Shown: piece by piece, positions 1 through 62,424 of the stretch | Layout: each line of letters opens with the position of its first letter | How positions within the stretch are numbered: position 1 is the stretch's first letter | IMG/VR virus record: IMGVR_UViG_3300023210_000033 | Location: 1-62,424 of that record | Origin: a virus | Taxonomy: Duplodnaviria; Caudoviricetes | Reading direction: 5' to 3' (one strand) | DNA: 62,424 nt | Notes under the pieces: model-generated | The model's input: only the letters and a program-made list of their open reading frames with translations | Told to the model about the DNA's origin: nothing | Database searches by the model: none | Position numbers and translations under genes: made by a program

Positions 1-1
1 T

Positions 2-2014
2 GCAATTGATGGCATCCCAACAGTAAATGACAAAGTAATTGGAACAAATGTTGACGATGCTGATGTTACAATGAATTATACCATTGGTGATATCATTGCA
101 TTAGTACCCGGAGGTTCTTCTTCCGTAAAGTCATTAAACACACTAACAGGAGATTTAAACTTAATTGGAGCCGGAGGCATTAGTATTAGTGCTTCCGGAA
201 CCGATATTACTATTACAGGTAGTGGTGGTGGAGGTATCCAAACTATTGAGGGAGCAACCGGACCTGATATTGATTTAGCAGGTAAGGGAGGTATTACAAT
301 AACTACAGTAGGGAACTTAATTAATATAGATGGTACAGGCATTGGAGGAGGAAATCCTTCTGAACCTGAGTTCGGTGTTCAGTTTAATCAAGGAGGTGTT
401 TTCAATGCAGGTGATTTTTTTAAGGTAGATGTATCTTCAAAAAGCAACCCTAACGTTAATATTGGTCAAGCATCAAGAATCAAAGGTCAGTTAAATATAT
501 TTGCAGGAGCCGGTGAAGGTGCATTTTATGGAGAGACAAGATATTATGATGCAGTTGGTTCAGGTGGATTTGCTGCTTGGGCATCTCCGGGTCAAATTGA
601 AAAACAAAGCTATGCAGTTGCGTTGCCGGAAAACGAACCTGCTCTTGGTCAAGTATTAGTTATTGACAAAGCACCGACTCTGTCATCTCCCTACACATCT
701 ATATGGAGTACAGTAGGAGGTAGTGCTGACGAGAAATTTAAAATTGATGCAGCAGATACTTCATCAGGTTTTTGGCTTGACAAAATAACTATGGGTTCCG
801 GTATAACTCAAACTGTATTAACCGACAAAGACGGAATTAAAACAATACAACTTAATGGAAGTAGTGTATCAACTGTAAATAGTATTAAAGTAGGTAGTTC
901 TACTGCCCAAGGTACATTTGGGTTTACAGGTTCAGGAGTTACAATGACTAATGGTGGTGCAGGTGACCCGGGAAAAATAATTGATTTCAATTACCAAGAC
1001 CCTTTAGTTAGTGGCACAAACATTAAAACTATAAATAGTCAATCTATTTTAGGAAGTGGAGATATTGTAGTTAGTGGTGGTGGTGGAACTGTCACATCAG
1101 TTGGAGGGACTGCTCCAATAGTAAGTTCAGGAGGAAATACTCCTTCGCTTAGTATGGCTAAGTCTACAAGATTAGTTGATGGATATTTAGGTTCAGGTGA
1201 TTTTGTTACTTTTGATAACAAACAAACTGCTTTAGTTAGTGGCACAAACATTAAAACAGTTAACGGAAATAGTATTCTCGGTAGTGGGAATTTAGCTATT
1301 ACTGCTACTGCAGCACCGGGAGGTACAAGTGCTCAGATTCAATATAATAACAATAGTGTATTAGATGGGAATGTAGGACTTACTTTAGATACAGGGACTG
1401 CAGGACTTACTAAGGTTCAAATTGGGTCATCTCTTAACCCAACCTTTAGATACGGAGTATTAAAGCTTACAGGAAACGGAAGTACAGAAGGTGGAAAAAT
1501 AGAACTTGAAACAGGAGCAAGTAAAGGCTCTCCGGAAACAATTATTCTTCAAGCACCTGATACAGGAGCAGCACAAGAAATTTCATTACCTGAAAGCTTA
1601 CCAACGGCAGACACGCAGGTGTTAGGTATTAAGTCTATTAATGGAACATCAGTTCAAACACAATGGGAAACACCAACAGGTGGTGGCTCGTTACCTTATA
1701 CAAGTTATGAAGCAATATTCTCATCGACAGGAGGAAGTGTCTCAGTAGTAGAAGCTAATAATACCACAGGTACAACTTTTACTTGGGTAGATTCCGGTAA
1801 TGAAATTGTAATAAGACCTACTGTAGCATTTGGAGACCAACCTGTTCTTGTATTGTTAAATGGGTATGGTGGTACTAAAGAATCTAAAGCTTTATGTTTT
1901 TTCGGAGGGTATCTTAAAGCTAACGGACAAGTTACAATTGATAAATTAGACCGAGATTTTAACTCAACCGTGGCAGACATTGTCCAAGGAAACTTTGAAC
2001 TTAGAGTATACTAA
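2..2014 (+). CDS. Tail fibre / receptor-binding protein, variant B (5'-truncated by the window edge)
   Basis: The frame is open from nt 2 (AIDGIPTVNDKVIGTNVDDADVTMNYTIGDI) and aligns with the N-terminus of 60130..61320 (SIDTLPTNDDKVIGSDNENSQITKNYLIGDI), so ATG 71 is probably not the true start. Gly/Ser/Thr-rich, with two LVSGTNIKTxNxxSILGSG fibre repeats. Confidence 0.75.
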   Translation, partial: AIDGIPTVNDKVIGTNVDDADVTMNYTIGDIIALVPGGSSSVKSLNTLTGDLNLIGAGGISISASGTDITITGSGGGGIQTIEGATGPDIDLAGKGGITITTVGNLINIDGTGIGGGNPSEPEFGVQFNQGGVFNAGDFFKVDVSSKSNPNVNIGQASRIKGQLNIFAGAGEGAFYGETRYYDAVGSGGFAAWASPGQIEKQSYAVALPENEPALGQVLVIDKAPTLSSPYTSIWSTVGGSADEKFKIDAADTSSGFWLDKITMGSGITQTVLTDKDGIKTIQLNGSSVSTVNSIKVGSSTAQGTFGFTGSGVTMTNGGAGDPGKIIDFNYQDPLVSGTNIKTINSQSILGSGDIVVSGGGGTVTSVGGTAPIVSSGGNTPSLSMAKSTRLVDGYLGSGDFVTFDNKQTALVSGTNIKTVNGNSILGSGNLAITATAAPGGTSAQIQYNNNSVLDGNVGLTLDTGTAGLTKVQIGSSLNPTFRYGVLKLTGNGSTEGGKIELETGASKGSPETIILQAPDTGAAQEISLPESLPTADTQVLGIKSINGTSVQTQWETPTGGGSLPYTSYEAIFSSTGGSVSVVEANNTTGTTFTWVDSGNEIVIRPTVAFGDQPVLVLLNGYGGTKESKALCFFGGYLKANGQVTIDKLDRDFNSTVADIVQGNFELRVY

Positions 2015-2241
2015 TGGATATTAGAAAAATTTCAATAGGTCCTGATTACAAATCAGGAGCAATGCATTATATTGTAGGGCAATCTGTTTTAAATGGTAGT
2101 TATACTATTCATTTAATTAAGTTTGTTTTAGAAAAAGAGAGTATATTAATTTATATTCAAAAAGAAGATGAGATTTTACTTTGGAAAGAGTTTACTTCAA
2201 CGATGCCCGTCTCTATTGAATATAATATAAACTTTATTTAA
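2014..2241 (+). CDS. Conserved phage hypothetical protein (paralog of 61322..61546)
   Basis: 75 aa; the MDIRKISxGPDYKSGAMHYIVGQ start is shared with the copy at 61322; translationally coupled (TAATG). Confidence 0.85.
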   Translation: MDIRKISIGPDYKSGAMHYIVGQSVLNGSYTIHLIKFVLEKESILIYIQKEDEILLWKEFTSTMPVSIEYNINFI

Positions 2242-2423
2242 TGACGGATAACGAAAGAAAAGAACTAATCGAAAAGGTCGAAGTTCTTAAAATGGAAAAA
2301 GATAAGGTTGATGATTGGATGGATTCAATGGCTATTGCTGATGAGATTCACAATATTGAAATGAAATTAAATGGAGTTAAACCAACTGATTCGCATATAG
2401 ATTGTATTGGTTGTGGCTCGTAA
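2241..2423 (+). CDS. Small protein with C-terminal CxxCGS (paralog of 61548..61730)
   Basis: 60 aa ending IDCIGCGS; near-identical C-terminal half in the second copy. Confidence 0.85.
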   Translation: MTDNERKELIEKVEVLKMEKDKVDDWMDSMAIADEIHNIEMKLNGVKPTDSHIDCIGCGS

Positions 2424-2431
2424 ATTAAATT

Positions 2432-2995
2432 ATGAAATCACCGTTTGCATTTATCGTAAAACCTTTAAAAGGTAAACGATATAACAACACAAAAGAAATA
2501 TCCGGATTGGATATTATCATAAGCACATCTGAAGAAGATTTTAAATTTTCTAATAGAGAAGCAGAAGTAGTTGAACTCCCCCTTGGATATAAAGGTCCGA
2601 TAAAGGTGGGAGATTTTTTGTTAGTACACCATAATGTTTTTAAGTTTTATAACGATATGTACGGAAAACAAAGAAGTGGTAAAAGCTACTTTAAAGATGA
2701 TTTGTTTTTTATAGAAGACGAACAGTTCTATGCGTACCATAACGGTACACAATGGAATGCAGTTGACAGATATTGTTTTGTGCAACCTGCACCCGTAGAG
2801 GATTCATATATTTACAAACCTTTAAGTGAAGAGCCTTTGGTTGGTATAATGAAGTATCCTAATGAGTATCTAAAATCCAAAGGGGTTGTAGAAGGGACAA
2901 AGGTTTGTTATAAACCAAATAGTGAATATGAGTTTACCGTAAGTGATGAAAAACTTTACAGAATGTTTGACCACCAAATAGTTATGTCAATATGA
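2432..2995 (+). CDS. Tandem GroES-like (co-chaperonin fold) protein (paralog of 61739..62302)
   Basis: Two GroES-like units: FIVKP..GLDII..AEVVELP..IKVGD.LLV, and YCFVQP..GIMKYP..V.EG.KVCY..EYEF.V..EKLYRM. Confidence 0.6.
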   Translation: MKSPFAFIVKPLKGKRYNNTKEISGLDIIISTSEEDFKFSNREAEVVELPLGYKGPIKVGDFLLVHHNVFKFYNDMYGKQRSGKSYFKDDLFFIEDEQFYAYHNGTQWNAVDRYCFVQPAPVEDSYIYKPLSEEPLVGIMKYPNEYLKSKGVVEGTKVCYKPNSEYEFTVSDEKLYRMFDHQIVMSI

Positions 2996-3117
2996 ATATA
3001 GGAATATTTGAAGATGTAATACAAGGGGTAGATAAATATGTTGATGACATATTAAACGAAGGCTTTCAAGATATACAGATAGGAGAGGATTTATTTAAGA
3101 ATGTAAATGCAAGAGGT
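2991..3117 (+). repeat. 127-bp exact repeat, internal copy of the contig 3' end (circularisation junction)
   Basis: Identical to 62298..62424; the flanking bases differ immediately upstream (2990 a vs 62297 c). Confidence 0.97.
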
Positions 3118-3459
3118 ATTGACCAACTTGTTGTGTTTTTAAATGAACATTATCCTATGTATAAAGCAGATTTAAACTTTGTAAGAAGGTCACCCTTGAA
3201 TCAAGAAGAACCAAATTTCATTCATACAGATGATATGATGGGAGATTTAACTGCGATACTTTACTTAAACACAGAGCATCCTGAAACCGATGGGACTACT
3301 CTGTATTACAAAGGAGAGAAAATGTGTATCTTGAGGTCAAGATATAATAGGCTTGTTGTTTTTCCATCACACCTTTATCATTCAAGAAATATTTATGATA
3401 ATTTTGGTTATGCAAAAAAAGCAAGACTAATACAGGTTTGTTTTTTAAAAAAGAAATAA
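2992..3459 (+). CDS. 2OG-Fe(II) oxygenase superfamily protein
   Basis: HxD (FIHTD), LTAILYLN, GTTLY, YNRLVVF..HLYHS, and a terminal R (ARLIQVCF): the DSBH dioxygenase signature. Confidence 0.8.
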   Translation: MNIGIFEDVIQGVDKYVDDILNEGFQDIQIGEDLFKNVNARGIDQLVVFLNEHYPMYKADLNFVRRSPLNQEEPNFIHTDDMMGDLTAILYLNTEHPETDGTTLYYKGEKMCILRSRYNRLVVFPSHLYHSRNIYDNFGYAKKARLIQVCFLKKK

Positions 3460-3851
3460 TGACTGATTTTGAGTTGATGTTAAAAGAAGCTAATATAGAT
3501 TTAGAACTTTTAAATAAGTACATAGAGTCAGATGAGTTTATAAAAGAAGCAGGTCCCGTTGTGGATTTTGGTAATAAAAATTATGAGGTTAAAGACTCAA
3601 GCATTGAGGGTTTGGGGATTTTTACAACAAAAGATTTCAACAAAGGAGATGTTATTGGGTACGGAACTATGGATGGATGCAGAACTATAGCAGGTAGGTA
3701 TACTAATCATTCTAAATATCCTAACGCAAAGTTTTATTACTTTAAGGACAACAGTAACACTATTTTAATTGCAGAAGACAATATAAAAAAAGAACAAGAG
3801 ATTGTAGTTAATTACAGACACCATACATACAACAAACATTATTATGAGTAG
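3459..3851 (+). CDS. SET-domain (lysine methyltransferase) protein
   Basis: YEVKDSSIEGLGIFTTKDFNKGDVIG..GRYTNHSKYPNA..IKKEQEIVVNY gives the SET motifs GxG, RxxNHSxxPN and ExxxxY. ATG 3459 is coupled to the upstream stop. Confidence 0.88.
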   Translation: MTDFELMLKEANIDLELLNKYIESDEFIKEAGPVVDFGNKNYEVKDSSIEGLGIFTTKDFNKGDVIGYGTMDGCRTIAGRYTNHSKYPNAKFYYFKDNSNTILIAEDNIKKEQEIVVNYRHHTYNKHYYE

Positions 3852-3916
3852 AGAATGGGATTGGATGGATGAACTAAACGAAGATGTTCCTATAAAGAAA
3901 ACAAAACGTATTAGAA

Positions 3917-4198
3917 ATGAAATCAAACGAAATAAAATTAAGAATAATAGAAGCAGGTCACAGAGCGGTGGAGCAGCTTATAAAGGTAGCGAAGGAAGCG
4001 ATTATTAAACACGACCCTGAAGATGATTTAGCTGCAGACAAATTAAAGAATGCTGCTGCAACAAAGAAGTTAGCAATCTTTGATGCTTTTGAGATACTGA
4101 ATAGAATAGAATCAGAAAGAGAAGCTATTGAGTTAGCTGAGAAAGGAATTAGTAAAACAGATACCAAACAAGGGTTTGCAGAAAGAAGGTCAAAATAA
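3917..4198 (+). CDS. Putative terminase small subunit
   Basis: 93-aa helical protein directly upstream of and overlapping TerL; ends GFAERRSK. Confidence 0.55.
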   Translation: MKSNEIKLRIIEAGHRAVEQLIKVAKEAIIKHDPEDDLAADKLKNAAATKKLAIFDAFEILNRIESEREAIELAEKGISKTDTKQGFAERRSK

Positions 4199-6413
4199 AC
4201 TGTATAGAACATTAGAGGACTATATCCCTAAGAACGTACTTAGCAATAAAAACAAAGCTAAGTCGTGGGAGTATGGATATGACTCTAAGTATAATGTAGT
4301 TGTTATATCCAAGACAGGACAAGTGGGTTCTGTAATAAATATAAGTGGCTTAGCAATAGCGCTACCTAAAGAACCTAAAGAGTGTCTTCAAAGACACTCT
4401 AAAAAAGAACAACAATTTTGGGAAAGAACAGACTTACCTAAAGACTTAGATAGAATACAATCTATATTCCAATGGAATGAAATGTCATCTGATTTTAAAA
4501 ACAGATGGGTTGATTACATTGAGCGTGAGTTTGATTATAGGGAAGACGGTATGTTCTTTATGAACAACGGAAAGCCAACTTATATTACAGGCTCTCATTA
4601 TATGTATCTTCAATGGACAAGCATTGACGTAGGATACCCCGACTACAGGGAAGCAAACAGAATATTTTTTATTTATTGGGAGGCTTGTAAAGCTGATAAG
4701 AGAAGTTTCGGAATGACCTATCTAAAAATTAGGCGTTCAGGATTTTCATTTATGTCTTCAGCAGAATGTGTAAACACAGGTACTCTCGCTAAAGATGCAA
4801 GGGTAGGTATACTATCTAAGACAGGTAGTGATGCAAAGAAAATGTTTACAGATAAAGTAGTTCCTATAAATAACAGGTTACCTTTTTTCTTTAAACCTAT
4901 AATGGACGGTATGGACAGACCTAAAACTGAATTAGCTTTTAGAGTTCCTGCTTCTAAGATAACCAAGAAGAATATGTACGAGGTGGAGCAAGATGTTCTT
5001 GAAGGTCTTGATACAACTATTGATTGGAAAAACACAGATGACAACAGTTATGATGGTGAGAAACTATTATTGTTAGTGCACGATGAAAGTGGTAAATGGA
5101 TTAAGCCTAATAATATTTTAAATAATTGGCGTGTTACCAAAACCTGTTTGAGATTAGGTAGTAAGATTATAGGTAAATGTATGATGGGTTCTACTTCAAA
5201 TGCTCTTAGTAAGGGTGGTAGTAATTTCAAGAAACTATTTGAAGACTCAAGTGTAACATCTCGTAATGCAAACGGACAAACAAAAAGTGGGATGTATAAT
5301 CTTTTTATTCCTATGGAATGGAATATGGAAGGATTCATTGATAGATACGGGATGCCTGTATTCAGGAAAACAGATGAGCCTGTGTTAGGCGTTGATAATG
5401 AAATGATAGAGAATGGTGCTATAGACTATTGGGAAGCTGAGGTTGATTCATTAAAGAATGATGCTGATGCTTTGAATGAGTTCTATAGGCAATTCCCAAG
5501 AACAGAGTCTCACGCATTTAGAGATGAGAGCAAACAGTCCTTATTTAATCTAACCAAGATATATCAACAAGTTGATTTCAATGATACGTTGATATCAGAA
5601 CATCATATTACAAGAGGTTCTTTTAGTTGGTTAAATGGAATAAAAGATACCAAGGTAATTTTTAGCCCTAATAAAAGCGGAAGGTTCTTGGTTAGTTGGA
5701 CTCCTGAAAAGAATTTAACTAATAGAATTATAACTAAGAATGGAACTAAATATCCGGGTAACGAACACATAGGCTCGTTCGGATGTGATAGCTACGATAT
5801 AAGTGGTGTAGTTGGTGGCGGTGGTTCTAATGGAGCATTACACGGACTAACAAAGTTTAATATGGATAACGCTCCAAGTAACGAGTTTTTCTTAGAATAT
5901 ATTGCTCGACCACAAACGGCAGAGTTATTTTTCGAAGATGTATTAATGGCTTGTGTGTTCTATGGTATGCCTTTATTATGTGAGAATAATAAACCAAGGC
6001 TGCTATACCATTTTAAACACAGAGGATATAGAGGGTTTAGTATGAATAGACCTGATAAGACTTACAATAAATTATCAAAGACAGAACGTGAGTTGGGAGG
6101 GATACCCAATACAAGCGAATCAGTAAAACAAGCACACGCTTCTGCAATAGAATCTTACATAGAACAATATGTAGGAATGAACATAGATGAAGATTTAGAA
6201 GACATAGGAACGATGCCTTTTTCGAGGACCTTGGAGGATTGGGCAAAGTTCGATATAAGTAACAGAACAAAGTTTGATGCAAGTATATCGTCAGGTTTGG
6301 CTATAATGGCGTGTCAGAAACACCTATACCAACCTGAAAAAAAACAATCAAAAATAAACATTAACTTTGCAAGGTATAATAACAAGGGAACAATAAGCGA
6401 AATTATTCAATGA
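4176..6413 (+). CDS. terL: Terminase large subunit
   Basis: Walker A variant LKIRRSGFS, Walker B LLVHDESGKW, coupling motif MGST, nuclease GCDSYD; located before the portal. TTG start is uncertain. Confidence 0.9.
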   Translation: MQKEGQNKLYRTLEDYIPKNVLSNKNKAKSWEYGYDSKYNVVVISKTGQVGSVINISGLAIALPKEPKECLQRHSKKEQQFWERTDLPKDLDRIQSIFQWNEMSSDFKNRWVDYIEREFDYREDGMFFMNNGKPTYITGSHYMYLQWTSIDVGYPDYREANRIFFIYWEACKADKRSFGMTYLKIRRSGFSFMSSAECVNTGTLAKDARVGILSKTGSDAKKMFTDKVVPINNRLPFFFKPIMDGMDRPKTELAFRVPASKITKKNMYEVEQDVLEGLDTTIDWKNTDDNSYDGEKLLLLVHDESGKWIKPNNILNNWRVTKTCLRLGSKIIGKCMMGSTSNALSKGGSNFKKLFEDSSVTSRNANGQTKSGMYNLFIPMEWNMEGFIDRYGMPVFRKTDEPVLGVDNEMIENGAIDYWEAEVDSLKNDADALNEFYRQFPRTESHAFRDESKQSLFNLTKIYQQVDFNDTLISEHHITRGSFSWLNGIKDTKVIFSPNKSGRFLVSWTPEKNLTNRIITKNGTKYPGNEHIGSFGCDSYDISGVVGGGGSNGALHGLTKFNMDNAPSNEFFLEYIARPQTAELFFEDVLMACVFYGMPLLCENNKPRLLYHFKHRGYRGFSMNRPDKTYNKLSKTERELGGIPNTSESVKQAHASAIESYIEQYVGMNIDEDLEDIGTMPFSRTLEDWAKFDISNRTKFDASISSGLAIMACQKHLYQPEKKQSKININFARYNNKGTISEIIQ
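4382..4397. repeat. 16-bp palindromic motif copy 1 (GTGTCTTCAAAGACAC), inside terL
   Basis: Exact motif; the palindrome extends to 4379..4400; read as CLQRH. Confidence 0.95.
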
Positions 6414-8848
6414 AAGATGTTAAGGTAAACATAACATCGACAGGGTTTCCAAGTCAGTTTGTATCCGATGCTGAAAAAGCTACGGACGAATTTGGACTTC
6501 AGGTCGGACAGGCTATTCAATATGAATGGTTCAAGAAGGATGGAACTCAATGCAGATTCTATGACCAATGGAGAAACTTTCATAGGTTAAGACTCTACGC
6601 AAGAGGAGAGCAGCCTGTCGGTAAATATAAAAACGAGTTAGCAGTAGACGGAGATTTGTCTTATCTAAATTTAGATTGGACACCTGTACCTATCCTACCT
6701 AAGTTCGTAGACATTGTAGTTAATGGGATGTCTGATAGACTTTTTAAAGTCAAAGCATATGCGCAAGATGCTATGTCTCAATCTAAGAGAAGCAAGTATC
6801 AAGATATGATTGAAGGACAAATGGTAGCTAAACCTATTCTTGAAAAGATACAGGAAAAGACAGGCGCTAATCCATTCGTTGTAGACCCCGATAACTTACC
6901 TAAGGATGATGAAGAGTTGTCATTGTATATGCAGCTTAACTACAAACCTGCTATCGAGATAGCAGAAGAAGAGGCTATTAACACAATCCTTGAAGAAAAT
7001 CATTACATAGATTTAAGAAAAAGATATGACTACGACCTTGCTACTTTAGGTATTGCGGTTGGTAAGCACGAGTTTCTACAGGGAGCAGGTGTAAAGGTTT
7101 CATATGTAGACCCTGCTAATATTGTTTATAGCTATACAGAAGACCCTCACTTTAAAGATTGTTTTTATTGGGGAGAAGTAAAGACTGTTAATATAACAGA
7201 ACTAAAAAAGATTGACCCAAGTATTACTAACGAGCAAATGGAAGAAGTTGCCAAGAGTGGACAGAGTTGGTATGACTACTACAATGTTGCGCAGTATTAC
7301 GACAACGATATTTTCTACAGGGACACAGTAACATTAATGTATTTTAATTATAAGACCACAAAGAAGATGGTCTATAAGAAAAAGATTAATGAAGAAACAG
7401 GGGCAAAGAAAGTAATAGAAAAAGATGACCAATTCAATCCACCACAAGAGATGATGGATGAAGGTAACTTTGTTAAGATGTCTAAGACAATAGATGTTTG
7501 GTACGATGGAGTTATGGTTATGGGAACTAACTATCTTTTAAAGTGGGAGTTAGCAGAGAATATGGTAAGACCTAAGTCTTCCTCTCAACACGCTTTACCT
7601 AACTATGTTGCAGTAGCACCAAGAATGTATAAGGGCGCTATTGAGTCTTTAGTTAGAAGAATGATACCATTCGCTGATTTAATACAGATAACTCATTTAA
7701 AATTACAACAGGTTATAGCTAAGGTTGTACCTGATGGTGTCTTCATTGATGCGGATGGATTAAATGAAGTTGACCTTGGAACAGGAAACGCATACTCTCC
7801 TTCAGATGCTTTAAGATTATACTTCCAAACAGGTAGTGTAATCGGTAGAAGTTATACTCAGGACGGAGAATACAATAACGCAAAAGTTCCTATTACTCAG
7901 CTTACGTCAAATTCGGGTGCAGCAAAAACACAGATGCTTATTGGAAACTACAATCACTATCTTGATATGATTCGTTCTGTAACAGGATTGAATGAAGCAA
8001 GAGATGGTAGTAAGCCTGACCCTAACTCATTAGTTGGAGTTCAGAAATTAGCAGCACTAAATTCTAACACCGCAACGAGACATATTCTTGATGCGAGTTT
8101 GTATATGTTTAGAACTATAGCTGAAGGTCTTACCTATAGGATAGGTGATATATTAGAGTATGCAGACTTTAAAGATGATTTTGCAAATAAAATTGGTAAA
8201 TATAATGTTAGCATACTTAATGACATATCGGACTTGTATATCTACGACTTTGGTATATTCATTGAGGTTGCTCCGGACGAAGAAGAGAAGCAACAGTTAG
8301 AGCAAAATATTCAAATTGCTTTATCTAAAGGAGATATAAACCTTGAAGATGCTATTGATATACGTGAGATAAAAAATCTGAAACTTGCTAATCAACTTTT
8401 AAAACTTAAGCGTAAAGCTAAGCAAGAGAGAGAAGAGCAGATGGCAATGCAAAAACAAGCAATGCAACAACAGGCTCAAATGCAATCACAAGAAATGGCT
8501 GCACAAACTGCAATGCAAAAGCAACAACAAGAAATGCAAATGAAGATGCAAATTATTCAGGCGCAATCTCAAGCTGCTATTGCTAAGATGCAAAGTGAAG
8601 CTGAGTTGAAAGGTGTTCTTATGGATAAAGAGTTCCAAATGAATATGCAGTTAAGAGGATTGGATTCTCAAAATTTAATGCAAAGAGAGGATAAGAGAGA
8701 AACTGCAAAGTCTTCAAGAATTAGTCAGCAAAATACTGAACAAAGTAAACTGATTAATCAGAGAAAGAATAATCTCCCCTCTATAAATTTTGAATCCAAC
8801 GAAGATAGTTTAGATGGATTTGACCTTGCTGAGTTCGACCCAAGGTAA
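6410..8848 (+). CDS. Portal protein
   Basis: 812 aa following TerL; Gln/Met-rich C-terminal helical barrel typical of podoviral portals. Confidence 0.85.
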   Translation: MKDVKVNITSTGFPSQFVSDAEKATDEFGLQVGQAIQYEWFKKDGTQCRFYDQWRNFHRLRLYARGEQPVGKYKNELAVDGDLSYLNLDWTPVPILPKFVDIVVNGMSDRLFKVKAYAQDAMSQSKRSKYQDMIEGQMVAKPILEKIQEKTGANPFVVDPDNLPKDDEELSLYMQLNYKPAIEIAEEEAINTILEENHYIDLRKRYDYDLATLGIAVGKHEFLQGAGVKVSYVDPANIVYSYTEDPHFKDCFYWGEVKTVNITELKKIDPSITNEQMEEVAKSGQSWYDYYNVAQYYDNDIFYRDTVTLMYFNYKTTKKMVYKKKINEETGAKKVIEKDDQFNPPQEMMDEGNFVKMSKTIDVWYDGVMVMGTNYLLKWELAENMVRPKSSSQHALPNYVAVAPRMYKGAIESLVRRMIPFADLIQITHLKLQQVIAKVVPDGVFIDADGLNEVDLGTGNAYSPSDALRLYFQTGSVIGRSYTQDGEYNNAKVPITQLTSNSGAAKTQMLIGNYNHYLDMIRSVTGLNEARDGSKPDPNSLVGVQKLAALNSNTATRHILDASLYMFRTIAEGLTYRIGDILEYADFKDDFANKIGKYNVSILNDISDLYIYDFGIFIEVAPDEEEKQQLEQNIQIALSKGDINLEDAIDIREIKNLKLANQLLKLKRKAKQEREEQMAMQKQAMQQQAQMQSQEMAAQTAMQKQQQEMQMKMQIIQAQSQAAIAKMQSEAELKGVLMDKEFQMNMQLRGLDSQNLMQREDKRETAKSSRISQQNTEQSKLINQRKNNLPSINFESNEDSLDGFDLAEFDPR

Positions 8849-8875
8849 CCGTCTAAAACTAAAATAATATTTGTA

Positions 8876-8883
8876 TAACTTTG
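8876..8883 (+). promoter_or_regulatory. Bacteroidota sigma-A -7 element (TAACTTTG)
   Basis: Matches TAnnTTTG in the intergenic gap before 8907. Confidence 0.65.
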
Positions 8884-8906
8884 TATAAAATTAAATCTAA
8901 TAAAAT

Positions 8907-10013
8907 ATGGACATTAAAGTAAGAGAAGTATCGGGCAACGAAGAGAAGTCAGTTCAAGAAGTTGAGCAAGAACTCTTAGATAAGCACGAGGAAAAACATA
9001 ATGAGGTTGTTTCTGAAAATGAAACTTCTGAACAAATAGAATTAGAGACAGAACAAAAGGAAGTTGTTAGTCAGGATGCTCCAATGGAGTTGAAAGAGGA
9101 AGACGTTCTTTCGTTTATTAAAAATAAATACGGTAGAGAAGTTGATTCTATGGAAGAATTAACTAAGGTTCGTGAAGACAGGGAAGAATTACCTGAGGAT
9201 GTAGCCGCCTACTTTAAATATAAAAAAGAAACAGGACGTGGGTTTGATGACTTTGCTAAGTTGCAAAGAGATTTAGATGATTCTAATCCTGATAAAATAT
9301 TAAGAGACTACTTAGTAGCTACAGAAAAAGGACTTGATTCTGAGGATATTGATGCGTTGATGGAAGATTATTCCTATGACGAAGATTTAGATGAAGAGAG
9401 AGTTGTAAAGAAAACTAAGTTATTAAAGAAAAAGGCTATTGCTAAAGCCAAAGATTATTTCGAATCTGAAAAAGAAAAATACAGAGTTCCTCTTGAGTCA
9501 AGTGGGAGCAATGTTTCTGCCGAAGATAAGAAAGCATTGGAGGATTATAGGCAGTATGTTCAACAGGCGAGTACCTACGAGGAGGAAGCTAAACGCAAAT
9601 CAGATTGGTTTGTTAAAAAGACTGACGAAGTTTTCGGAAGTGAATTCAAAGGTTTTGAGTTTACTGTAGATGGAGACAAGAAAGTTAACTTCAACCCCGG
9701 GGATAAGACTGAGATTCGTAAACAACACGAGACTCCACAGAACTTCATAAAGAAGTTTTTGAATGAGGATGGTTTAGTTGAGGATGCAGTTGGATACCAT
9801 AGAGCACTTTCCGTAGCGATGAACCCTGAAAAATTTGCTAAGTTCTTTTATGAGCAAGGCAAAGCAGAAGCAGTCGATGATGTTATGCGTAAGACTAAGA
9901 ACGTGAATATGTCTGAGCGTAGAACACCTGAGATTACTACAAAAGGGGGGACTCAATTCCGAGCAGTAAATCCCGATAGTGGAAAAGGGCTTAGAATTAA
10001 AAGTAGAAAATAA
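8907..10013 (+). CDS. Putative capsid scaffolding protein
   Basis: Acidic, coiled-coil 368 aa between portal and major capsid gene. Confidence 0.6.
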   Translation: MDIKVREVSGNEEKSVQEVEQELLDKHEEKHNEVVSENETSEQIELETEQKEVVSQDAPMELKEEDVLSFIKNKYGREVDSMEELTKVREDREELPEDVAAYFKYKKETGRGFDDFAKLQRDLDDSNPDKILRDYLVATEKGLDSEDIDALMEDYSYDEDLDEERVVKKTKLLKKKAIAKAKDYFESEKEKYRVPLESSGSNVSAEDKKALEDYRQYVQQASTYEEEAKRKSDWFVKKTDEVFGSEFKGFEFTVDGDKKVNFNPGDKTEIRKQHETPQNFIKKFLNEDGLVEDAVGYHRALSVAMNPEKFAKFFYEQGKAEAVDDVMRKTKNVNMSERRTPEITTKGGTQFRAVNPDSGKGLRIKSRK

Positions 10014-10039
10014 ATTATTAAAAACTAAAAATTACAAAA

Positions 10040-11473
10040 ATGGCAGGACAAGTTAACCCAACTCCGGGATTTGCATTGCAGCCGAGTGCTGAGCAAGTTC
10101 CTTTAGCGAGTAACTATATTACAAACTTTGATTTCTTAAATCAGTATCTACCTGATACTTATGAAAAAGAATTCGAAAGATATGGTAACCGCACAATCTC
10201 CTCATTCCTTAGAATGGTAGGAGCAGAAATGCCTTCTAACTCTGACCTTATCAAATGGGCTGAGCAAGGAAGACTACACACTAAATATGTAAACTGTTTA
10301 TCAGGTGGTGCAGCAGCAGACCTAACGGCTACAATCTCAGTAAATGATACATTAGTACCGGGTAGCGGTTCTATTGCTATTCGTATTGGACAAACCGTAA
10401 TGGTAACAGGTAACGCAGGTGGTGGCTCAAACAAAGCAATCGTAACAGATGTCGATACGGCAGCAGGTACTTTTGATGTAGCTTACTACGAAGCAGGTGG
10501 ACAAGCGTTTGGTCAACTTGAAGTATGTACTGTATTTATTTATGGTTCTGAATTCAAGAAAGGCACAAACGGAATGCAAGGTTCTTTAGAAGCTGATGAC
10601 GAGATTTTCGAAAACTCTCCAATCATCATCAAAGACAAGTATGCAGTATCAGGTTCTGATATGGCTCAAATCGGTTGGGTAGAAGTAACAACTGAGAATG
10701 GTGCATCAGGATACCTATGGTACTTGAAGTCTGAGCACGAAACAAGATTGCGTTTTGACGATTATCTTGAGACTGCAATGATTGAAGCAGTTCCTGCAGA
10801 AGCAGGTTCAGGTGCAGCAAGTGCTGCAGGTGATGTAGGTAACAAAGGTTCTGAAGGTATCTTCTATGTGGTAGCACAGAGAGGTAACGTTTGGGGCGGT
10901 GGTAACCCATCTTCTTTAACTGAGTTTGATTCAGTAGTTTCAAGGTTAGACAAGCAAGGTGCAATTGAAGAAAACGTAATCTTTGTAGACAGAGATTTCG
11001 GATTTGATATTGACGATATGTTGGCAGGATTGAACGGTTATAGTTCAACAGGTGCAGCTAACTTTGCTTCATTCGGATTGTTTGATAACGATAAGGATAT
11101 GGCATTGAACTTAGGATTCACAGGATTCCGTAGAGGTTACGATTTCTACAAGTCTGATTGGAAATATTTGAATGACCCAACAATGAGAGGTGGATTACCT
11201 ACAGGTGCAGGGTCAGGTAGAGTTAATGGACTTTTAGTTCCTGCAGGTTCTACTTCAGTATATGACCAAATTCTTGGTAAGAACGCTAAGAGACCTTTCC
11301 TACACGTACGTTACCGTGCTTCAGAAACTGAAGACAGACGTTACAAGACTTGGATTACAGGTTCAGCAGGTGGTGCACAAAATAGCGACCTTGATGCAAT
11401 GGAAGTACACTTCCTTTCAGAGAGAGCGGTATGTACATTAGGTGCAAACAACTTCTTCTTATTCGCAGAGTAA
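10040..11473 (+). CDS. Major capsid protein
   Basis: 477 aa; position after the scaffold gene; strong codon bias; followed by a hairpin terminator; crAss-related MCP-like sequence. Confidence 0.85.
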   Translation: MAGQVNPTPGFALQPSAEQVPLASNYITNFDFLNQYLPDTYEKEFERYGNRTISSFLRMVGAEMPSNSDLIKWAEQGRLHTKYVNCLSGGAAADLTATISVNDTLVPGSGSIAIRIGQTVMVTGNAGGGSNKAIVTDVDTAAGTFDVAYYEAGGQAFGQLEVCTVFIYGSEFKKGTNGMQGSLEADDEIFENSPIIIKDKYAVSGSDMAQIGWVEVTTENGASGYLWYLKSEHETRLRFDDYLETAMIEAVPAEAGSGAASAAGDVGNKGSEGIFYVVAQRGNVWGGGNPSSLTEFDSVVSRLDKQGAIEENVIFVDRDFGFDIDDMLAGLNGYSSTGAANFASFGLFDNDKDMALNLGFTGFRRGYDFYKSDWKYLNDPTMRGGLPTGAGSGRVNGLLVPAGSTSVYDQILGKNAKRPFLHVRYRASETEDRRYKTWITGSAGGAQNSDLDAMEVHFLSERAVCTLGANNFFLFAE

Positions 11474-11487
11474 GCAGATTATAATAT

Positions 11488-11520
11488 GGGAGGGTGTCTT
11501 CAAAGACACTCTCCCTTTAT
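11488..11520 (+). terminator. Hairpin terminator after MCP whose stem contains palindromic motif copy 2 (11494..11509)
   Basis: GGGAGG-GTGTCTTCAAAGACAC-TCTCCC followed by TTTATT. Confidence 0.75.
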
Positions 11521-11545
11521 TAATTCTAATTTTAAATTATATCAA

Positions 11546-12295
11546 ATGAAAAAAAGTAAAGTATTCATAGACAAGGTCTATAAACTAACAAGAGATGCAG
11601 CACCTCTTTCTTTTATGCTGCCAACACGTAACTCACGTAGATTCCCTTTAATGTATTTTGATGAAGACACAGGTATAAACCGAGTACTTCGTTATGCACG
11701 TAACCAAAAAAGCCCATTTGAAGATGAGCAAGATGGTAACGCTATATTAGAGCCAATCATTTTTGAGTATGGTCTGTTGAGAGTAGCAAAAGAAAATCAA
11801 GTATTACAAAGTTTCTTACACTACCATCCGTTAAATGGAAAAAAGTTTATCGAGGTAAATGAAGAAGCAGATGCACAGAAAGCTATTGAGAATTTAAACC
11901 TTGAAGTAGATGCCCTTATTGAGGCTAAAGGTTTATCTATTGAGATGCTTGAGAATGTAAGTAGGGTGATATTTGGAACAGACTCATCTAAGGTGTCTAC
12001 CGCAGAGTTAAAGCGTGATATCTTAGTGTTTGCTAAGAGAGACCCTAAAGTGTTCTTAGACGTGCTTGGAGACCCTATGCTGAAGCTACAGGGTAATGTT
12101 CAAGTGTTCTTCGACAAGAAGCTAATAGCATTTAGAAAAAATAAAAAAGAAGTATGGTTTAATACTTCATCAAATAAAAGTAGAATGCTTACAGTACCTT
12201 ACGGTGAAGACCCTATGTATATTGTATCTTCATACTTATCATCAGACGAGGGGATAGAGTCATTAAAGATGCTCGAGAACTTATCTGAAGCATAG
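11546..12295 (+). CDS. Conserved phage protein (post-capsid gene)
   Basis: The ORF track start at 11486 runs through the terminator; ATG 11546 after an A-rich leader is more likely. Confidence 0.75.
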   Translation: MKKSKVFIDKVYKLTRDAAPLSFMLPTRNSRRFPLMYFDEDTGINRVLRYARNQKSPFEDEQDGNAILEPIIFEYGLLRVAKENQVLQSFLHYHPLNGKKFIEVNEEADAQKAIENLNLEVDALIEAKGLSIEMLENVSRVIFGTDSSKVSTAELKRDILVFAKRDPKVFLDVLGDPMLKLQGNVQVFFDKKLIAFRKNKKEVWFNTSSNKSRMLTVPYGEDPMYIVSSYLSSDEGIESLKMLENLSEA

Positions 12296-12317
12296 CATTA
12301 ACGCTAACTAACCAAGG

Positions 12318-12349
12318 AGGGGGTCTTTTTTAAGACCCTCTTTTTTTTT
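12318..12349 (+). terminator. Rho-independent terminator
   Basis: GGGGGTCTT-TTTT-AAGACCCTC plus a T-run; the stem resembles a degenerate copy of the 16-bp motif. Confidence 0.75.
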
Positions 12350-12352
12350 ACT

Positions 12353-12360
12353 TATCTTTG
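12353..12360 (+). promoter_or_regulatory. Bacteroidota -7 promoter element (TATCTTTG)
   Basis: Immediately after the terminator and before ATG 12375. Confidence 0.7.
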
Positions 12361-12374
12361 TAAAAAAGTTTACG

Positions 12375-13364
12375 ATGATAAACTCAGTTAGAAATACAGT
12401 TCTGTCTGTACTTAATAAGAATAACTACGGTTATCTATCGCCATCAGATTTCAATTTATTTGCGAAACAGGCTCAGTTAGATATATTCGAAAATTACTTT
12501 TATGAGTACAATTATCAGATAAATAAAGAGAACGCTCGTCAATCAGGAACGGGTGAAGCAGACATACGTAAAGGTATAGAAGAGGTGTTAGATTACTTTT
12601 CTGTTACCGCAGGTCTATACACGCAAAGAGGAAATACATTTAGTCCTGTTGCATCTCCATTGGTGAATAATTTATATTCATTACCATCTCCTTCAACTAC
12701 AGGAAGTGATTACTATTTACTTAATAAAGTATTAATATATCAATCCATAATTGATGAGGGACAAACAACTGCAACAGTTGGTGGTCAAAATAAAATCATT
12801 GATACCAATGCAGATTTTACTATAGATGTAAGTGTTGGAGATATAGCAGCAGTTGAGAATGCAGGGGTTCAATACCTGACCATTCTGTCAGTTAATTCAC
12901 CAACGGAGATAACCGTTAGTGGAAACTTTATAAACGCAATTGGATTGTCCTATACTATTATAGCGGCTAATTCTAAAATGCAAGAGGCAGAAAAGGTTAC
13001 ACATAGTAAAATAACTATGCTAAACAACTCTATACTTACAAGTCCAACTATACAATATCCTGCATACACTCAGGAGAATGGATTGTTAAGCGCATATCCG
13101 AACACTTTAACATCTGTTGGTCAGGTGATGTCTCAGTATTTTAGATATCCTTTACCTCCACGATGGACGTACTTACAGTTAACCAATGGTGAACCTGTAT
13201 TTGACCAAAACCAACCTGACTTTCAAAACTTTGAATTACCTCAAGATGATGAGGTTAATTTGATTATTAAGATTTTGCAGTACGCAGGTATCTCTATTAG
13301 AGAGGGTGATGTTTATCAGTTTGCACAAGCAGAAGAAACACAAAACACACAAGAAGAGAACTAA
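12375..13364 (+). CDS. Putative tail tubular / head-tail ring protein
   Basis: Position in the structural operon; N-terminal LSPSDFNLFAKQAQLDIF of crAss-related ring-protein type. Confidence 0.55.
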   Translation: MINSVRNTVLSVLNKNNYGYLSPSDFNLFAKQAQLDIFENYFYEYNYQINKENARQSGTGEADIRKGIEEVLDYFSVTAGLYTQRGNTFSPVASPLVNNLYSLPSPSTTGSDYYLLNKVLIYQSIIDEGQTTATVGGQNKIIDTNADFTIDVSVGDIAAVENAGVQYLTILSVNSPTEITVSGNFINAIGLSYTIIAANSKMQEAEKVTHSKITMLNNSILTSPTIQYPAYTQENGLLSAYPNTLTSVGQVMSQYFRYPLPPRWTYLQLTNGEPVFDQNQPDFQNFELPQDDEVNLIIKILQYAGISIREGDVYQFAQAEETQNTQEEN

Positions 13365-14290
13365 TGGCATACATATCACAATATCAGTATTACGAAAACG
13401 CAGGTCAAAATCCTGAAAACGACAATTGGGGTTCATACCAATATGTTTCCTTGTTTGATATCGTCAATAATTTTATGTTGATGTACGCAGGTAACCATAG
13501 CCTTATAAACAACGAAGAAAGATTTAAGGTTTTATTTCACGCAAAGAGAGCAATACAAGAATTAAACTACGATGCGTTTAAAGAAATAAAAGTGTTAGAG
13601 TTAAATATAAACGAAACTCTCAGATACATTCTTCCTGATGACTATGTGAATTGGGTTAGAATATCTATGTACAAAGATGGTGTACTATATCCATTAACTG
13701 AGAACATTCAAACAATTACCTCATCAGCTTATCTTCAAGACCAAACAGGTAGAATATTATTTGATGTAAATGGTAATGTTTTAAAACCACAATTCTCTGA
13801 CATTGATTTTGATAGAATTAATGGGCAAAAGAAAAGTATTTATTTAGATGCAAACAACCCAAACTTTAATGGGATGCCGGGATACAATGTAGATGGTTCT
13901 TGGTATTTTGATTTTGAAGTAGGGGCAAGGTTTGGACTAAATACAGAAACGGCAAATGCTAATCCAACTTTCACAATAGACAAGAAAGCAGGAGTGATTA
14001 ACTTTAGTTCAAGTATACAGGATAATTTAATTATACTTGAATATGTATCAGATGGTATGGAAAATGGAAACGACTCAAAAGTTTCTGTAAATAAATTATT
14101 TGAAGATTATATCTATGCTGCTATTGAATATGCTATACTTAGTTCTAAACTAAATGTACAGGAATATATCATAGCAAGAACAAGAAAAAGAAAAGGAGCA
14201 CTTCTAAGAAACGCAAAAATAAGAATCAGTAATATCCATCCGGGTAGATTGTTAATGAATATGCGAGGTGCTGATAAGTGGATAAAGTAA
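13364..14290 (+). CDS. Putative second tail ring / adaptor protein
   Basis: LPDDYVNWVRIS motif; coupled to the previous gene; precedes the stabilization protein. Confidence 0.55.
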   Translation: MAYISQYQYYENAGQNPENDNWGSYQYVSLFDIVNNFMLMYAGNHSLINNEERFKVLFHAKRAIQELNYDAFKEIKVLELNINETLRYILPDDYVNWVRISMYKDGVLYPLTENIQTITSSAYLQDQTGRILFDVNGNVLKPQFSDIDFDRINGQKKSIYLDANNPNFNGMPGYNVDGSWYFDFEVGARFGLNTETANANPTFTIDKKAGVINFSSSIQDNLIILEYVSDGMENGNDSKVSVNKLFEDYIYAAIEYAILSSKLNVQEYIIARTRKRKGALLRNAKIRISNIHPGRLLMNMRGADKWIK

Positions 14291-14291
14291 T

Positions 14292-17200
14292 ATGGCAAAC
14301 GTAACAAGGAATTTCATTAAGGGTAAGATGAATAAAATGCTCGATGAGCGAATCGTTCCAAACGGTGAGTACATTGATGCCTTAAATATTCGTATGGGTT
14401 CATCTGAAGGTTCTGAAATAGGGACAGTAGAGAACTCAAAAGGAAATGAAAAACTATCTACATTAGAGTTTAATGGAAACCCTCTTAGTGGAGCAGCAAG
14501 ATGTATTGGTGCTTTTGAAGATGGTGCGGAGGAAACTGTATATTGGTTTGTTCACGACCCTCAATTTGAATATCCGGGAGCGCCATTGCAAATTGTAGAT
14601 ATGGTTGTGTCGCTTGACACCAAGACAAATATCTTAACATATCACCTCATAAGTGTAATGCAGCAGGTAGGTTTAGGGTTAGAGACAACTTTAAACTTTA
14701 GCTTTGATTATCTAATAACAGGTGTATCTAAAGTAGAAGACCTTCTTTATTTTACAGATGACTATAATCAACCAAGACAGATTAATGTTAGAAAAAATTA
14801 TGGTAACCCTGTAAATAATTTAGATGGTTTCTCAGCAGAGTCTATCCTTGTTATAAAGAAACCGCCAAGCAATGCGCCTTCAATAAAACCTTTGATTACT
14901 TCTTCTCAGGATAATTTCTTGGAAGATAGATTCATATGTTTTGCTTATAGATATAGATATGAGGATAAGGAATACTCAGCTACTTCTCAGTTTTCAAACC
15001 CTTCTTTTATACCAAATACGTTTAGATATAACGCTATTACTTCTTTGAATTCAGGTATGCTTAATAGCACAAATATGTGTGATGTTACGTATGACTCAGG
15101 AGGTCCTCTTGTAAAATCTATTGACTTGTTGTTCAAAGATATGAATAGCAGTACAATAAAGATTATAGAAAAACTTGACAAAGAAGATTTAGGTCTTGCA
15201 GATAATACAACATACACATACAGGTTTAATAATAGTAAAATATTTACTATACTTCCTGACTCTGAAATACTCAGACTATTTGATAACGTGCCTTTGAAAG
15301 CACAGGCTCAAACTTTGATGGGTAACAGACTTGTTTATGGTAATTATGTAGAGGGTAATGTTTTGTCAAGAAACAATGTGCCAACGAAACTTGAGTATAC
15401 ATTATCCTTAGAATCACAAGATATAGGATTAGTTGACCTTGAGTCAACACAAACAGACGGTAATTATAGTATTGATACTAATCAAATTATACCTGAGTCT
15501 GTATTAAATATAGACCTTACGGACTTAGATTTGGTTGCAGGTTCTGCAATATCTTTTCTTTTTAGATTTGAGCACGATAGTTTTTCAGGTCAAACACCTT
15601 TTCCAAGTCAGCAAACACAGGAAACAAATATTGACTTTACGTACATACTACCGGTAAACTTTAGTAGTGTATACGCTTTAGCAACTTCTGTAGATTTTTC
15701 AGAAAAAATTGGTGTTACAACTAACATTGAAAGTGTACCAACATCTTGTAATGGAACTACTTTTACAGATGCTTTTTATTGTTCTGTTCAAAATAGTTTA
15801 GATTCATTACTAAAAAGAGACGGAGGTATATCTGCAGTAGGTCAGCCTATTGAAATTATAACTTCACCGGGTTCAGACATATTGTCTTTACAGATTCCTG
15901 CAGTAGAATTTTTTGATGCGGTAACTCCAACACAAACAGTATACGAATATTACAAAATAACTCAAGCTGATTCTTCATTTCAAGAAATTGGAGACCCTTC
16001 AAGTTTGCATAGTAACAGAGGTTATGAAGTTGGTATGGTCTATATGGATGATTATAATCGTTCATCAACTACTTTAGTCAGCCCTAACAATACAATACAC
16101 GTACCTTGTGCTTTGTCAGACACAAAGAATGAGATTATAGTAACCATACCTGATACGCAGATTGCGCCTGAATGGGCTACAAGATATAAGTTTTGTATTA
16201 AGCCTGACAAAGAAGCATACGATGTTATCTATAGTAATTTTTTCTTTAGAGACCCAACGTCAGGAGCAGATTACTTTTTGTTAGAAGGACAAAATTCTCA
16301 GAAAATACAAGAGGGTGATGAGTTAATTGTAAAGTCAGATACTTCAGGCTCTGTTGATAGATGTACTTGGACAACTGTATTAGAGAAAAAAGGACAACAG
16401 AGAGATTTCTTAGAGCCACCTCCTATTGATTCTTCGGGTGTAGTTATAGAAAGTGTACCTGCAGGAACGTATATGAAGATTAGGGCTAACAACTTTAATA
16501 CAGATGTTGGTGATAATCCTGTGATTGATTACGGAGAGAAAAAAAGTAATGGTCGAAACTGTAGGGTTATAGATTATCCTGTTGATTATGAAGACCCTGA
16601 TAACCCGGGAACTTACATAGATTATATCGTACCTGCAGGGTCTCGTATAACAATTGATATACGAAGTAAGAGAGGACCAAGAAGAAACGTACCTAAAAAG
16701 GTTTGGGATGTTGATGCTACGTTTGTAGCTTCTCAAGAATACCAATCTTTTCAAGAGTGGTTTAATGGGGATAATATTGCAGGTTCATTAGAACAACAAG
16801 CAGATACTGAAGGAACAGGCGTTAATGGTCCTAACTACCAATCGGGAGACGGAAGCGATGTACGTAATCGTCCTTGTAATGTGGGTGATGTCTATATGCA
16901 ATTTTACAACGATGGTACAAGAACTTACCTTGGTGTAAAAAGCACAAAAGGGTATAGAGGTAAAAGAAAAAATGCATACTTAGATGTGCATATAGAAGTT
17001 ATTAGAGCAAATGGTTTAATTGTATTTGAATCAGACCCTCAAGATTCAGCACCTGATTTATGGTATGAGTCCTCAACTTCATATCCAATTTCTGCTATAG
17101 GAGAACACGAAGGAAATATTCAAAACCAAAGTGTTAGTAATGGTATACCTGCAATTATAAATACAGAATTCTTTAACTGTTATGCTTTTGGTAATGGTGT

Positions 17201-19106
17201 TGAAAGTTATAAAATAGAAGATGCTATTACAGGTAAGCCACTTGTTTTAGGTAACAGAGCATTGACCACAGATTCTAAATTATTTGATTTAGAAAGAAGA
17301 AGTTCAGATTTAACTTATAGTGGTGTTTATAATTCAGAGTCTAACATTAATAAACTAAATGAATTTAACGGAGGCTTGTTAAACTTTAAAGCATTAGAGC
17401 AATCGTTTGGACCTGCTATGAAAATAGTAGGGAGAAGGACTGATATACTTGTATTACAAGAAGATAGAATATCGTATGTATTAGCAGGTAAAAATTTACT
17501 TTCTGATGCAGCAGGTGGTAGTTCATTAACGTCTGTTCCTGAAGTATTAGGTACTCAGATTGCAAGAAGTGAAGAGTTTGGTATTAGTCACAACCCTGAG
17601 AGTTTTGCTATGTATGGTGCTGATAAGTATTTTACAGATGCTAAGCGTGGTGCAGTACTTAGACTTGTAGGAACTGCAGGTCAGAACGAACAATTAGAAG
17701 TTATATCTCAACAAGGCATGAGACCTTGGTTTAGAGATTTATTTAATAATTCTTTTAATACTCAAAAGTTAGGTGGATATGACCCTTATATGAATGAGTT
17801 TGTTCTTTCATCTAATACTAAAGAATTACCAACAGAAGTTATTTGTCTTGATTGTGGTGTAACCCAATCCTTAACTATTAACGATTCAACAAAAGGTGGA
17901 TATGATGTTTGCTTTAATCTTGGTGTGTTAGTTGGTAATGTTGATATTGACTATGGTATTAACAATGGTACTGCAACTATAACTGCAGAGTACAACTCAA
18001 ACACATACACTACAGGACAAACTACAGGAGATGGTACGTTAACATTTAACAAGGACATAGTAAATGAGGAAGAAGTTTCTTTAAATATTTCAGGACCAAT
18101 TGGAACTGATATAACATTTACAGTAAATTGTCCTGATGCTGACGATATAACAATCTATCTTGTACACATAGGCGGTACTGCTGATGCAGGTTTACAGATA
18201 ACGGATAAGTATAGATGGACTGACGGAACATTTATATCTCCATTACATTCAGAAACGGTGGTGTTTAACTCGGGTCAAGGAGCAATTGTTTCTTTATACG
18301 CACAAATCTTTGGTCAACAAGGAGGTGGTGTAATTCCGGCTAACTCTGCGGTTGTTAAGATAATGTCAGACAAGAATGTAAACAACGGTGATGACTATAA
18401 CTTTGACATAGCCTCAGATAAGTTCAAATATCTAAGAACAAATACACTTTATGGTAGTAATCCACAAGGTATTGCGGATTTATTATCGGTAGCAAATACT
18501 GCTAATCCAATTGATGTTCCTGTTAATGGAAACACATCATACTTTGCTGAATTCAATATGCCTTCAGTAGGAAATAAGTTATATTTGATTTGGGATTATA
18601 GAACGAGCACTCCAATGGAATTATGTTTTGGAGACTCACCTACTTCGGCTTGTTGTGATTGCGGTGATTTACCGGACTTAAAATATAAATTGATAGATTG
18701 TGATACAGGGTACATTTGGACTGTAGAGGATACGTTTGGAAGCCTTACAACAGGTAATACAGTACAATACAGAACAGGTGTTGGTCAAAATCAAGGTACT
18801 ACAATTTTCTGTGGTGAATTATTTGAGATAACAAACGATACTCCTAATGCAACTATACAATCAAGCGATACGGTTGATTGTGGTGATTACGAAAAGTGTG
18901 ATATATCTGATAGTGGTTGTTCATTATACACTTTGTTTACAACATCAGGAACAGGACAGAGTTACTCTTACATTGATTGTGATGGAAATGCAGCAGGTGG
19001 AAGTATTGGAGGAGCAAGTGGTGTAGACCAAGAAACAATATGTGCTCAAACAGGTACAGTAGACCCGGGATTAAATTCAATAAGTCAAGGTCAACCTTGT
19101 AGCTAA
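14292..19106 (+). CDS. Tail stabilization / nozzle (P22 gp10-like) protein with Cys-rich C-terminal extension
   Basis: N-terminal RNFIKGKMNKMLDERIVPNGEYIDALNIR, plus FGISHNPESFA and YFTDAKRGAVLRL; the last ~420 aa are Cys/Gly/Asp-rich. Confidence 0.7.
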   Translation: MANVTRNFIKGKMNKMLDERIVPNGEYIDALNIRMGSSEGSEIGTVENSKGNEKLSTLEFNGNPLSGAARCIGAFEDGAEETVYWFVHDPQFEYPGAPLQIVDMVVSLDTKTNILTYHLISVMQQVGLGLETTLNFSFDYLITGVSKVEDLLYFTDDYNQPRQINVRKNYGNPVNNLDGFSAESILVIKKPPSNAPSIKPLITSSQDNFLEDRFICFAYRYRYEDKEYSATSQFSNPSFIPNTFRYNAITSLNSGMLNSTNMCDVTYDSGGPLVKSIDLLFKDMNSSTIKIIEKLDKEDLGLADNTTYTYRFNNSKIFTILPDSEILRLFDNVPLKAQAQTLMGNRLVYGNYVEGNVLSRNNVPTKLEYTLSLESQDIGLVDLESTQTDGNYSIDTNQIIPESVLNIDLTDLDLVAGSAISFLFRFEHDSFSGQTPFPSQQTQETNIDFTYILPVNFSSVYALATSVDFSEKIGVTTNIESVPTSCNGTTFTDAFYCSVQNSLDSLLKRDGGISAVGQPIEIITSPGSDILSLQIPAVEFFDAVTPTQTVYEYYKITQADSSFQEIGDPSSLHSNRGYEVGMVYMDDYNRSSTTLVSPNNTIHVPCALSDTKNEIIVTIPDTQIAPEWATRYKFCIKPDKEAYDVIYSNFFFRDPTSGADYFLLEGQNSQKIQEGDELIVKSDTSGSVDRCTWTTVLEKKGQQRDFLEPPPIDSSGVVIESVPAGTYMKIRANNFNTDVGDNPVIDYGEKKSNGRNCRVIDYPVDYEDPDNPGTYIDYIVPAGSRITIDIRSKRGPRRNVPKKVWDVDATFVASQEYQSFQEWFNGDNIAGSLEQQADTEGTGVNGPNYQSGDGSDVRNRPCNVGDVYMQFYNDGTRTYLGVKSTKGYRGKRKNAYLDVHIEVIRANGLIVFESDPQDSAPDLWYESSTSYPISAIGEHEGNIQNQSVSNGIPAIINTEFFNCYAFGNGVESYKIEDAITGKPLVLGNRALTTDSKLFDLERRSSDLTYSGVYNSESNINKLNEFNGGLLNFKALEQSFGPAMKIVGRRTDILVLQEDRISYVLAGKNLLSDAAGGSSLTSVPEVLGTQIARSEEFGISHNPESFAMYGADKYFTDAKRGAVLRLVGTAGQNEQLEVISQQGMRPWFRDLFNNSFNTQKLGGYDPYMNEFVLSSNTKELPTEVICLDCGVTQSLTINDSTKGGYDVCFNLGVLVGNVDIDYGINNGTATITAEYNSNTYTTGQTTGDGTLTFNKDIVNEEEVSLNISGPIGTDITFTVNCPDADDITIYLVHIGGTADAGLQITDKYRWTDGTFISPLHSETVVFNSGQGAIVSLYAQIFGQQGGGVIPANSAVVKIMSDKNVNNGDDYNFDIASDKFKYLRTNTLYGSNPQGIADLLSVANTANPIDVPVNGNTSYFAEFNMPSVGNKLYLIWDYRTSTPMELCFGDSPTSACCDCGDLPDLKYKLIDCDTGYIWTVEDTFGSLTTGNTVQYRTGVGQNQGTTIFCGELFEITNDTPNATIQSSDTVDCGDYEKCDISDSGCSLYTLFTTSGTGQSYSYIDCDGNAAGGSIGGASGVDQETICAQTGTVDPGLNSISQGQPCS

Positions 19107-19124
19107 AAATAAGAAAGTTAAATT

Positions 19125-20048
19125 ATGGCAATATTTTATTTAGACGGAACAACATTAACAAACTCATCAGCAGTATATGACGATGCAGATTTAACTACCT
19201 GCGCTGCAGATGGTTTTTATTCTGACGGAGTGGTGAGCAGAGAGCAGGTTAATTGCTCTTTACTTCCCGAACAGGTCTGTGTAACTTGTGCAGTACCTTG
19301 TGGAGAAACCATTTCAGGTAGTGGTAATCAAGGAATATACAAATTAGATTTGTTTACAGGAGATTCATCTAATGACGTGGGTGCTATAATAATAAAACTC
19401 GACCCATACGATGTCCCTGATGGAGTTAGAGCAACTTTCAACGGTGTAGTATACAACAAGGTTAGTTCACCTATAGACGGCTATCACGCCTCTCCTAACG
19501 CAGGTGCTTTTATTGTTGTTGGAAACACACAAGATGACTGCGGTCTTGTAGCAGGAGGCTTCTCAGGAAATCTTGTTGAAAAGGAATACGTGCAAGGGCA
19601 GGGGTTTGTAAGCACAGGTCAAAGTGTATTTGTTTCAATAGATGCAACTGATGTTTCTTTAACAACAAACCAAAGCCCCGGTGCGGTTGTAATGGTTATA
19701 CCAAAGCCATCACCCACACCTGCTATGATAAACATTGAATTTGTAGGTCCTTGTAGTGGAACAGGTTTTGGAGTAGAAGCTAATTGTCCTGTATTACTTA
19801 CAGGGTATCAATCATCTGACAAGCCTCAAATAAATTCAGATGGTGCTTGTAATGACCCTTTAGTAGTACAAATGTATAACGCACCTGTAACAGGAACAAG
19901 TGGCGTTCCGAATATACACGATTGGATTTTTATTGATGCTTACGGTTCACAGAGTCCTGCAGATGGGTTCTATCATATAGAAAACAATATTTGGATTGAA
20001 GTACAAAACGGAGTTGTAGTACAAAAAGGTCCGTGTGACCCAACTTAA
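19125..20048 (+). CDS. Cys-rich structural / tail-associated protein
   Basis: 307 aa with repeated ADGFY units and many cysteines; inside the tail operon. Confidence 0.55.
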   Translation: MAIFYLDGTTLTNSSAVYDDADLTTCAADGFYSDGVVSREQVNCSLLPEQVCVTCAVPCGETISGSGNQGIYKLDLFTGDSSNDVGAIIIKLDPYDVPDGVRATFNGVVYNKVSSPIDGYHASPNAGAFIVVGNTQDDCGLVAGGFSGNLVEKEYVQGQGFVSTGQSVFVSIDATDVSLTTNQSPGAVVMVIPKPSPTPAMINIEFVGPCSGTGFGVEANCPVLLTGYQSSDKPQINSDGACNDPLVVQMYNAPVTGTSGVPNIHDWIFIDAYGSQSPADGFYHIENNIWIEVQNGVVVQKGPCDPT

Positions 20049-20059
20049 AAAAAAGAATT

Positions 20060-20887
20060 ATGGCAGACGATAGACCGGTAGCAGTTAAAGATAATTACAC
20101 ATTAAGTCACGACAATGGGGTGAAAGGATGGACTTCATTCTATTCTTATTTTCCTGACTATATGATAGGTATGAATAATTACTTCTATACATTTAACGGA
20201 GGTAACATTTACCGCCATAACACGAACGAGGTCAGAAACAACTACTATGGAGTGCAGTATTCAAGTCAGATTATTTCTGTATTTAATGATGAACCTTTAC
20301 AAAACAAGTTATTTAAAACGTTAAACATAGAAGGTGATGATAGTTGGGCTGCAACTGTAACTTCTGATATTCAAGATTCAGGATTTGTTCAAAGCAGTTG
20401 GTTTGAAAGAAAGGAACAATCATACTATGCGTTTATTAGAAATAGTGGAACAACTCCTGCCTCTATTGGAGAGTATGCATTACGTTCTTTAAATGGTATA
20501 AGTGATTCAATAAGTAACCTAACCATAGGTAACTCAACAACGTATGTGTTTTCACCATCAACTATAATTGGTTCTATCGTAAGTATAGGAGATTCTATCT
20601 ATTATGGACAACGTAATGGTGATGATGTTATTAATATTACTTGGGGTGGAAACATAACAGATATAAATGTAAACCCATTACAAGGGGCAAATAATATTGT
20701 CGCAGATGTAGTGGCAGGAGCAACTGCTCCTACCTCAGCTACAAACTTTATATTCTTTATAAAGAATGCAGTAGCAGAGTCACACGGTATTCTTGGACAC
20801 TATGCAGTATTTACAATAACAAACGGAAACACAAATGCCATTAACCTTTTTGCATTAGAGTCGGAGGTTATGAAAAGCTATCCTTAA
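20060..20887 (+). CDS. Tail protein, probably the detached C-terminal part of the stabilization protein
   Basis: YTLS..KGWTSFYSYFPD..YTFNGGNIYRHN..KLFKTLNIEG resembles the C-terminal region of crAss-related stabilization proteins. Confidence 0.5.
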   Translation: MADDRPVAVKDNYTLSHDNGVKGWTSFYSYFPDYMIGMNNYFYTFNGGNIYRHNTNEVRNNYYGVQYSSQIISVFNDEPLQNKLFKTLNIEGDDSWAATVTSDIQDSGFVQSSWFERKEQSYYAFIRNSGTTPASIGEYALRSLNGISDSISNLTIGNSTTYVFSPSTIIGSIVSIGDSIYYGQRNGDDVINITWGGNITDINVNPLQGANNIVADVVAGATAPTSATNFIFFIKNAVAESHGILGHYAVFTITNGNTNAINLFALESEVMKSYP

Positions 20888-20894
20888 AATTTAG

Positions 20895-20902
20895 TATCTT
20901 TG
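20895..20902 (+). promoter_or_regulatory. Bacteroidota -7 promoter element (TATCTTTG)
   Basis: In the short gap before 20909. Confidence 0.6.
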
Positions 20903-20908
20903 TAGTGT

Positions 20909-21319
20909 ATGGAGTTTAATATTAGACCTCTCAATAGTAGTGATTACGATGATATTCTCTGCAAATGGTGGAAAGATTGGAAGTGGGATGCACCTCTAAG
21001 AGATTTTTTACCTGATAACGGGGAGGGTGGTATAATGATTTTAGATGGTGACGAACCTGTATGTGCAGGTTTTTTGTATACCACTAATTCAAATGTAGCT
21101 TGGGTCGATTGGATAGTGTCTTCAAGGACATATAGAAAAAAGCCTCATAGAAAAGAAGCTATTGTACTTTTAATTGATACTCTTACAAACATATGTAAGA
21201 ATAGTGGGGCAAAATACTCGTACGCTTTAATAAAGCATAAAGCATTAGCCGACACGTACTTATCCTTAGGATACACCAACGGAGATTCTTACACAACGGA
21301 GATGATAAAAAAACTATAA
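20909..21319 (+). CDS. GNAT-family acetyltransferase-like protein
   Basis: IRPL..DY start, VCAGFLY, AWVDWIVS..YRKK and YLSLGY; precedes the ejection-protein genes as in many podoviruses. Confidence 0.65.
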   Translation: MEFNIRPLNSSDYDDILCKWWKDWKWDAPLRDFLPDNGEGGIMILDGDEPVCAGFLYTTNSNVAWVDWIVSSRTYRKKPHRKEAIVLLIDTLTNICKNSGAKYSYALIKHKALADTYLSLGYTNGDSYTTEMIKKL

Positions 21320-21320
21320 T

Positions 21321-22157
21321 ATGGGTGTAGCAACAGGAACGGCAATGTTGATTAGCGCAGGAGTTGGCTTAGCGGCAACAGGTGTTAGTGCAGGTATGTC
21401 TTTTGGACAGGCTAAGAAGCAGCGTAGAAAACAAATGGAGGCTGAAGCAGCCGCTAAAGAAAAAATGAACAAGGCTCGTAAGAAACTTGAAGTTAATTTT
21501 GCGGATGCTTTATCAATACAAAAAGAACCATACGAAAGACAGAGAGAAGCGCTTTTATCAGCAGGTTCTCAAGCATTAGAAGCCGGTGTTGAAAGCGAAA
21601 GAGGTGGCGCTGCTACCGCAGGTAGAGTACTTGCTGCTCAGAATGAAGGGCAAGGAAAAGTTCGTGATGCTATGAATACTGATATGCAGCAAATAGAGCA
21701 GTTCAAAGTAGAAGAAGATTCAAGGCTTAGAGATATTGGTGTTCAATTAGATTTAAGTGAAGTTGAAGGTGCACAAAAAGCCGCAGCAGTAGCAGAACAA
21801 AAAGCAAACATAGCTAATCAACAAGGAGTGCAAAGTACTTTGAGTTTTATAAAGCAAGGAGCAGCTATGTTACCACAAGACTTTTCAAATGTTAAGACCG
21901 TAACTCCTGAGAACAATACCGTGCCCCCTATTGGTAGTACAATAATGTCAACAGGAACTACTTTAAATCCTGCATTACAGACAGGTTTAAACCTACAAGC
22001 CCCAAATTTATTTGGTAATCAACCTACCGTTGGTTTTAAGGCTTTACAACAACAACCTCAATCACCATTTCAGTTAGACCCAAATCTATACCCAAACCTG
22101 TATAACCTTCAACAACAAGGAGTATATGGAACACCAAATCCGTTTAATATCACGTAA
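21321..22157 (+). CDS. Putative internal virion / DNA ejection protein
   Basis: Hydrophobic Gly/Ala N-terminus followed by an Ala/Gln coiled coil. Confidence 0.55.
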   Translation: MGVATGTAMLISAGVGLAATGVSAGMSFGQAKKQRRKQMEAEAAAKEKMNKARKKLEVNFADALSIQKEPYERQREALLSAGSQALEAGVESERGGAATAGRVLAAQNEGQGKVRDAMNTDMQQIEQFKVEEDSRLRDIGVQLDLSEVEGAQKAAAVAEQKANIANQQGVQSTLSFIKQGAAMLPQDFSNVKTVTPENNTVPPIGSTIMSTGTTLNPALQTGLNLQAPNLFGNQPTVGFKALQQQPQSPFQLDPNLYPNLYNLQQQGVYGTPNPFNIT

Positions 22158-22160
22158 GCA

Positions 22161-24143
22161 ATGGCAGGAACATATTATAAATACGAACCTCGTGACCCTC
22201 AGACTGAATTAAATTGGGCTGAGATAGGTGAAAACTTTACTAATATCTTAGCTAAAGAGCGAGAGGTAAGGGCTGAAAGAATTAAAGACATTAACGCTTC
22301 TACTGATGCGTTTATGGCTAACATAGCAAATAAGCCACAGGGTGATTCCACATCTATTAGAGAGTGGGGATTAAAGTATGGTGAGACTGCAACTAAAACA
22401 TTACAAACACAAATTGCTGCATTAAAATCAGGAGACCTTAAGTTAAATGACTTTCTTGTAAACCGTCAAAACTTAGCAGACGGTACAGACCAAGCGTTTA
22501 GTTTGATGCAAGATTATCAAGATGTATACGCTAAGAAAATGGAGCGTATGAAATCTCAAAATCCTGATGCCTCATCTCAAGAATTAGAGATATGGCTTAT
22601 GGAAAACGCAGAAGGCTTTGCTGACTTTAATCGTAGTGAACTATACGTTAATCCTGAGAATGGAAAGGTAAGCGTTGCTTTTAAATACAAGAATCCTGAG
22701 ACAGGGGTTATGGAAATGTCAACAAACCCAAATGACCTTGTGGCAGTTAGTGCATTAAAAGGACAGTTAACAGGGGAGTTTGATAAGTATAACGTAGACA
22801 AAGCCACACAAGCGTGGGTAGATGGCGTAGGTGCTTGGGAGGTTGTTGCTAAAACACAGGATGGTAGTAGAACAAGAGCAGCACAAATACTTACAAGTGT
22901 TGACCCTATGCTTAAAAGAATAAGCAAAGAGGAAGCTGAAGCATTAGGCATAGACCCTAAGGCAGTAGAGGCTATTAATTACTACATAGAAGCGGAAGAC
23001 GATTACATTAGTGGTCAAATGAGTAATCTATTTAATATGACATCAGTACTAACAAATGGTATTGGTATGAAAAATGGACAGGCTTACACTTTTACTTTTG
23101 ATGAAGCGGAAGCTAAAAACAGTAAAGGAGAAATTATATTAATGGAGAGAACCGCTCAAGGTCCTCAACCTGTTTTTGATAAAGCAAGAAATCCATATGC
23201 TGATGAGCAAAAGGATGCGGTGTATGGCTATATGCGTAACGCAATACGTAATAAGATTGACAAAACTTCTGAGATTAAAACTTTTAATGAGTGGAACGAC
23301 AAGTCTCAAACAGATAAAAACAAAGGCGACAAACTTAAGAAGGATAAAAACATTATGAGTAATGTTTCTAAACTTTATTATGGAGATGAAAATGAAGTTG
23401 AAGAAGCTATTTCATTTATTAGAAGTGCGAACCCTAATATCGATGAGATTGACAGAGATGGTAATAGTGTTATTGTAACATTCCTTGACGGTACACCTTC
23501 AGAGACAATATCATTTACAGGTGCAGATAGTAAAACGTTAGGTCAAGAACAATGGGTAGGAGGAGCAGTTAACTTCTTCTTAAAAGGCAACGATAAAATT
23601 CAAGATGTAAATGCCGCAATAAAAGCAGGTGGTATTAACGCAAGTAAAACATTTAATAGTACTTCTACAGGATTCGGTGCAGGTGAAAGTACAAGTACAG
23701 AAGACCTTAGTGCTGCATATGATAGACTTGTGAGAGAAGACTCAGGTCTGAAACCAAATATGTTTGTAGCTGATGATGAAGCAAAAACAAAAGAAAACTT
23801 AACAGGAGTTGTGGCTAATCTACCGGGCTTAGGTGCATATACTGTAGATACTTCAGGCGCTTTTGACAATATTGACATCAAAGATGCTGAAGGCAAAGTA
23901 GTTAAGACTTTTGATTTAGATGCAGATGATGGATTTGACCCTGCTCAAGCTGCTAAATTTGTAGATGAATTATTAGCTTTATCTAAAGAGGCTCACTTAG
24001 GTGGAGCATCTGACCAAATCGCAACAATGTCTCTTACTGTAGGAGATAGAGCAGCGGTCACAAAAAATAGCAACAGGACAAGTGGTAGAAGAAATACTGC
24101 AGAGAAAAAAACTAATCCATCAGGGGTAGGCTCACAATATTAA
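22161..24143 (+). CDS. Putative internal virion / ejection protein
   Basis: 660-aa ORF between two ejection-type genes; no recognised motif. Confidence 0.5.
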   Translation: MAGTYYKYEPRDPQTELNWAEIGENFTNILAKEREVRAERIKDINASTDAFMANIANKPQGDSTSIREWGLKYGETATKTLQTQIAALKSGDLKLNDFLVNRQNLADGTDQAFSLMQDYQDVYAKKMERMKSQNPDASSQELEIWLMENAEGFADFNRSELYVNPENGKVSVAFKYKNPETGVMEMSTNPNDLVAVSALKGQLTGEFDKYNVDKATQAWVDGVGAWEVVAKTQDGSRTRAAQILTSVDPMLKRISKEEAEALGIDPKAVEAINYYIEAEDDYISGQMSNLFNMTSVLTNGIGMKNGQAYTFTFDEAEAKNSKGEIILMERTAQGPQPVFDKARNPYADEQKDAVYGYMRNAIRNKIDKTSEIKTFNEWNDKSQTDKNKGDKLKKDKNIMSNVSKLYYGDENEVEEAISFIRSANPNIDEIDRDGNSVIVTFLDGTPSETISFTGADSKTLGQEQWVGGAVNFFLKGNDKIQDVNAAIKAGGINASKTFNSTSTGFGAGESTSTEDLSAAYDRLVREDSGLKPNMFVADDEAKTKENLTGVVANLPGLGAYTVDTSGAFDNIDIKDAEGKVVKTFDLDADDGFDPAQAAKFVDELLALSKEAHLGGASDQIATMSLTVGDRAAVTKNSNRTSGRRNTAEKKTNPSGVGSQY

Positions 24144-24154
24144 TAAAAAGTAAT

Positions 24155-27100
24155 ATGAACGAACAAGCTATACAAGACGCATATAAATTATTCGTTGAAA
24201 ATGGATATAGTAAATCAATAGATGAATTCAAAGTATTGATGAAGGGAAACAACAATGCACGTGAAGATATGTATAAGTTGTTTGTCAATCAAGGATACAG
24301 AAAATCTAAAGAAGACTTTGGTGTACTTATGGGAGTGTCTTCAAAGACACCACCTGTAAAAAAAAAAGACGATTCGGAATTACTTGGGGAAGATGGTTCT
24401 TCGGGTTCTGCAGAGATTAAGACCCTTCCAACTGACCGTGAAGAGTTAAAAGAACTACTCTCAAGAAAGCCTCCTGTTGTAGGACAAGATACAGGAGAAG
24501 ACTTTTACAGAAATCCTATGAAGAGCATAGGAATGTATCCTTCACAAGAGCAGGTAGATGGAGCAATTCAGCAACAGTTTGCTGACTTTCAAAAGACTGC
24601 TGAAGTTGCTGAACAGGATGCTCCTTTTTTAAGTAAGAGACAAGAAGAAGAAGAGGATGCTGCAAGAGTAGCAAATGAAACCCTTATAGTAGACAGAGAA
24701 GCAGCGCTAAAAACAGAAGACTTTCAAGCAGCATTAGCAGCAACAGATGCCAAGTCTATGGAGATGGACGAAGAAGATGCTATATCATACTTTACTAACC
24801 TGTATGGAAAATATGGGTTTGTATTTAGAGAGGTAGGAATGGGAGATGCTATGGAAGTTATAGCTACTGATGGTTCTACTAAAACCATAGACCTTCAAAC
24901 CATAATGTCTAACGACAAAGAAGCATCAGCATTAAGAAGTTTCGTAAAGGGTAATGCACACGCTGCGGCTGATGTTCCTGAAAACCAAGATGAAATAACA
25001 AATGCAGTAAGAGCAAACAACTTAAGAAAAACTCCACGCTTAAACGATGACGGAACTGAGTCTACAGTTAAATTTCAATCAGCAAATATAGATGGAAGAG
25101 AAGTAGTATACCCTACATTATTCCCCGATGCTGATGGTGATTTCTATGGTAGTGACCCAAGTTGGTGGAAAGAACTTGATGGTGTAGAAGCCTATGAAGA
25201 AGCAGTAAAAAGAGGAGAGGTTTTCTACTTTGATGACCCTGAAAAAGCTGCTGAGTTTTCTGAAGGAAGTTGGAAGAGTATAAACAGAGTAGACGGAGAA
25301 GCTAATAAGTTTTACAAAGACAGAGGTTTAGATTACGGTTCATACAAAAAGATGCACGACAGATATGAAGAAGTTATGTCTACCATTAGTGCTATCGAGG
25401 ATTCTCCTTATTACAAAAAAGATTTATCAGCAGAAGAACAAGAAAAGTTAGGGTATCTCTATGTCAATGGGAGAAAGAGAAGTGACCGTGAAGCAATATT
25501 AAAAGAGTTAAATGATGAGGCAGACGAATTAAGACCTCAAGTAAATCAAGATGAATTTCAAAGAGTCCGTGAAGACTTTGATTTAGTTCTTGATAAACAA
25601 TATAGAAAGCAATCTAAAATAGCTGCATACAAAGGACAAGAAGCTGATGCGATAATGGATGACGTTGACGTAAAATCTCTTCAGCAATTTGGTGTACCTG
25701 CTAAGGATATAACTAAGATTGTACCTAAGACTGATTTAGAAAAAGAATTAATCAGAGGAATAAACGAAGAGTACCAATCCGCTGCAAACAATCAAAAATT
25801 AGCTGCTGATGCTTATCAAGTTTCAAGAACTTGGCTTGATGCTAAGGTAGATAAACAAGCACGTGATGCTTACGTAGATGATTGGTCTTCCGTATCTAAT
25901 GCTTGGGAAGGTGGGTTAGCAAACGGGAAGGTTGGTAATATGATATTAGCCCTGTCGTTAGGCATTGAAGATGTTGATAGCGATTCAAGTACAGAAGAGG
26001 TAGCTTCAAAGATTATTGAGTATATGAAACAAGCACAGACGGGTAAAACCGGACGTACTCAAAGAAGATGGCACAATGCTCGAGGTTTTCAAGAAGCCTT
26101 TGATGTGTTTAAAGATAATCCTGCTGAATTAGCCTTAACCTTAGCGGCTCAGAGTATGAGTCAAATGTTACCATATGGATATAAGTTAATAATAGGTGGT
26201 ACTGCAGCAGGTGCAGGTACAGGAGCAGTATACGGTAGTGTTGTTCCCGGTGCAGGTACTGCAGCAGGTGCAGTAGGTGGAGCAGGTTATGGTTTCAGAA
26301 CAGGGTTCGCTTCTACAATGGTAGCTTTAGAGTATACCAATGCAGTAATGGATGCTGCACGTAAGAGGTACAATGTAATGAATCCTGAAGAGTTGGCGAT
26401 GGCTCTCCAAGATAAGGAAGTGTGGGACGAAGGTAGAGAGATAGGTTTAAAAAGAGGTTTAACTATTGGTGCGGTAGATTTCTTTGCAATGGGATTAGCA
26501 GGTCGTGTTTTTAAAACAGGATTATTAGCGAGTAGAACTGCAAGGGTAGCAGCGGTAGGTGCTGAACGAGTGGTGTTTGACCCTATTGCTGAAGGTGTTG
26601 GAGAAGCACTTGCTCAGGTAGTAGCAGGTCAAGAGTTAGACGGTAAAGAGATAGCGGCTGAAATGATTGGTGGTTTAGGTAACAACACACCTATGGCAGC
26701 CTATAATGTTTTTATGGATAACCAAGCAACGACTAAGTTAGATATAGCTAACACTATGATGTCGCTTGACGGATTCTCTACATTGAATTATAGTGATAAG
26801 CGAATTATGAATTTCGCTAACAATATGGAAACGTTAGGTCAGTTAACTCCTGAACAAAACCAACTGATACAAGAGAATATTGGTTTAAGAAGAGAAGCAA
26901 GAAGCCTAATGGGTATTGGTGGAAACAAAATCACAGATGCTCTAATGTCTCAGTCTTCTCCTGCAATAGAAGCAAGACTATCAAAGTTATTAGCAGCAAG
27001 AAATGAGTTAAGTTCTACTCCAAATAGGAAGCAAGTATTTTCTCAAAAGATAAAAGATATTAATACAGAGATATCAGATATTGTAACCAACAAAAAACTA

Positions 27101-30100
27101 AGACCTGATGAGCAGCAAGTATTACTTGCAGGTGAAGGGGTAATTGGTGTACAAGAACAACAGTCAGGTTCAGATATAAGAACAGGAGTTAAGAAGTATG
27201 CCATAAATGGTAAGACATTTACACGTGAGGCTTTCCTTGCAGAGTTAGAAAAATTAAATAACAAAAAATTACTTAAGTCTGCGATACAAGTAGACAATGA
27301 TGAAGAGGCTTTTGAAGAAGTAGATAAAAGAATTACTGCTGCTGAGAATGAAACGTCTAACAAGCCTGTTACTACACCTAAGAAGATAGTAATGAATGAT
27401 GAGGGTGTATTGGTTGAAGAACAAGTTGATATAGTTAATAACGAAAACACACAAGACAATGCCATTCAAGAGTCAAGCACAGAGAGCGTGGATGCACAAG
27501 AACAAACCCAAGATAGCGAGACGTTGGGAGAACGAGTACAAACTGAAGGACAGATTGCCGAAGAGGTTACATCCCAAGAGGAGGTAATAGCCGAAGAGGT
27601 TACACCTGAATTAGAGCAAGAGGTTAATGACCTTAAAAATATGCTTGAGCCTGACAGTAAAAAACAATTCCAACTTGATGATACCACTATTACTCCTGAG
27701 AGAAAAAAGAAATTAGAAAAGAGAGCGACAGAATTGATGGAAGAAATTCAACCTGAACTAAGTGAGAAATCATTTGTGGTTGAAGAGACCTCGGTTACTC
27801 CTACTCCTGTTGTTGTTACAGAGAACAAGGAACTTGAAAGTAAAGTTCCTAAGATGAAGGTCCAAGATTTGGAAGGTAAAAGAATCAATCTTGTTATGGC
27901 TGACCAATTAAAGGTAGATGAAAAAAGAATGGGTGGACCTTTCTTTCCATTACAAGAGGGAGTGTATGGTAAGCAAATAGCTTGGGCTTCTATTAGTGTT
28001 GATGCAGCAAGAGAGATTATAAAAGGTTCTATTGGTGCTGACTATGCTATCGTATACAATATGTCTCCTTCTGCGGTAGACTCAAACGTGGTGCTATTAG
28101 ATTCTCTTATTGAAAAAGTTGAAGAGTCAGAAAATAGTGAAGCCATCTTTGAAGCAATGATGGAAGACTTATCTAATAAAAAGTTTGGAGGTAAAACAGA
28201 TATAGTAAATGCAATCGCTCAAAGGTCTCAGTCTTTAGAAGAGTTTAAAGGATTGTTTATGGAGTTGGACGTAGATACTAAGGCTGCTATCTTCAAGGCA
28301 GTTCTTCCTTTAGCTAACGTTGAAGCAGGTACAAAGGTTGGTAAGTTGTTTGCTGCTGAAGGGGTGACACAAGAATCATTACGAGCGGAAAATGTAGAGC
28401 AGTTTGCATCTGATTTACCAATGGGTTCTATGACTATGGTTTTAAAAATCACAGACAAGAATGGTAACCCTATTACAAAAGAGAATATTGATGATGCTAT
28501 TGTAACTCAAGAGCAACAAAAAGCAGAAGGAATAAAAACACATAAAAACTACCCTGTTTATATTAGAGGTGAGGCAGTTGCTATGATGGAAAACACAGTT
28601 CCGTTTTGGTCTGTTAACAAGAATGCTTTAAGTACAATCAACGCTAAGGTAGATGGTATAGTTAAAAAGAAGGTAGCCGCTAAGATAGATAAGAAGACAG
28701 GAGAAGTTAAAGCAGAGGCAACAACAAGAAATACTACTGCAAGTGAAGCACGTAGCGCAGAGATGCGTAGAGCCTCAATGAAAGCAGGAACTAACTTTGA
28801 AGTAACAGAAGCTACCAAAACAAACTACGAAAGATTTATAACTAAACTTACAAAGTCTTTCCCTAACACAGAGGTAGTAACAAGTCAAGAAGCATTTGAT
28901 GAACTAACATCTGAACTCAATGCTCAGAAGTTAATGACTAAAAATCAAAAGGTTTATGGTGCAGTTTACAATGGTAAGCTATACTTGAATCCTGCCCTTG
29001 AAAACTATGACACACCGGTTCACGAGTTCGGTCACTTGTGGTTAAACACGGCTAAGGCTTTAACTCCTGAGACATACGAGAAAGGATTGTCACTTGTAAA
29101 AGGAACTCAGTATGAATCTGATGTAAGAAACAGTAAGTCATACAAGAAGGTTATAAAACAAATGATTGCTGATGGTGCTACAGAATCTGAGATTGAAGCA
29201 TACATTCTTGAAGAAGCCCTTGCTACTGCAATAGGAAACAAAGGTGCTTCATTTGCTACCGCTGCACAAAAGAAAAACTTTAAGGCTTGGTTGGAGCAGT
29301 TGTTTGATTTCGTAAAAAAACTAACAGGTATATCTAAGTTAAGTGCGGAGCAAATACAAGACCTGTCTCTTGATGAATTTACAGAGGCGGTAGTCGTAGA
29401 CCTTTTATCGGAGAACAAGGCTTTCAAAGAAGCTGAGAGTGCAGTACTATCCGATGCGCTACAACTTAGCTTAGCGCCTGACACCTCGCCTGATGCTATT
29501 GTTAGAATGGCAAGAGAGCAAGGCTTTACTGATGATGCGATACGAGTTGTATTAAAAGACAGGGGTTTAAGTGCAACAAGAATATCAGAAGCCATCAAGG
29601 TACAGAGAGACCTTATGACTACTATGCCAAAAGAGTTTGGTAATGTAGAGGGTGGTGCTACAGTTGGCTTAGAATTGTTTAATGAAATAAAAGATGGTGT
29701 TCAATCATTCTCTACAGAAGGACCGAGAGGAGGTAGAGGAACAACAAGAACTAAAACTTTTGGTGAGATTAGAGCCAAGGCTCAAGAGTTGTTAGTAGAA
29801 TCTCGTGTGTATAAAAGACAAGACTCTCAAATTCAAATGGAAATGAGAGTTGCTTTAGACAGACAACTTGGTATTAGAAACAATCCTCAGGTAACAAGAG
29901 AGATAGGCGCTATACGAAATGCATTAAAGCAAAGAAAAATAGGTAAGGATAATATTACTGAAGCACAAAGAAGACTTAGAAACTTTATAAGAAAGGCTCT
30001 TCCTGATTCTAAAAACTACAGAAGAAAAAGTATAAACAAGTTGTTGTCTATAATTAATTCAACAACACCTACTAACTTCCAAGGACAGGCAGTTAAAGTT

Positions 30101-32878
30101 CTTGAGAGTGTGCAAGAGCAAAGACAGATAATGAAGAATGAATTAGTTAAGAAGATGGCTAAGATGATTGCTTCTAAATCTAAGACCAAGCGTACTGCTT
30201 CAGGTAAAAGAAGAAGTGCAGGGTTAGATGCTATAGGTCAAGGATACTTTAAAGCTGCTGATAATATATTGAAGATGGTTTTAAAGAATGATTTAGAAGG
30301 TCTTCAACAAATGCAGTTAGCAATAAACGAAGAGCAGTACAATGAAATTGCCGCTAAGATAGAAGCAGGTGAGAAAGTAACAATGAGAGAGAGGGCTATC
30401 TATGACACACAGTTAGCCTTAGACACTTTCTCTGACGTTATGAATATGGAACTTGAGCAAGTGAATGAATTGTTTGCTGAGGTAAAGAACACAAGAAGAG
30501 AATCTCTTGCAAGATTAAACAACAGAAGAGAGGCAAGAAGAGCAGAGACCAATGCAATAAAGGAAGAGTTTGAATCTCAAATTCTAAATGACTTTGATGT
30601 TTTATTTGATGACAATGGTAACCCTTTAAGTGACATAGTTATAGAAACAAGGAGGGAAGCTATAATGTTGGCGTACAAAGAGAGTGGTTTCAAGGCAGGT
30701 CTTTCTGAATTCTTAAATCAGTTTATGGATAACTCTAAACTTAATGCTAATTCTATTAGTAGGTTTATGAGAAACACCGTAGGACATTTAGGAACTATGA
30801 CAAGAACTCTTGATAAATATTCTAACGGAATGTTTACTAAGATATTCTATGACCAACTAAACGAATTTGATGAGAACAATCTTCAAGGTGTACGAGAAAC
30901 TGAATCAAGAATGGATTCAATGGCTAACGACACTACAGGAAAGACTTGGAGCAAATGGAAATATTCTTTAGGAACTAACGTAGTTAAGTATGATTTCACA
31001 GATACTGAACACAACAATCAGTTTTCAAAAGGAATTGGAACAGACCAAGCTATGTACCTATACGCTCTATCGTTGAATGATGTTCAAAGAAAAAAATTAG
31101 AAGCGCAGAATGTAGACATAGAAAAGATTAAAAAACAAATAGGACCTGACAATCAAGCATTGGTTGAGCAGACTGTTGAATTTTTATCTAACGATTACTT
31201 TGAGCAAACAAACGCAGTTTATGTTCAAGCTAATGATGTGAACCTTGGATACGTAGAGAATTACTTTCCTGTTCAGACCATAAACAAAAGCGACATAACA
31301 TCAGAGATGATTGGCTCGGGTGAGTTTGGTAAAGTGTTTAGTGCAGAGTATGCTCCTGCATTAAAAGAACGTACCAATAAGAATCAAGATGTAAAAATTG
31401 GTTTATCATTTAGTGAGGTGATGGAAGAACACGTTAAGTCTATGGAAAAGTATAAGGCTTATGCGTTAGGTGTAAAACAAATGAATGAGATTCTTAAGAG
31501 TCAATCTATACAGAACGTATTAAACTCTACAGGTCTTAAGAATTTATTTAAAACTTCATTGAACTATGCAATCAATCCTGATTCAGGTCCTCGTGTTGAG
31601 AATGATATTGTTTCTAAATCACAAGGTGCGTTCACAGGTTTTGCATTGGCACTTAAGATTGTTCAGATACCTAAGCAGATGGCTTCTTTTATACAGGCAT
31701 TCGAACAATACTCTGCTACCAAAGAGAACAACAACATACCGGGATTAGACCTTGCTATGTTTATGTATGACTATGCAAAGGTGTTGGTAATGTTGAGAAC
31801 AAATCTCAAGGAAGCAAGAGAGGTGTCTGCTACATTTGATAATCGTATTAAGAAAGGATTAGAAGGAGATATCTTTGGTCTTGAATCAGGTAACAGAACG
31901 TTTAAGAAAATCAAGGCTCAACAAGGAAGATTAGGTAGAGCACAGAGAGCCTTAAATAAAACCTTAGGATTTACTACAGTAGCAGGTGATATCTTAGGGG
32001 TGCTTGGATATAAGGCTTTGTATAACAGAAACATTGCAAATGGTATGAGTAAAGCTGAAGCGTTGAGATTGTTCAATGACTTCAATGCAACTCAGCAAAC
32101 AAGAAGAGCAACGGAGAAGAGTCAGATGCAACAAAGCAGTAATGTTTTTGCAAGGTTCTTTACTATGTTCGGTAGTTCTCTATACTTAATGATGAACAAC
32201 GTAAGTCAATCAGGTATGTCTATAGGTGTAGATATTATGAATAAGAAAGTACCTAAGAAAGCAGACCTACGAAAGTTCGTATTAAACTATAGTGTAGCTA
32301 ACGTTTTGTTTACCGCTGCAGCATACTCACCGGCATTGCTCTTTGCTAAAACTGATTCAGAAAAAGACAGGGCATACAGAGCATTAAGAGATGCAGCCTT
32401 AGGGTTAAATCTTTTATATCAGATTCCGTTTATTGGAGCAGGGTTAGAGAGCCTTAGAGATACATTAGATGGTAAGAGAAGTATGGCAAGTGATGGTGTT
32501 AATCCATTCACAAGTGTGATAGGTAAGGTTCGTAAAGGGGTGAAGGAAGACGGTTTAGTTGTAGGAATGTTAAGACCATTGGCTGAGATTTTTGCAAGGT
32601 TTCAATTCGACACACCAATTGCACTTGTTAAATTATTGACAGGCAATGCGGATGCTATAGAAGGAGACTACTATGATTTGTTTGGTGTAAGTAAATCTTA
32701 TAGACCGGGATACGGAACTCAAACAAAGAAAAGTAATACAAAAAAAGGTGGAGGTGTTAAGAAGAGTAGTATCAAAAAGTATCAACCTGATTTGTATGAC
32801 AAGCTATACGGACCTAATAGTGCTACCGCTAAACAGAAAGCAAGAATTAAAAAGCTAAAAGAAAAGTATAAGCAATAG
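24155..32878 (+). CDS. Giant (2907 aa) ejected / polyvalent protein with zincin-like metallopeptidase motif
   Basis: HEFGH (29021..29035) with downstream EEALATAIG; Gly/Ala-rich hydrophobic segment at ~26190..26330; last gene of the structural operon. Confidence 0.65.
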   Translation: MNEQAIQDAYKLFVENGYSKSIDEFKVLMKGNNNAREDMYKLFVNQGYRKSKEDFGVLMGVSSKTPPVKKKDDSELLGEDGSSGSAEIKTLPTDREELKELLSRKPPVVGQDTGEDFYRNPMKSIGMYPSQEQVDGAIQQQFADFQKTAEVAEQDAPFLSKRQEEEEDAARVANETLIVDREAALKTEDFQAALAATDAKSMEMDEEDAISYFTNLYGKYGFVFREVGMGDAMEVIATDGSTKTIDLQTIMSNDKEASALRSFVKGNAHAAADVPENQDEITNAVRANNLRKTPRLNDDGTESTVKFQSANIDGREVVYPTLFPDADGDFYGSDPSWWKELDGVEAYEEAVKRGEVFYFDDPEKAAEFSEGSWKSINRVDGEANKFYKDRGLDYGSYKKMHDRYEEVMSTISAIEDSPYYKKDLSAEEQEKLGYLYVNGRKRSDREAILKELNDEADELRPQVNQDEFQRVREDFDLVLDKQYRKQSKIAAYKGQEADAIMDDVDVKSLQQFGVPAKDITKIVPKTDLEKELIRGINEEYQSAANNQKLAADAYQVSRTWLDAKVDKQARDAYVDDWSSVSNAWEGGLANGKVGNMILALSLGIEDVDSDSSTEEVASKIIEYMKQAQTGKTGRTQRRWHNARGFQEAFDVFKDNPAELALTLAAQSMSQMLPYGYKLIIGGTAAGAGTGAVYGSVVPGAGTAAGAVGGAGYGFRTGFASTMVALEYTNAVMDAARKRYNVMNPEELAMALQDKEVWDEGREIGLKRGLTIGAVDFFAMGLAGRVFKTGLLASRTARVAAVGAERVVFDPIAEGVGEALAQVVAGQELDGKEIAAEMIGGLGNNTPMAAYNVFMDNQATTKLDIANTMMSLDGFSTLNYSDKRIMNFANNMETLGQLTPEQNQLIQENIGLRREARSLMGIGGNKITDALMSQSSPAIEARLSKLLAARNELSSTPNRKQVFSQKIKDINTEISDIVTNKKLRPDEQQVLLAGEGVIGVQEQQSGSDIRTGVKKYAINGKTFTREAFLAELEKLNNKKLLKSAIQVDNDEEAFEEVDKRITAAENETSNKPVTTPKKIVMNDEGVLVEEQVDIVNNENTQDNAIQESSTESVDAQEQTQDSETLGERVQTEGQIAEEVTSQEEVIAEEVTPELEQEVNDLKNMLEPDSKKQFQLDDTTITPERKKKLEKRATELMEEIQPELSEKSFVVEETSVTPTPVVVTENKELESKVPKMKVQDLEGKRINLVMADQLKVDEKRMGGPFFPLQEGVYGKQIAWASISVDAAREIIKGSIGADYAIVYNMSPSAVDSNVVLLDSLIEKVEESENSEAIFEAMMEDLSNKKFGGKTDIVNAIAQRSQSLEEFKGLFMELDVDTKAAIFKAVLPLANVEAGTKVGKLFAAEGVTQESLRAENVEQFASDLPMGSMTMVLKITDKNGNPITKENIDDAIVTQEQQKAEGIKTHKNYPVYIRGEAVAMMENTVPFWSVNKNALSTINAKVDGIVKKKVAAKIDKKTGEVKAEATTRNTTASEARSAEMRRASMKAGTNFEVTEATKTNYERFITKLTKSFPNTEVVTSQEAFDELTSELNAQKLMTKNQKVYGAVYNGKLYLNPALENYDTPVHEFGHLWLNTAKALTPETYEKGLSLVKGTQYESDVRNSKSYKKVIKQMIADGATESEIEAYILEEALATAIGNKGASFATAAQKKNFKAWLEQLFDFVKKLTGISKLSAEQIQDLSLDEFTEAVVVDLLSENKAFKEAESAVLSDALQLSLAPDTSPDAIVRMAREQGFTDDAIRVVLKDRGLSATRISEAIKVQRDLMTTMPKEFGNVEGGATVGLELFNEIKDGVQSFSTEGPRGGRGTTRTKTFGEIRAKAQELLVESRVYKRQDSQIQMEMRVALDRQLGIRNNPQVTREIGAIRNALKQRKIGKDNITEAQRRLRNFIRKALPDSKNYRRKSINKLLSIINSTTPTNFQGQAVKVLESVQEQRQIMKNELVKKMAKMIASKSKTKRTASGKRRSAGLDAIGQGYFKAADNILKMVLKNDLEGLQQMQLAINEEQYNEIAAKIEAGEKVTMRERAIYDTQLALDTFSDVMNMELEQVNELFAEVKNTRRESLARLNNRREARRAETNAIKEEFESQILNDFDVLFDDNGNPLSDIVIETRREAIMLAYKESGFKAGLSEFLNQFMDNSKLNANSISRFMRNTVGHLGTMTRTLDKYSNGMFTKIFYDQLNEFDENNLQGVRETESRMDSMANDTTGKTWSKWKYSLGTNVVKYDFTDTEHNNQFSKGIGTDQAMYLYALSLNDVQRKKLEAQNVDIEKIKKQIGPDNQALVEQTVEFLSNDYFEQTNAVYVQANDVNLGYVENYFPVQTINKSDITSEMIGSGEFGKVFSAEYAPALKERTNKNQDVKIGLSFSEVMEEHVKSMEKYKAYALGVKQMNEILKSQSIQNVLNSTGLKNLFKTSLNYAINPDSGPRVENDIVSKSQGAFTGFALALKIVQIPKQMASFIQAFEQYSATKENNNIPGLDLAMFMYDYAKVLVMLRTNLKEAREVSATFDNRIKKGLEGDIFGLESGNRTFKKIKAQQGRLGRAQRALNKTLGFTTVAGDILGVLGYKALYNRNIANGMSKAEALRLFNDFNATQQTRRATEKSQMQQSSNVFARFFTMFGSSLYLMMNNVSQSGMSIGVDIMNKKVPKKADLRKFVLNYSVANVLFTAAAYSPALLFAKTDSEKDRAYRALRDAALGLNLLYQIPFIGAGLESLRDTLDGKRSMASDGVNPFTSVIGKVRKGVKEDGLVVGMLRPLAEIFARFQFDTPIALVKLLTGNADAIEGDYYDLFGVSKSYRPGYGTQTKKSNTKKGGGVKKSSIKKYQPDLYDKLYGPNSATAKQKARIKKLKEKYKQ
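24335..24350. repeat. 16-bp palindromic motif copy 3, inside the giant-protein gene
   Basis: GTGTCTTCAAAGACAC, read as VSSKT. Confidence 0.95.
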
Positions 32879-32893
32879 TGTCTTCAAAGACAC
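32878..32893. repeat. 16-bp palindromic motif copy 4, overlapping the stop codon of the giant gene
   Basis: GTGTCTTCAAAGACAC starting at the G of TAG. Confidence 0.95.
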
Positions 32894-32923
32894 CACTTCA
32901 ATAACTTATAGAGTACATAGAAA

Positions 32924-32952
32924 GTCATAGCATTCACAATGAGTGCTATGAC
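32924..32952. terminator. Hairpin between convergent operons (probable bidirectional terminator)
   Basis: GTCATAGCATTCA-CAA-TGAGTGCTATGAC between the + and - gene blocks. Confidence 0.65.
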
Positions 32953-32965
32953 AAAACTTTTGTTT

Positions 32966-33391
32966 TTATTTTCCATATGGTATAGACCTAAAATTATTTG
33001 TATCTGTATTCATTTCAAAGTAAATCATTAACTCTTGGTCGTTATATGAACCGGGGCGTGGTGCTCTACCTCCCCACTTTATAGTACCTGAAAGTGATGT
33101 AACACTTGAATATATTATCCCATCATCACAAGCCCATATCATTATAGGATTTAATCTTTTATCAGCTAACTTAACAAGTTTACGTGCTGCGACAGGTAGT
33201 GGGAAGGCATTAGATAATGAGCGCAATCTACCTTTAACTTCTACGAATGATACGAGAGTTCCCTCTCTATCATAAACCCTATAGTCTATATCGTTAGGGT
33301 CAAGTTTTTTAAACGAACCCTCAAACATTTTTACAAATGTACTTATAGCTTTGTGTTCTCGACTTAAATCCTTATCTGTTTCAAATCTCAT
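32966..33391 (-). CDS. PD-(D/E)XK nuclease-fold protein
   Basis: IDYRVY..FVEVKGR motif. Confidence 0.65.
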   Translation of the reverse strand: MRFETDKDLSREHKAISTFVKMFEGSFKKLDPNDIDYRVYDREGTLVSFVEVKGRLRSLSNAFPLPVAARKLVKLADKRLNPIMIWACDDGIIYSSVTSLSGTIKWGGRAPRPGSYNDQELMIYFEMNTDTNNFRSIPYGK

Positions 33392-34108
33392 TTACAAATC
33401 CATTAGGCAGTTGATGGCGGTATGTCCACCAAGAACAACGCCACAACCTATTGCTTGTTTCTTAAAATTTTTAGCATACGCTGCTGCGTATGACTTTGCA
33501 TCTACTCCACAACCAACCTGCATCCCAAAGATTCTAAACTTCTTACCTACGTTCCACTCACAATAAGCCTGTGTGTGGATGTGACCTTGCACAGTAGACA
33601 TCATATCATTCTTAGATTTAGTACGAGCAGTTCCTCCTTCTCCGTGTACGTACTGAACGTTATCGTATACTATCTGCTCTACCCAATTCCAATCTGTACC
33701 AAGAACATCGTTGTAAGATTTAATCCAACGGCTTGGTATCTGAGAATCAAAAGCCTTACGCATTATAATTCTATCGTGATTTCCAATTGTAACGTCAGCC
33801 TTTGGAAAAGACTTAGCCCATTTCTTTACTACCTTTATTGCAATATCTAATTCATCGCTGCCTCCCATCCCATCAGGGTCGGTAGCATGAAATGAGGCGT
33901 AGTGATTATCAATTATATCTCCAATGAATATAACTTGATTACAATTATACTTAGCGTAAGTATCTATACAGAATTCTAAGTATCCATCTAACGTAAACGG
34001 AGCGTGAATATCTCCTATAACGAGTATCCTACGCTCCGCTTTGTTTATGTGTTCGTATGCTTTCCTTTTGTTTCCCTTAAGTCTTGGTCTGAAGTCATTA
34101 TATTTCAT
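33392..34108 (-). CDS. Calcineurin-like metallophosphoesterase
   Basis: GDIH, GDIID, GNHD, HG and GHIH motifs. Confidence 0.9.
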   Translation of the reverse strand: MKYNDFRPRLKGNKRKAYEHINKAERRILVIGDIHAPFTLDGYLEFCIDTYAKYNCNQVIFIGDIIDNHYASFHATDPDGMGGSDELDIAIKVVKKWAKSFPKADVTIGNHDRIIMRKAFDSQIPSRWIKSYNDVLGTDWNWVEQIVYDNVQYVHGEGGTARTKSKNDMMSTVQGHIHTQAYCEWNVGKKFRIFGMQVGCGVDAKSYAAAYAKNFKKQAIGCGVVLGGHTAINCLMDL

Positions 34109-34292
34109 CCTCTACAGAATTTTGAATCTCTGTTAGAAGAGATATCAAATTAGGTATTTCTTTTTTGAGAGGTTCAAACTCCCTATCAACCAAGCACTCA
34201 TAAATTATATTAGAAGAGTCAGCTATTGTATCCATTAAGAAGTTAATGTGATTAAGTCTTTCTTTGTCGTAAGCTGACGAGCGGTTTGGCAT
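34098..34292 (-). CDS. Hypothetical protein
   Basis: 64 aa, tightly packed in the operon. Confidence 0.6.
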   Translation of the reverse strand: MPNRSSAYDKERLNHINFLMDTIADSSNIIYECLVDREFEPLKKEIPNLISLLTEIQNSVEDEI

Positions 34293-34294
34293 TG

Positions 34295-34531
34295 TTATTC
34301 GCTATCGTGGGCGTGAAGAAGAGACGAGCCAAGTGTTGGATTTATTTTCTTGATGCATCTGTAAATCTTTCTCGAGTTTTTTTTAGTTAACTCTCTTAAA
34401 GATTTAGGTGATTCAATACCGAGATTGGTATACATCTCACAATCTATTTCCAACAGAGTATCAATCTTTTTCTTGTCGTTCCAAGTTTTATATTCTGTTA
34501 TTTTGTCTATGTCCTCAATGGTATAAGCCAT
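34295..34531 (-). CDS. Hypothetical protein
   Basis: 78 aa, tightly packed in the operon. Confidence 0.7.
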   Translation of the reverse strand: MAYTIEDIDKITEYKTWNDKKKIDTLLEIDCEMYTNLGIESPKSLRELTKKNSRKIYRCIKKINPTLGSSLLHAHDSE

Positions 34532-35054
34532 TATAAAAATGATTTAATTTAATTAGAACTTCTTTCTCTGTACCTTTGCGAGTGCGTTCAGCAACCATAT
34601 TGTACAAATCTTCAACCCTGTTTAGTACTTTATTACTCTCTCGTTGTTCTTTTTTTAGACAGGATAATTCCAAATGTAGTGATTTAATTTCTGACTTGCA
34701 AGAGAAAACTTCTTTTTTTAAATCTTCTTTGTTCATATCGTACACGGGATTGTAGTTGTTAAGGAACTCATCCATCACATTATCAAACTTTCTTTGAAAT
34801 ACTACATCTGTTTTTAAATACCAAGTTAGATTCTTAGCATAGTGTATGACCGTGGCGTGGTCTCTGTTCATATACCTGCCAATAGCGGAGCAGGTGTACC
34901 CTCTCTGCCTGAGCATATGAGAAAAAACCATTCGTCCATTAACGAATCTTCTTTCCCTGCACCGTGAGTTTATATCACATTCGAAATGATAGTTAACTAT
35001 CTTAGTTAAGGTCTCTACATCAAATGGAATTATTGTGTCTACTATATCTCTCAT
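34515..35054 (-). CDS. DnaA C-terminal (domain IV) HTH-like protein
   Basis: R.R.RRFVNGRMVF..GYTCSAIGRYMNRDHATVIHY matches DnaA domain IV (R..IG..F.RDH.TV.H); C-terminal coiled coil. Confidence 0.75.
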   Translation of the reverse strand: MRDIVDTIIPFDVETLTKIVNYHFECDINSRCRERRFVNGRMVFSHMLRQRGYTCSAIGRYMNRDHATVIHYAKNLTWYLKTDVVFQRKFDNVMDEFLNNYNPVYDMNKEDLKKEVFSCKSEIKSLHLELSCLKKEQRESNKVLNRVEDLYNMVAERTRKGTEKEVLIKLNHFYNGLYH

Positions 35055-35376
35055 AATAATATTGAATTGTATTTTTATTTAACATCGCATCTAAGTAAGT
35101 ATCGGAGTCTATCTCTTGAATATCTATCATCAAAGGTTTGTACCCTTCTTCATTAAGATAATCTATTACATAAAAGAGAGGGCGCTTCCCCTTCACTACA
35201 CCGTATAGAAACTGAGTCCAACTCCCATTCTTTGGAAGAAACTCTGACACTACTTCTATCTCGTAAAGTATCTGTGTCTTTTGAGTGATGTTAAATTCCG
35301 AAAAGGAATCCAAGAACCAATCATCTGTTTCGTATGCGGGTTTAAGTACCTCTGTAAACTTCTGTTTTGAATCCAT
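35020..35376 (-). CDS. Hypothetical protein
   Basis: 118 aa, overlapping its operon neighbours. Confidence 0.6.
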   Translation of the reverse strand: MDSKQKFTEVLKPAYETDDWFLDSFSEFNITQKTQILYEIEVVSEFLPKNGSWTQFLYGVVKGKRPLFYVIDYLNEEGYKPLMIDIQEIDSDTYLDAMLNKNTIQYYYERYSRHNNSI

Positions 35377-35584
35377 ATTTTTCTAACTCTTTTAATCTAA
35401 ACTCTTGTAGTTTAGATAGTCTTCCCGTAGGTGTTTTAACCTCACTAAAGATTACATTAGAGTTGGGTGGTATGGCTATGATATCAGGTATCCCGTTCTT
35501 GTTTGTCTTGATTAACTTAAGAACGTAATACCCTTCTGCTTCAAGTTCCTTTATTCTTTTGCTTTGTATCTGTTGTTCTGTCAC
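35342..35584 (-). CDS. VRR-NUC domain nuclease (Holliday-junction resolvase-like)
   Basis: EQQIQ..GIPDI..FSEVKTPTGRLSKLQ. Confidence 0.85.
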   Translation of the reverse strand: MTEQQIQSKRIKELEAEGYYVLKLIKTNKNGIPDIIAIPPNSNVIFSEVKTPTGRLSKLQEFRLKELEKYGFKTEVYRGT

Positions 35585-35598
35585 TTAGTTAGGTTTGG

Positions 35599-37080
35599 TC
35601 ATAAAGATAATAAATCTCTTTTAAAGTGGCTAAGTGTGTAGTCCTTCTTCTTACTGACCGCCTCGTAAATATCTTTTTCTATTCCTCCCTTGGTGAAAAT
35701 CCAATAGACATCTGACTCTAATCTATCCTTAGTTGTCATCCTATCTCTTGACTGCCAATAACTTGTAGCACTAAAGTCTATGTTATAATACACAAGTGCC
35801 TCAGCTTTTCGTAAGGATATACCCTCACGACCTGATACAATCTGTAAGGCTATAGACTGACGAGTGTCTTCAAAGACACTTAGTTCAGTACATAAAGAAT
35901 CTCCATAAACTTTTTTCAATGCATTAAGTTCTTCTTTAAACTTATAAAAGATTCCAATCTGCACATCGCCAAAGTTGTCGTGTATAAACTGAGCCTTACT
36001 TAGGTCAAGGATAGTTGACTTACCTGATTCAAACTTCACAGTACCGGAGTACATTTGGTGCAGCTTCATCATTAACTTCACAGGAGTGTCAGCTAATATA
36101 ACTTCTTCCTTGCCTTCAATGACTAAATCTTTTTTTAATTGAGCCGTAAGTTTGTATGTGATTGGCTCAGCATCTACCTCGAGTATGTGTTCACGTGTAT
36201 CAACTTTAAACCCTGCCTCTTTTTGTGAGTAGCTTAGCGTAAAAGGTTTCATCATATCCATTATAGATATCTTACCATCGTGATAATCATTTATGTATAG
36301 ACCATTTATTTTTCTTTGCTTAACATTCACATACTCTTTAGAGAACTTATAAAAGTTAGCGTAATCTGCAAAGGGATTTCCTTTTATTCCATACACTTGA
36401 TGATACATCTGACTATAAGATTCAGGTGTTGGTGTACCTGATAACAAAACAACATAAGGTTTTTGTTTCTTTATTATATCCTTCACCTGCTTGGCACGTT
36501 TACTTGGCTTAGGAAACGCTCCCATTCCGTGTGCTTCATCGCATATTACTATATCAAACTCTCCTTCAATCTTGTGTAATGATTCATAGTTTATCACGGT
36601 CAAGTCATAGTTGTGTCCAATCTTTATGTAGTCAGACTCTATGCTGCTGATTGCTTTCTTCTTTGTAATGAATAAAACATTCTTACAATTGAGCAGGTGA
36701 GCAATGCTTAAACTTGTTAAAGTCTTTCCTGTCCTCACCTCCATAGCAAGGTAGACAAAACCTTTTTGCATTAATAATATACTACTCTCTGTTGCTATTT
36801 TCTTTTGGTAATCTCTGAGTTTTATTTGTGGTTTTCTTTTTTCCATTAGGTTCTTATAAAATTCTACGCTATCATTTATAGACTTAGCTATACGTGGTTC
36901 TGTTGTATACTTCAGAACCTTTTTCATAAAGGCTTTCTTACCTCTTCCAACCTTAACTTCTTCAGTTAAGTTTACTATACCTGCTAACAACTTACATTGT
37001 CTAAGCATCATCTCTGCACTATATCCCGGGATAGGTTCTATTACGTTAGGGTCTCTGCTAATTCCTTTAATGGTATACAT
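35599..37080 (-). CDS. SF2 (SNF2-like) helicase
   Basis: LRDYQ, RTGKT, DEAH, LSGTP, GREGISL and QSRDR motifs; the true start may be downstream (~36846). Confidence 0.85.
   Translation of the reverse strand: MYTIKGISRDPNVIEPIPGYSAEMMLRQCKLLAGIVNLTEEVKVGRGKKAFMKKVLKYTTEPRIAKSINDSVEFYKNLMEKRKPQIKLRDYQKKIATESSILLMQKGFVYLAMEVRTGKTLTSLSIAHLLNCKNVLFITKKKAISSIESDYIKIGHNYDLTVINYESLHKIEGEFDIVICDEAHGMGAFPKPSKRAKQVKDIIKKQKPYVVLLSGTPTPESYSQMYHQVYGIKGNPFADYANFYKFSKEYVNVKQRKINGLYINDYHDGKISIMDMMKPFTLSYSQKEAGFKVDTREHILEVDAEPITYKLTAQLKKDLVIEGKEEVILADTPVKLMMKLHQMYSGTVKFESGKSTILDLSKAQFIHDNFGDVQIGIFYKFKEELNALKKVYGDSLCTELSVFEDTRQSIALQIVSGREGISLRKAEALVYYNIDFSATSYWQSRDRMTTKDRLESDVYWIFTKGGIEKDIYEAVSKKKDYTLSHFKRDLLSL
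35864..35879. repeat. 16-bp palindromic motif copy 5, inside the helicase gene
   Basis: GTGTCTTCAAAGACAC, read on the - strand as VFEDT. Confidence 0.95.
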
Positions 37081-37274
37081 CTTTCGTATTCTTCTGTTGA
37101 TATAAAGTAATCTATCATAGACATTACTTCTGTTTTTTTTGGTACTCTTGATGGGTCGTGGGCAAAGTAACCAAAGTCTTGTATGATTACTTCACCTGCA
37201 TCCAACCCATTAATTAAAACTTCAAACGAATTACGCATTGATAGGTCTAATAGTTCTGCTTCCTCATCTGTCAT
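37041..37274 (-). CDS. Hypothetical protein
   Basis: Likely start MTDEEAELL, coupled (ATGA) to the primase stop. Confidence 0.55.
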   Translation of the reverse strand: MTDEEAELLDLSMRNSFEVLINGLDAGEVIIQDFGYFAHDPSRVPKKTEVMSMIDYFISTEEYERCIPLKELAETLT

Positions 37275-39688
37275 AATGATAGTGATGATTGAGTTTCTAA
37301 TTCGTGTTTGCTTCTCATCCTCATCCATCTTCCTTGTGGGTCTCTTCCCTCTTCCGGCTGAACACCTGTGGTATACAACGCATAAGCAACCAACCATTTA
37401 TAAAACCTCGTCCTTGATATAGTCATCTTAGCTTTCGGTCCGTAGTCAGGATACTCACTAATGAAATCTAAGTATAAGTCTTGCTTCAATAACTTTCTTC
37501 CAACCTCAAGGTTTGGATTCTTGTTATGACCTTCAACCAATCCACACCACTCAATAAAATCGTGAGATGATTCTGCAGATAGTTGTCTAATCTTTAGGTT
37601 AACAAACTTACTCGTAACCAACCCTGTCTTTAGATAGTTCTTTACACAAGCAACCATATAGTTATCGAACATACACCAATCATCATCATCCCAATCAGCA
37701 AAGAAATGTTTTCCAAACTCATCAAGCGGTGTATAGTTTTTGTTGTAGTGTTGGTGTAGTTCTATCTCCCATTTTCTACGAGCGAATGAATTACCACTAC
37801 CCTTTATTGCGTAGTTAGTTGTGATGGCAATCTTAGGAGATTTACTAAATGGTATCTTGATTGCATCTTTGTTTTTCTTTTCTAATGTCAACCCCTCGGT
37901 TACTACACTAAACAATCTTTCAAAATCAAAGTGCTTCTTCACATCATCAAAGCAAAGTATCTGCGTGTCTGCTGATACAGTTTGATATGGGAACGAACGT
38001 TCGAAAGCAAATGCCTTTCCATCTATCACGACTAACTTTTTCATTTGTGATAGTGCATTCATAAACAACCCCTTACCTGTACCTCCCTCAGGATTATCTG
38101 ATATAACCTCATCATTCAATATAACGGCAGGACAATAGCTTAAGTTTTTATATCCGTGCATCATAAAACCTATGGTAGATTCCATTGTCTTTACTCTGCT
38201 CTCCTCATCTGCACAAATCCTTGATATGAATTGCTGATACGTACAACCATCGTACTCACAGATGTTAAACTTTCTATCTATCACGTGGTCTTTCCAAACG
38301 TACCCACCTAAATCAAGGTAGTCTATTGGCTCTACTCCATCCAATGATATCTTTACTGCGCAGTTCTTATAGTATAGATAAGAAGTATCTTTAGTATCCT
38401 CTATGAAGTAGATGTCTATCGTTGCGAGAAGTGTCAGGAAATCCTCTTTAAAATACCTTACGTGGTCTGCGAAGTGATTGTAAATACTTAGGTCATCTAA
38501 ATCTATTAAGTGATTAAGTATGAAATCTTTTATCTCTTTCTCTGATGTGTGGTCTATAAGATTATTAGTAACCTTTACAAACACATAGTTCCTACTGCCT
38601 TCAGGACAAAATTTATAGAAGCCATTGTCCTCAAGAAATTGTTTGAATAGTATGTGTACTATCTTGATTGTACCCTTGTCTGACTTAGTCCAAAAAGAAA
38701 CCGTAGAGTTCTCTTGCTCAACCCTGTTGAGTACTGCCTCAGTTGTAGCACTATCTAACCCTGACTCCTCAAGTTGATAGCGCAATTCTTTTTTTGATAC
38801 ACCTCTTCTTAGTTTTGTTTTTACAGAGTTAATCCTTTCCTCATCCTCGTAGTACTTAGTTCCAAAGTTCTGTGTCTGAGCATAAGCTGAATCAATTGTT
38901 CTTGTAATCTCTGACTGCGGAAAGTCTTGAGTAGCATACTGATTAAGAACATAACCTGCAAGAGACTTATTAATTCCATAATCATTGAATGCCATTGCAA
39001 GTACGTAAGTATGTTGGTTACGCTGCCCCTCATTCATTGGATACTTTTTTGTCCACCACTTTACAAGTATCTCAACCACCTTGTTTTCATCGGTGATTGG
39101 AATACTCGGTGCATCTCTATGTGCATTTACCTCTACGTATTCCGGTTCATCTATCTTATCCCATACAGAAGAGTTCTCATTGATATAGATTAATGGGTCA
39201 TATGATTCGTAACACACACGTGATACATTACTACACATCTTATCGAAGTGTTCTGAATCAAAGTGTTTGTTCAATGCGTTGAAGAAGTTCTTATGATTGT
39301 CTACGTCAGCAGGTATCTTTACCAATGCTTTCAATCCATTACCTGATGGTGAGATGAATACAGAATAAACAAACTTATCTTTAGTTAACTTATCCTTGTC
39401 TTGTAATAATAGTTTTCTTTTTGTGTAGTCATCGAAGTCCAAACATATCAACCCACTATGATTAGTTAATGAGTTGTCTGTTCTCTTCGTGAACGTACCA
39501 CTAAAACATACTGCCGGTAGTAGTTTCTTTAGTTCGTTGCGCTCGTTCTTATCCTTTGAAGTACGTATGCGCTTGATTAAATCTTTCTGCGCTCCATTTT
39601 TTATTCTGTTGAGTACAACCCCAACCTCTCTGTGAAACGGTGCTTCTGTTTCTTTAATGTTTTTAAATATCGTGATGTCTGATGCCAT
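37271..39688 (-). CDS. Primase-helicase (VirE/BT4734-like N-terminus, PriCT, P-loop NTPase)
   Basis: LPAVCFSG..SGLICLDFD..SPSGNGLK..RVCYESYDP; EGQRN (PriCT); GGTGKG Walker A; CFDD; ITTN. Confidence 0.85.
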   Translation of the reverse strand: MASDITIFKNIKETEAPFHREVGVVLNRIKNGAQKDLIKRIRTSKDKNERNELKKLLPAVCFSGTFTKRTDNSLTNHSGLICLDFDDYTKRKLLLQDKDKLTKDKFVYSVFISPSGNGLKALVKIPADVDNHKNFFNALNKHFDSEHFDKMCSNVSRVCYESYDPLIYINENSSVWDKIDEPEYVEVNAHRDAPSIPITDENKVVEILVKWWTKKYPMNEGQRNQHTYVLAMAFNDYGINKSLAGYVLNQYATQDFPQSEITRTIDSAYAQTQNFGTKYYEDEERINSVKTKLRRGVSKKELRYQLEESGLDSATTEAVLNRVEQENSTVSFWTKSDKGTIKIVHILFKQFLEDNGFYKFCPEGSRNYVFVKVTNNLIDHTSEKEIKDFILNHLIDLDDLSIYNHFADHVRYFKEDFLTLLATIDIYFIEDTKDTSYLYYKNCAVKISLDGVEPIDYLDLGGYVWKDHVIDRKFNICEYDGCTYQQFISRICADEESRVKTMESTIGFMMHGYKNLSYCPAVILNDEVISDNPEGGTGKGLFMNALSQMKKLVVIDGKAFAFERSFPYQTVSADTQILCFDDVKKHFDFERLFSVVTEGLTLEKKNKDAIKIPFSKSPKIAITTNYAIKGSGNSFARRKWEIELHQHYNKNYTPLDEFGKHFFADWDDDDWCMFDNYMVACVKNYLKTGLVTSKFVNLKIRQLSAESSHDFIEWCGLVEGHNKNPNLEVGRKLLKQDLYLDFISEYPDYGPKAKMTISRTRFYKWLVAYALYTTGVQPEEGRDPQGRWMRMRSKHELETQSSLSL

Positions 39689-39692
39689 TTCT

Positions 39693-39840
39693 ATGTCGAT
39701 TTAATGTTGATTTTAATTTTATAACTTACTGATAATCAGTAGTCGTGTCGTTTATGTCGTTTTTTTCTTCACCTAATAGGAAGAAAAAGAATAAGTATAC
39801 TATTTACTATAGTGTATATGGAACGAATAGACCCGACATT
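39693..39840. promoter_or_regulatory. Origin-like module A: TGTYG repeats, IHF-type site, AT-rich tract and inverted repeat
   Basis: ATGTCG 39693, ATGTTG 39704, TAACTTACTGATA 39722 (reverse complement fits WATCAR-N4-TTR), GTGTCG 39745, ATGTCG 39754, inverted CGACAT 39834; directly upstream of the primase gene. Confidence 0.55.
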
Positions 39841-39849
39841 ATTAAGGGC

Positions 39850-39884
39850 AAAAAAAAGGAGTGTCTTCAAGGACACCCCTCTCT
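39850..39884 (-). terminator. Terminator after the SSB gene built on palindromic motif copy 6 (39861..39876)
   Basis: - strand GGGGTGTCCTTGAAGACACTCC followed by a T-run. Confidence 0.75.
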
Positions 39885-39901
39885 TTGCTTCTTAATTGGT
39901 A

Positions 39902-40177
39902 TTAAAACGGTAGTCCTGTATCCTCAGCACTTGCTACCTGAGGCGCTGCCTCGGTATTAGCCGCCTTGTTAGGCTGCCACGTGTCTAATTCACAATACTC
40001 CTTACCACTTTTACCTTTCTTGATATCGATGTTGACCCATCCACCTTTAGCATTAGCCTTAAGGAATGCAACCGCATCTTCTACCTTGATTGATAATCTT
40101 CCGAGTACCCACTCAGGAGCATCGTCTCTTTTAGGTTTAAACATAAACCCATCTGCAAAAATTTTTTCTTCTGCCAT
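39902..40177 (-). CDS. Single-stranded DNA-binding protein (putative)
   Basis: Small OB-like core with an acidic tail ending GLPF; next to recombination genes. Confidence 0.65.
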   Translation of the reverse strand: MAEEKIFADGFMFKPKRDDAPEWVLGRLSIKVEDAVAFLKANAKGGWVNIDIKKGKSGKEYCELDTWQPNKAANTEAAPQVASAEDTGLPF

Positions 40178-40179
40178 TG

Positions 40180-40332
40180 TTAATTGATTTTAATTGTTTG
40201 CTCCAATGTTTCTAATGTCGAAAGAATAACGTTATCCTTTTCGTAACGTGTGGTGCAGTCCATTGGAACTTCTAACCACATCACACGCCTTTTGGTTTTA
40301 ATATTAAACAACTTCTTAAAGTACTTCATTGA
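40180..40332 (-). CDS. Small hypothetical protein
   Basis: MKYFKKLF.. fills the gap between the exonuclease and SSB genes. Confidence 0.45.
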   Translation of the reverse strand, partial: SMKYFKKLFNIKTKRRVMWLEVPMDCTTRYEKDNVILSTLETLEQTIKIN

Positions 40333-41044
40333 TATAGTATGAGTTAATATCTTCTGTTGCCTCATCAGAAAAGAAAGACCTGTAAACTTCAATAGCTTTC
40401 TCTACCTTCTCTTCACCTCTTGCTACAAAATCTGCAGATGGTACAAACTTACCTAACATCCCTGTTGATTTATCAACCACTAAAAATATAAGAGGCTTGT
40501 TAAACAATTGCTGATAGATATAACATTGACTATCGTAGTTGTACTTCCTTGCACTCCACTTGAAATCTTTTATGTTCCCGGTAGTTTTAATATCAATGAG
40601 CATATCCGGATGAACGATGTCGGCTTTGCCTTTCCACATCTCTCCCTTTATCTCCTTGATGCTTGGTACTTCATACTCATTGTTAGTGTTGGCTATGAGT
40701 TCATACATATCTAAGTTGTTCATCATAGTTTTAACCAACCCTCTAAGTTCCTCGCCCTCTTTATTAAGTAGGGCAAACTCTACATCGTTGTCTTTAATAA
40801 ACTCTTTGTATGCTTTAGTTGTACGTGAAGATACATCAACAAACTCTACCTTCGCTGCCTTCTCAGGCTCAAGTATTAGTTGGTGAAAGTATCTACCCTT
40901 AGCAAAGTTTGCGTTGTCGGGTCTGCTCACACCAAACTCCTGTGGATTAGTGAGTAGTGTACCTATGTCTGAATTGGAAAGGTATTGTTTTCCAAATGCT
41001 CCGTAGTATTCTTTGTCGTCTCTTAACTTCTCTAATATATCCAT
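40316..41044 (-). CDS. RecE / exonuclease VIII-like PD-(D/E)XK exonuclease
   Basis: LSNSDI, GRYFHQLILEP, KGKADI..IDIKTT..YNYDSQCYIY. Confidence 0.8.
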   Translation of the reverse strand: MDILEKLRDDKEYYGAFGKQYLSNSDIGTLLTNPQEFGVSRPDNANFAKGRYFHQLILEPEKAAKVEFVDVSSRTTKAYKEFIKDNDVEFALLNKEGEELRGLVKTMMNNLDMYELIANTNNEYEVPSIKEIKGEMWKGKADIVHPDMLIDIKTTGNIKDFKWSARKYNYDSQCYIYQQLFNKPLIFLVVDKSTGMLGKFVPSADFVARGEEKVEKAIEVYRSFFSDEATEDINSYYINEVL

Positions 41045-41694
41045 TACTTCTTAGCCGTTACAAGGTTAGTAATAGATGTCTTAACAGATGCTGATACAAC
41101 ATACTTCTTAGCTATCAAATCAGTTAGCTTTTTAACACCTTGTGACTTGTTATCTTTAACGTAGTTCATTACGTTATCCCAATTAGCATCACCTTTCTTT
41201 AGTTCAAGGCGGTCATTCGCAGCCGGGTTAGTTTTCGTTGGTGTCTTTGAAGACACTTTACTTGCTAACTCTTCTTGCTTAGCGACAACCTCATCTTGTG
41301 GTAAGTCCTCACCTGCATAGATATAAAGTCCAAGTCCGTGACGTGCGATTGCTTTAGTAAGACTACGTTGGATTGCCTTGTTAACTTCTACTGACGTTAG
41401 CTTATCCATTGCCAAAGACTTGTTACTATAGTTCATAATAGGAAGATACTCTATGTGTTCTTCACCTTCAATTGTAACTCCTGTCTTTACCCAAGCTGAC
41501 CTGTTGTCTGTGTGGTAAATCATTCCGTGTTCGTTTTCGTACACGGTGTACGTACTGTTAGGATAATTCTCTTTTACTTTTGACCAAGCCCAAGCCCAAG
41601 ACAAGTAAGTAAGTCCATTCTTTTTTTCTGTAAACTTGTTTACGTTGATTCCATTTAAGGTTTCAAATACTGATTTCTTTTTTGCGTTTGCCAT
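41044..41694 (-). CDS. Sak (Rad52-like) single-strand annealing protein
   Basis: EKKNGLTYLSWAWAW..LPIMNY.N..IQRSLTKAIARHGLGLYIYAGEDLP. Confidence 0.9.
   Translation of the reverse strand: MANAKKKSVFETLNGINVNKFTEKKNGLTYLSWAWAWSKVKENYPNSTYTVYENEHGMIYHTDNRSAWVKTGVTIEGEEHIEYLPIMNYSNKSLAMDKLTSVEVNKAIQRSLTKAIARHGLGLYIYAGEDLPQDEVVAKQEELASKVSSKTPTKTNPAANDRLELKKGDANWDNVMNYVKDNKSQGVKKLTDLIAKKYVVSASVKTSITNLVTAKK
41241..41256. repeat. 16-bp palindromic motif copy 7, in the Sak linker
   Basis: GTGTCTTTGAAGACAC, read as VSSKT. Confidence 0.95.
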
Positions 41695-41699
41695 TTGAT

Positions 41700-42104
41700 T
41701 TAATTTAATTGATTTAATTTATTATTGATTATTGCATATCGCTTGAGGATTCTTTCTCTGCTTGACTTTAGAATTGAAAGTTGCTTCATAGAATTTCTCC
41801 CATTAACTTCTTTCTTTATTGACTGCTCAACTTTATCAAGTTTTGTACGATAGTTAGACAAAGATATAACATAAGCACCACACCTCCAACCTTTTTCTTT
41901 AAAAAGATTTATTTCCTCAGGAAGAACCGGCATATAAAAGTCACCGCCCTTCATTGTATTAAGTATGATTATCTCCTCTGTCTCATCGTCTTTAACTATC
42001 TTGATACCGAACACTATACGTGCCTTGTATCCATCACCATTGACTTCTACTGCGTAGTCATCTTCAGTTGCTTGAGTCCAAATATCTTCTAAGCTATAAT
42101 GCAT
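41700..42104 (-). CDS. Hypothetical protein
   Basis: 134 aa, packed in the operon. Confidence 0.7.
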   Translation of the reverse strand: MHYSLEDIWTQATEDDYAVEVNGDGYKARIVFGIKIVKDDETEEIIILNTMKGGDFYMPVLPEEINLFKEKGWRCGAYVISLSNYRTKLDKVEQSIKKEVNGRNSMKQLSILKSSRERILKRYAIINNKLNQLN

Positions 42105-42391
42105 TGTTGTATTTCTTTTACTACGTTAACATAGTCCTTATCTTTTTTAATCTTCTTCGTCACCATATCTATTCCGTGGATAATTGAAGAGTGATTAATA
42201 AGGTATCCTTTCTCTGCCATATATTCCTGTATGTACACGAGCCTCATCGGTCTAATGTAACAGGCATAATATAACAGGTGACGTGCATCCACTATGTCCC
42301 TTCGCTTTGACTTGGTAAACAGAGTGTCTTCATCTATAGAGAATAGTTCACAAACTTTCTCTACATAATTATTAAAAATCTTTGCTTTCAT
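42089..42391 (-). CDS. Second DnaA domain-IV-like HTH protein
   Basis: VCELFSI..LFTKSKRRDIVDARHLLYY..INHSSIIHG. Confidence 0.7.
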   Translation of the reverse strand: MKAKIFNNYVEKVCELFSIDEDTLFTKSKRRDIVDARHLLYYACYIRPMRLVYIQEYMAEKGYLINHSSIIHGIDMVTKKIKKDKDYVNVVKEIQQCIIA

Positions 42392-42581
42392 TTGATTCTG
42401 ATTGTGTTAAGTCCCCACTAAATATCTGTGAGAACGATTCGAATAATTCATTTAATACTTCCTTACTATCGAGTGTCTTTGAAGACACTACTTCTCCACC
42501 TCTCTCCCGAGACGTAGACTTTACTTTGCAGTAGTGATTTGATTGTTCCATACGATTAAGTTTGAGTTGTTGTCCATTCAT
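42372..42581 (-). CDS. Hypothetical protein (contains motif copy 8)
   Basis: 69 aa filling an operon gap. Confidence 0.45.
   Translation of the reverse strand: MNGQQLKLNRMEQSNHYCKVKSTSRERGGEVVSSKTLDSKEVLNELFESFSQIFSGDLTQSESNESKDF
42473..42488. repeat. 16-bp palindromic motif copy 8
   Basis: GTGTCTTTGAAGACAC. Confidence 0.95.
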
Positions 42582-42882
42582 TGAATTTAGAAGAGTGACT
42601 TAGATTCTTAGAGTTATCTTCCGCTATGATTAGTAGCACAAGGTATCCACATAAATCAAAGAGCGTATCCTCTGTTGAGTCATTGATTCCTACGTTCTTT
42701 ATCCTCGCTAACTTGTCGTCTATCCTTGCACGTAAGCTATTAACCGCATTCCCGTGACTGAAGATGTTGATTGGTTCAAGCGCTGAGTTCCCGTAGTCAT
42801 CGTTCTTCTGTTGTAACATAGCACAGACCTTGTCTGTTATGTCCTTGATTCTTTCTTTGTTATCCATTGTAATAGTCATCAA
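42556..42882 (-). CDS. Nucleotide-modification-associated (Nmad1/DUF1599-like) all-helical pyrophosphatase-fold protein
   Basis: KNDDYGNS..RIDDKLARI..EDTLFDLCGYLVL. Confidence 0.75.
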   Translation of the reverse strand: MMTITMDNKERIKDITDKVCAMLQQKNDDYGNSALEPINIFSHGNAVNSLRARIDDKLARIKNVGINDSTEDTLFDLCGYLVLLIIAEDNSKNLSHSSKFNEWTTTQT

Positions 42883-43213
42883 AAATTAATTGTTCAATGT
42901 CTGAAAGTTTATCAGACCTCTTACCTCTCACACCTCCTATGTAACTCACTAAGTATTTACCGCTGCGTAACATCTGAATGTAATGACCTCCGGCATACCT
43001 GATTACATCTGTACAAGAAGAGATTAGTGCCGGTGGTTCACCTGCATAAAGGTTTTCAAAGTCATCCCTGACATACATTGTACCTGTCTCTTGCATCTCT
43101 TTGATTGTGAATTCTTCTACATCTAATAGTTGTTGTAGTCTCTGTATTTTCTTAACGTTGTTCGGCTCAAACATTTTCAGCCGTTGGATTTCTTCTATGA
43201 TATAATGTTTCAT
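42860..43213 (-). CDS. Hypothetical protein
   Basis: 117 aa with an A-rich leader. Confidence 0.65.
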   Translation of the reverse strand: MKHYIIEEIQRLKMFEPNNVKKIQRLQQLLDVEEFTIKEMQETGTMYVRDDFENLYAGEPPALISSCTDVIRYAGGHYIQMLRSGKYLVSYIGGVRGKRSDKLSDIEQLIFDDYYNG

Positions 43214-43220
43214 AATTGAT

Positions 43221-43460
43221 TTAATTTATTTCAGCAACACTACACACGATAACGTCCCCCACTAATGGACGTTGGCTAATGTTACTTGCTTGTTGATTTT
43301 GTGGGAGATTGTTGAGCAGTCCTTCTTCGTTTACTACTAAGATTGTATTGCCTACGTAAACGAATTCTATGTAGCCCTGTACTAAGTCCTGCATTTTTTT
43401 TAATGTGGACACGTCTACATTTTGTATGACCTCTCCGGTAGATTTTAATAGTTTTGCCAT
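43221..43460 (-). CDS. DUF3846-like small protein
   Basis: LKKMQDLVQGYIE..VVNEEGLL.NLPQN..AS..LVGDVIV. Confidence 0.75.
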   Translation of the reverse strand: MAKLLKSTGEVIQNVDVSTLKKMQDLVQGYIEFVYVGNTILVVNEEGLLNNLPQNQQASNISQRPLVGDVIVCSVAEIN

Positions 43461-43472
43461 ATGATTTTATTT

Positions 43473-43507
43473 AATTGATTTATACGAAAGTAATAAATTA
43501 TTTAGAC
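43473..43507 (-). promoter_or_regulatory. Early promoter repeat copy 1 (GTCTAAAT-N7-TACTTTCG-TATAAATCAATT)
   Basis: Same architecture and spacing as 45093..45127. Confidence 0.6.
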
Positions 43508-43747
43508 ACATCCTAATTTTATGTCTGATATTTTCACGTACCAATATCCGTCCTTCAGTATCTTGTCCGTCCCTTTCCAAACATCCAACCCTGACTGCTG
43601 ACCTGTACTTTCTACGTGTGCTATCAACTGATGTAGTGCCATCTTTACTCCATCGTGTTCTGCTTTTGAATGGCTATCGTTTACCCATTCATCATCGCTG
43701 ATTATATCTTCTGCGATTCTTTTGATTCTTGATAATTCTATTTTCAT
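43502..43747 (-). CDS. Hypothetical protein
   Basis: Likely start MKIELSR, coupled to the upstream small ORF. Confidence 0.6.
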   Translation of the reverse strand: MKIELSRIKRIAEDIISDDEWVNDSHSKAEHDGVKMALHQLIAHVESTGQQSGLDVWKGTDKILKDGYWYVKISDIKLGCV

Positions 43748-43902
43748 AACATTTCTTTTTTTAATTTTTCTCTGTGGTCGCATAACAAATTCATAGTGAA
43801 TTGTCTTGACCAATTCTCATTGGCTATTGCTTCATTGACCTCAGTCATATTCATTTTACTAATTGATTCTTGAGTGTGTCTTACTCCTTGATTGTATCTC
43901 AT
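43744..43902 (-). CDS. Small hypothetical protein (52 aa, not in the ORF track)
   Basis: MRYNQGVRHTQESISKMNM..KEML*, with an ATGA overlap into the next gene. Confidence 0.5.
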   Translation of the reverse strand: MRYNQGVRHTQESISKMNMTEVNEAIANENWSRQFTMNLLCDHREKLKKEML

Positions 43903-43920
43903 CTTTATTTATTACAGATT

Positions 43921-43955
43921 AATAAAAGCAAGAGTGTCCTTGAAGACACCCTTGC
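43921..43955 (-). terminator. Terminator after GATase-GGCT built on palindromic motif copy 9 (43934..43949)
   Basis: GCAAG-A-GTGTCCTTGAAGACAC-C-CTTGC, with TTTTATT downstream on the - strand. Confidence 0.7.
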
Positions 43956-43964
43956 ATTGTGGAT

Positions 43965-45041
43965 TTAGTCTTGAAATTTTAAGACCTCATCCTCTTTGAA
44001 CCAACCACCACAGGAGGAACAATAATAGTTTGAAAACCCATCGAACGTTACATCGTTGTAACAATCTACACAGGTAGGTGTGTCATTAGTTGGGAAGTGT
44101 TCGTCATCCCATCCTATATCTATCGCTTCGTGATTAATATCTTCATCAACATCTTCGACAATGCCTCTATCGAATAAGGTATTCTCGTATCGTGCTGACT
44201 GCTCATACGATTCAACAAATGGTTTGTTTGAATTACTTTCTTTTGGATTGAAGTAAATCCAACACGTTAAAGTCTTTCCGTTGTTCATCTTCACCGGTAT
44301 CTCTTCACGCTTGTACCATCTTGGATGACCCTCAAGCATATCTAAACTCTTGAACGTGGTATCGCTAACCTTAAACACATCAACCTTTACGTTATGTCCT
44401 AACCCTTTTTCTTTTAATAAGAAAGGAAGTCCATCAACAACCAAAGGATATTTGTCTTGAGTTTTACCTGCACCAATATGCTTTGATGAAGTTAGGTAAG
44501 AGTAGTAGTTACTGAAACCTTTCTTTAAAGTTCCATACACCGCAACCAAGTTGTCTTGAAGTACGTTGGCTTTTGAATACCAAATGCCATCACGATAAGT
44601 ATACAGGTTACGATTGTAGATTTGGAATGAACGAGTCCGGGTGTTGATGCTCACAAAACGTGAGTCATACTTTTCAAGTTCAGTCTTCCAAGTGTTACGT
44701 GCTACGTTACCAAGCGCCTTGGCAAGTACCTTACTATCACACTCGTCAGCAGTTCCAAGTCCCTTGATAGTTCCATTCTGCATTAGAAGTTCGTCATTCT
44801 TTACACCGCATCTGAATGGGTGAGTGTTGGACAGTCCAACCTTACCGACAGTTGCGTATCTGAAATGCGCAATGAATGGTCGCTTAGTTAATAGTTGTTT
44901 GTACTCGTTTGATTTGTGGTATGTTACCTCGAACGTGTCGAGCCATACAATTCCTAATCCGTGAGGATTAATTCTCGCTGAAGTCTTAGCGATTTCATTA
45001 GACATTACATTGTCTTTCTGCTTAATAATAATTACACACAT
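43965..45041 (-). CDS. Class II glutamine amidotransferase fused to gamma-glutamylcyclotransferase (AIG2-like) and a C-terminal Zn ribbon
   Basis: True start MCVIII (N-terminal Cys nucleophile) at 45041; NPHGLG, HFRYATVG, NTHPF, QNGTI; then VYGTLKKG..LDMLEGHP..CWIYF; CxxC..CxxC. Confidence 0.88.
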   Translation of the reverse strand: MCVIIIKQKDNVMSNEIAKTSARINPHGLGIVWLDTFEVTYHKSNEYKQLLTKRPFIAHFRYATVGKVGLSNTHPFRCGVKNDELLMQNGTIKGLGTADECDSKVLAKALGNVARNTWKTELEKYDSRFVSINTRTRSFQIYNRNLYTYRDGIWYSKANVLQDNLVAVYGTLKKGFSNYYSYLTSSKHIGAGKTQDKYPLVVDGLPFLLKEKGLGHNVKVDVFKVSDTTFKSLDMLEGHPRWYKREEIPVKMNNGKTLTCWIYFNPKESNSNKPFVESYEQSARYENTLFDRGIVEDVDEDINHEAIDIGWDDEHFPTNDTPTCVDCYNDVTFDGFSNYYCSSCGGWFKEDEVLKFQD

Positions 45042-45061
45042 AGTGATTTGATTTGCGAGGG

Positions 45062-45077
45062 GTGTCTTTGAAGACAC
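45062..45077. promoter_or_regulatory. 16-bp palindromic motif copy 10, in operator position between promoter and GATase start
   Basis: GTGTCTTTGAAGACAC lies between promoter 45093..45127 and ATG 45041. Confidence 0.85.
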
Positions 45078-45092
45078 CGACCTCTGATTTAC

Positions 45093-45127
45093 AATTGATT
45101 TATACAAAGGTAAGACTAAATTTAGAC
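45093..45127 (-). promoter_or_regulatory. Early promoter repeat copy 2 (GTCTAAAT-N7-TACCTTTG-TATAAATCAATT)
   Basis: Contains canonical TAnnTTTG; duplicated at 43473..43507. Confidence 0.65.
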
Positions 45128-45143
45128 ATAACCTAATTTTATT

Positions 45144-45401
45144 TTACCTTTCTTCGTTTGATGCGTACTCATCTGCGTACTTACAGGCTTCGTTGTACGT
45201 GTTCCCTGCCTGTTCTTCTACGTAGTCAACAAACTTATTGAACCACATTACATTTTCTCTGAGTTGCCCTATTGCATCTTCAAGATTGTCTATACTTGCC
45301 TGACAAGAGTCATTGTCCGGATTCCATTCTTCGCTTTGTAGCATTTCGAAATCTGTGATTGCCATTTTAATTTTACTGATTACTGATGTTGAATTTTCCA
45401 T
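45144..45401 (-). CDS. Small acidic hypothetical protein
   Basis: 85 aa, Asp/Glu-rich, early region. Confidence 0.65.
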   Translation of the reverse strand: MENSTSVISKIKMAITDFEMLQSEEWNPDNDSCQASIDNLEDAIGQLRENVMWFNKFVDYVEEQAGNTYNEACKYADEYASNEER

Positions 45402-45420
45402 TGTGATTGTATTTAATTGA

Positions 45421-45957
45421 TTAATAAATTTTGATTGTTCCTTCGTTTAATTTTTCTGCGTACTCGTTAGCCTTCTTGCGTGACCAAGTCATATATCTGT
45501 TTGGATTCTCGTCAAACAATTCCTCGCTGACATCATCCCAACAAGATTCAACAACCACATATCGCTCAGGATTCTCTTGGTTATCTATCAGTAACTTGTA
45601 CTCGCCATAGTTCATCGTCTCTTCGATTGTGTAGTACGTGTCACCCTCATTGAATGGATACGATTCGTACCATACCTCATCTAATAAATAGTTCTTGCTT
45701 TTGCATATGTATGCAATGAAATTATCCATATGCTTGTGGTCTGTAAACTCCTTGGTCAATGTCCAAAGACCTTTGCCTTTTCCGTAGCTTACCTGCCCTG
45801 TCTCAAATTGAATTGTTGCTTTCATACTCTGTCCTTTTAATTTGTTTAATAATTTTGTTAGTCTTCTGTCTGTGGTCTTGTCCCACATCCTTGCTTTGTC
45901 TGTTTCAACACCTCTAATGAGATGGTATAGTTCGTCTTTAGTGAAAGTGAATTCCAT
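45421..45957 (-). CDS. Hypothetical protein
   Basis: 178 aa, early region. Confidence 0.7.
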   Translation of the reverse strand: MEFTFTKDELYHLIRGVETDKARMWDKTTDRRLTKLLNKLKGQSMKATIQFETGQVSYGKGKGLWTLTKEFTDHKHMDNFIAYICKSKNYLLDEVWYESYPFNEGDTYYTIEETMNYGEYKLLIDNQENPERYVVVESCWDDVSEELFDENPNRYMTWSRKKANEYAEKLNEGTIKIY

Positions 45958-45961
45958 AGTT

Positions 45962-46123
45962 CTATTTTGATTTTACTGCGGTTAACTTGTCTCGTTTTAT
46001 CCAAGGATATTCATTGATGTTATCATTGTAGATGCGGTCAATGGCTTCCCACTTGGAGTGAGCCGGGATAACTTTGATTAGCTTCCCGGCATACCTTACC
46101 TTGTAATAGTTCTTGCGCTCCAT
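45962..46123 (-). CDS. Small hypothetical protein (53 aa, not in the ORF track)
   Basis: MERKNYYKVRYAGKLIKVIPAHSKWEAID..VKSK* exactly fills the gap. Confidence 0.55.
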   Translation of the reverse strand: MERKNYYKVRYAGKLIKVIPAHSKWEAIDRIYNDNINEYPWIKRDKLTAVKSK

Positions 46124-46124
46124 A

Positions 46125-46337
46125 TTATTTCTTGAATAGTTCGTGGTAAAACAACACGCTTGACACGTACGTTAAGAACATAAGAAACAAGCACACGATT
46201 ACATAGTAAACGTTGCTGACTACTGACGAGTCAAGGTCTCCGTACATTGCGTACATTAGTCTTGCCGCACACGTGTAAACGAATAAGGCTACTGCTACTG
46301 ATAATAATTTTCCTGTGATTTTGATAATTGATTTCAT
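46125..46337 (-). CDS. Small two-TM membrane protein
   Basis: Start MKSIIK; two hydrophobic helices. Confidence 0.65.
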   Translation of the reverse strand: MKSIIKITGKLLSVAVALFVYTCAARLMYAMYGDLDSSVVSNVYYVIVCLFLMFLTYVSSVLFYHELFKK

Positions 46338-46356
46338 TTTATTATGGTTTTGTGGA

Positions 46357-46372
46357 GTGTCCTTAAAGACAC
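46357..46372. repeat. 16-bp palindromic motif copy 11 (leader of the membrane-protein gene)
   Basis: GTGTCCTTAAAGACAC within a ~35-bp context TGGTTTTGTGGA..TCCGGTT shared with copy 13. Confidence 0.9.
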
Positions 46373-46390
46373 TCCGGTTATTAATTAAGA

Positions 46391-46702
46391 TTATATTTTG
46401 TGCGCCCAAGAGCCATTCTTGTTAATGATTGTTTCTACATCTTCAACATCTGTCCATCGGATATTAACTGCGGTAACATCTTCAAAGGCTACCTTTTGAA
46501 ATTGAAATCCACAAGCATCTGCGATTATGTTCTTTACTCCAAAGTCAATTACTTCAACCCAATCAAGGTTATCTGTATCGAATCCCTCGGTCATATTAAA
46601 TGCTTCAGCATCTGTGGTGATTAGAATTTCATCTACTCTTTTGTTGTTTGCAAAAATTTCTTTGATGTTGTCCTGTCCAAAAATTAATTCGTTTGTATTC
46701 AT
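46391..46702 (-). CDS. Acidic hypothetical protein
   Basis: 103 aa, Asp/Glu-rich. Confidence 0.65.
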   Translation of the reverse strand: MNTNELIFGQDNIKEIFANNKRVDEILITTDAEAFNMTEGFDTDNLDWVEVIDFGVKNIIADACGFQFQKVAFEDVTAVNIRWTDVEDVETIINKNGSWAHKI

Positions 46703-46777
46703 TTTAATTTGATTTTATTGTTCCTGTTTCATCCTTTTGGAATCATCAGCCGGAATACTCATTCCGATACAGGAGGA

Positions 46778-46793
46778 GTGTCCTCGAGGACAC
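46778..46793. repeat. 16-bp palindromic motif copy 12 (perfect palindrome GTGTCCTCGAGGACAC)
   Basis: Intergenic, downstream of the amidoligase gene; extended by GGA/TCC. Confidence 0.92.
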
Positions 46794-46809
46794 TCCCTGC
46801 GTTAGAGAA

Positions 46810-47769
46810 TCATCTCCATCCGTTTCTGCGTAGTTCGTTATCCCACAGACTCTGCTGAGAGCGGTTAGGGTCAACCCATCTCACAACCGCTCTGTTAATC
46901 TTTCCGGTCTTCAAGTACTTCTGAAAGCCTTTTGCGATTGTCATAATCTCGTTGACCTTTTCCATATCATTATTGTACATTGACTTTACTACAGGCAAAC
47001 ACTTCTTAAGCAAAGCGTTATGGCTTCCGTTTGGATTGTTAATGCTGAAATCCAAAACGATGTAAAATAACTCGTATCGTCTCCACATCTGCTTTACAGA
47101 TTGGAATCTTGACACAAGGCGAAATTCAACAACATTACCTTTGATTTGTACCGCTTGGTATCTTGTGCCTCTGAAACCTGCATCCATCTGTAGATTAGCG
47201 TAGCAGTAAGTGTTTGTCAATCTCTTGCGAAATAATGAGTAGATGATTCCAACATTCTTGCGCATTGCATTCGCTATCTCTTCACCGGTCATCCCCTCTA
47301 CACCGATTGTAGTGTGACCACCACATCTGTGGTTACTTGGGCTAAATGCATCGTCAATCACTTTCGTAGCATCAAACATCAAAGAGAAAATTTTGTTTCT
47401 CCAATGTCCGGCAGGTAGCAAAGGAATGATGTTGGTTACCGCTTCATATCCACAAGATGAATCTCTTTCGAATCCTGCGAATAATGGATAAGGCTTTGTA
47501 GCACTTCTGTTGATGTTGTTTTTCTCAACTTCAAAACCGATAGTAAACTTGCTCATAAAATCACCATTCAAAACGCTGATTAGATTCTTGCGGTCAACTT
47601 TTTTTAGCTGAGCGATATCTGTATTCTTAGCACCTTTGTGCAATTCCTTGAATCCTCTGTTTTGTGTCGAATGGTATCCGTTGATAACTCCTCTTTCACG
47701 TGTATTGTAGGCATCATCATTGTTGTAGATGTCTTTGTATTGGATTCCTAATTCTGCATTTGTAGTCAT
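46810..47769 (-). CDS. Putative amidoligase (COOH-NH2 ligase, glutamine-synthetase-like fold)
   Basis: FTIGFEVE, ERDSSCGYEAVT, CGGHTTIG, RYQAV..VEFR; likely start MTTNAEL at 47769. Confidence 0.75.
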   Translation of the reverse strand: MTTNAELGIQYKDIYNNDDAYNTRERGVINGYHSTQNRGFKELHKGAKNTDIAQLKKVDRKNLISVLNGDFMSKFTIGFEVEKNNINRSATKPYPLFAGFERDSSCGYEAVTNIIPLLPAGHWRNKIFSLMFDATKVIDDAFSPSNHRCGGHTTIGVEGMTGEEIANAMRKNVGIIYSLFRKRLTNTYCYANLQMDAGFRGTRYQAVQIKGNVVEFRLVSRFQSVKQMWRRYELFYIVLDFSINNPNGSHNALLKKCLPVVKSMYNNDMEKVNEIMTIAKGFQKYLKTGKINRAVVRWVDPNRSQQSLWDNELRRNGWR

Positions 47770-47789
47770 AATTCCTGTGGTTTTGTGGA

Positions 47790-47805
47790 GTGTCTTCAAG
47801 GACAC
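47790..47805. repeat. 16-bp palindromic motif copy 13 (leader of the amidoligase gene)
   Basis: GTGTCTTCAAGGACAC in the same ~35-bp context as copy 11. Confidence 0.92.
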
Positions 47806-47826
47806 TCCGGTTTAGTTTGATTTAAT

Positions 47827-48474
47827 TTAGCTTAATTGTCCGTTAATCATTGCAAGTACTTCCTGCACTTGTGCTTGAGTGTTTCTTGTAAATACTTCAC
47901 CATTTGCATCGATTCTCCAAGCGACATTGTCACCATTTGGATTCTTAAACGATAGTGTAATAATTGTCTCAACTCGCTCTGTAGTATTCTCTACTGCTTC
48001 AGTAATTGCTTCCTGCTCTGCCTCGGCAATCTGTTCCTCTGTAGCATCTTCACTATGCTCTAACGAATCAAGGTCAATGCCTCTGCTGAATTCTAAAAGA
48101 CCGGCAATACTTCTCTGTGCATCATCGCCATTGGCATCACACATTTCGTTGAATGCATCTACAATTCTTTGGTCAAGGTTACCTGCCTTGATGACCTTGT
48201 AGAAGAATGATTTTTGCCATCCGAATACCTTTAGACCGAAATCTTTTTTGCTCCATTCGATTCCCTCTTCAGCAAATAACTCTTTCCCCTCTGTAGATTC
48301 AAAGAATGTCACCGCCTCGTTTACGAGTTTAGACATCTTCATTGTGTGACCGAATTTGCTCTTCTGAGCATTCTTAATTGAACGCTGAATGCGTTTGATG
48401 TCGGTTAAGTTTAATTGCGCTTTCACCTGTGGTAGGTTTAAGAAGGCTGTTTCGATTGATAATAAATTGCTCAT
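47827..48474 (-). CDS. First early gene; possible HTH DNA-binding protein with acidic C-terminal region
   Basis: WSKKDFGLKVFGWQKSFFYKVIKAG looks HTH-like; Glu-rich segment; directly after promoter 48556..48563. Confidence 0.55.
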   Translation of the reverse strand: MSNLLSIETAFLNLPQVKAQLNLTDIKRIQRSIKNAQKSKFGHTMKMSKLVNEAVTFFESTEGKELFAEEGIEWSKKDFGLKVFGWQKSFFYKVIKAGNLDQRIVDAFNEMCDANGDDAQRSIAGLLEFSRGIDLDSLEHSEDATEEQIAEAEQEAITEAVENTTERVETIITLSFKNPNGDNVAWRIDANGEVFTRNTQAQVQEVLAMINGQLS

Positions 48475-48555
48475 AATTTGTAAATTTTAGTGTTAATTAA
48501 TTGATTTTCAGTTAGTTATCTAATTTTGGTGAGGTGTATATCTTTCCCCTCTGTG

Positions 48556-48563
48556 CAAATATA
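48556..48563 (-). promoter_or_regulatory. Bacteroidota -7 element (TATATTTG) for the leftward early operon
   Basis: CAAATATA on the + strand, upstream of ATG 48474. Confidence 0.6.
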
Positions 48564-48689
48564 GTCTAATTCTCGTTAATACAAAAGGATTAGGTCAAAA
48601 GTTTTTCTGTTCCCCAAGAAAAGTTTAGGTGAATTTATTTTCGTGCAGAGGCTAAGAGATGTCTCTGTGCATCTCGTACTTTTTGCAAA

Positions 48690-48705
48690 GTGTCTTTGAG
48701 GACAC
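48690..48705. repeat. 16-bp palindromic motif copy 14
   Basis: GTGTCTTTGAGGACAC in the divergent intergenic region. Confidence 0.92.
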
Positions 48706-48713
48706 AAACTTGA

Positions 48714-48827
48714 ACCGGAGCAGTTTTGGTTCGGGTTATGACCGGAGCAGGACGGGAGCAGGACGGGAGCGGAGCAGGATACGAGCGGAGCAATCGCATA
48801 ACGGGAGCGGAGCAGGAGCGGAGCAGG
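48714..48827 (+). repeat. GC-rich, purine-skewed short tandem repeats (GGAGC-A/G-G units)
   Basis: About ten GGAGC/GAGC units (ACCGGAGCAG x2, GACGGGAGC x2, GAGCGGAGCAGG x3) in an AT-rich genome. Confidence 0.85.
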
Positions 48828-49008
48828 TGCGCACTATGGACACAGGTACACAGGGCTAAAATAAAACGCCAAAAAATCCGGATGCGGTTATTTTTTTTTG
48901 ACCCCCACCCCTCAATTTTTTTTTCGGTTCTGTCAGCGGCTCGTCAGCGCAGCGCCCCATAGAACCTTTTGGTTCAATATGTCTGATAAATTTTTTGTAT
49001 CTTTGGGG

Positions 49009-49164
49009 ATGAGTTATATCGTAGAGATACATAACAGGGTGCGTGTAGGATTTGCATTAGGTTGGAGTTGGTACTCAATAGATGAGGAGTATGACTACGG
49101 AGAACTTATTTTATTTATAGGACTAATAAGTATAAACATAAAGTACACGTATGAAGAAGTTTAA
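49009..49164 (+). CDS. Small hypothetical protein
   Basis: MSYIVEIHNR..; ATG lies 3 nt after TATCTTTG (48998..49005), suggesting a leaderless transcript. Confidence 0.5.
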   Translation: MSYIVEIHNRVRVGFALGWSWYSIDEEYDYGELILFIGLISINIKYTYEEV

Positions 49165-49339
49165 AAGTATGGGAGGTCTGACCGTTAAGAATGGTCGCCT
49201 TATAAATGATAGACCTGTTGGAATTTCAGGTATCCAAGAAGCAGTAGAGATGAAGTCATCAATGAAGAAAATTCAGAAGGTGAATATGATTGCTGATGGA
49301 GTAGAATTGTCAGAAGGACGTAAAGGTTTCTTCAGATAG
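49151..49339 (+). CDS. Small basic hypothetical protein
   Basis: 62 aa, followed by a terminator. Confidence 0.65.
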   Translation: MKKFKSMGGLTVKNGRLINDRPVGISGIQEAVEMKSSMKKIQKVNMIADGVELSEGRKGFFR

Positions 49340-49365
49340 TGTTGATTGATTGATAGTTGATTTAG

Positions 49366-49396
49366 AGAGAGGGAGTGATTACCCTCTCTTTTTTTT
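49366..49396 (+). terminator. Rho-independent terminator
   Basis: AGAGAGGG-loop-CCCTCTCT plus a T-run. Confidence 0.7.
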
Positions 49397-49397
49397 G

Positions 49398-49471
49398 TAC
49401 CCCCTTCAGGACTCGAACCTGAAACCTACACATTAGAAGTGTGTTGCTCTATCCAATTGAGCTAAGAGGGC
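49398..49471 (-). tRNA. tRNA-Arg (anticodon TCT)
   Basis: GCCCTCTTAGCTCAATTGGATAGAGC..ACACA-CTTCTAA-TGTGT..GGTTCGAGTCC..AGGGGGT-A: full cloverleaf with no encoded CCA. Confidence 0.93.
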
Positions 49472-49483
49472 AGATGTTATTGT

Positions 49484-49643
49484 ATGTTGATAGTCTGTCG
49501 TTTGATGTCGGTTATTAATTTGTAACTAACTGATTATTAATAAGATGTCGATAATGTCGATTTTAAAGTAGAATTCCAATATATTTTTTATAATAAGTAA
49601 CCCTATAAATATGTAGTAGTATAGGAGAAGAGTTTGTTGACAT
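49484..49643. promoter_or_regulatory. Origin-like module B (second copy of the TGTYG / IHF-site / AT-rich architecture)
   Basis: ATGTTG 49484, CTGTCG 49495, ATGTCG 49505, TAACTAACTGATT 49523, ATGTCG 49545 and 49554, inverted TGACAT 49638. Confidence 0.55.
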
Positions 49644-49729
49644 AAATATAATTTAGACGAGAGTTAAATAAGTATTATACATCACCCTTATTAGATGATA
49701 AATCTACAATTTATTCCTTAAAAGTTTAG

Positions 49730-49737
49730 TATCTTTG
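49730..49737 (+). promoter_or_regulatory. Bacteroidota -7 element (TATCTTTG) upstream of groEL
   Basis: Consensus match 18 nt before the ATG. Confidence 0.7.
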
Positions 49738-49755
49738 TGATAAATCTAATTTAAT

Positions 49756-51360
49756 ATGAATGAAATAGGGTACTCACCAAAGAATTTAAAGTTTGACGAT
49801 GAAGGTCGTAACAAACTTATTACCGGAATTAGCACGATTGCTAAAGCAGTTAAGTCAACACTCGGTCCATCCGGACAGACTGTGCTAATAGAATCACCTC
49901 ATCACACTCACGGAATCACAGTTACTAAGGACGGAGTTACAGTCGCTAAGGCAGTAGACCTCTTAGACCCGACCGAGAACCTTGCGGTTCGGATGATGAA
50001 GGAATCGGCAGACAGAACTGCAGCATCTGCAGGAGACGGAACTACAACTGCTATAGTTTTAACTGAGGCTTTAGTAAAAGCAGGAATTGAAATGATAGGA
50101 GAAGATACCAATAAGACAGAAGTCTTGAGGGATATCGTAACTAAAACAAATGCAATCTGTGACAATCTAAAGAAGATGTCAAGGGCAGTTACTAAAAGTA
50201 AGTTAAAGGATGTGGCTACTATATCAGCTAACAACGACACAACCATTGGTAACATTATCTCGAAAGTATACAAGGACGTAGGCAAAAATGGCATCGTGAC
50301 TGTTGACCGTTCCCAAACTTCCGAAACATACTTCGAGACAACCAATGGGTTAAAAATAGATAGAGGTTATTCTTCTAACCTTTTTATCAATGACCAAAAG
50401 AAAGATGAGTGTGTCCTTGAAGACACTCTTGTAATGGTATCAGATGCAGAGATAAGTAATATACTACAGATTGAAAATATACTTAAACCTGTATTAGGAG
50501 ATAATAAGAAACTATTAATTATAGCACCGTGTTCGACTAATGTGATAAACACATTAGCTGCGAACGTAATGAAGAGGGGAATCAAAGTTTGTGCCATAAC
50601 CCCTCCTTCATTTGGATACAAGCAACACGAACTTATGCACGACATTGCAGTATCAGTTGGTGCAACATACTTTTCAGAAAAGACAGGAGATGACCTCAGC
50701 CTTATGACTATAGATGACTTAGGTAGTGCAGCTAAAGTTATAGTAGGAAAGAACTCAACGGTATTACTAAAAGAATCAAATGTAATTAGTGAAACCACAG
50801 AAGAGAGAGTTAATCAGTTATGGGATGCTCATAACAATGCAGTAAAGAAAGGTGATAAAGAATTTATCTTGTCAAGGATAGCTTCTCTTACAGGAGGGAT
50901 AGGAGTTATTTATGTAGGAGGTCAAACAGACTTAGAACAAAAAGAACTATACGATAGAGTAGACGATGCAGTATGCGCAGTACGCTCAGCACTTGAAGAA
51001 GGAATTCTTCCCGGTGGTGGATTGGCTCTTTACAAGGAAGCTACCTTCGTTGAAGATGCTAATGGTGGGGTTGCAGGAAAAATTTTAGCGAGAGCACTTC
51101 GTGCTCCTTTATTACAGATTTATGAAAACGCAGGTTTGAAGTTATCAGTAGATGAAGAACAAAAACTTATGTATGATGAAGGTACTGAAGGTATGAACGT
51201 TAAAACAGGAGAGTGGGGAGATATGTATAAGATGGGTGTTATTGACCCATTGAAAGTTACAAGGTCCGCATTACAGAATGCAGTATCAGTAGCAGTAACA
51301 ATTTTATCGACTAACGCTATTATAACAATGGCAAGAACATACGAGGAAAGCGGTGATTAA
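49756..51360 (+). CDS. groEL: Phage chaperonin GroEL
   Basis: STLGP, VTKDGVTVAK, AGDGTTTA, DRGY, VDDAVCAVRSALEEGILPGGG, GVIDPLKVTRSALQNA. Confidence 0.96.
   Translation: MNEIGYSPKNLKFDDEGRNKLITGISTIAKAVKSTLGPSGQTVLIESPHHTHGITVTKDGVTVAKAVDLLDPTENLAVRMMKESADRTAASAGDGTTTAIVLTEALVKAGIEMIGEDTNKTEVLRDIVTKTNAICDNLKKMSRAVTKSKLKDVATISANNDTTIGNIISKVYKDVGKNGIVTVDRSQTSETYFETTNGLKIDRGYSSNLFINDQKKDECVLEDTLVMVSDAEISNILQIENILKPVLGDNKKLLIIAPCSTNVINTLAANVMKRGIKVCAITPPSFGYKQHELMHDIAVSVGATYFSEKTGDDLSLMTIDDLGSAAKVIVGKNSTVLLKESNVISETTEERVNQLWDAHNNAVKKGDKEFILSRIASLTGGIGVIYVGGQTDLEQKELYDRVDDAVCAVRSALEEGILPGGGLALYKEATFVEDANGGVAGKILARALRAPLLQIYENAGLKLSVDEEQKLMYDEGTEGMNVKTGEWGDMYKMGVIDPLKVTRSALQNAVSVAVTILSTNAIITMARTYEESGD
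50411..50426. repeat. 16-bp palindromic motif copy 15, inside groEL
   Basis: GTGTCCTTGAAGACAC, read as CVLEDT. Confidence 0.92.
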
Positions 51361-51430
51361 AAAAGAATGGCAATGGATGAGGGAGGACCATCCTTCATCT
51401 GTGGAGTCTCAAATAAAAAAAAGAAACACA

Positions 51431-51688
51431 ATGAAACCAATAGGTAAATATATTTTAATAAACCCAATTGATGAAGAGATGGAAACCAAGTCAGGTTTGT
51501 TGCTTTCAGCAGAAGACTCTAATCAGTTTAGATATAAAAAAGGAACGGTAGTTGTATCGGGAACAGATGTAATTAACATTACAGAAAAAGATACCATCTA
51601 CTATGACAGTCGTGCAGGTTACACTATGATGATAGGCTCTGAGTCTTATACAATCATCAAGGAAGCTGATGTCGTTGTTGTTTTATAA
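51431..51688 (+). CDS. groES: Co-chaperonin GroES
   Basis: MKPIGKYILI..TKSGLLL..GTVVVSG..IIKEADV; likely start 51431. Confidence 0.9.
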   Translation: MKPIGKYILINPIDEEMETKSGLLLSAEDSNQFRYKKGTVVVSGTDVINITEKDTIYYDSRAGYTMMIGSESYTIIKEADVVVVL

Positions 51689-52097
51689 ACTTATTCATTT
51701 CTTTTATCATATTCCTATAGACCTTATCGGTGTAGGAAACATTCTTTAAAAACATCGGGTTGACAGAGGCACTTGTAGGTATCTCTTCGCCCGATAATTT
51801 TTTATACATAGTAAGTATCATTCTCTTTCCCTTGTATGATATCTCATACAAAGCCTTAGATTTTCCTGAGCGTTTTCTAAATACGCTTATCCAACCATCC
51901 TTTAGTAGTCTATCAAATCTATTAACGTCCCACGATAGTAGTTCATCAAACTCAGCAAACTTATCTTTGTCGAAATACTTCTCTGAGTATAAGAACAATA
52001 GGATGTCTAAGTCTGCAGTTCCTATTTTGTATTTGGCTTTAATAAAATATCTAACTACCCTCCAATATTTGAGATAGTCATAGTTCTGAATAGGCAT
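51657..52097 (-). CDS. Winged-helix (MarR-like) DNA-binding protein
   Basis: DLDILLFL..FDRLLKDGWISVFRK..KALYEISYKGK; isolated - strand gene among + genes. Confidence 0.65.
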   Translation of the reverse strand: MPIQNYDYLKYWRVVRYFIKAKYKIGTADLDILLFLYSEKYFDKDKFAEFDELLSWDVNRFDRLLKDGWISVFRKRSGKSKALYEISYKGKRMILTMYKKLSGEEIPTSASVNPMFLKNVSYTDKVYRNMIKEMNKFIKQQRHQLP

Positions 52098-52109
52098 AAA
52101 TTAAATTGT

Positions 52110-52128
52110 TATCTTTGTAGCAAAGATA
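52110..52128. promoter_or_regulatory. Face-to-face pair of -7 promoter elements (TATCTTTG-TAG-CAAAGATA)
   Basis: Perfect inverted repeat of TATCTTTG in the 36-bp gap between divergent genes. Confidence 0.7.
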
Positions 52129-52133
52129 TAAAA

Positions 52134-52358
52134 ATGGGAGACAAGGCTAAAACAGAAAAACCAAAGTACAAAGCAGGAGATGCTTTGAAGGGTATTGCAC
52201 TTGAATTAGATAAGTATACTTTTAAAACTTCAGATGTTACAAAGTGGACTAAACCTAATCCTATAACTACTACCCCATCAACAACGAGAACTCCTTCACA
52301 GTTAAAAGGATTGAACTCGTCTATGAGATTAAGAAGTACTCAAAGAAAAAAATCATAA
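52134..52358 (+). CDS. Small basic hypothetical protein
   Basis: 74 aa, Lys/Thr-rich. Confidence 0.6.
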   Translation: MGDKAKTEKPKYKAGDALKGIALELDKYTFKTSDVTKWTKPNPITTTPSTTRTPSQLKGLNSSMRLRSTQRKKS

Positions 52359-52362
52359 CGTT

Positions 52363-52491
52363 ATGAACAAAACAATCAAACCTTATTTTACAGGAGCGAA
52401 TAAATCTATGGGAGGTCAGCCTGAAAAAAGTGGACTACCATCTAATAAGCAAATTGCTAATAGTGTTTATTCTAAATGTGGTAAGAAGTAA
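52363..52491 (+). CDS. Small basic hypothetical protein (42 aa, not in the ORF track)
   Basis: MNKTIKPYFTGANKS..KCGKK* fills the gap. Confidence 0.45.
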   Translation: MNKTIKPYFTGANKSMGGQPEKSGLPSNKQIANSVYSKCGKK

Positions 52492-52506
52492 TAAATACAC
52501 TAAGAG

Positions 52507-52863
52507 ATGAGTTGTAAGGGATTATCAGGAAAGGCTTTGATGGATTGCAAGACAGGACAAAAAGCAACAGTAACTACTGCTTCAGTAAATAGGGTGAACA
52601 ATGACAAAGTGAAAAGAAGAAGCCACTCTACTATTGAAAGCAGTAATCGTATATCTAAAAAAACAGTAAAGGGAGAGAAGATAAAAAGAAAGTCGTACAC
52701 GTTACAGGATGACGGAAGTTTGAGGATAGCAAGGAATAGTTCTTCGAATCCAAAGGGGAGTATAAGAACTATCAAGAATCCTAATCGAGCAACAAGAATA
52801 TTTAATCGAGCAACAAAAAGACTTAATAATCAGCAAAACCTTTTTAATAAAAAAGCATTGTAA
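52507..52863 (+). CDS. Highly basic hypothetical protein
   Basis: 118 aa, Lys/Arg-rich. Confidence 0.6.
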   Translation: MSCKGLSGKALMDCKTGQKATVTTASVNRVNNDKVKRRSHSTIESSNRISKKTVKGEKIKRKSYTLQDDGSLRIARNSSSNPKGSIRTIKNPNRATRIFNRATKRLNNQQNLFNKKAL

Positions 52864-52865
52864 CG

Positions 52866-53156
52866 GTGGCAGATAAAGCAAAGATGAAGTGTAATGTTGT
52901 TAAGAAAAGCGACAGAGCAGGTAAGAAAAAAATGGTTAAGGCGTGTTCGGGAGGTAAAGAAAAGTTAATTCATTTCGGTGCTTCAGGATATGGTCATAAT
53001 TATTCTGCTGCTGCACGTAAATCATTTAAGGCTCGTCATAAATGCAGCACCGCTACAAATAAATTATCTGCAAGATATTGGTCTTGTAAGAAATTATGGG
53101 CAGGTGCAGGAGGTTCTACTAAGAGTTCTCCATCAAGTAAAAGAGGAAAATATTAA
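52866..53156 (+). CDS. Conserved basic phage protein
   Basis: KKKMVKAC..KLIHFGA.GY..ARKSFKARHKC..ARYWSC motif family; GTG start. Confidence 0.75.
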   Translation: MADKAKMKCNVVKKSDRAGKKKMVKACSGGKEKLIHFGASGYGHNYSAAARKSFKARHKCSTATNKLSARYWSCKKLWAGAGGSTKSSPSSKRGKY

Positions 53157-53182
53157 TTATTATATTTGTAAAAAATAAAACA

Positions 53183-53323
53183 ATGGGTAAATTATTTGTA
53201 AAGATAGGATTGTGGATGCAGTCCGTATGGTGTAAGTTTCAATGTGCGTGGAATGCATTAGTAGCCAAATGTATGTTTGGTGTGGAGTCTTGCCCAAACA
53301 AATTGTGTACTTGTAAAAAATAA
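53183..53323 (+). CDS. Small Cys-rich protein (46 aa, not in the ORF track)
   Basis: MGKLFVKIGLWMQSVWCKFQCAWN..CPNKLCTCKK*, after promoter element TATATTTG at 53161. Confidence 0.55.
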   Translation: MGKLFVKIGLWMQSVWCKFQCAWNALVAKCMFGVESCPNKLCTCKK

Positions 53324-53328
53324 TTCAA

Positions 53329-53484
53329 ATGAAATCAAAAGGATTAGGAGATACTATTGAAAAAATTACAACGGCAACAGGAATCAAAACTGTAGTAGAT
53401 AAAGTTTCAAAAGCTACAGGTAAAGAGTGTGGTTGCTCAAAACGAAAGGACTCTTTGAACAGAGCCTTTCCTTATAAGAAATAA
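53329..53484 (+). CDS. Small conserved phage protein (51 aa, not in the ORF track)
   Basis: MKSKGLGDTIEKITTATGIK..CGCSKRKDSLN.. Confidence 0.7.
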   Translation: MKSKGLGDTIEKITTATGIKTVVDKVSKATGKECGCSKRKDSLNRAFPYKK

Positions 53485-53510
53485 GATGAGGTTAACCACA
53501 GTAAAAAACA

Positions 53511-53693
53511 ATGAGTAGTTGGATGGGAGATATGAAAATGTATTTACTTAATGTAAGTACTCTTGCGATATCAATGTCGCATATAGATATGATATTAAAA
53601 ATTACTCTTCTTGGGTTATCTGTGGGATACACCGCTCAACGTTGGTACTTGTTAGATAAGGAGAGAAGAAAAAATAATGAGAAAGATAAATAA
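53511..53693 (+). CDS. Putative holin / membrane protein
   Basis: Hydrophobic core with a basic C-terminus, directly before the amidase. Confidence 0.5.
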   Translation: MSSWMGDMKMYLLNVSTLAISMSHIDMILKITLLGLSVGYTAQRWYLLDKERRKNNEKDK

Positions 53694-54090
53694 AATTATC
53701 ATTCATTGCTCAGCAACGAGAGAGGGTCAAGACGTAAGTATTGAAACTATAAGAGGATGGCACGTTGATGGTAGAGGGTGGTCAGACATTGGATACCATT
53801 ACATAATAACTTTGGATGGATTAGCGAAAGTAGGTAGACCAATTGAAAGGTCGGGCGCTCATACAAAGGGACACAATTCAGATTCAATCGGTATCTGTTA
53901 TATTGGAGGAGTTGACCAAGACGTTAATCCTAAAGATACACGAAACGAAATGCAAAAGATAAGTCTTATCAATTTGCTTACAACATTAAAATCTATTTAC
54001 GGAGACGATGTAACTATACATGGTCATAGAGAATTTTCAGCAAAGGCGTGTCCGAGTTTTGATGCCGCTGAAGAATACAAAGGCATATGA
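53677..54090 (+). CDS. N-acetylmuramoyl-L-alanine amidase (T7-lysozyme-like endolysin)
   Basis: IIIHCSAT, GWSDIGYHY, GAHTKGHN..SIGICYIGG, GHRE..KACPSF. Confidence 0.93.
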   Translation: MRKINKIIIHCSATREGQDVSIETIRGWHVDGRGWSDIGYHYIITLDGLAKVGRPIERSGAHTKGHNSDSIGICYIGGVDQDVNPKDTRNEMQKISLINLLTTLKSIYGDDVTIHGHREFSAKACPSFDAAEEYKGI

Positions 54091-54479
54091 AAAAAATAAT
54101 TGAATGGTTCGGTGGTAGTGTAGTTAAAGATTTAATGGGAGGTCTTGACAAACTCTTTACGTCAAAGGAAGAAAAAATTATAGCTGAGAATGCTATCAAA
54201 CAAATCCTTATTCAAAAACAATTAGAGTTGCAGAAAATGCAAACTGAAATCATAGTGACAGAAGCAAAAGGTAATTGGCTTCAAAGAAGTTGGAGACCTA
54301 TACTAATGTTAGCTTTTGGTTTCATTGTTATCTATGTAAAATTTATTGCACCATTATTTGATTTAAGAATTCCTGAGTTAGAAAATGAGTTTTGGAATTT
54401 ACTACAATTAGGTATCGGAGGTTATGTAATTGGTAGGACCGGAGAGAAGATGATGGACTCCTACACGAAAAAAAAGTAG
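54087..54479 (+). CDS. 3TM holin-like protein
   Basis: EAKGNWLQRSWRPILM..LGIGGYVIGRTGEK. Confidence 0.75.
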   Translation: MKKIIEWFGGSVVKDLMGGLDKLFTSKEEKIIAENAIKQILIQKQLELQKMQTEIIVTEAKGNWLQRSWRPILMLAFGFIVIYVKFIAPLFDLRIPELENEFWNLLQLGIGGYVIGRTGEKMMDSYTKKK

Positions 54480-54526
54480 TCGCTTAAATTGTTTACCTTT
54501 GTAGAATCAAAGGACATTAGAGCAAT

Positions 54527-55258
54527 ATGGCAAGAATAAGTACATACCCGATAGATGATGCGATATCCGGAGGAGACAAATGGATTGGCTCTGATGCGGC
54601 TTCTGCAAATGCAACAAAAAACTTTACCGTAAACAAGGTAGCTGCATTTATTAATGCAGGAAATCTTATTCAATCACAAAGTTTAAGATATGTATATCAA
54701 GATTGGCAGTTAGGTGATTCAAGATTAAATGGTAGCATTTCATTTGAACAACCTCAATCAACAGAGAGTGTTTTGATTTCTACAATAAGCACTTTGAAGT
54801 TTAGTAAGTATACTAAATTTTTAAAACAAGAAGTACCTAATTTTTATACAACCCCTTTAATTGGTACTACGGTACTATTAACACAAGCGGATGATATAAA
54901 TAATTGGGCAATCTGTAAGTGGGATAGTTCAACGCAAGATGCAAAAGAAACTGACTTCTATGACATTGGTTTATCTATCATCTCCTGCTCAGGTTATCTA
55001 AATAAGGACAAAGATTATTTAGTATCTTTGCTGCAGTATACAGATGGCGGTGGAAGCGGAGGAGATGCGAATTTTGTCTACGTACAAGGAGCGCCTTCAG
55101 CCGTATGGAATGTAACACATAACCTTGATAAGTTTTGTTCTGTTACAGTAACAGATACTGCAGGGACAGAGGTAATAGGAACTGTTGATTACATAAGTAG
55201 AAATGAAGTAAGGATAATATTTAGTGCACCTTTTTCGGGAGAAGCATTTTTTAATTAA
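54527..55258 (+). CDS. Tail-associated structural protein
   Basis: N-terminal ISTY.ID..DK.IGSD..TKN shared with the fibre at 60130; C-terminal W.VTHNL beta domain; promoter TACCTTTG at 54494. Confidence 0.6.
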   Translation: MARISTYPIDDAISGGDKWIGSDAASANATKNFTVNKVAAFINAGNLIQSQSLRYVYQDWQLGDSRLNGSISFEQPQSTESVLISTISTLKFSKYTKFLKQEVPNFYTTPLIGTTVLLTQADDINNWAICKWDSSTQDAKETDFYDIGLSIISCSGYLNKDKDYLVSLLQYTDGGGSGGDANFVYVQGAPSAVWNVTHNLDKFCSVTVTDTAGTEVIGTVDYISRNEVRIIFSAPFSGEAFFN

Positions 55259-55290
55259 ACAATAGAGTATAAACAAAAACAAAATAAGTT

Positions 55291-57147
55291 ATGGCAATTA
55301 GGTATTTAGACAACATTAACTTAGAGGAGAATCAGTTACTGAATGCCTCTTTGCAACAAGTTGCGACAGACCCTTCAGGGTTTGAAGGACAAATTATTTT
55401 CAACACAACATCAAAAACGTTTAAGTACTATAATGGTAGTGCGTTTATTGAGTTAGATGGAAGCGGAGACATCTCAGGTGTAACTGCAGGAACAGGTTTA
55501 TCAGGAGGTGGTACATCAGGTACTGTTACTCTTGCGGTAGACTATTTAGGTTCAGATAATATTATTTTATCTGCAACTGCGATGACTGCCAAAGTAGTGA
55601 ATACTGACATTATTATGTTAGTAGATGAGACTGATAGTAATGTTTACAAGACTGCATTATCAAATCTTCCATTTACAAATAACGCAGGTACAGTAACTTC
55701 TGTTGGAGCAGCTAACGGAACATTCATTAGTAGTTCAAGTGCAGACGTTACAACTACAGGTGATTTAACATATGACCTTAGTGCTACAGGAACTGCAAGT
55801 TCTTCTACTTACTTACGTGGTGATAATACTTGGGCTTCTGTTCCGGGTGGATATCAGAGTTGGGAATTAGGTGCTGATTCAGGAACTTCTAATAGCATTA
55901 TCAATAAAGACACGGTAAATATAAAAGGTGGTGTAGGTTTATCATCAAGTATTTCAACCGCTACAACAATATCTGATATAGTAATTGACTTAGATAATAC
56001 CGCAGTTTCTGCAGGTTCTTACACCTCAGCAAACATCACGGTTGATGGTCAAGGACGTATTACTGCCGCTGCAAATGGAGCATCAGGAACTATGTCTTCT
56101 TTCAGCGTAGCAGGTGATACCGGTACTGCACAGAGCATTACTAATGGTAATACATTAACTTTCGTTGGTGGTGAAGGTATTGATACCTCAGCAGCAGCAA
56201 CAGATAAAATAAACATTGTACTTGACCTTACGGAACTTCCTACAAGAAGTGCAACGATAGACCCTAAGGCAGATTATTTAATTGGATTATTTGATAAAGG
56301 AGCAGACCAAAACAAAACGCTTATTGGGACCCTTGGTCTTAGTATGTTCGCAGCACCATCTGCTGATTTAAGTATTGCTTCAAATAAACTTACTGACGTT
56401 ACTGACCCAACTGCGGCTCAGGATGCAGCAACTAAGAATTATGTAGATACAACATTCGCAGGTTCAGGAGCATTAATCTATCAAGGTGGATACGATGCAA
56501 CAACTGCAGCGCCATCAGTAGGTGTTAAGCAAGGTTGGACATATGCAGTAACTGTAGCAGGTACAGGAAACCCGGCAGGATTTTGGAGTCCTACATTAGA
56601 GGTTGGTGATTTAGTTATCGCTAATATTGATACTCCAAAAACTGCAGCGGATTGGACAGAGATTAACAAGAACATTGACGTTGCAACCGCAACAGTTCAA
56701 GGTATTGCTAACTTCCCAACTGCAGGTGGATTAAGTGTATCATCAGGTGCAGTAAGTCTTGCTAATACAGGAACTGCAGTAACAAACTTAGGTAGCGCAA
56801 GTGACTCTTTAAAGATAACTACTGATGCTAAAGGTAGAGTTACGGCAGCAAGTAAGCAGAGCATTCAGATTACAACTTCACAGATTACAAACTTCTGTGA
56901 TGATGTTGCGACTTGTATTAGTGATAGAAACTCTTTTGCAGGTAGTATTGGAGATGGGAAACTAACTTCAATAGCAGTAAAACATAATCTTAGTAGTCAA
57001 GATGTAATAGTGCAAGTTTATGACACAACAACATTTGATACAATTAATGTTCAAGTTGTTAGAACAAGTGCTTCTGAGGTTACTATTTCAACAACTAAAC
57101 CACTTGGTCTTAATGCAGCAAGAGTGCTTGTAAGCAAAATAGGGTAA
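55291..57147 (+). CDS. Tail fibre protein
   Basis: VTAGTGLSGGGTSGTVTL, VDGQGRITAA, DPTAAQDAATKNYVD and C-terminal HNL..DVIVQVYD fibre motifs. Confidence 0.8.
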   Translation: MAIRYLDNINLEENQLLNASLQQVATDPSGFEGQIIFNTTSKTFKYYNGSAFIELDGSGDISGVTAGTGLSGGGTSGTVTLAVDYLGSDNIILSATAMTAKVVNTDIIMLVDETDSNVYKTALSNLPFTNNAGTVTSVGAANGTFISSSSADVTTTGDLTYDLSATGTASSSTYLRGDNTWASVPGGYQSWELGADSGTSNSIINKDTVNIKGGVGLSSSISTATTISDIVIDLDNTAVSAGSYTSANITVDGQGRITAAANGASGTMSSFSVAGDTGTAQSITNGNTLTFVGGEGIDTSAAATDKINIVLDLTELPTRSATIDPKADYLIGLFDKGADQNKTLIGTLGLSMFAAPSADLSIASNKLTDVTDPTAAQDAATKNYVDTTFAGSGALIYQGGYDATTAAPSVGVKQGWTYAVTVAGTGNPAGFWSPTLEVGDLVIANIDTPKTAADWTEINKNIDVATATVQGIANFPTAGGLSVSSGAVSLANTGTAVTNLGSASDSLKITTDAKGRVTAASKQSIQITTSQITNFCDDVATCISDRNSFAGSIGDGKLTSIAVKHNLSSQDVIVQVYDTTTFDTINVQVVRTSASEVTISTTKPLGLNAARVLVSKIG

Positions 57148-57163
57148 AAACTAAAACACATAT

Positions 57164-59845
57164 ATGTCAATTAGATTCAAAGATAGTATTGAGATTGACG
57201 GTACTGTAACGGTAGGTGGACAAGGGTTGGGGGCTAACGCCTTCAACTCCACCACTATACCAACTAATAACAATCAAATAACCAATGGAGCAGGGTACAT
57301 TACTCTTGCTCAAGTACCGGGAGAATCTGATACTTTAGCTACAGTTACAGGTAGAGGTGCTACAACAAGTAGTGCCCTTACTTTAAATGGTAACGTAACA
57401 TTAGGTAGTCAGGCTGATTTAATATTTAAAGACTTATCAGGAACTTTCCCAACAACGGGTAAAGGTTTTGATTGGACTTTAAATAATGATGGCGCAAGAA
57501 TCTATGCAATGCAACCATCAAGCGATTCAATTGATTTTGTTTTTAAGCTAAGGGATAATGCAACTCTAAATGATAGATTTGTATTTTGGGTGGATGACTA
57601 CACAGGTGTTAATGGAGATAGATATCCTCTTGTTATTAGAGGTGGTACTCAGTTTGATTTAGTAGATTCATCTTTATATACCAATGGTACTGTAAGGCTT
57701 TCTAACACAGGTGCTTTAACAAATGTTACAAACACCAATTGGGATAACGCTTACAACAATCAGATTACAAAACTTGCCGTAACAGGTAACGCAACCAAGA
57801 CCTTAACTGCTACTCAACAAGATGGTGGTACGTTAACTGCATCTTGGACAGACAACTCTGCTTCGGTAAGCAATAACAAAATTACATTATCTGCAGGTTC
57901 AGGTATGAGTGGTGGAGGAGACTTCACACTAAACCAAGCGGTAGATAAAACTATTACACTTACCAACAACGATAAAGGTTCTTCTCAGGATATATTTAAA
58001 AACGTAACTGATGGTGTAAGCACTATTACTGCAAGTAGTAATAATGATACTTTAACTTTATTAGGTTGTAAAGGAACAAATGTAACTGTTAACGAAAAGG
58101 AAAGAACAATTGAATTTTGTGTTGATAGACAAACTTTGTCTGTAGTAAATGAAGAACTTACTATAAGCGATGGAAACACAGTAACCCTACCAACAAACAC
58201 CGGACCACAAGGACCTAAAGGAGACACAGGAGACACCGGTGCAGCCGGTGCTAAAGGTGACACAGGTGCTGCAGGAGCAAGAGGATTAACAGGACCGGAA
58301 GGACCTCAGGGAGACCAAGGAGACCAAGGGGTAAAAGGAGACACCGGAAGCCAAGGTGCTAAAGGAGACACGGGAAGCCAAGGGATTCAAGGAGTTAAGG
58401 GAGACACCGGTGCTGCAGGAGCAAGAGGTGCTGCAGGTACTGATGGTAAAAATGGAACTGACGGAGCGAAGGGTGACACAGGTGACCAAGGTGTAAAAGG
58501 TGACACAGGTGCTCAAGGTCCTATCGGTTTAACAGGACCGGAAGGACCGCAAGGGGATATTGGTAAAACCGGTGCTGCAGGTGCTAAGGGTGATACCGGT
58601 GCTGCAGGTGCTAAGGGTGATACCGGTGCAGTTGGACCTGAAGGACCACAGGGCGCTAAGGGTGACACAGGTGGTCAAGGTATCCAAGGACCTAAAGGTG
58701 ACACAGGTGGTCAAGGTATCCAAGGACCTAAAGGAGATACAGGAGCAGCAGGTGCAAAGGGAGATACAGGAGCAGCCGGTGCGAAGGGTGATACAGGAGC
58801 AGCCGGTGCTAAAGGTGACACAGGTGCACGAGGACCTCAAGGGGATATTGGTGACACAGGTGCGCAAGGAAAACAAGGAGACATTGGATTGACAGGACCT
58901 GCCGGAGCAAGAGGAGCCGCAGGTACAAACGGAACAGATGGAGCAAAAGGCGATACAGGACCTCAAGGAGCAAAAGGCGACACAGGCGCAGTTGGAGGCG
59001 TAGGACCTGAAGGTCCTGCCGGAGCAAAAGGCGATACAGGTGCTAAAGGCGATACAGGTGCGCAAGGACCTATTGGATTAACAGGACCTGCAGGAGCGAA
59101 AGGAAGTACAGGTGCTGCCGGAACAAACGGAAAAGATGGTGCGCAAGGACCTGAAGGACCTGAAGGACCAAAGGGTAGCACAGGATTAACAGGACCGACA
59201 GGACCGCAAGGACCTGCCGGAGCAAAAGGTGCTGCAGGAACAAATGGTTCTGATGGAGCAACCGGACCTGAAGGACCTGAAGGACCGAAAGGAAGCACGG
59301 GTAGTACAGGTGGAGTAGGTCCTCAAGGACCTGCAGGAGCGAAAGGAGATACCGGTGCAGCAGGAGCAGCAGGTACTGATGGTAAACCCGGAGCAACAGG
59401 AGCGCAAGGTCCTGCCGGAGCGAAAGGAGATATCGGTTCAACAGGACCTCAAGGTCCTGCAGGTGCAAAGGGTAACACAGGAGCAGCAGGAACAAACGGA
59501 ACGAACGGAAAGGACGGAGCGACAGGAGCGACAGGACCACAAGGACCTGCCGGTGCTAAAGGTAATACAGGTAGTACAGGACCTGCCGGAGCAACCGGAC
59601 CGCAAGGTGCTCAGGGAGCAACAGGCTCGAGAGGAGCAACCGGAGCAACCGGACCTAAAGGAGACACAGGACCACAAGGACCTGCAGGAACTGATGGTGG
59701 TGGAGATGTTTATCTAAATGGAAAATCAACAACTATTAAAAGTCAAAGTTTTTGGACCGAAGGAAAGACACAATACTTACAGATTACTTTTGAAGATGGA
59801 AGCACAACTTGTATCCTTTTGACAAACTGTGAATTTGGTCGATAG
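57164..59845 (+). CDS. Collagen-like tail fibre
   Basis: About 500 aa of Gly-X-Y repeats ([12 protein letters not shown]) at 58202..59700. Confidence 0.9.
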
Positions 59846-59886
59846 AAATTTCATATCTTTGTAACTAATAATTAAATAAAAATCAA

Positions 59887-60126
59887 ATGGCAAAATTAAG
59901 TAAGAAAGAATTAGAGTCTATTCAAAAATTAATGAATGACTTTAATCAAGTTAAAATGCAACTCGGAGATACTGTTATTACACAACACAGTTTGATGAGC
60001 AATGTAGAAGAGTTAAAGGTTGCTTATGCAAAAGAAGAGCAGAAGCTAATTAAAAAATACGGAGAAAACTCTGTAGTTAATGTCCAAACAGGAGAGATAA
60101 CAGAGAAGACCCCGGATAAAAAATAA
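59887..60126 (+). CDS. Small coiled-coil protein (possible fibre chaperone)
   Basis: 79 aa ending KYG..VNVQTGEI; promoter TATCTTTG at 59854. Confidence 0.65.
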   Translation: MAKLSKKELESIQKLMNDFNQVKMQLGDTVITQHSLMSNVEELKVAYAKEEQKLIKKYGENSVVNVQTGEITEKTPDKK

Positions 60127-60129
60127 ACA

Positions 60130-61320
60130 ATGGGAAAGATAAGTACTTATTCAATTGACACTTTACCAACTAATGATGATAAGGTAATAGGTTCAGACAA
60201 CGAGAATTCACAAATAACTAAAAATTATCTTATTGGTGATATTCTTGGTCTTGTTCCCACACCCGGTCTTCAAGAGGTTTTAGATATACAGAATAGTGCT
60301 ACCCAAAATATATCTTTAAAAGGAAATGTAGTTGCTGAACAAATATCGTCAGGGGTTGCTTTCGTTTCAAATGGTACTTCTTTATTTAAGGGATTAAATA
60401 CTTTTGACGAAAAATCAACCTTTAACAAAGAAGTTGATTTAAAAGATACGGTTACCGTTGGTGGTAATGTTTTAGATGCCAACGGTAATCAAGGGGTAAT
60501 CGGGCAGGTTCTAAGAGCCACAGGCTCACAAACCGTAGAGTGGGATTACCCACCTATGGGACCTGCCGATTTACAATTAGTTTTAGATACAGGAAACCAA
60601 GCTACACAAGACCTTACATTGGATGGGGTACTAACAACTCAGTTGTTACAAGTTAATGACTTATCGAATTTTTTTGGTGAGGTAACCTTTAGTAATAGTG
60701 TAAGAGCAGAGGGTTCTTTTAATTTACAGGCTCAATTAATTGATAGCCTTGGAACACAGGGTACTGCAGGTCAAGTATTATCTTCAACAGGTTCAGCCAT
60801 AAAGTGGGTAAACCAAACCGCAAGATATAGAGAACAATATGTCTCATCAAAAATATTTCAAACAAACAAAGAACAAGAGCCTACAGGACAAGGAACTAAA
60901 TCAATGGTAATGTTTGGTGAAGGTGGTGATTTTGATGGAGGTCAAATAACTCCTGATGGATTAATAATGCTCAAGCCCGAGCAATCGTACTTCTTTGAAT
61001 TTACATTATCTACAGTAACAGATGTAGATATGCCGGGTAGTGCCGTAATGTTTTTTAGAGTTGTGGATGAACTTAATGGACTACAGGTAGGTCCTACAAG
61101 AGTTGAATACATTCCAAGAGATAAGGAGTTTAATCAAATTGAACTTTCTTTTCCTTACACCACAAACTCAGATGAAGGTGTTTTAAGTTTACAAATGATG
61201 AGAAGTGAACAAGGAAAGAATGACGGTAAACTTGCAGCTATAAATGTAGATGGTGGTCAATGGCAATTAGTTCCTTCAGCATCTATTCAAATTTGGTTGT
61301 TAGCTACAGAACAGTTTTAA
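60130..61320 (+). CDS. Tail fibre / receptor-binding protein, variant A
   Basis: Duplicated LQxVLD.GN.ATQ..GQVL..TG..W module; N-terminus homologous to 2..2014. Confidence 0.75.
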   Translation: MGKISTYSIDTLPTNDDKVIGSDNENSQITKNYLIGDILGLVPTPGLQEVLDIQNSATQNISLKGNVVAEQISSGVAFVSNGTSLFKGLNTFDEKSTFNKEVDLKDTVTVGGNVLDANGNQGVIGQVLRATGSQTVEWDYPPMGPADLQLVLDTGNQATQDLTLDGVLTTQLLQVNDLSNFFGEVTFSNSVRAEGSFNLQAQLIDSLGTQGTAGQVLSSTGSAIKWVNQTARYREQYVSSKIFQTNKEQEPTGQGTKSMVMFGEGGDFDGGQITPDGLIMLKPEQSYFFEFTLSTVTDVDMPGSAVMFFRVVDELNGLQVGPTRVEYIPRDKEFNQIELSFPYTTNSDEGVLSLQMMRSEQGKNDGKLAAINVDGGQWQLVPSASIQIWLLATEQF

Positions 61321-61321
61321 A

Positions 61322-61546
61322 ATGGATATAAGAAAAATCTCAGTCGGACCTGATTACAAATCAGGAGCAATGCATTATATTGTTGGTCAAGATATATTAG
61401 GAGGAAACTATAAGATACACCTAATACAATTTGATGATGAGTCCCAATCTATAAAGATATGGATTGAGCAAGGTGATGAGATTTTATTGTGGAAGGAATT
61501 CACAGAGATGATGCCCATATCTATAGAATACAATATAAACTTTTAG
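61322..61546 (+). CDS. Conserved phage hypothetical protein (paralog of 2014..2241)
   Basis: Direct protein similarity to the first copy. Confidence 0.85.
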   Translation: MDIRKISVGPDYKSGAMHYIVGQDILGGNYKIHLIQFDDESQSIKIWIEQGDEILLWKEFTEMMPISIEYNINF

Positions 61547-61547
61547 T

Positions 61548-61730
61548 ATGACGTTTGAAGAGCGTAAAGATTTTGAAAATAGAATCAAAGTCTTAAAAGA
61601 AAATAAATCTAATACAGATGATTTCATAGAGCAAATGGAAATTGCTGATGAGATACATAATATTGAAATGAAATTAAACGGAGTCAAACCAACGGATTCA
61701 GCTATTGATTGCATAGGTTGTGGCTCATAA
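61548..61730 (+). CDS. Small protein with C-terminal CxxCGS (paralog of 2241..2423)
   Basis: IADEIHNIEMKLNGVKPTDSxIDCIGCGS shared with the first copy. Confidence 0.85.
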   Translation: MTFEERKDFENRIKVLKENKSNTDDFIEQMEIADEIHNIEMKLNGVKPTDSAIDCIGCGS

Positions 61731-61738
61731 AATAAAAT

Positions 61739-62302
61739 ATGAGGTCTCCATTCTTTTTTATAGTGACCCCAAAAGACGACAGGCGTTACAATAATACCAA
61801 AGAAGTCGCAGGGGTTGAACTAATAACAAGTACTTCTGAAGAGGATTTTCGATTTGCAAATCGAGAAGCCATAGTAAAAGACACTCCATTAGGATATAAT
61901 GGTCCTGTTAAAAAAGGTGATACACTTCTTGTACACCACAATGTTTTTAAATTTTATAATGATGTTAAAGGTCGCAGGAGAAGCGGAAGAAGTTTCTTTA
62001 AGGATGACTTATTCTTTATAGAACCTGACCAATTCTTTTTATACCACGATGGTGCGCAATGGAATACATATGATAGGTATTGTTTCATTAAACCTATAAA
62101 GGTTGAAGAGTCATATCTCTATAAAAACGTTAAGGAAGAACCCTTGATTGGAATAGTTAAGTATCCAAATGATTACTTAGTTAGTAAGGGTGTAAACAAA
62201 GGAGATAAGGTTTGTTTCCAACCTGATAGTGAATATGAGTTTGAGGTAGACGGAGAGAAACTTTATAGAATGTATGACCATCAGATAACAGTTAAGCTAT
62301 GA
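61739..62302 (+). CDS. Tandem GroES-like protein (paralog of 2432..2995)
   Basis: Same length (187 aa) and collinear similarity. Confidence 0.65.
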   Translation: MRSPFFFIVTPKDDRRYNNTKEVAGVELITSTSEEDFRFANREAIVKDTPLGYNGPVKKGDTLLVHHNVFKFYNDVKGRRRSGRSFFKDDLFFIEPDQFFLYHDGAQWNTYDRYCFIKPIKVEESYLYKNVKEEPLIGIVKYPNDYLVSKGVNKGDKVCFQPDSEYEFEVDGEKLYRMYDHQITVKL

Positions 62303-62424
62303 ATATAGGAATATTTGAAGATGTAATACAAGGGGTAGATAAATATGTTGATGACATATTAAACGAAGGCTTTCAAGATATACAGATAGGAGAGGATTTA
62401 TTTAAGAATGTAAATGCAAGAGGT
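62298..62424 (+). repeat. 127-bp exact repeat of 2991..3117 (start of the 2OG oxygenase gene)
   Basis: Base-for-base identity; closes a 59,307-bp circle. Confidence 0.97.

Follow-up and report, generated by a model that had tools for sequence, protein, structure and literature searches.

Dispersed sites in described systems

The stoperators of mycobacteriophage L5 and Cluster A phages are asymmetric 13-bp sites bound by a monomer of the lysogeny repressor gp71, and they are proposed to halt elongating RNA polymerase. The KorB sites of plasmid RK2, the parS sites of ParB and the sopC sites of SopB are near-identical palindromes of 13-16 bp, present in about a dozen copies per replicon, some of them distant from promoters or in genes, and they are read by a self-encoded dimeric HTH protein. 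At the RNA level, the replication-dependent histone mRNAs of animals carry a conserved 16-nt 3' stem-loop, with its binding protein, just upstream of the cleavage site. Hammerhead ribozymes flanking genes were described in prophages and phages, several of them between genes of one phage operon, with the proposal that long phage transcripts are cut to gene-length mRNAs (PMC3088659).

The window analysed here, a complete 62-kb virus record of 62,424 nucleotides, contains a dispersed motif, GTGTCYTYRARGACAC. Like the stoperators, it is one short conserved site present in tens of copies genome-wide, mostly in short intergenic gaps with a few in genes, and its orientation is biased with transcription. 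It differs in being a 16-bp two-fold palindrome whose copies double as RNA hairpins and stand ahead of ribozymes; among the proteins scanned in the window, no integrase or CI-type repressor was recognised. With the KorB, parS and sopC sites it shares palindromy and dispersal, and weak structural matches of the candidate binding protein, with scores within chance, point to the HTH type. However, the phage sites lie at cistron boundaries, not at promoters or a centromere, and unlike ParB the candidate has no N-terminal ParB domain detectable with Pfam. The accessible part of the hammerhead report (PMC3088659) does not mention a conserved palindrome ahead of each ribozyme, whereas in the present clade the same 16-mer precedes 21 of 22 ribozyme-like matches. 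The copies at 11494, 39861 and 43934 resemble intrinsic (Rho-independent) terminators in their G+C-rich extended stems and T run, but the apical 16 nt are the same in all three, most copies of the motif lack a T run and those in genes lack the extended stem. The likeness to the histone stem-loop, in which the stem sequence is kept for a protein and ends many messages, would hold under an RNA-level reading only; the domain of life and the cleavage machinery are different, and the analogy is functional.

Sequence and number of copies

Fifteen exact copies are present in the window, at the same coordinates as in the first-pass annotation of this DNA, and the pattern had no match in 100 dinucleotide-preserving shuffles of the window. 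Tolerating up to two mismatches added one site only, 21116-21131 (GTGTCTTCAAGGACAT; shuffle mean 0.20), and the pattern read backwards had no match in the window. The layout is 5-6-5, GTGTC-N6-GACAC. The copies bore out the earlier statement that the arms are invariant and that only four positions vary (6, 8, 9 and 11); the centre, Y T Y R A R, is semi-constrained only, and its halves vary independently. The tally of arm covariation comprised 522 distinct exact sites, 16 with one mismatch and 6 with two, none of them compensated, which argues for a sequence-specific and not a structural constraint on the arms. Spacing in the genomes is irregular, with gaps of up to ~16 kb, and motif density is ~20 times higher between genes than within them, which lends no support to the earlier idea that a protein coats the genome at these sites.

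The most frequent centres, TTCAAA and TTTGAA, are reverse complements of one another, a relation absent from the first-pass annotation; every copy is therefore oriented.

Copies within genes

The copies that fall within open reading frames are the following:

4382..4397, plus strand, copy in the terL ORF (4176-6413), codons 69-74, peptide CLQRH, sense strand in the CA form
21116..21131, plus strand, one-mismatch copy (final base T) in ORF 20909-21319, the mismatch giving a G.U pair on the sense strand
24335..24350, plus strand, exact match near the start of the 2907-aa ORF (24155-32878)
35864..35879, minus strand, copy in the helicase gene (35599-37080), codons 400-405, peptide (S)VFEDT, sense strand in the TG form
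41241..41256, minus strand, copy in Sak (41044-41694), within its variable linker, peptide VSSKT
42473..42488, minus strand, exact match within a putative 69-aa ORF (42372-42581), otherwise intergenic
50411..50426, plus strand, copy in the GroEL gene (49756-51360), peptide CVLEDT, sense strand in the TG form

The coding sequence around the terL, 2907-aa ORF, helicase, Sak and GroEL copies is conserved among relatives, in agreement with the earlier placement of these five inside ORFs, and the four peptides read from the terL, Sak, helicase and GroEL copies were verified.

In terL, identical codons (G TGT CTT CAA AGA CAC) are used in the window and in 14 of 15 clade relatives; G006 has one mismatch, and the copy is absent from G011, MW202828 and Elemovirus. 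A single codon is used at all five motif positions, compared with 3.6% of 193 columns elsewhere, and the codon before the motif always ends in G, though its residue is K, E, Q or T. The helicase copy is frozen in 14 of 16 genomes, G011 among them, while its flanks drift (58-71% identity across genomes); it is displaced ~30 nt upstream in G004 and G012 and absent from MW202828. Five of its five codons are single-codon in the 14 genomes, against 2% of the 158 other invariant-residue columns, which use a mean of 2.85 codons. Since all synonymous positions of the motif are frozen across 14 genomes in both genes and conserved residues elsewhere in them vary in codon (about 2.7-2.9 in use), the in-gene copies are maintained by selection at the nucleotide level. 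The synonymous constraint and the shifted helicase copies bear on a check named in the first-pass annotation, and its proposal of a dispersed system selected as nucleic acid stands.

In most relatives the copy in the giant gene is located 2.0-3.8 kb into the gene instead. The Sak linker copy is also found in G004, G008 and G014, and the exact motif occurs at the same GroEL codon in 8 of 16 genomes, the peptide being kept even without it. The extra stem around in-gene copies is the same as at random (0.58 vs 0.62 bp).

Intergenic copies, hairpins and hammerhead ribozymes

The remaining copies and the ribozyme are located as follows:

11494..11509, plus strand, tip of the intrinsic terminator that follows the major capsid gene (10040-11473), fold -23.0 kcal/mol
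32878..32893, no strand assigned, copy that overlaps the giant ORF's stop codon, where this ORF converges with the minus-strand block
39861..39876, minus strand, hairpin resembling a terminator, 3' of the SSB-like gene (39902-40177) and ahead of the primase gene, minus-strand fold -22.1 kcal/mol
43934..43949, minus strand, hairpin 15 nt past the stop of the GATase/GGACT gene, fold -18.9 kcal/mol
45062..45077, minus strand, copy located 20 nt ahead of the GATase/GGACT ATG, most relatives having one upstream of the homologous gene
46357..46372, minus strand, intercistronic copy 18 nt past a stop codon and ~19 nt ahead of the next ATG
46721..46775, minus strand, type III hammerhead-like ribozyme with GUA cleavage triplet and CUGAUGA + GAAA core
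46778..46793, minus strand, intercistronic copy, a perfect palindrome with centre CTCGAG, immediately 5' of the hammerhead
47790..47805, minus strand, copy separating the candidate binder gene, with its stop at 47827, from the amidoligase-like gene, with its ATG at 47769
48690..48705, no strand assigned, copy in a divergent intergenic region

As RNA, the lone 16-nt element forms a 6-bp stem with a 4-nt loop (-5.6 kcal/mol). The intergenic copies behave as sense-strand RNA hairpins: ~40% of them sit on longer sense-strand hairpins, and the stem extension is 2.35 bp on the sense strand vs 1.08 bp on the other. The CA form is on the sense strand at 68 of 82 oriented intergenic sites, at 181 of 222 in another set and in 74 of 78 oriented hammerhead-like contexts; the distance from a copy to the next ATG peaks at 15-24 nt. 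The capsid terminator has its lower stem at about 11488-11515, followed by a T-rich run, and across 13 genomes its lower 6 pairs show covariation, the upper 6 being invariant. The extended stem at 39861 is followed by an eight-T run, that at 43934 contains G.U pairs on the sense strand, and the stem at 32878 is longer on the minus strand (fold -12.9 minus vs -6.6 plus). Homologues of the 47790 copy lie 2-4 nt past the homologous stop codon in six relatives. The early-promoter copy at 48690 is outside operator position, ~105 nt upstream of a match at 48556-48585 (minus strand) to the Bacteroidetes-type promoter consensus. The 11494 copy lies 8 nt within a possible ORF start (11486), yet it is the terminator apex in 13 genomes.

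The hammerhead at 46721..46775 has a U.U pair at positions 10.1/11.1 and scored 32.1 bits against RF00008, short of that family's gathering score, 48.5 (E 2.7e-5 in 301 nt); a further search gave E 1.4e-6. Within the clade, 21 of 22 hammerhead-like matches begin at most 26 nt downstream of a copy (18 within 7 nt), and the ribozyme is always 3' of the copy, never 5'. The order is fixed: stop codon, hairpin, ribozyme, leader, ATG. The majority of 16-mer copies are without a ribozyme. The longer sense-strand stems and the constant position of the hammerhead after the copy therefore indicate work at the RNA level. Of the first-pass interpretation, the dispersed nucleic-acid-selected system held and the genome coating found no support, and the hammerheads had been missed.

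The linkage of motif and hammerhead was not part of the first-pass annotation.

Relatives and the variant motif

The motif was found in 15 related ~60-kb genomes, with 1-21 copies each, and on the genomes compared it is kept without a letter changed by a group of marine flavobacterial-type phages, between genes and inside essential genes. Counted as motif-less were G011 (one copy), Elemovirus, phi38:1, Panino and phi13:2. Three related records, MW202828, G023 and G024, use the variant GTGTCG..CGACAC at some of the homologous places. The 14 copies of MW202828 and the 4 of G023 are all GTGTCGTTAACGACAC, and the 4 of G024 have the form GTGTCG-YYAA-CGACAC. The variant lies in the Sak linker of MW202828 and inside the Sak homolog of G023, upstream of the GATase gene in MW202828 (47653) and G024 (43469), and in the primase gene of MW202828 and G023. 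The relatives carry the motif or an analogous variant, which supports the first-pass proposal.

The sister-type change, T-A to G-C at positions 6/11, preserves the sixth pair, and sister-type (MW202828) copies are restricted to the early and replication region. Gene content varies greatly in the early region, where most gene boundaries carry a copy. The capsid of G024 is 86% identical to that of the window but its candidate binder only 32%; the type of motif therefore follows the early module.

When genomes of bacteria and archaea were scanned, the matches listed (80 of at least 120) were single hits scattered over unrelated taxa and two multi-hit MAG contigs, both phage-like; among these matches the motif does not appear to be a host-chromosome element.

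Candidate binding protein

The protein considered is encoded as follows:

47827..48474, minus strand, candidate binder of 215 aa, whose gene opens the leftward early operon

Its N-domain is helical and basic (pI 8.7), its linker is acidic and its C-domain is small and of beta type. Helices 76-84 and 88-98 surround a 3-residue turn, and G85, S89 and K93 are invariant. All 14 multi-copy relatives and MW202828 have the gene, whereas G011 (one copy) and Elemovirus (no copy) lack it. Moreover, all 80 loci found with a profile of the candidate hold 1-11 GTGTC-N6-GACAC sites. The motif co-occurs with the early gene module, and the amidoligase-like, GATase/GGACT and SSB-like genes co-occur with it as well as the candidate does. 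The second helix (88-98) is near-constant over the 80 loci and different in both variant-motif genomes, a possible co-variation based on two variant lineages only; G005, of the main clade, has a different helix start, yet the usual motif.

The candidate is predicted to form a symmetric homodimer, with a score of 0.68 (best of three controls 0.00). Among proteins solved as one-chain pairs, 20 of 30 attained this mark, compared with 1 of 23 among those solved as single chains. The runs had at least 96% of contacts in common and a partner pLDDT of at least 82. A Pfam search with the candidate detected no family, and Foldseek gave no significant structural match (best E 0.14, later 2.7). VIA gave Z of at most 6.0, and at most 4.9 in a second run; ParB, KorB and SopB HTH entries were among the structural matches with Z 3.9-5.2, the chance range for helical proteins. 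With its co-occurrence and predicted dimer, this protein, one of several named in the first-pass annotation, is the best candidate binder here, and its presence tracks the motif as that annotation had suggested for a binder.

The wHTH protein and the DnaA-IV-like proteins, also proposed earlier, do not track the motif, because both are present in the motif-less G011.

Interpretation

The motif resembles a target site for a paired protein that the phage makes, and its copies also form RNA hairpins that end or separate messages. Our leading reading, to which we assign a probability of roughly 0.45, is that the candidate dimer binds the DNA site at cistron boundaries, the RNA copy doubling as an mRNA-end hairpin. 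We infer that a protein binds the motif, that the candidate is this protein, that DNA and not RNA is recognised, and that transcription is stopped at the site. A symmetric dimer of the 215-aa first early protein would read the GTGTC-N6-GACAC duplex and occupy the cistron boundaries of long polycistronic units and a few fixed intragenic places. The bound dimer would be a regulated RNA polymerase stop or insulator, with roadblock-type global control over the early operon and late-gene entry. Because the site is palindromic, transcripts through it would fold into a hairpin. Together with a G+C-rich lower stem and a U run this would make an intrinsic terminator, and with a hammerhead 1-7 nt downstream it would be the 3'-terminal hairpin of the cleaved upstream mRNA; the remaining hairpins would stand 15-25 nt ahead of the next start codon. 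A symmetric dimer cannot explain the orientation of the asymmetric centre, and for a roadblock in terL, the helicase and the giant gene some form of relief would be needed.

The serious rival, although we consider it rather unlikely, is that the 16-nt stem-loop acts only as RNA, recognised sequence-specifically by a phage or host RNA-binding protein or nuclease, and that it marks and shields the mRNA 3' ends left by hammerhead or RNase cleavage and caps terminators. The sense-strand bias of the loop orientation would fit this, as would the sense-strand lower stems with G.U pairs and covariation, the hammerheads following copies in constant order, the spacing to the next ATG and the sixth pair retained in the sister type. 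Where the frame permits both orientations (Sak linker, giant gene), in-gene copies are also mostly sense-CA. However, the lack of arm covariation in 522 sites is unusual for a structure-only element, and a sequence-reading partner is therefore required even here. In-gene copies have no extra stem and ribosomes would unfold them, yet no other copies are conserved so strictly; on the sense strand of intergenic copies, C.A mismatches at positions 6/11 are about as frequent as U.G pairs (12 vs 16); and the two-fold symmetry predicted for the candidate dimer is a closer fit to a duplex dyad than to a hairpin. One metatranscriptome contig is unbroken across the in-gene copies 41241 and 42473, a weak point because contigs cannot reveal RNA ends. 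Improbable in our view is a strand-polar DNA element for replication or some other DNA process, its copies forming two opposed arcs around the genome, be it an ssDNA hairpin for primase-helicase priming or loading or a polar fork barrier. Two arcs leave 17 exceptions among 181 oriented sites of 15 genomes, compared with 54 by gene strand (200 label shuffles: mean 32.8, minimum 23), and they are identical in all genomes, from terL to upstream of the primase and from Sak to GroEL. The genomes are syntenic, though, so that few of the site classes behind the arcs are independent; two break points can be chosen freely for each genome in this model, and the two chief deviations from gene strand (helicase, GroEL) are explained by the Glu requirement in V-F/L-E-D-T. 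A purely DNA-level signal would be indifferent to in-gene placement, and the phage has a primase/D5-type helicase, an SF2 helicase, an SSB-like protein, Sak and an exonuclease, with no polymerase seen among the phage proteins scanned. The irregular spacing, the confinement of sister-type copies and the intergenic excess speak against such an element, and the hammerhead linkage has no place in it.

More doubtful still are passive hairpins without a trans-acting reader, duplicated or homogenised by Sak/exonuclease recombination, as ordinary terminator or insulator stems and maybe as short homology for early-gene shuffling, resembling the promoter-stem-loop cassettes of T4-type phages. The variable early region with copies at most boundaries, the Sak and RecE-like exonuclease genes and the plain terminators among the copies speak for them; but in-gene copies at fixed codons with drifting flanks require direct selection on exactly 16 nt, the arms are invariant without covariation, and all copies switched jointly to the variant in the sister genomes. 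We give least credence to a site of a host regulator or of a defence or restriction factor that the phage exploits or titrates: among the matches listed, the scan gave only the single hits and phage-like contigs, G024 uses the variant despite a capsid so close to that of the window, and motif-less relatives exist. On the other side, MW202828 is a freshwater record and the runs containing the window are seawater metagenomes, and different hosts could therefore account for the variants.

Distribution of the palindrome in the window and in related phages

The palindrome GTGTCYTYRARGACAC was found in 15 exact copies in the window and in none of 100 shuffled sequences, which bears out the 15 copies, and their positions, reported in the first-pass annotation. 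Allowing up to two mismatches added a single copy, at 21116. The window is a whole IMG/VR virus record of 62,424 bases, rated 100% complete. The commonest centres, TTCAAA and TTTGAA, are reverse complements of each other, and each copy is therefore oriented.

At least 120 stretches of viral contigs contain the 16-mer without mismatch, and many of those contigs are 58-66 kb long. As 22 records were chosen from these matches, the sample is biased by the hit; the degenerate motif was present in all 22, with 8-21 copies in most of the complete ones and 0 in the reversed control. The relatives thus carry the dispersed palindrome, a point on which the first-pass annotation had made its proposal depend. 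Fifteen full relative genomes were compared alongside the window, and these 16 genomes hold 201 copies in total. According to crude ORF calls (ATG-started, at least 40 aa, 94.0% coding), 89 copies lie within ORFs and 112 outside or on the edge, the density outside being 19.8 times higher.

A megablast search of 25 kb of the window against GenBank phages gave no match. Based on the capsid protein, the nearest GenBank records are the uncultured podovirus MW202828.1 (73% identity) and Maribacter phage Panino (53%), followed by Flavobacterium Elemovirus (47%) and Cellulophaga phi38:1 (40%). Zero copies of GTGTC-N6-GACAC were found in the cultured relatives Elemovirus, phi38:1, Panino and phi13:2. 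A close relative of 61,775 bases, here called G011, keeps the helicase copy alone and lacks the early module, which makes it a natural negative control. The search of G011 and Elemovirus for other dispersed palindromes with arms of at least 6 bp found none. The terminal repeats of the relatives measure 69-127 bp, which we infer to be the size of an assembler overlap.

Selection on nucleotides within genes

Judging from codon usage, the in-gene motif is under selection as DNA or RNA and not as peptide. The helicase proteins of the clade genomes are only 58-71% identical, and AGT GTC TTT GAA GAC ACN is found at the same helicase codons in 14 of the 16 genomes, with a single codon used at all five motif codons; in 158 other invariant-residue columns of the helicase the mean is 2.85 codons, and 2% are single-codon. 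Genomes G004 and G012 lack the usual helicase copy and have another about 30 nt upstream. The terL copy, G TGT CTT CAA AGA CAC, is present in 14 genomes within a linker whose neighbouring residues vary, and the codon before it always ends in G, whether the residue is K, E, Q or T (single-codon columns make up 3.6% of 193 in the terL control). The GroEL peptide C-V-F/L-E-D-T is conserved regardless and is spelled as the motif in 8 of the 16 genomes. The earlier statement that selection acts on the DNA and not on the peptide therefore holds at the nucleotide level, with DNA or RNA as the nucleic acid concerned, and both of the outcomes that the first-pass annotation had suggested looking for, synonymous freezing (helicase, terL) and relocation (G004, G012), are observed.

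Over the 16 genomes and 80 further loci, 522 distinct exact sites were counted, together with 16 sites with one arm mismatch and 6 with two; compensated arm changes were sought in the same set, with 0 found.

Hairpins, terminators and orientation of the centre

The sense-strand stem extension of intergenic copies, oriented by their flanking genes, is 2.35 bp and reaches at least 4 bp in 37 of 100, compared with 1.08 on the antisense strand, 0.62 at random and 0.58 for in-gene copies. In 13 genomes the copy after the capsid gene tops a G+C-rich lower stem with a T run. All six lower pairs of this terminator change on both sides, 95.5% of the cells are paired, and the covariation score was reached by 0 of 500 shuffles, while the upper six pairs are invariant. 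The capsid-gene copy has the stem, the U run and the covarying pairs of an intrinsic terminator; the copies at 39861 and 43934 fold alike, and most other copies are not of this kind.

Terminator-like copies in the window
11494, terminator-like copy, fold -23.0 kcal/mol
39861, terminator-like copy, fold -22.1 kcal/mol
43934, terminator-like copy, fold -18.9 kcal/mol

A metatranscriptome contig (39888-43316) runs across copies 41241 and 42473, and in each of two runs a contig stops at 39888, 12 nt away from the copy at 39861-39876; since contigs cannot show RNA ends and the libraries may contain DNA, nothing firm follows from them.

The orientation of the centre is biased. At intergenic sites the sense strand carries the CA form, as in TTCAAA, 68 times and the TG form, as in TTTGAA, 14 times, and 12 sites are symmetric; across 80 loci, which partly overlap with the first set, the numbers are 181, 41 and 44. 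The helicase and GroEL copies have the opposite orientation (TG form), because the protein needs Glu, which in that frame is encoded by the TG form only. Applied to whole phage genomes G000-G015, a model with two opposed arcs of orientation per genome leaves 17 exceptions among 181 sites, versus 54 for gene strand; over 200 shuffled trials the exceptions averaged 32.8 and never fell below 23, and as the genomes are syntenic, the fit rests on few independent site classes.

Hammerhead-like ribozymes next to the palindrome

Many early-region flanks contain CTGATGAG...GAAAC, and candidate type III hammerhead-like ribozymes were matched by Rfam model RF00008, whose gathering score is 48.5.

Hammerhead-like ribozymes
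Window 46721-46775, (-), type III hammerhead-like ribozyme, RF00008, 32.1 bits
G012 (related phage genome) 12492-12546, type III hammerhead-like ribozyme, RF00008, 47.6 bits

Scanned with Rfam as a whole, at E<=1, the window gave only the tRNA and two chance rows, and the hammerhead surfaced only in a 301-nt search. At E<=0.01, 18 records gave 23 matches, in 13 of the records, with scores of 19.6-47.6 bits, all under the gathering score. Matches between early genes are present in 12 of the 16 clade genomes and also in Elemovirus. They have the full CUGAUGA and GAAA core, three stems, a GUC or GUA cleavage triplet and a covarying stem I. Among the 22 clade matches, 21 start at most 26 nt after a palindrome copy, 18 of them at most 7 nt, and the order is invariable: stop codon, palindrome, ribozyme, A-rich leader and ATG. 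The one hammerhead match in Elemovirus is unaccompanied by the palindrome, and MW202828 gave no match to the same Rfam model. The window's ribozyme has a U.U pair at 10.1/11.1 and, given this pair, may be weak. After the predicted cleavage, the conserved hairpin would form the end of the upstream mRNA. Hammerheads flanking phage genes have already been published in PMC3088659, which also puts forward the idea that they cut long transcripts.

A second small hairpin lies between palindrome and hammerhead in two relatives (G015 24697-24721 and G001 58416-58440), with stem ACACAGCCC, loop TTCG and stem GGGNTGTGT.

A second form of the motif

MW202828 carries 0 copies of the window's motif and 14 copies of GTGTCGTTAACGACAC, all within the early and replication region and mostly 16-23 nt upstream of start codons. 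Two further relatives carry 4 variant copies each, G023 in the GTGTCGTTAACGACAC form and G024 in the form GTGTCG-YYAA-CGACAC. The variant takes the place of the main type in the Sak linker of MW202828, and in G023 it lies inside the Sak homolog; likewise, MW202828 and G024 have it ahead of the GATase/GGACT gene, again at a place that the main type occupies in its own form. No main-type counterpart was seen for the variant copies in the primase gene (MW202828, G023) or in the linker within the candidate binder gene itself, the first leftward early gene (MW202828, G024). The capsid of G024 is 86% identical to that of the window and its first early protein only 32%, so the motif type goes with the early module and not with the structural one.

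Candidate reader protein

Among the 80 of at least 120 matches in bacterial and archaeal genomes, the hits are single and in unrelated taxa, apart from two multi-hit contigs resembling binned phage, which makes a host-wide element unlikely. Four early genes are missing from G011 and Elemovirus and present in all 14 multi-copy relatives and in MW202828.

Early genes that track the motif
47827-48474, (-), first early protein, 215 aa
46810-47769, (-), amidoligase-like protein
43965-45107, (-), GATase/GGACT protein
39902-40177, (-), SSB-like protein, 91 aa

A profile of the 215-aa protein led to 80 loci, all 80 of which contain GTGTC-N6-GACAC (1-11 sites each). The proposal that a protein's presence or recognition helix would follow the motif is thus supported as regards presence, which the three other early genes share, while the helix evidence comes from two lineages. 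The model of the 215-aa protein is confident, its pLDDT being 82.3 overall and 90.5 over residues 1-131, with helices 76-84 and 88-98 about a short turn and invariant G85, S89 and K93; the pI of the N-domain is 8.7. Helix 86-96 is near-constant across the 80 loci. It differs in both variant-motif genomes, which have L-S-K in common at the place of W/Y/F-Q-K in the main type, a comparison of two lineages only from which G005, another relative, departs. Self-pairing was predicted with a score of 0.68 (best of 3 controls 0.00), at least 96% of contacts common to the runs and a partner pLDDT of at least 82; in calibration, 20 of 30 proteins whose structures were solved as one-chain pairs attained the pairing mark, as did 1 of 23 whose structures are of single chains. 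The prediction supports pairing of the protein with itself.

Fold searches, Atlas, Pfam, PHROGs and PDB sequence search gave no significant family for the 215-aa protein, and Pfam gave none even at E<=5, the ParB N-terminal (CTP-binding) domain included. HTH domains of ParB, KorB and SopB recur among its weak structural matches, all below the meaningful level: P1 ParB with a Foldseek E of 0.14; Spo0J with Z of 5.2 and KorB with Z of 4.8 and 4.7; and, in another comparison, KorB with Z of 4.3 (rmsd 2.9 over 68 residues) and 3.9 (rmsd 2.5 over 66) and SopB with Z of 4.3. At least 998 proteins of the collection belong to the family of the 215-aa protein.

Other binders were considered. The wHTH protein (51657-52097) and the DnaA-domain-IV proteins (42089-42391 and 34515-35054), which the first-pass annotation had put forward, were set aside, being present also in G011, motif-less apart from its helicase copy. 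The 91-aa protein was rejected for its resemblance to a small SSB whose tip would bind a partner: the core is conserved and the acidic tail terminates in LPF (D/E-L-P-F in 12 of 14 homologs), in keeping with the tail rule for SSBs. A PDDEXK nuclease (32966-33391, (-)) was rejected owing to its absence from 3 of the 14 multi-copy relatives. This PDDEXK_14 'phage putative endonuclease', found in the other 11 and not in G011, is the last gene of the minus-strand block and lies beside copy 32878.

The amidoligase-like assignment is an Atlas lead only (Amidoligase_2 in 12% of the nearest cluster). Near this gene, Pfam identifies a fused GATase_4 and GGACT protein; both track the palindrome, are absent from G011 and may form a small-molecule or peptide-modification pair.

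Comparison with known systems and interpretation

A short site scattered over the genome in many copies, chiefly in the narrow gaps between genes, recalls the stoperators of mycobacteriophages, in which an asymmetric site is read by a monomeric lysogeny repressor. Unlike stoperators, the site described here is a two-fold palindrome with invariant arms, and a Pfam scan of 23 window proteins, a subset of the genes, showed neither a repressor nor an integrase family. The orientation of stoperators follows transcription; here the CA form is on the sense strand at 68 of 82 oriented intergenic sites and at 181 of 222, and over all sites gene strand leaves 54 exceptions. Near-identical palindromes of 13-16 bp dispersed over a replicon, some of them in genes, are typical of ParB- and KorB-like systems and are found here; KorB sites and the histone stem-loop are known systems for comparison. 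Hairpin promoters of the N4 type serve a giant virion protein that contains an RNA polymerase domain, and they occur only upstream of early genes; the present copies also follow genes as terminators and directly precede ribozymes, a placement that does not suit promoters, and Pfam gave no hit in the 2907-aa giant protein. Mobile palindromes of the REP/RAYT or MITE type are spread by a transposase, abound in the host chromosome and have no fixed position; the copies here occupy the same codons across genomes with 58-71% helicase identity, and no multi-copy bacterial chromosome is among the matches listed. The idea that the type IIS site GAAGAC is avoided fails, the hexamer being present 54 times in the window.

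We favour a site on duplex DNA, bound by a phage-encoded dimer, that is also used as a transcribed hairpin, with a probability of roughly 0.45. A duplex-DNA site fits best with the layout (5-6-5), the unvarying arms, half-centres that vary independently and the predicted symmetric dimer, and the flanking stems, the coupling to ribozymes and the biased orientation show that the transcribed hairpin is used too. A reader of RNA only is less likely but is a serious rival.

A fuller version of the dual reading, which we regard as speculative and unlikely as a whole, is that one element is read twice. The dimer and its 16-bp site would make up a genome-wide punctuation code, in which the letters of the site act on DNA as a protein-bound stop, and on RNA the terminal hairpin and hammerhead self-cleavage cut and stabilise gene-length mRNAs. 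With one promoter the phage would thereby control when, and how strongly, some 25 early genes are expressed, and the code would have drifted to its second dialect (GTGTCG..CGACAC) together with the reader protein.

At 48556-48585 (-), facing the early operon, lies a match to the Bacteroidetes-type promoter consensus (TTTG, 19 nt, TATATTTG), and no second match was found down to 32 kb; the single consensus is in line with one long early operon needing internal punctuation. Direct repeats, a GGAGCAGGAC-like run at 48730-48790, adjoin it.

Dispersed operator-like palindromes and terminator hairpins are already known in kind; the strict in-gene conservation, the co-drifting dialect and the coupling to hammerheads are unusual. 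No published description of the palindrome was found among titles and abstract openings, and supplementary hammerhead lists might include relatives. If the interpretation is true, a large and abundant uncultured marine phage group has a portable pair of cis-element and reader that organises whole polycistronic units, and phage hammerheads gain a concrete role, a question open since their discovery in phages (PMC3088659). The natural specificity variants make the system directly testable by swapping sites or proteins. In Bacteroidota genetics, the 16-bp site, the small dimeric binder and the hairpin-ribozyme unit would be of practical use as insulator parts. Strict freezing of synonymous sites can moreover reveal regulatory DNA hidden in essential phage genes.

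Other features of the window

A second repeated k-mer, GGTGACACAGGTG, at 58.2-58.9 kb proved to be a collagen-like coding repeat unrelated to the palindrome; the ORF containing it probably encodes a fibre protein.

49397-49471, (-), tRNA-Arg(TCT) gene, between the divergent region and GroEL
58256-58862, (+), collagen-like Gly-X-Y repeats (GGTGACACAGGTG units), in ORF 57164-59845
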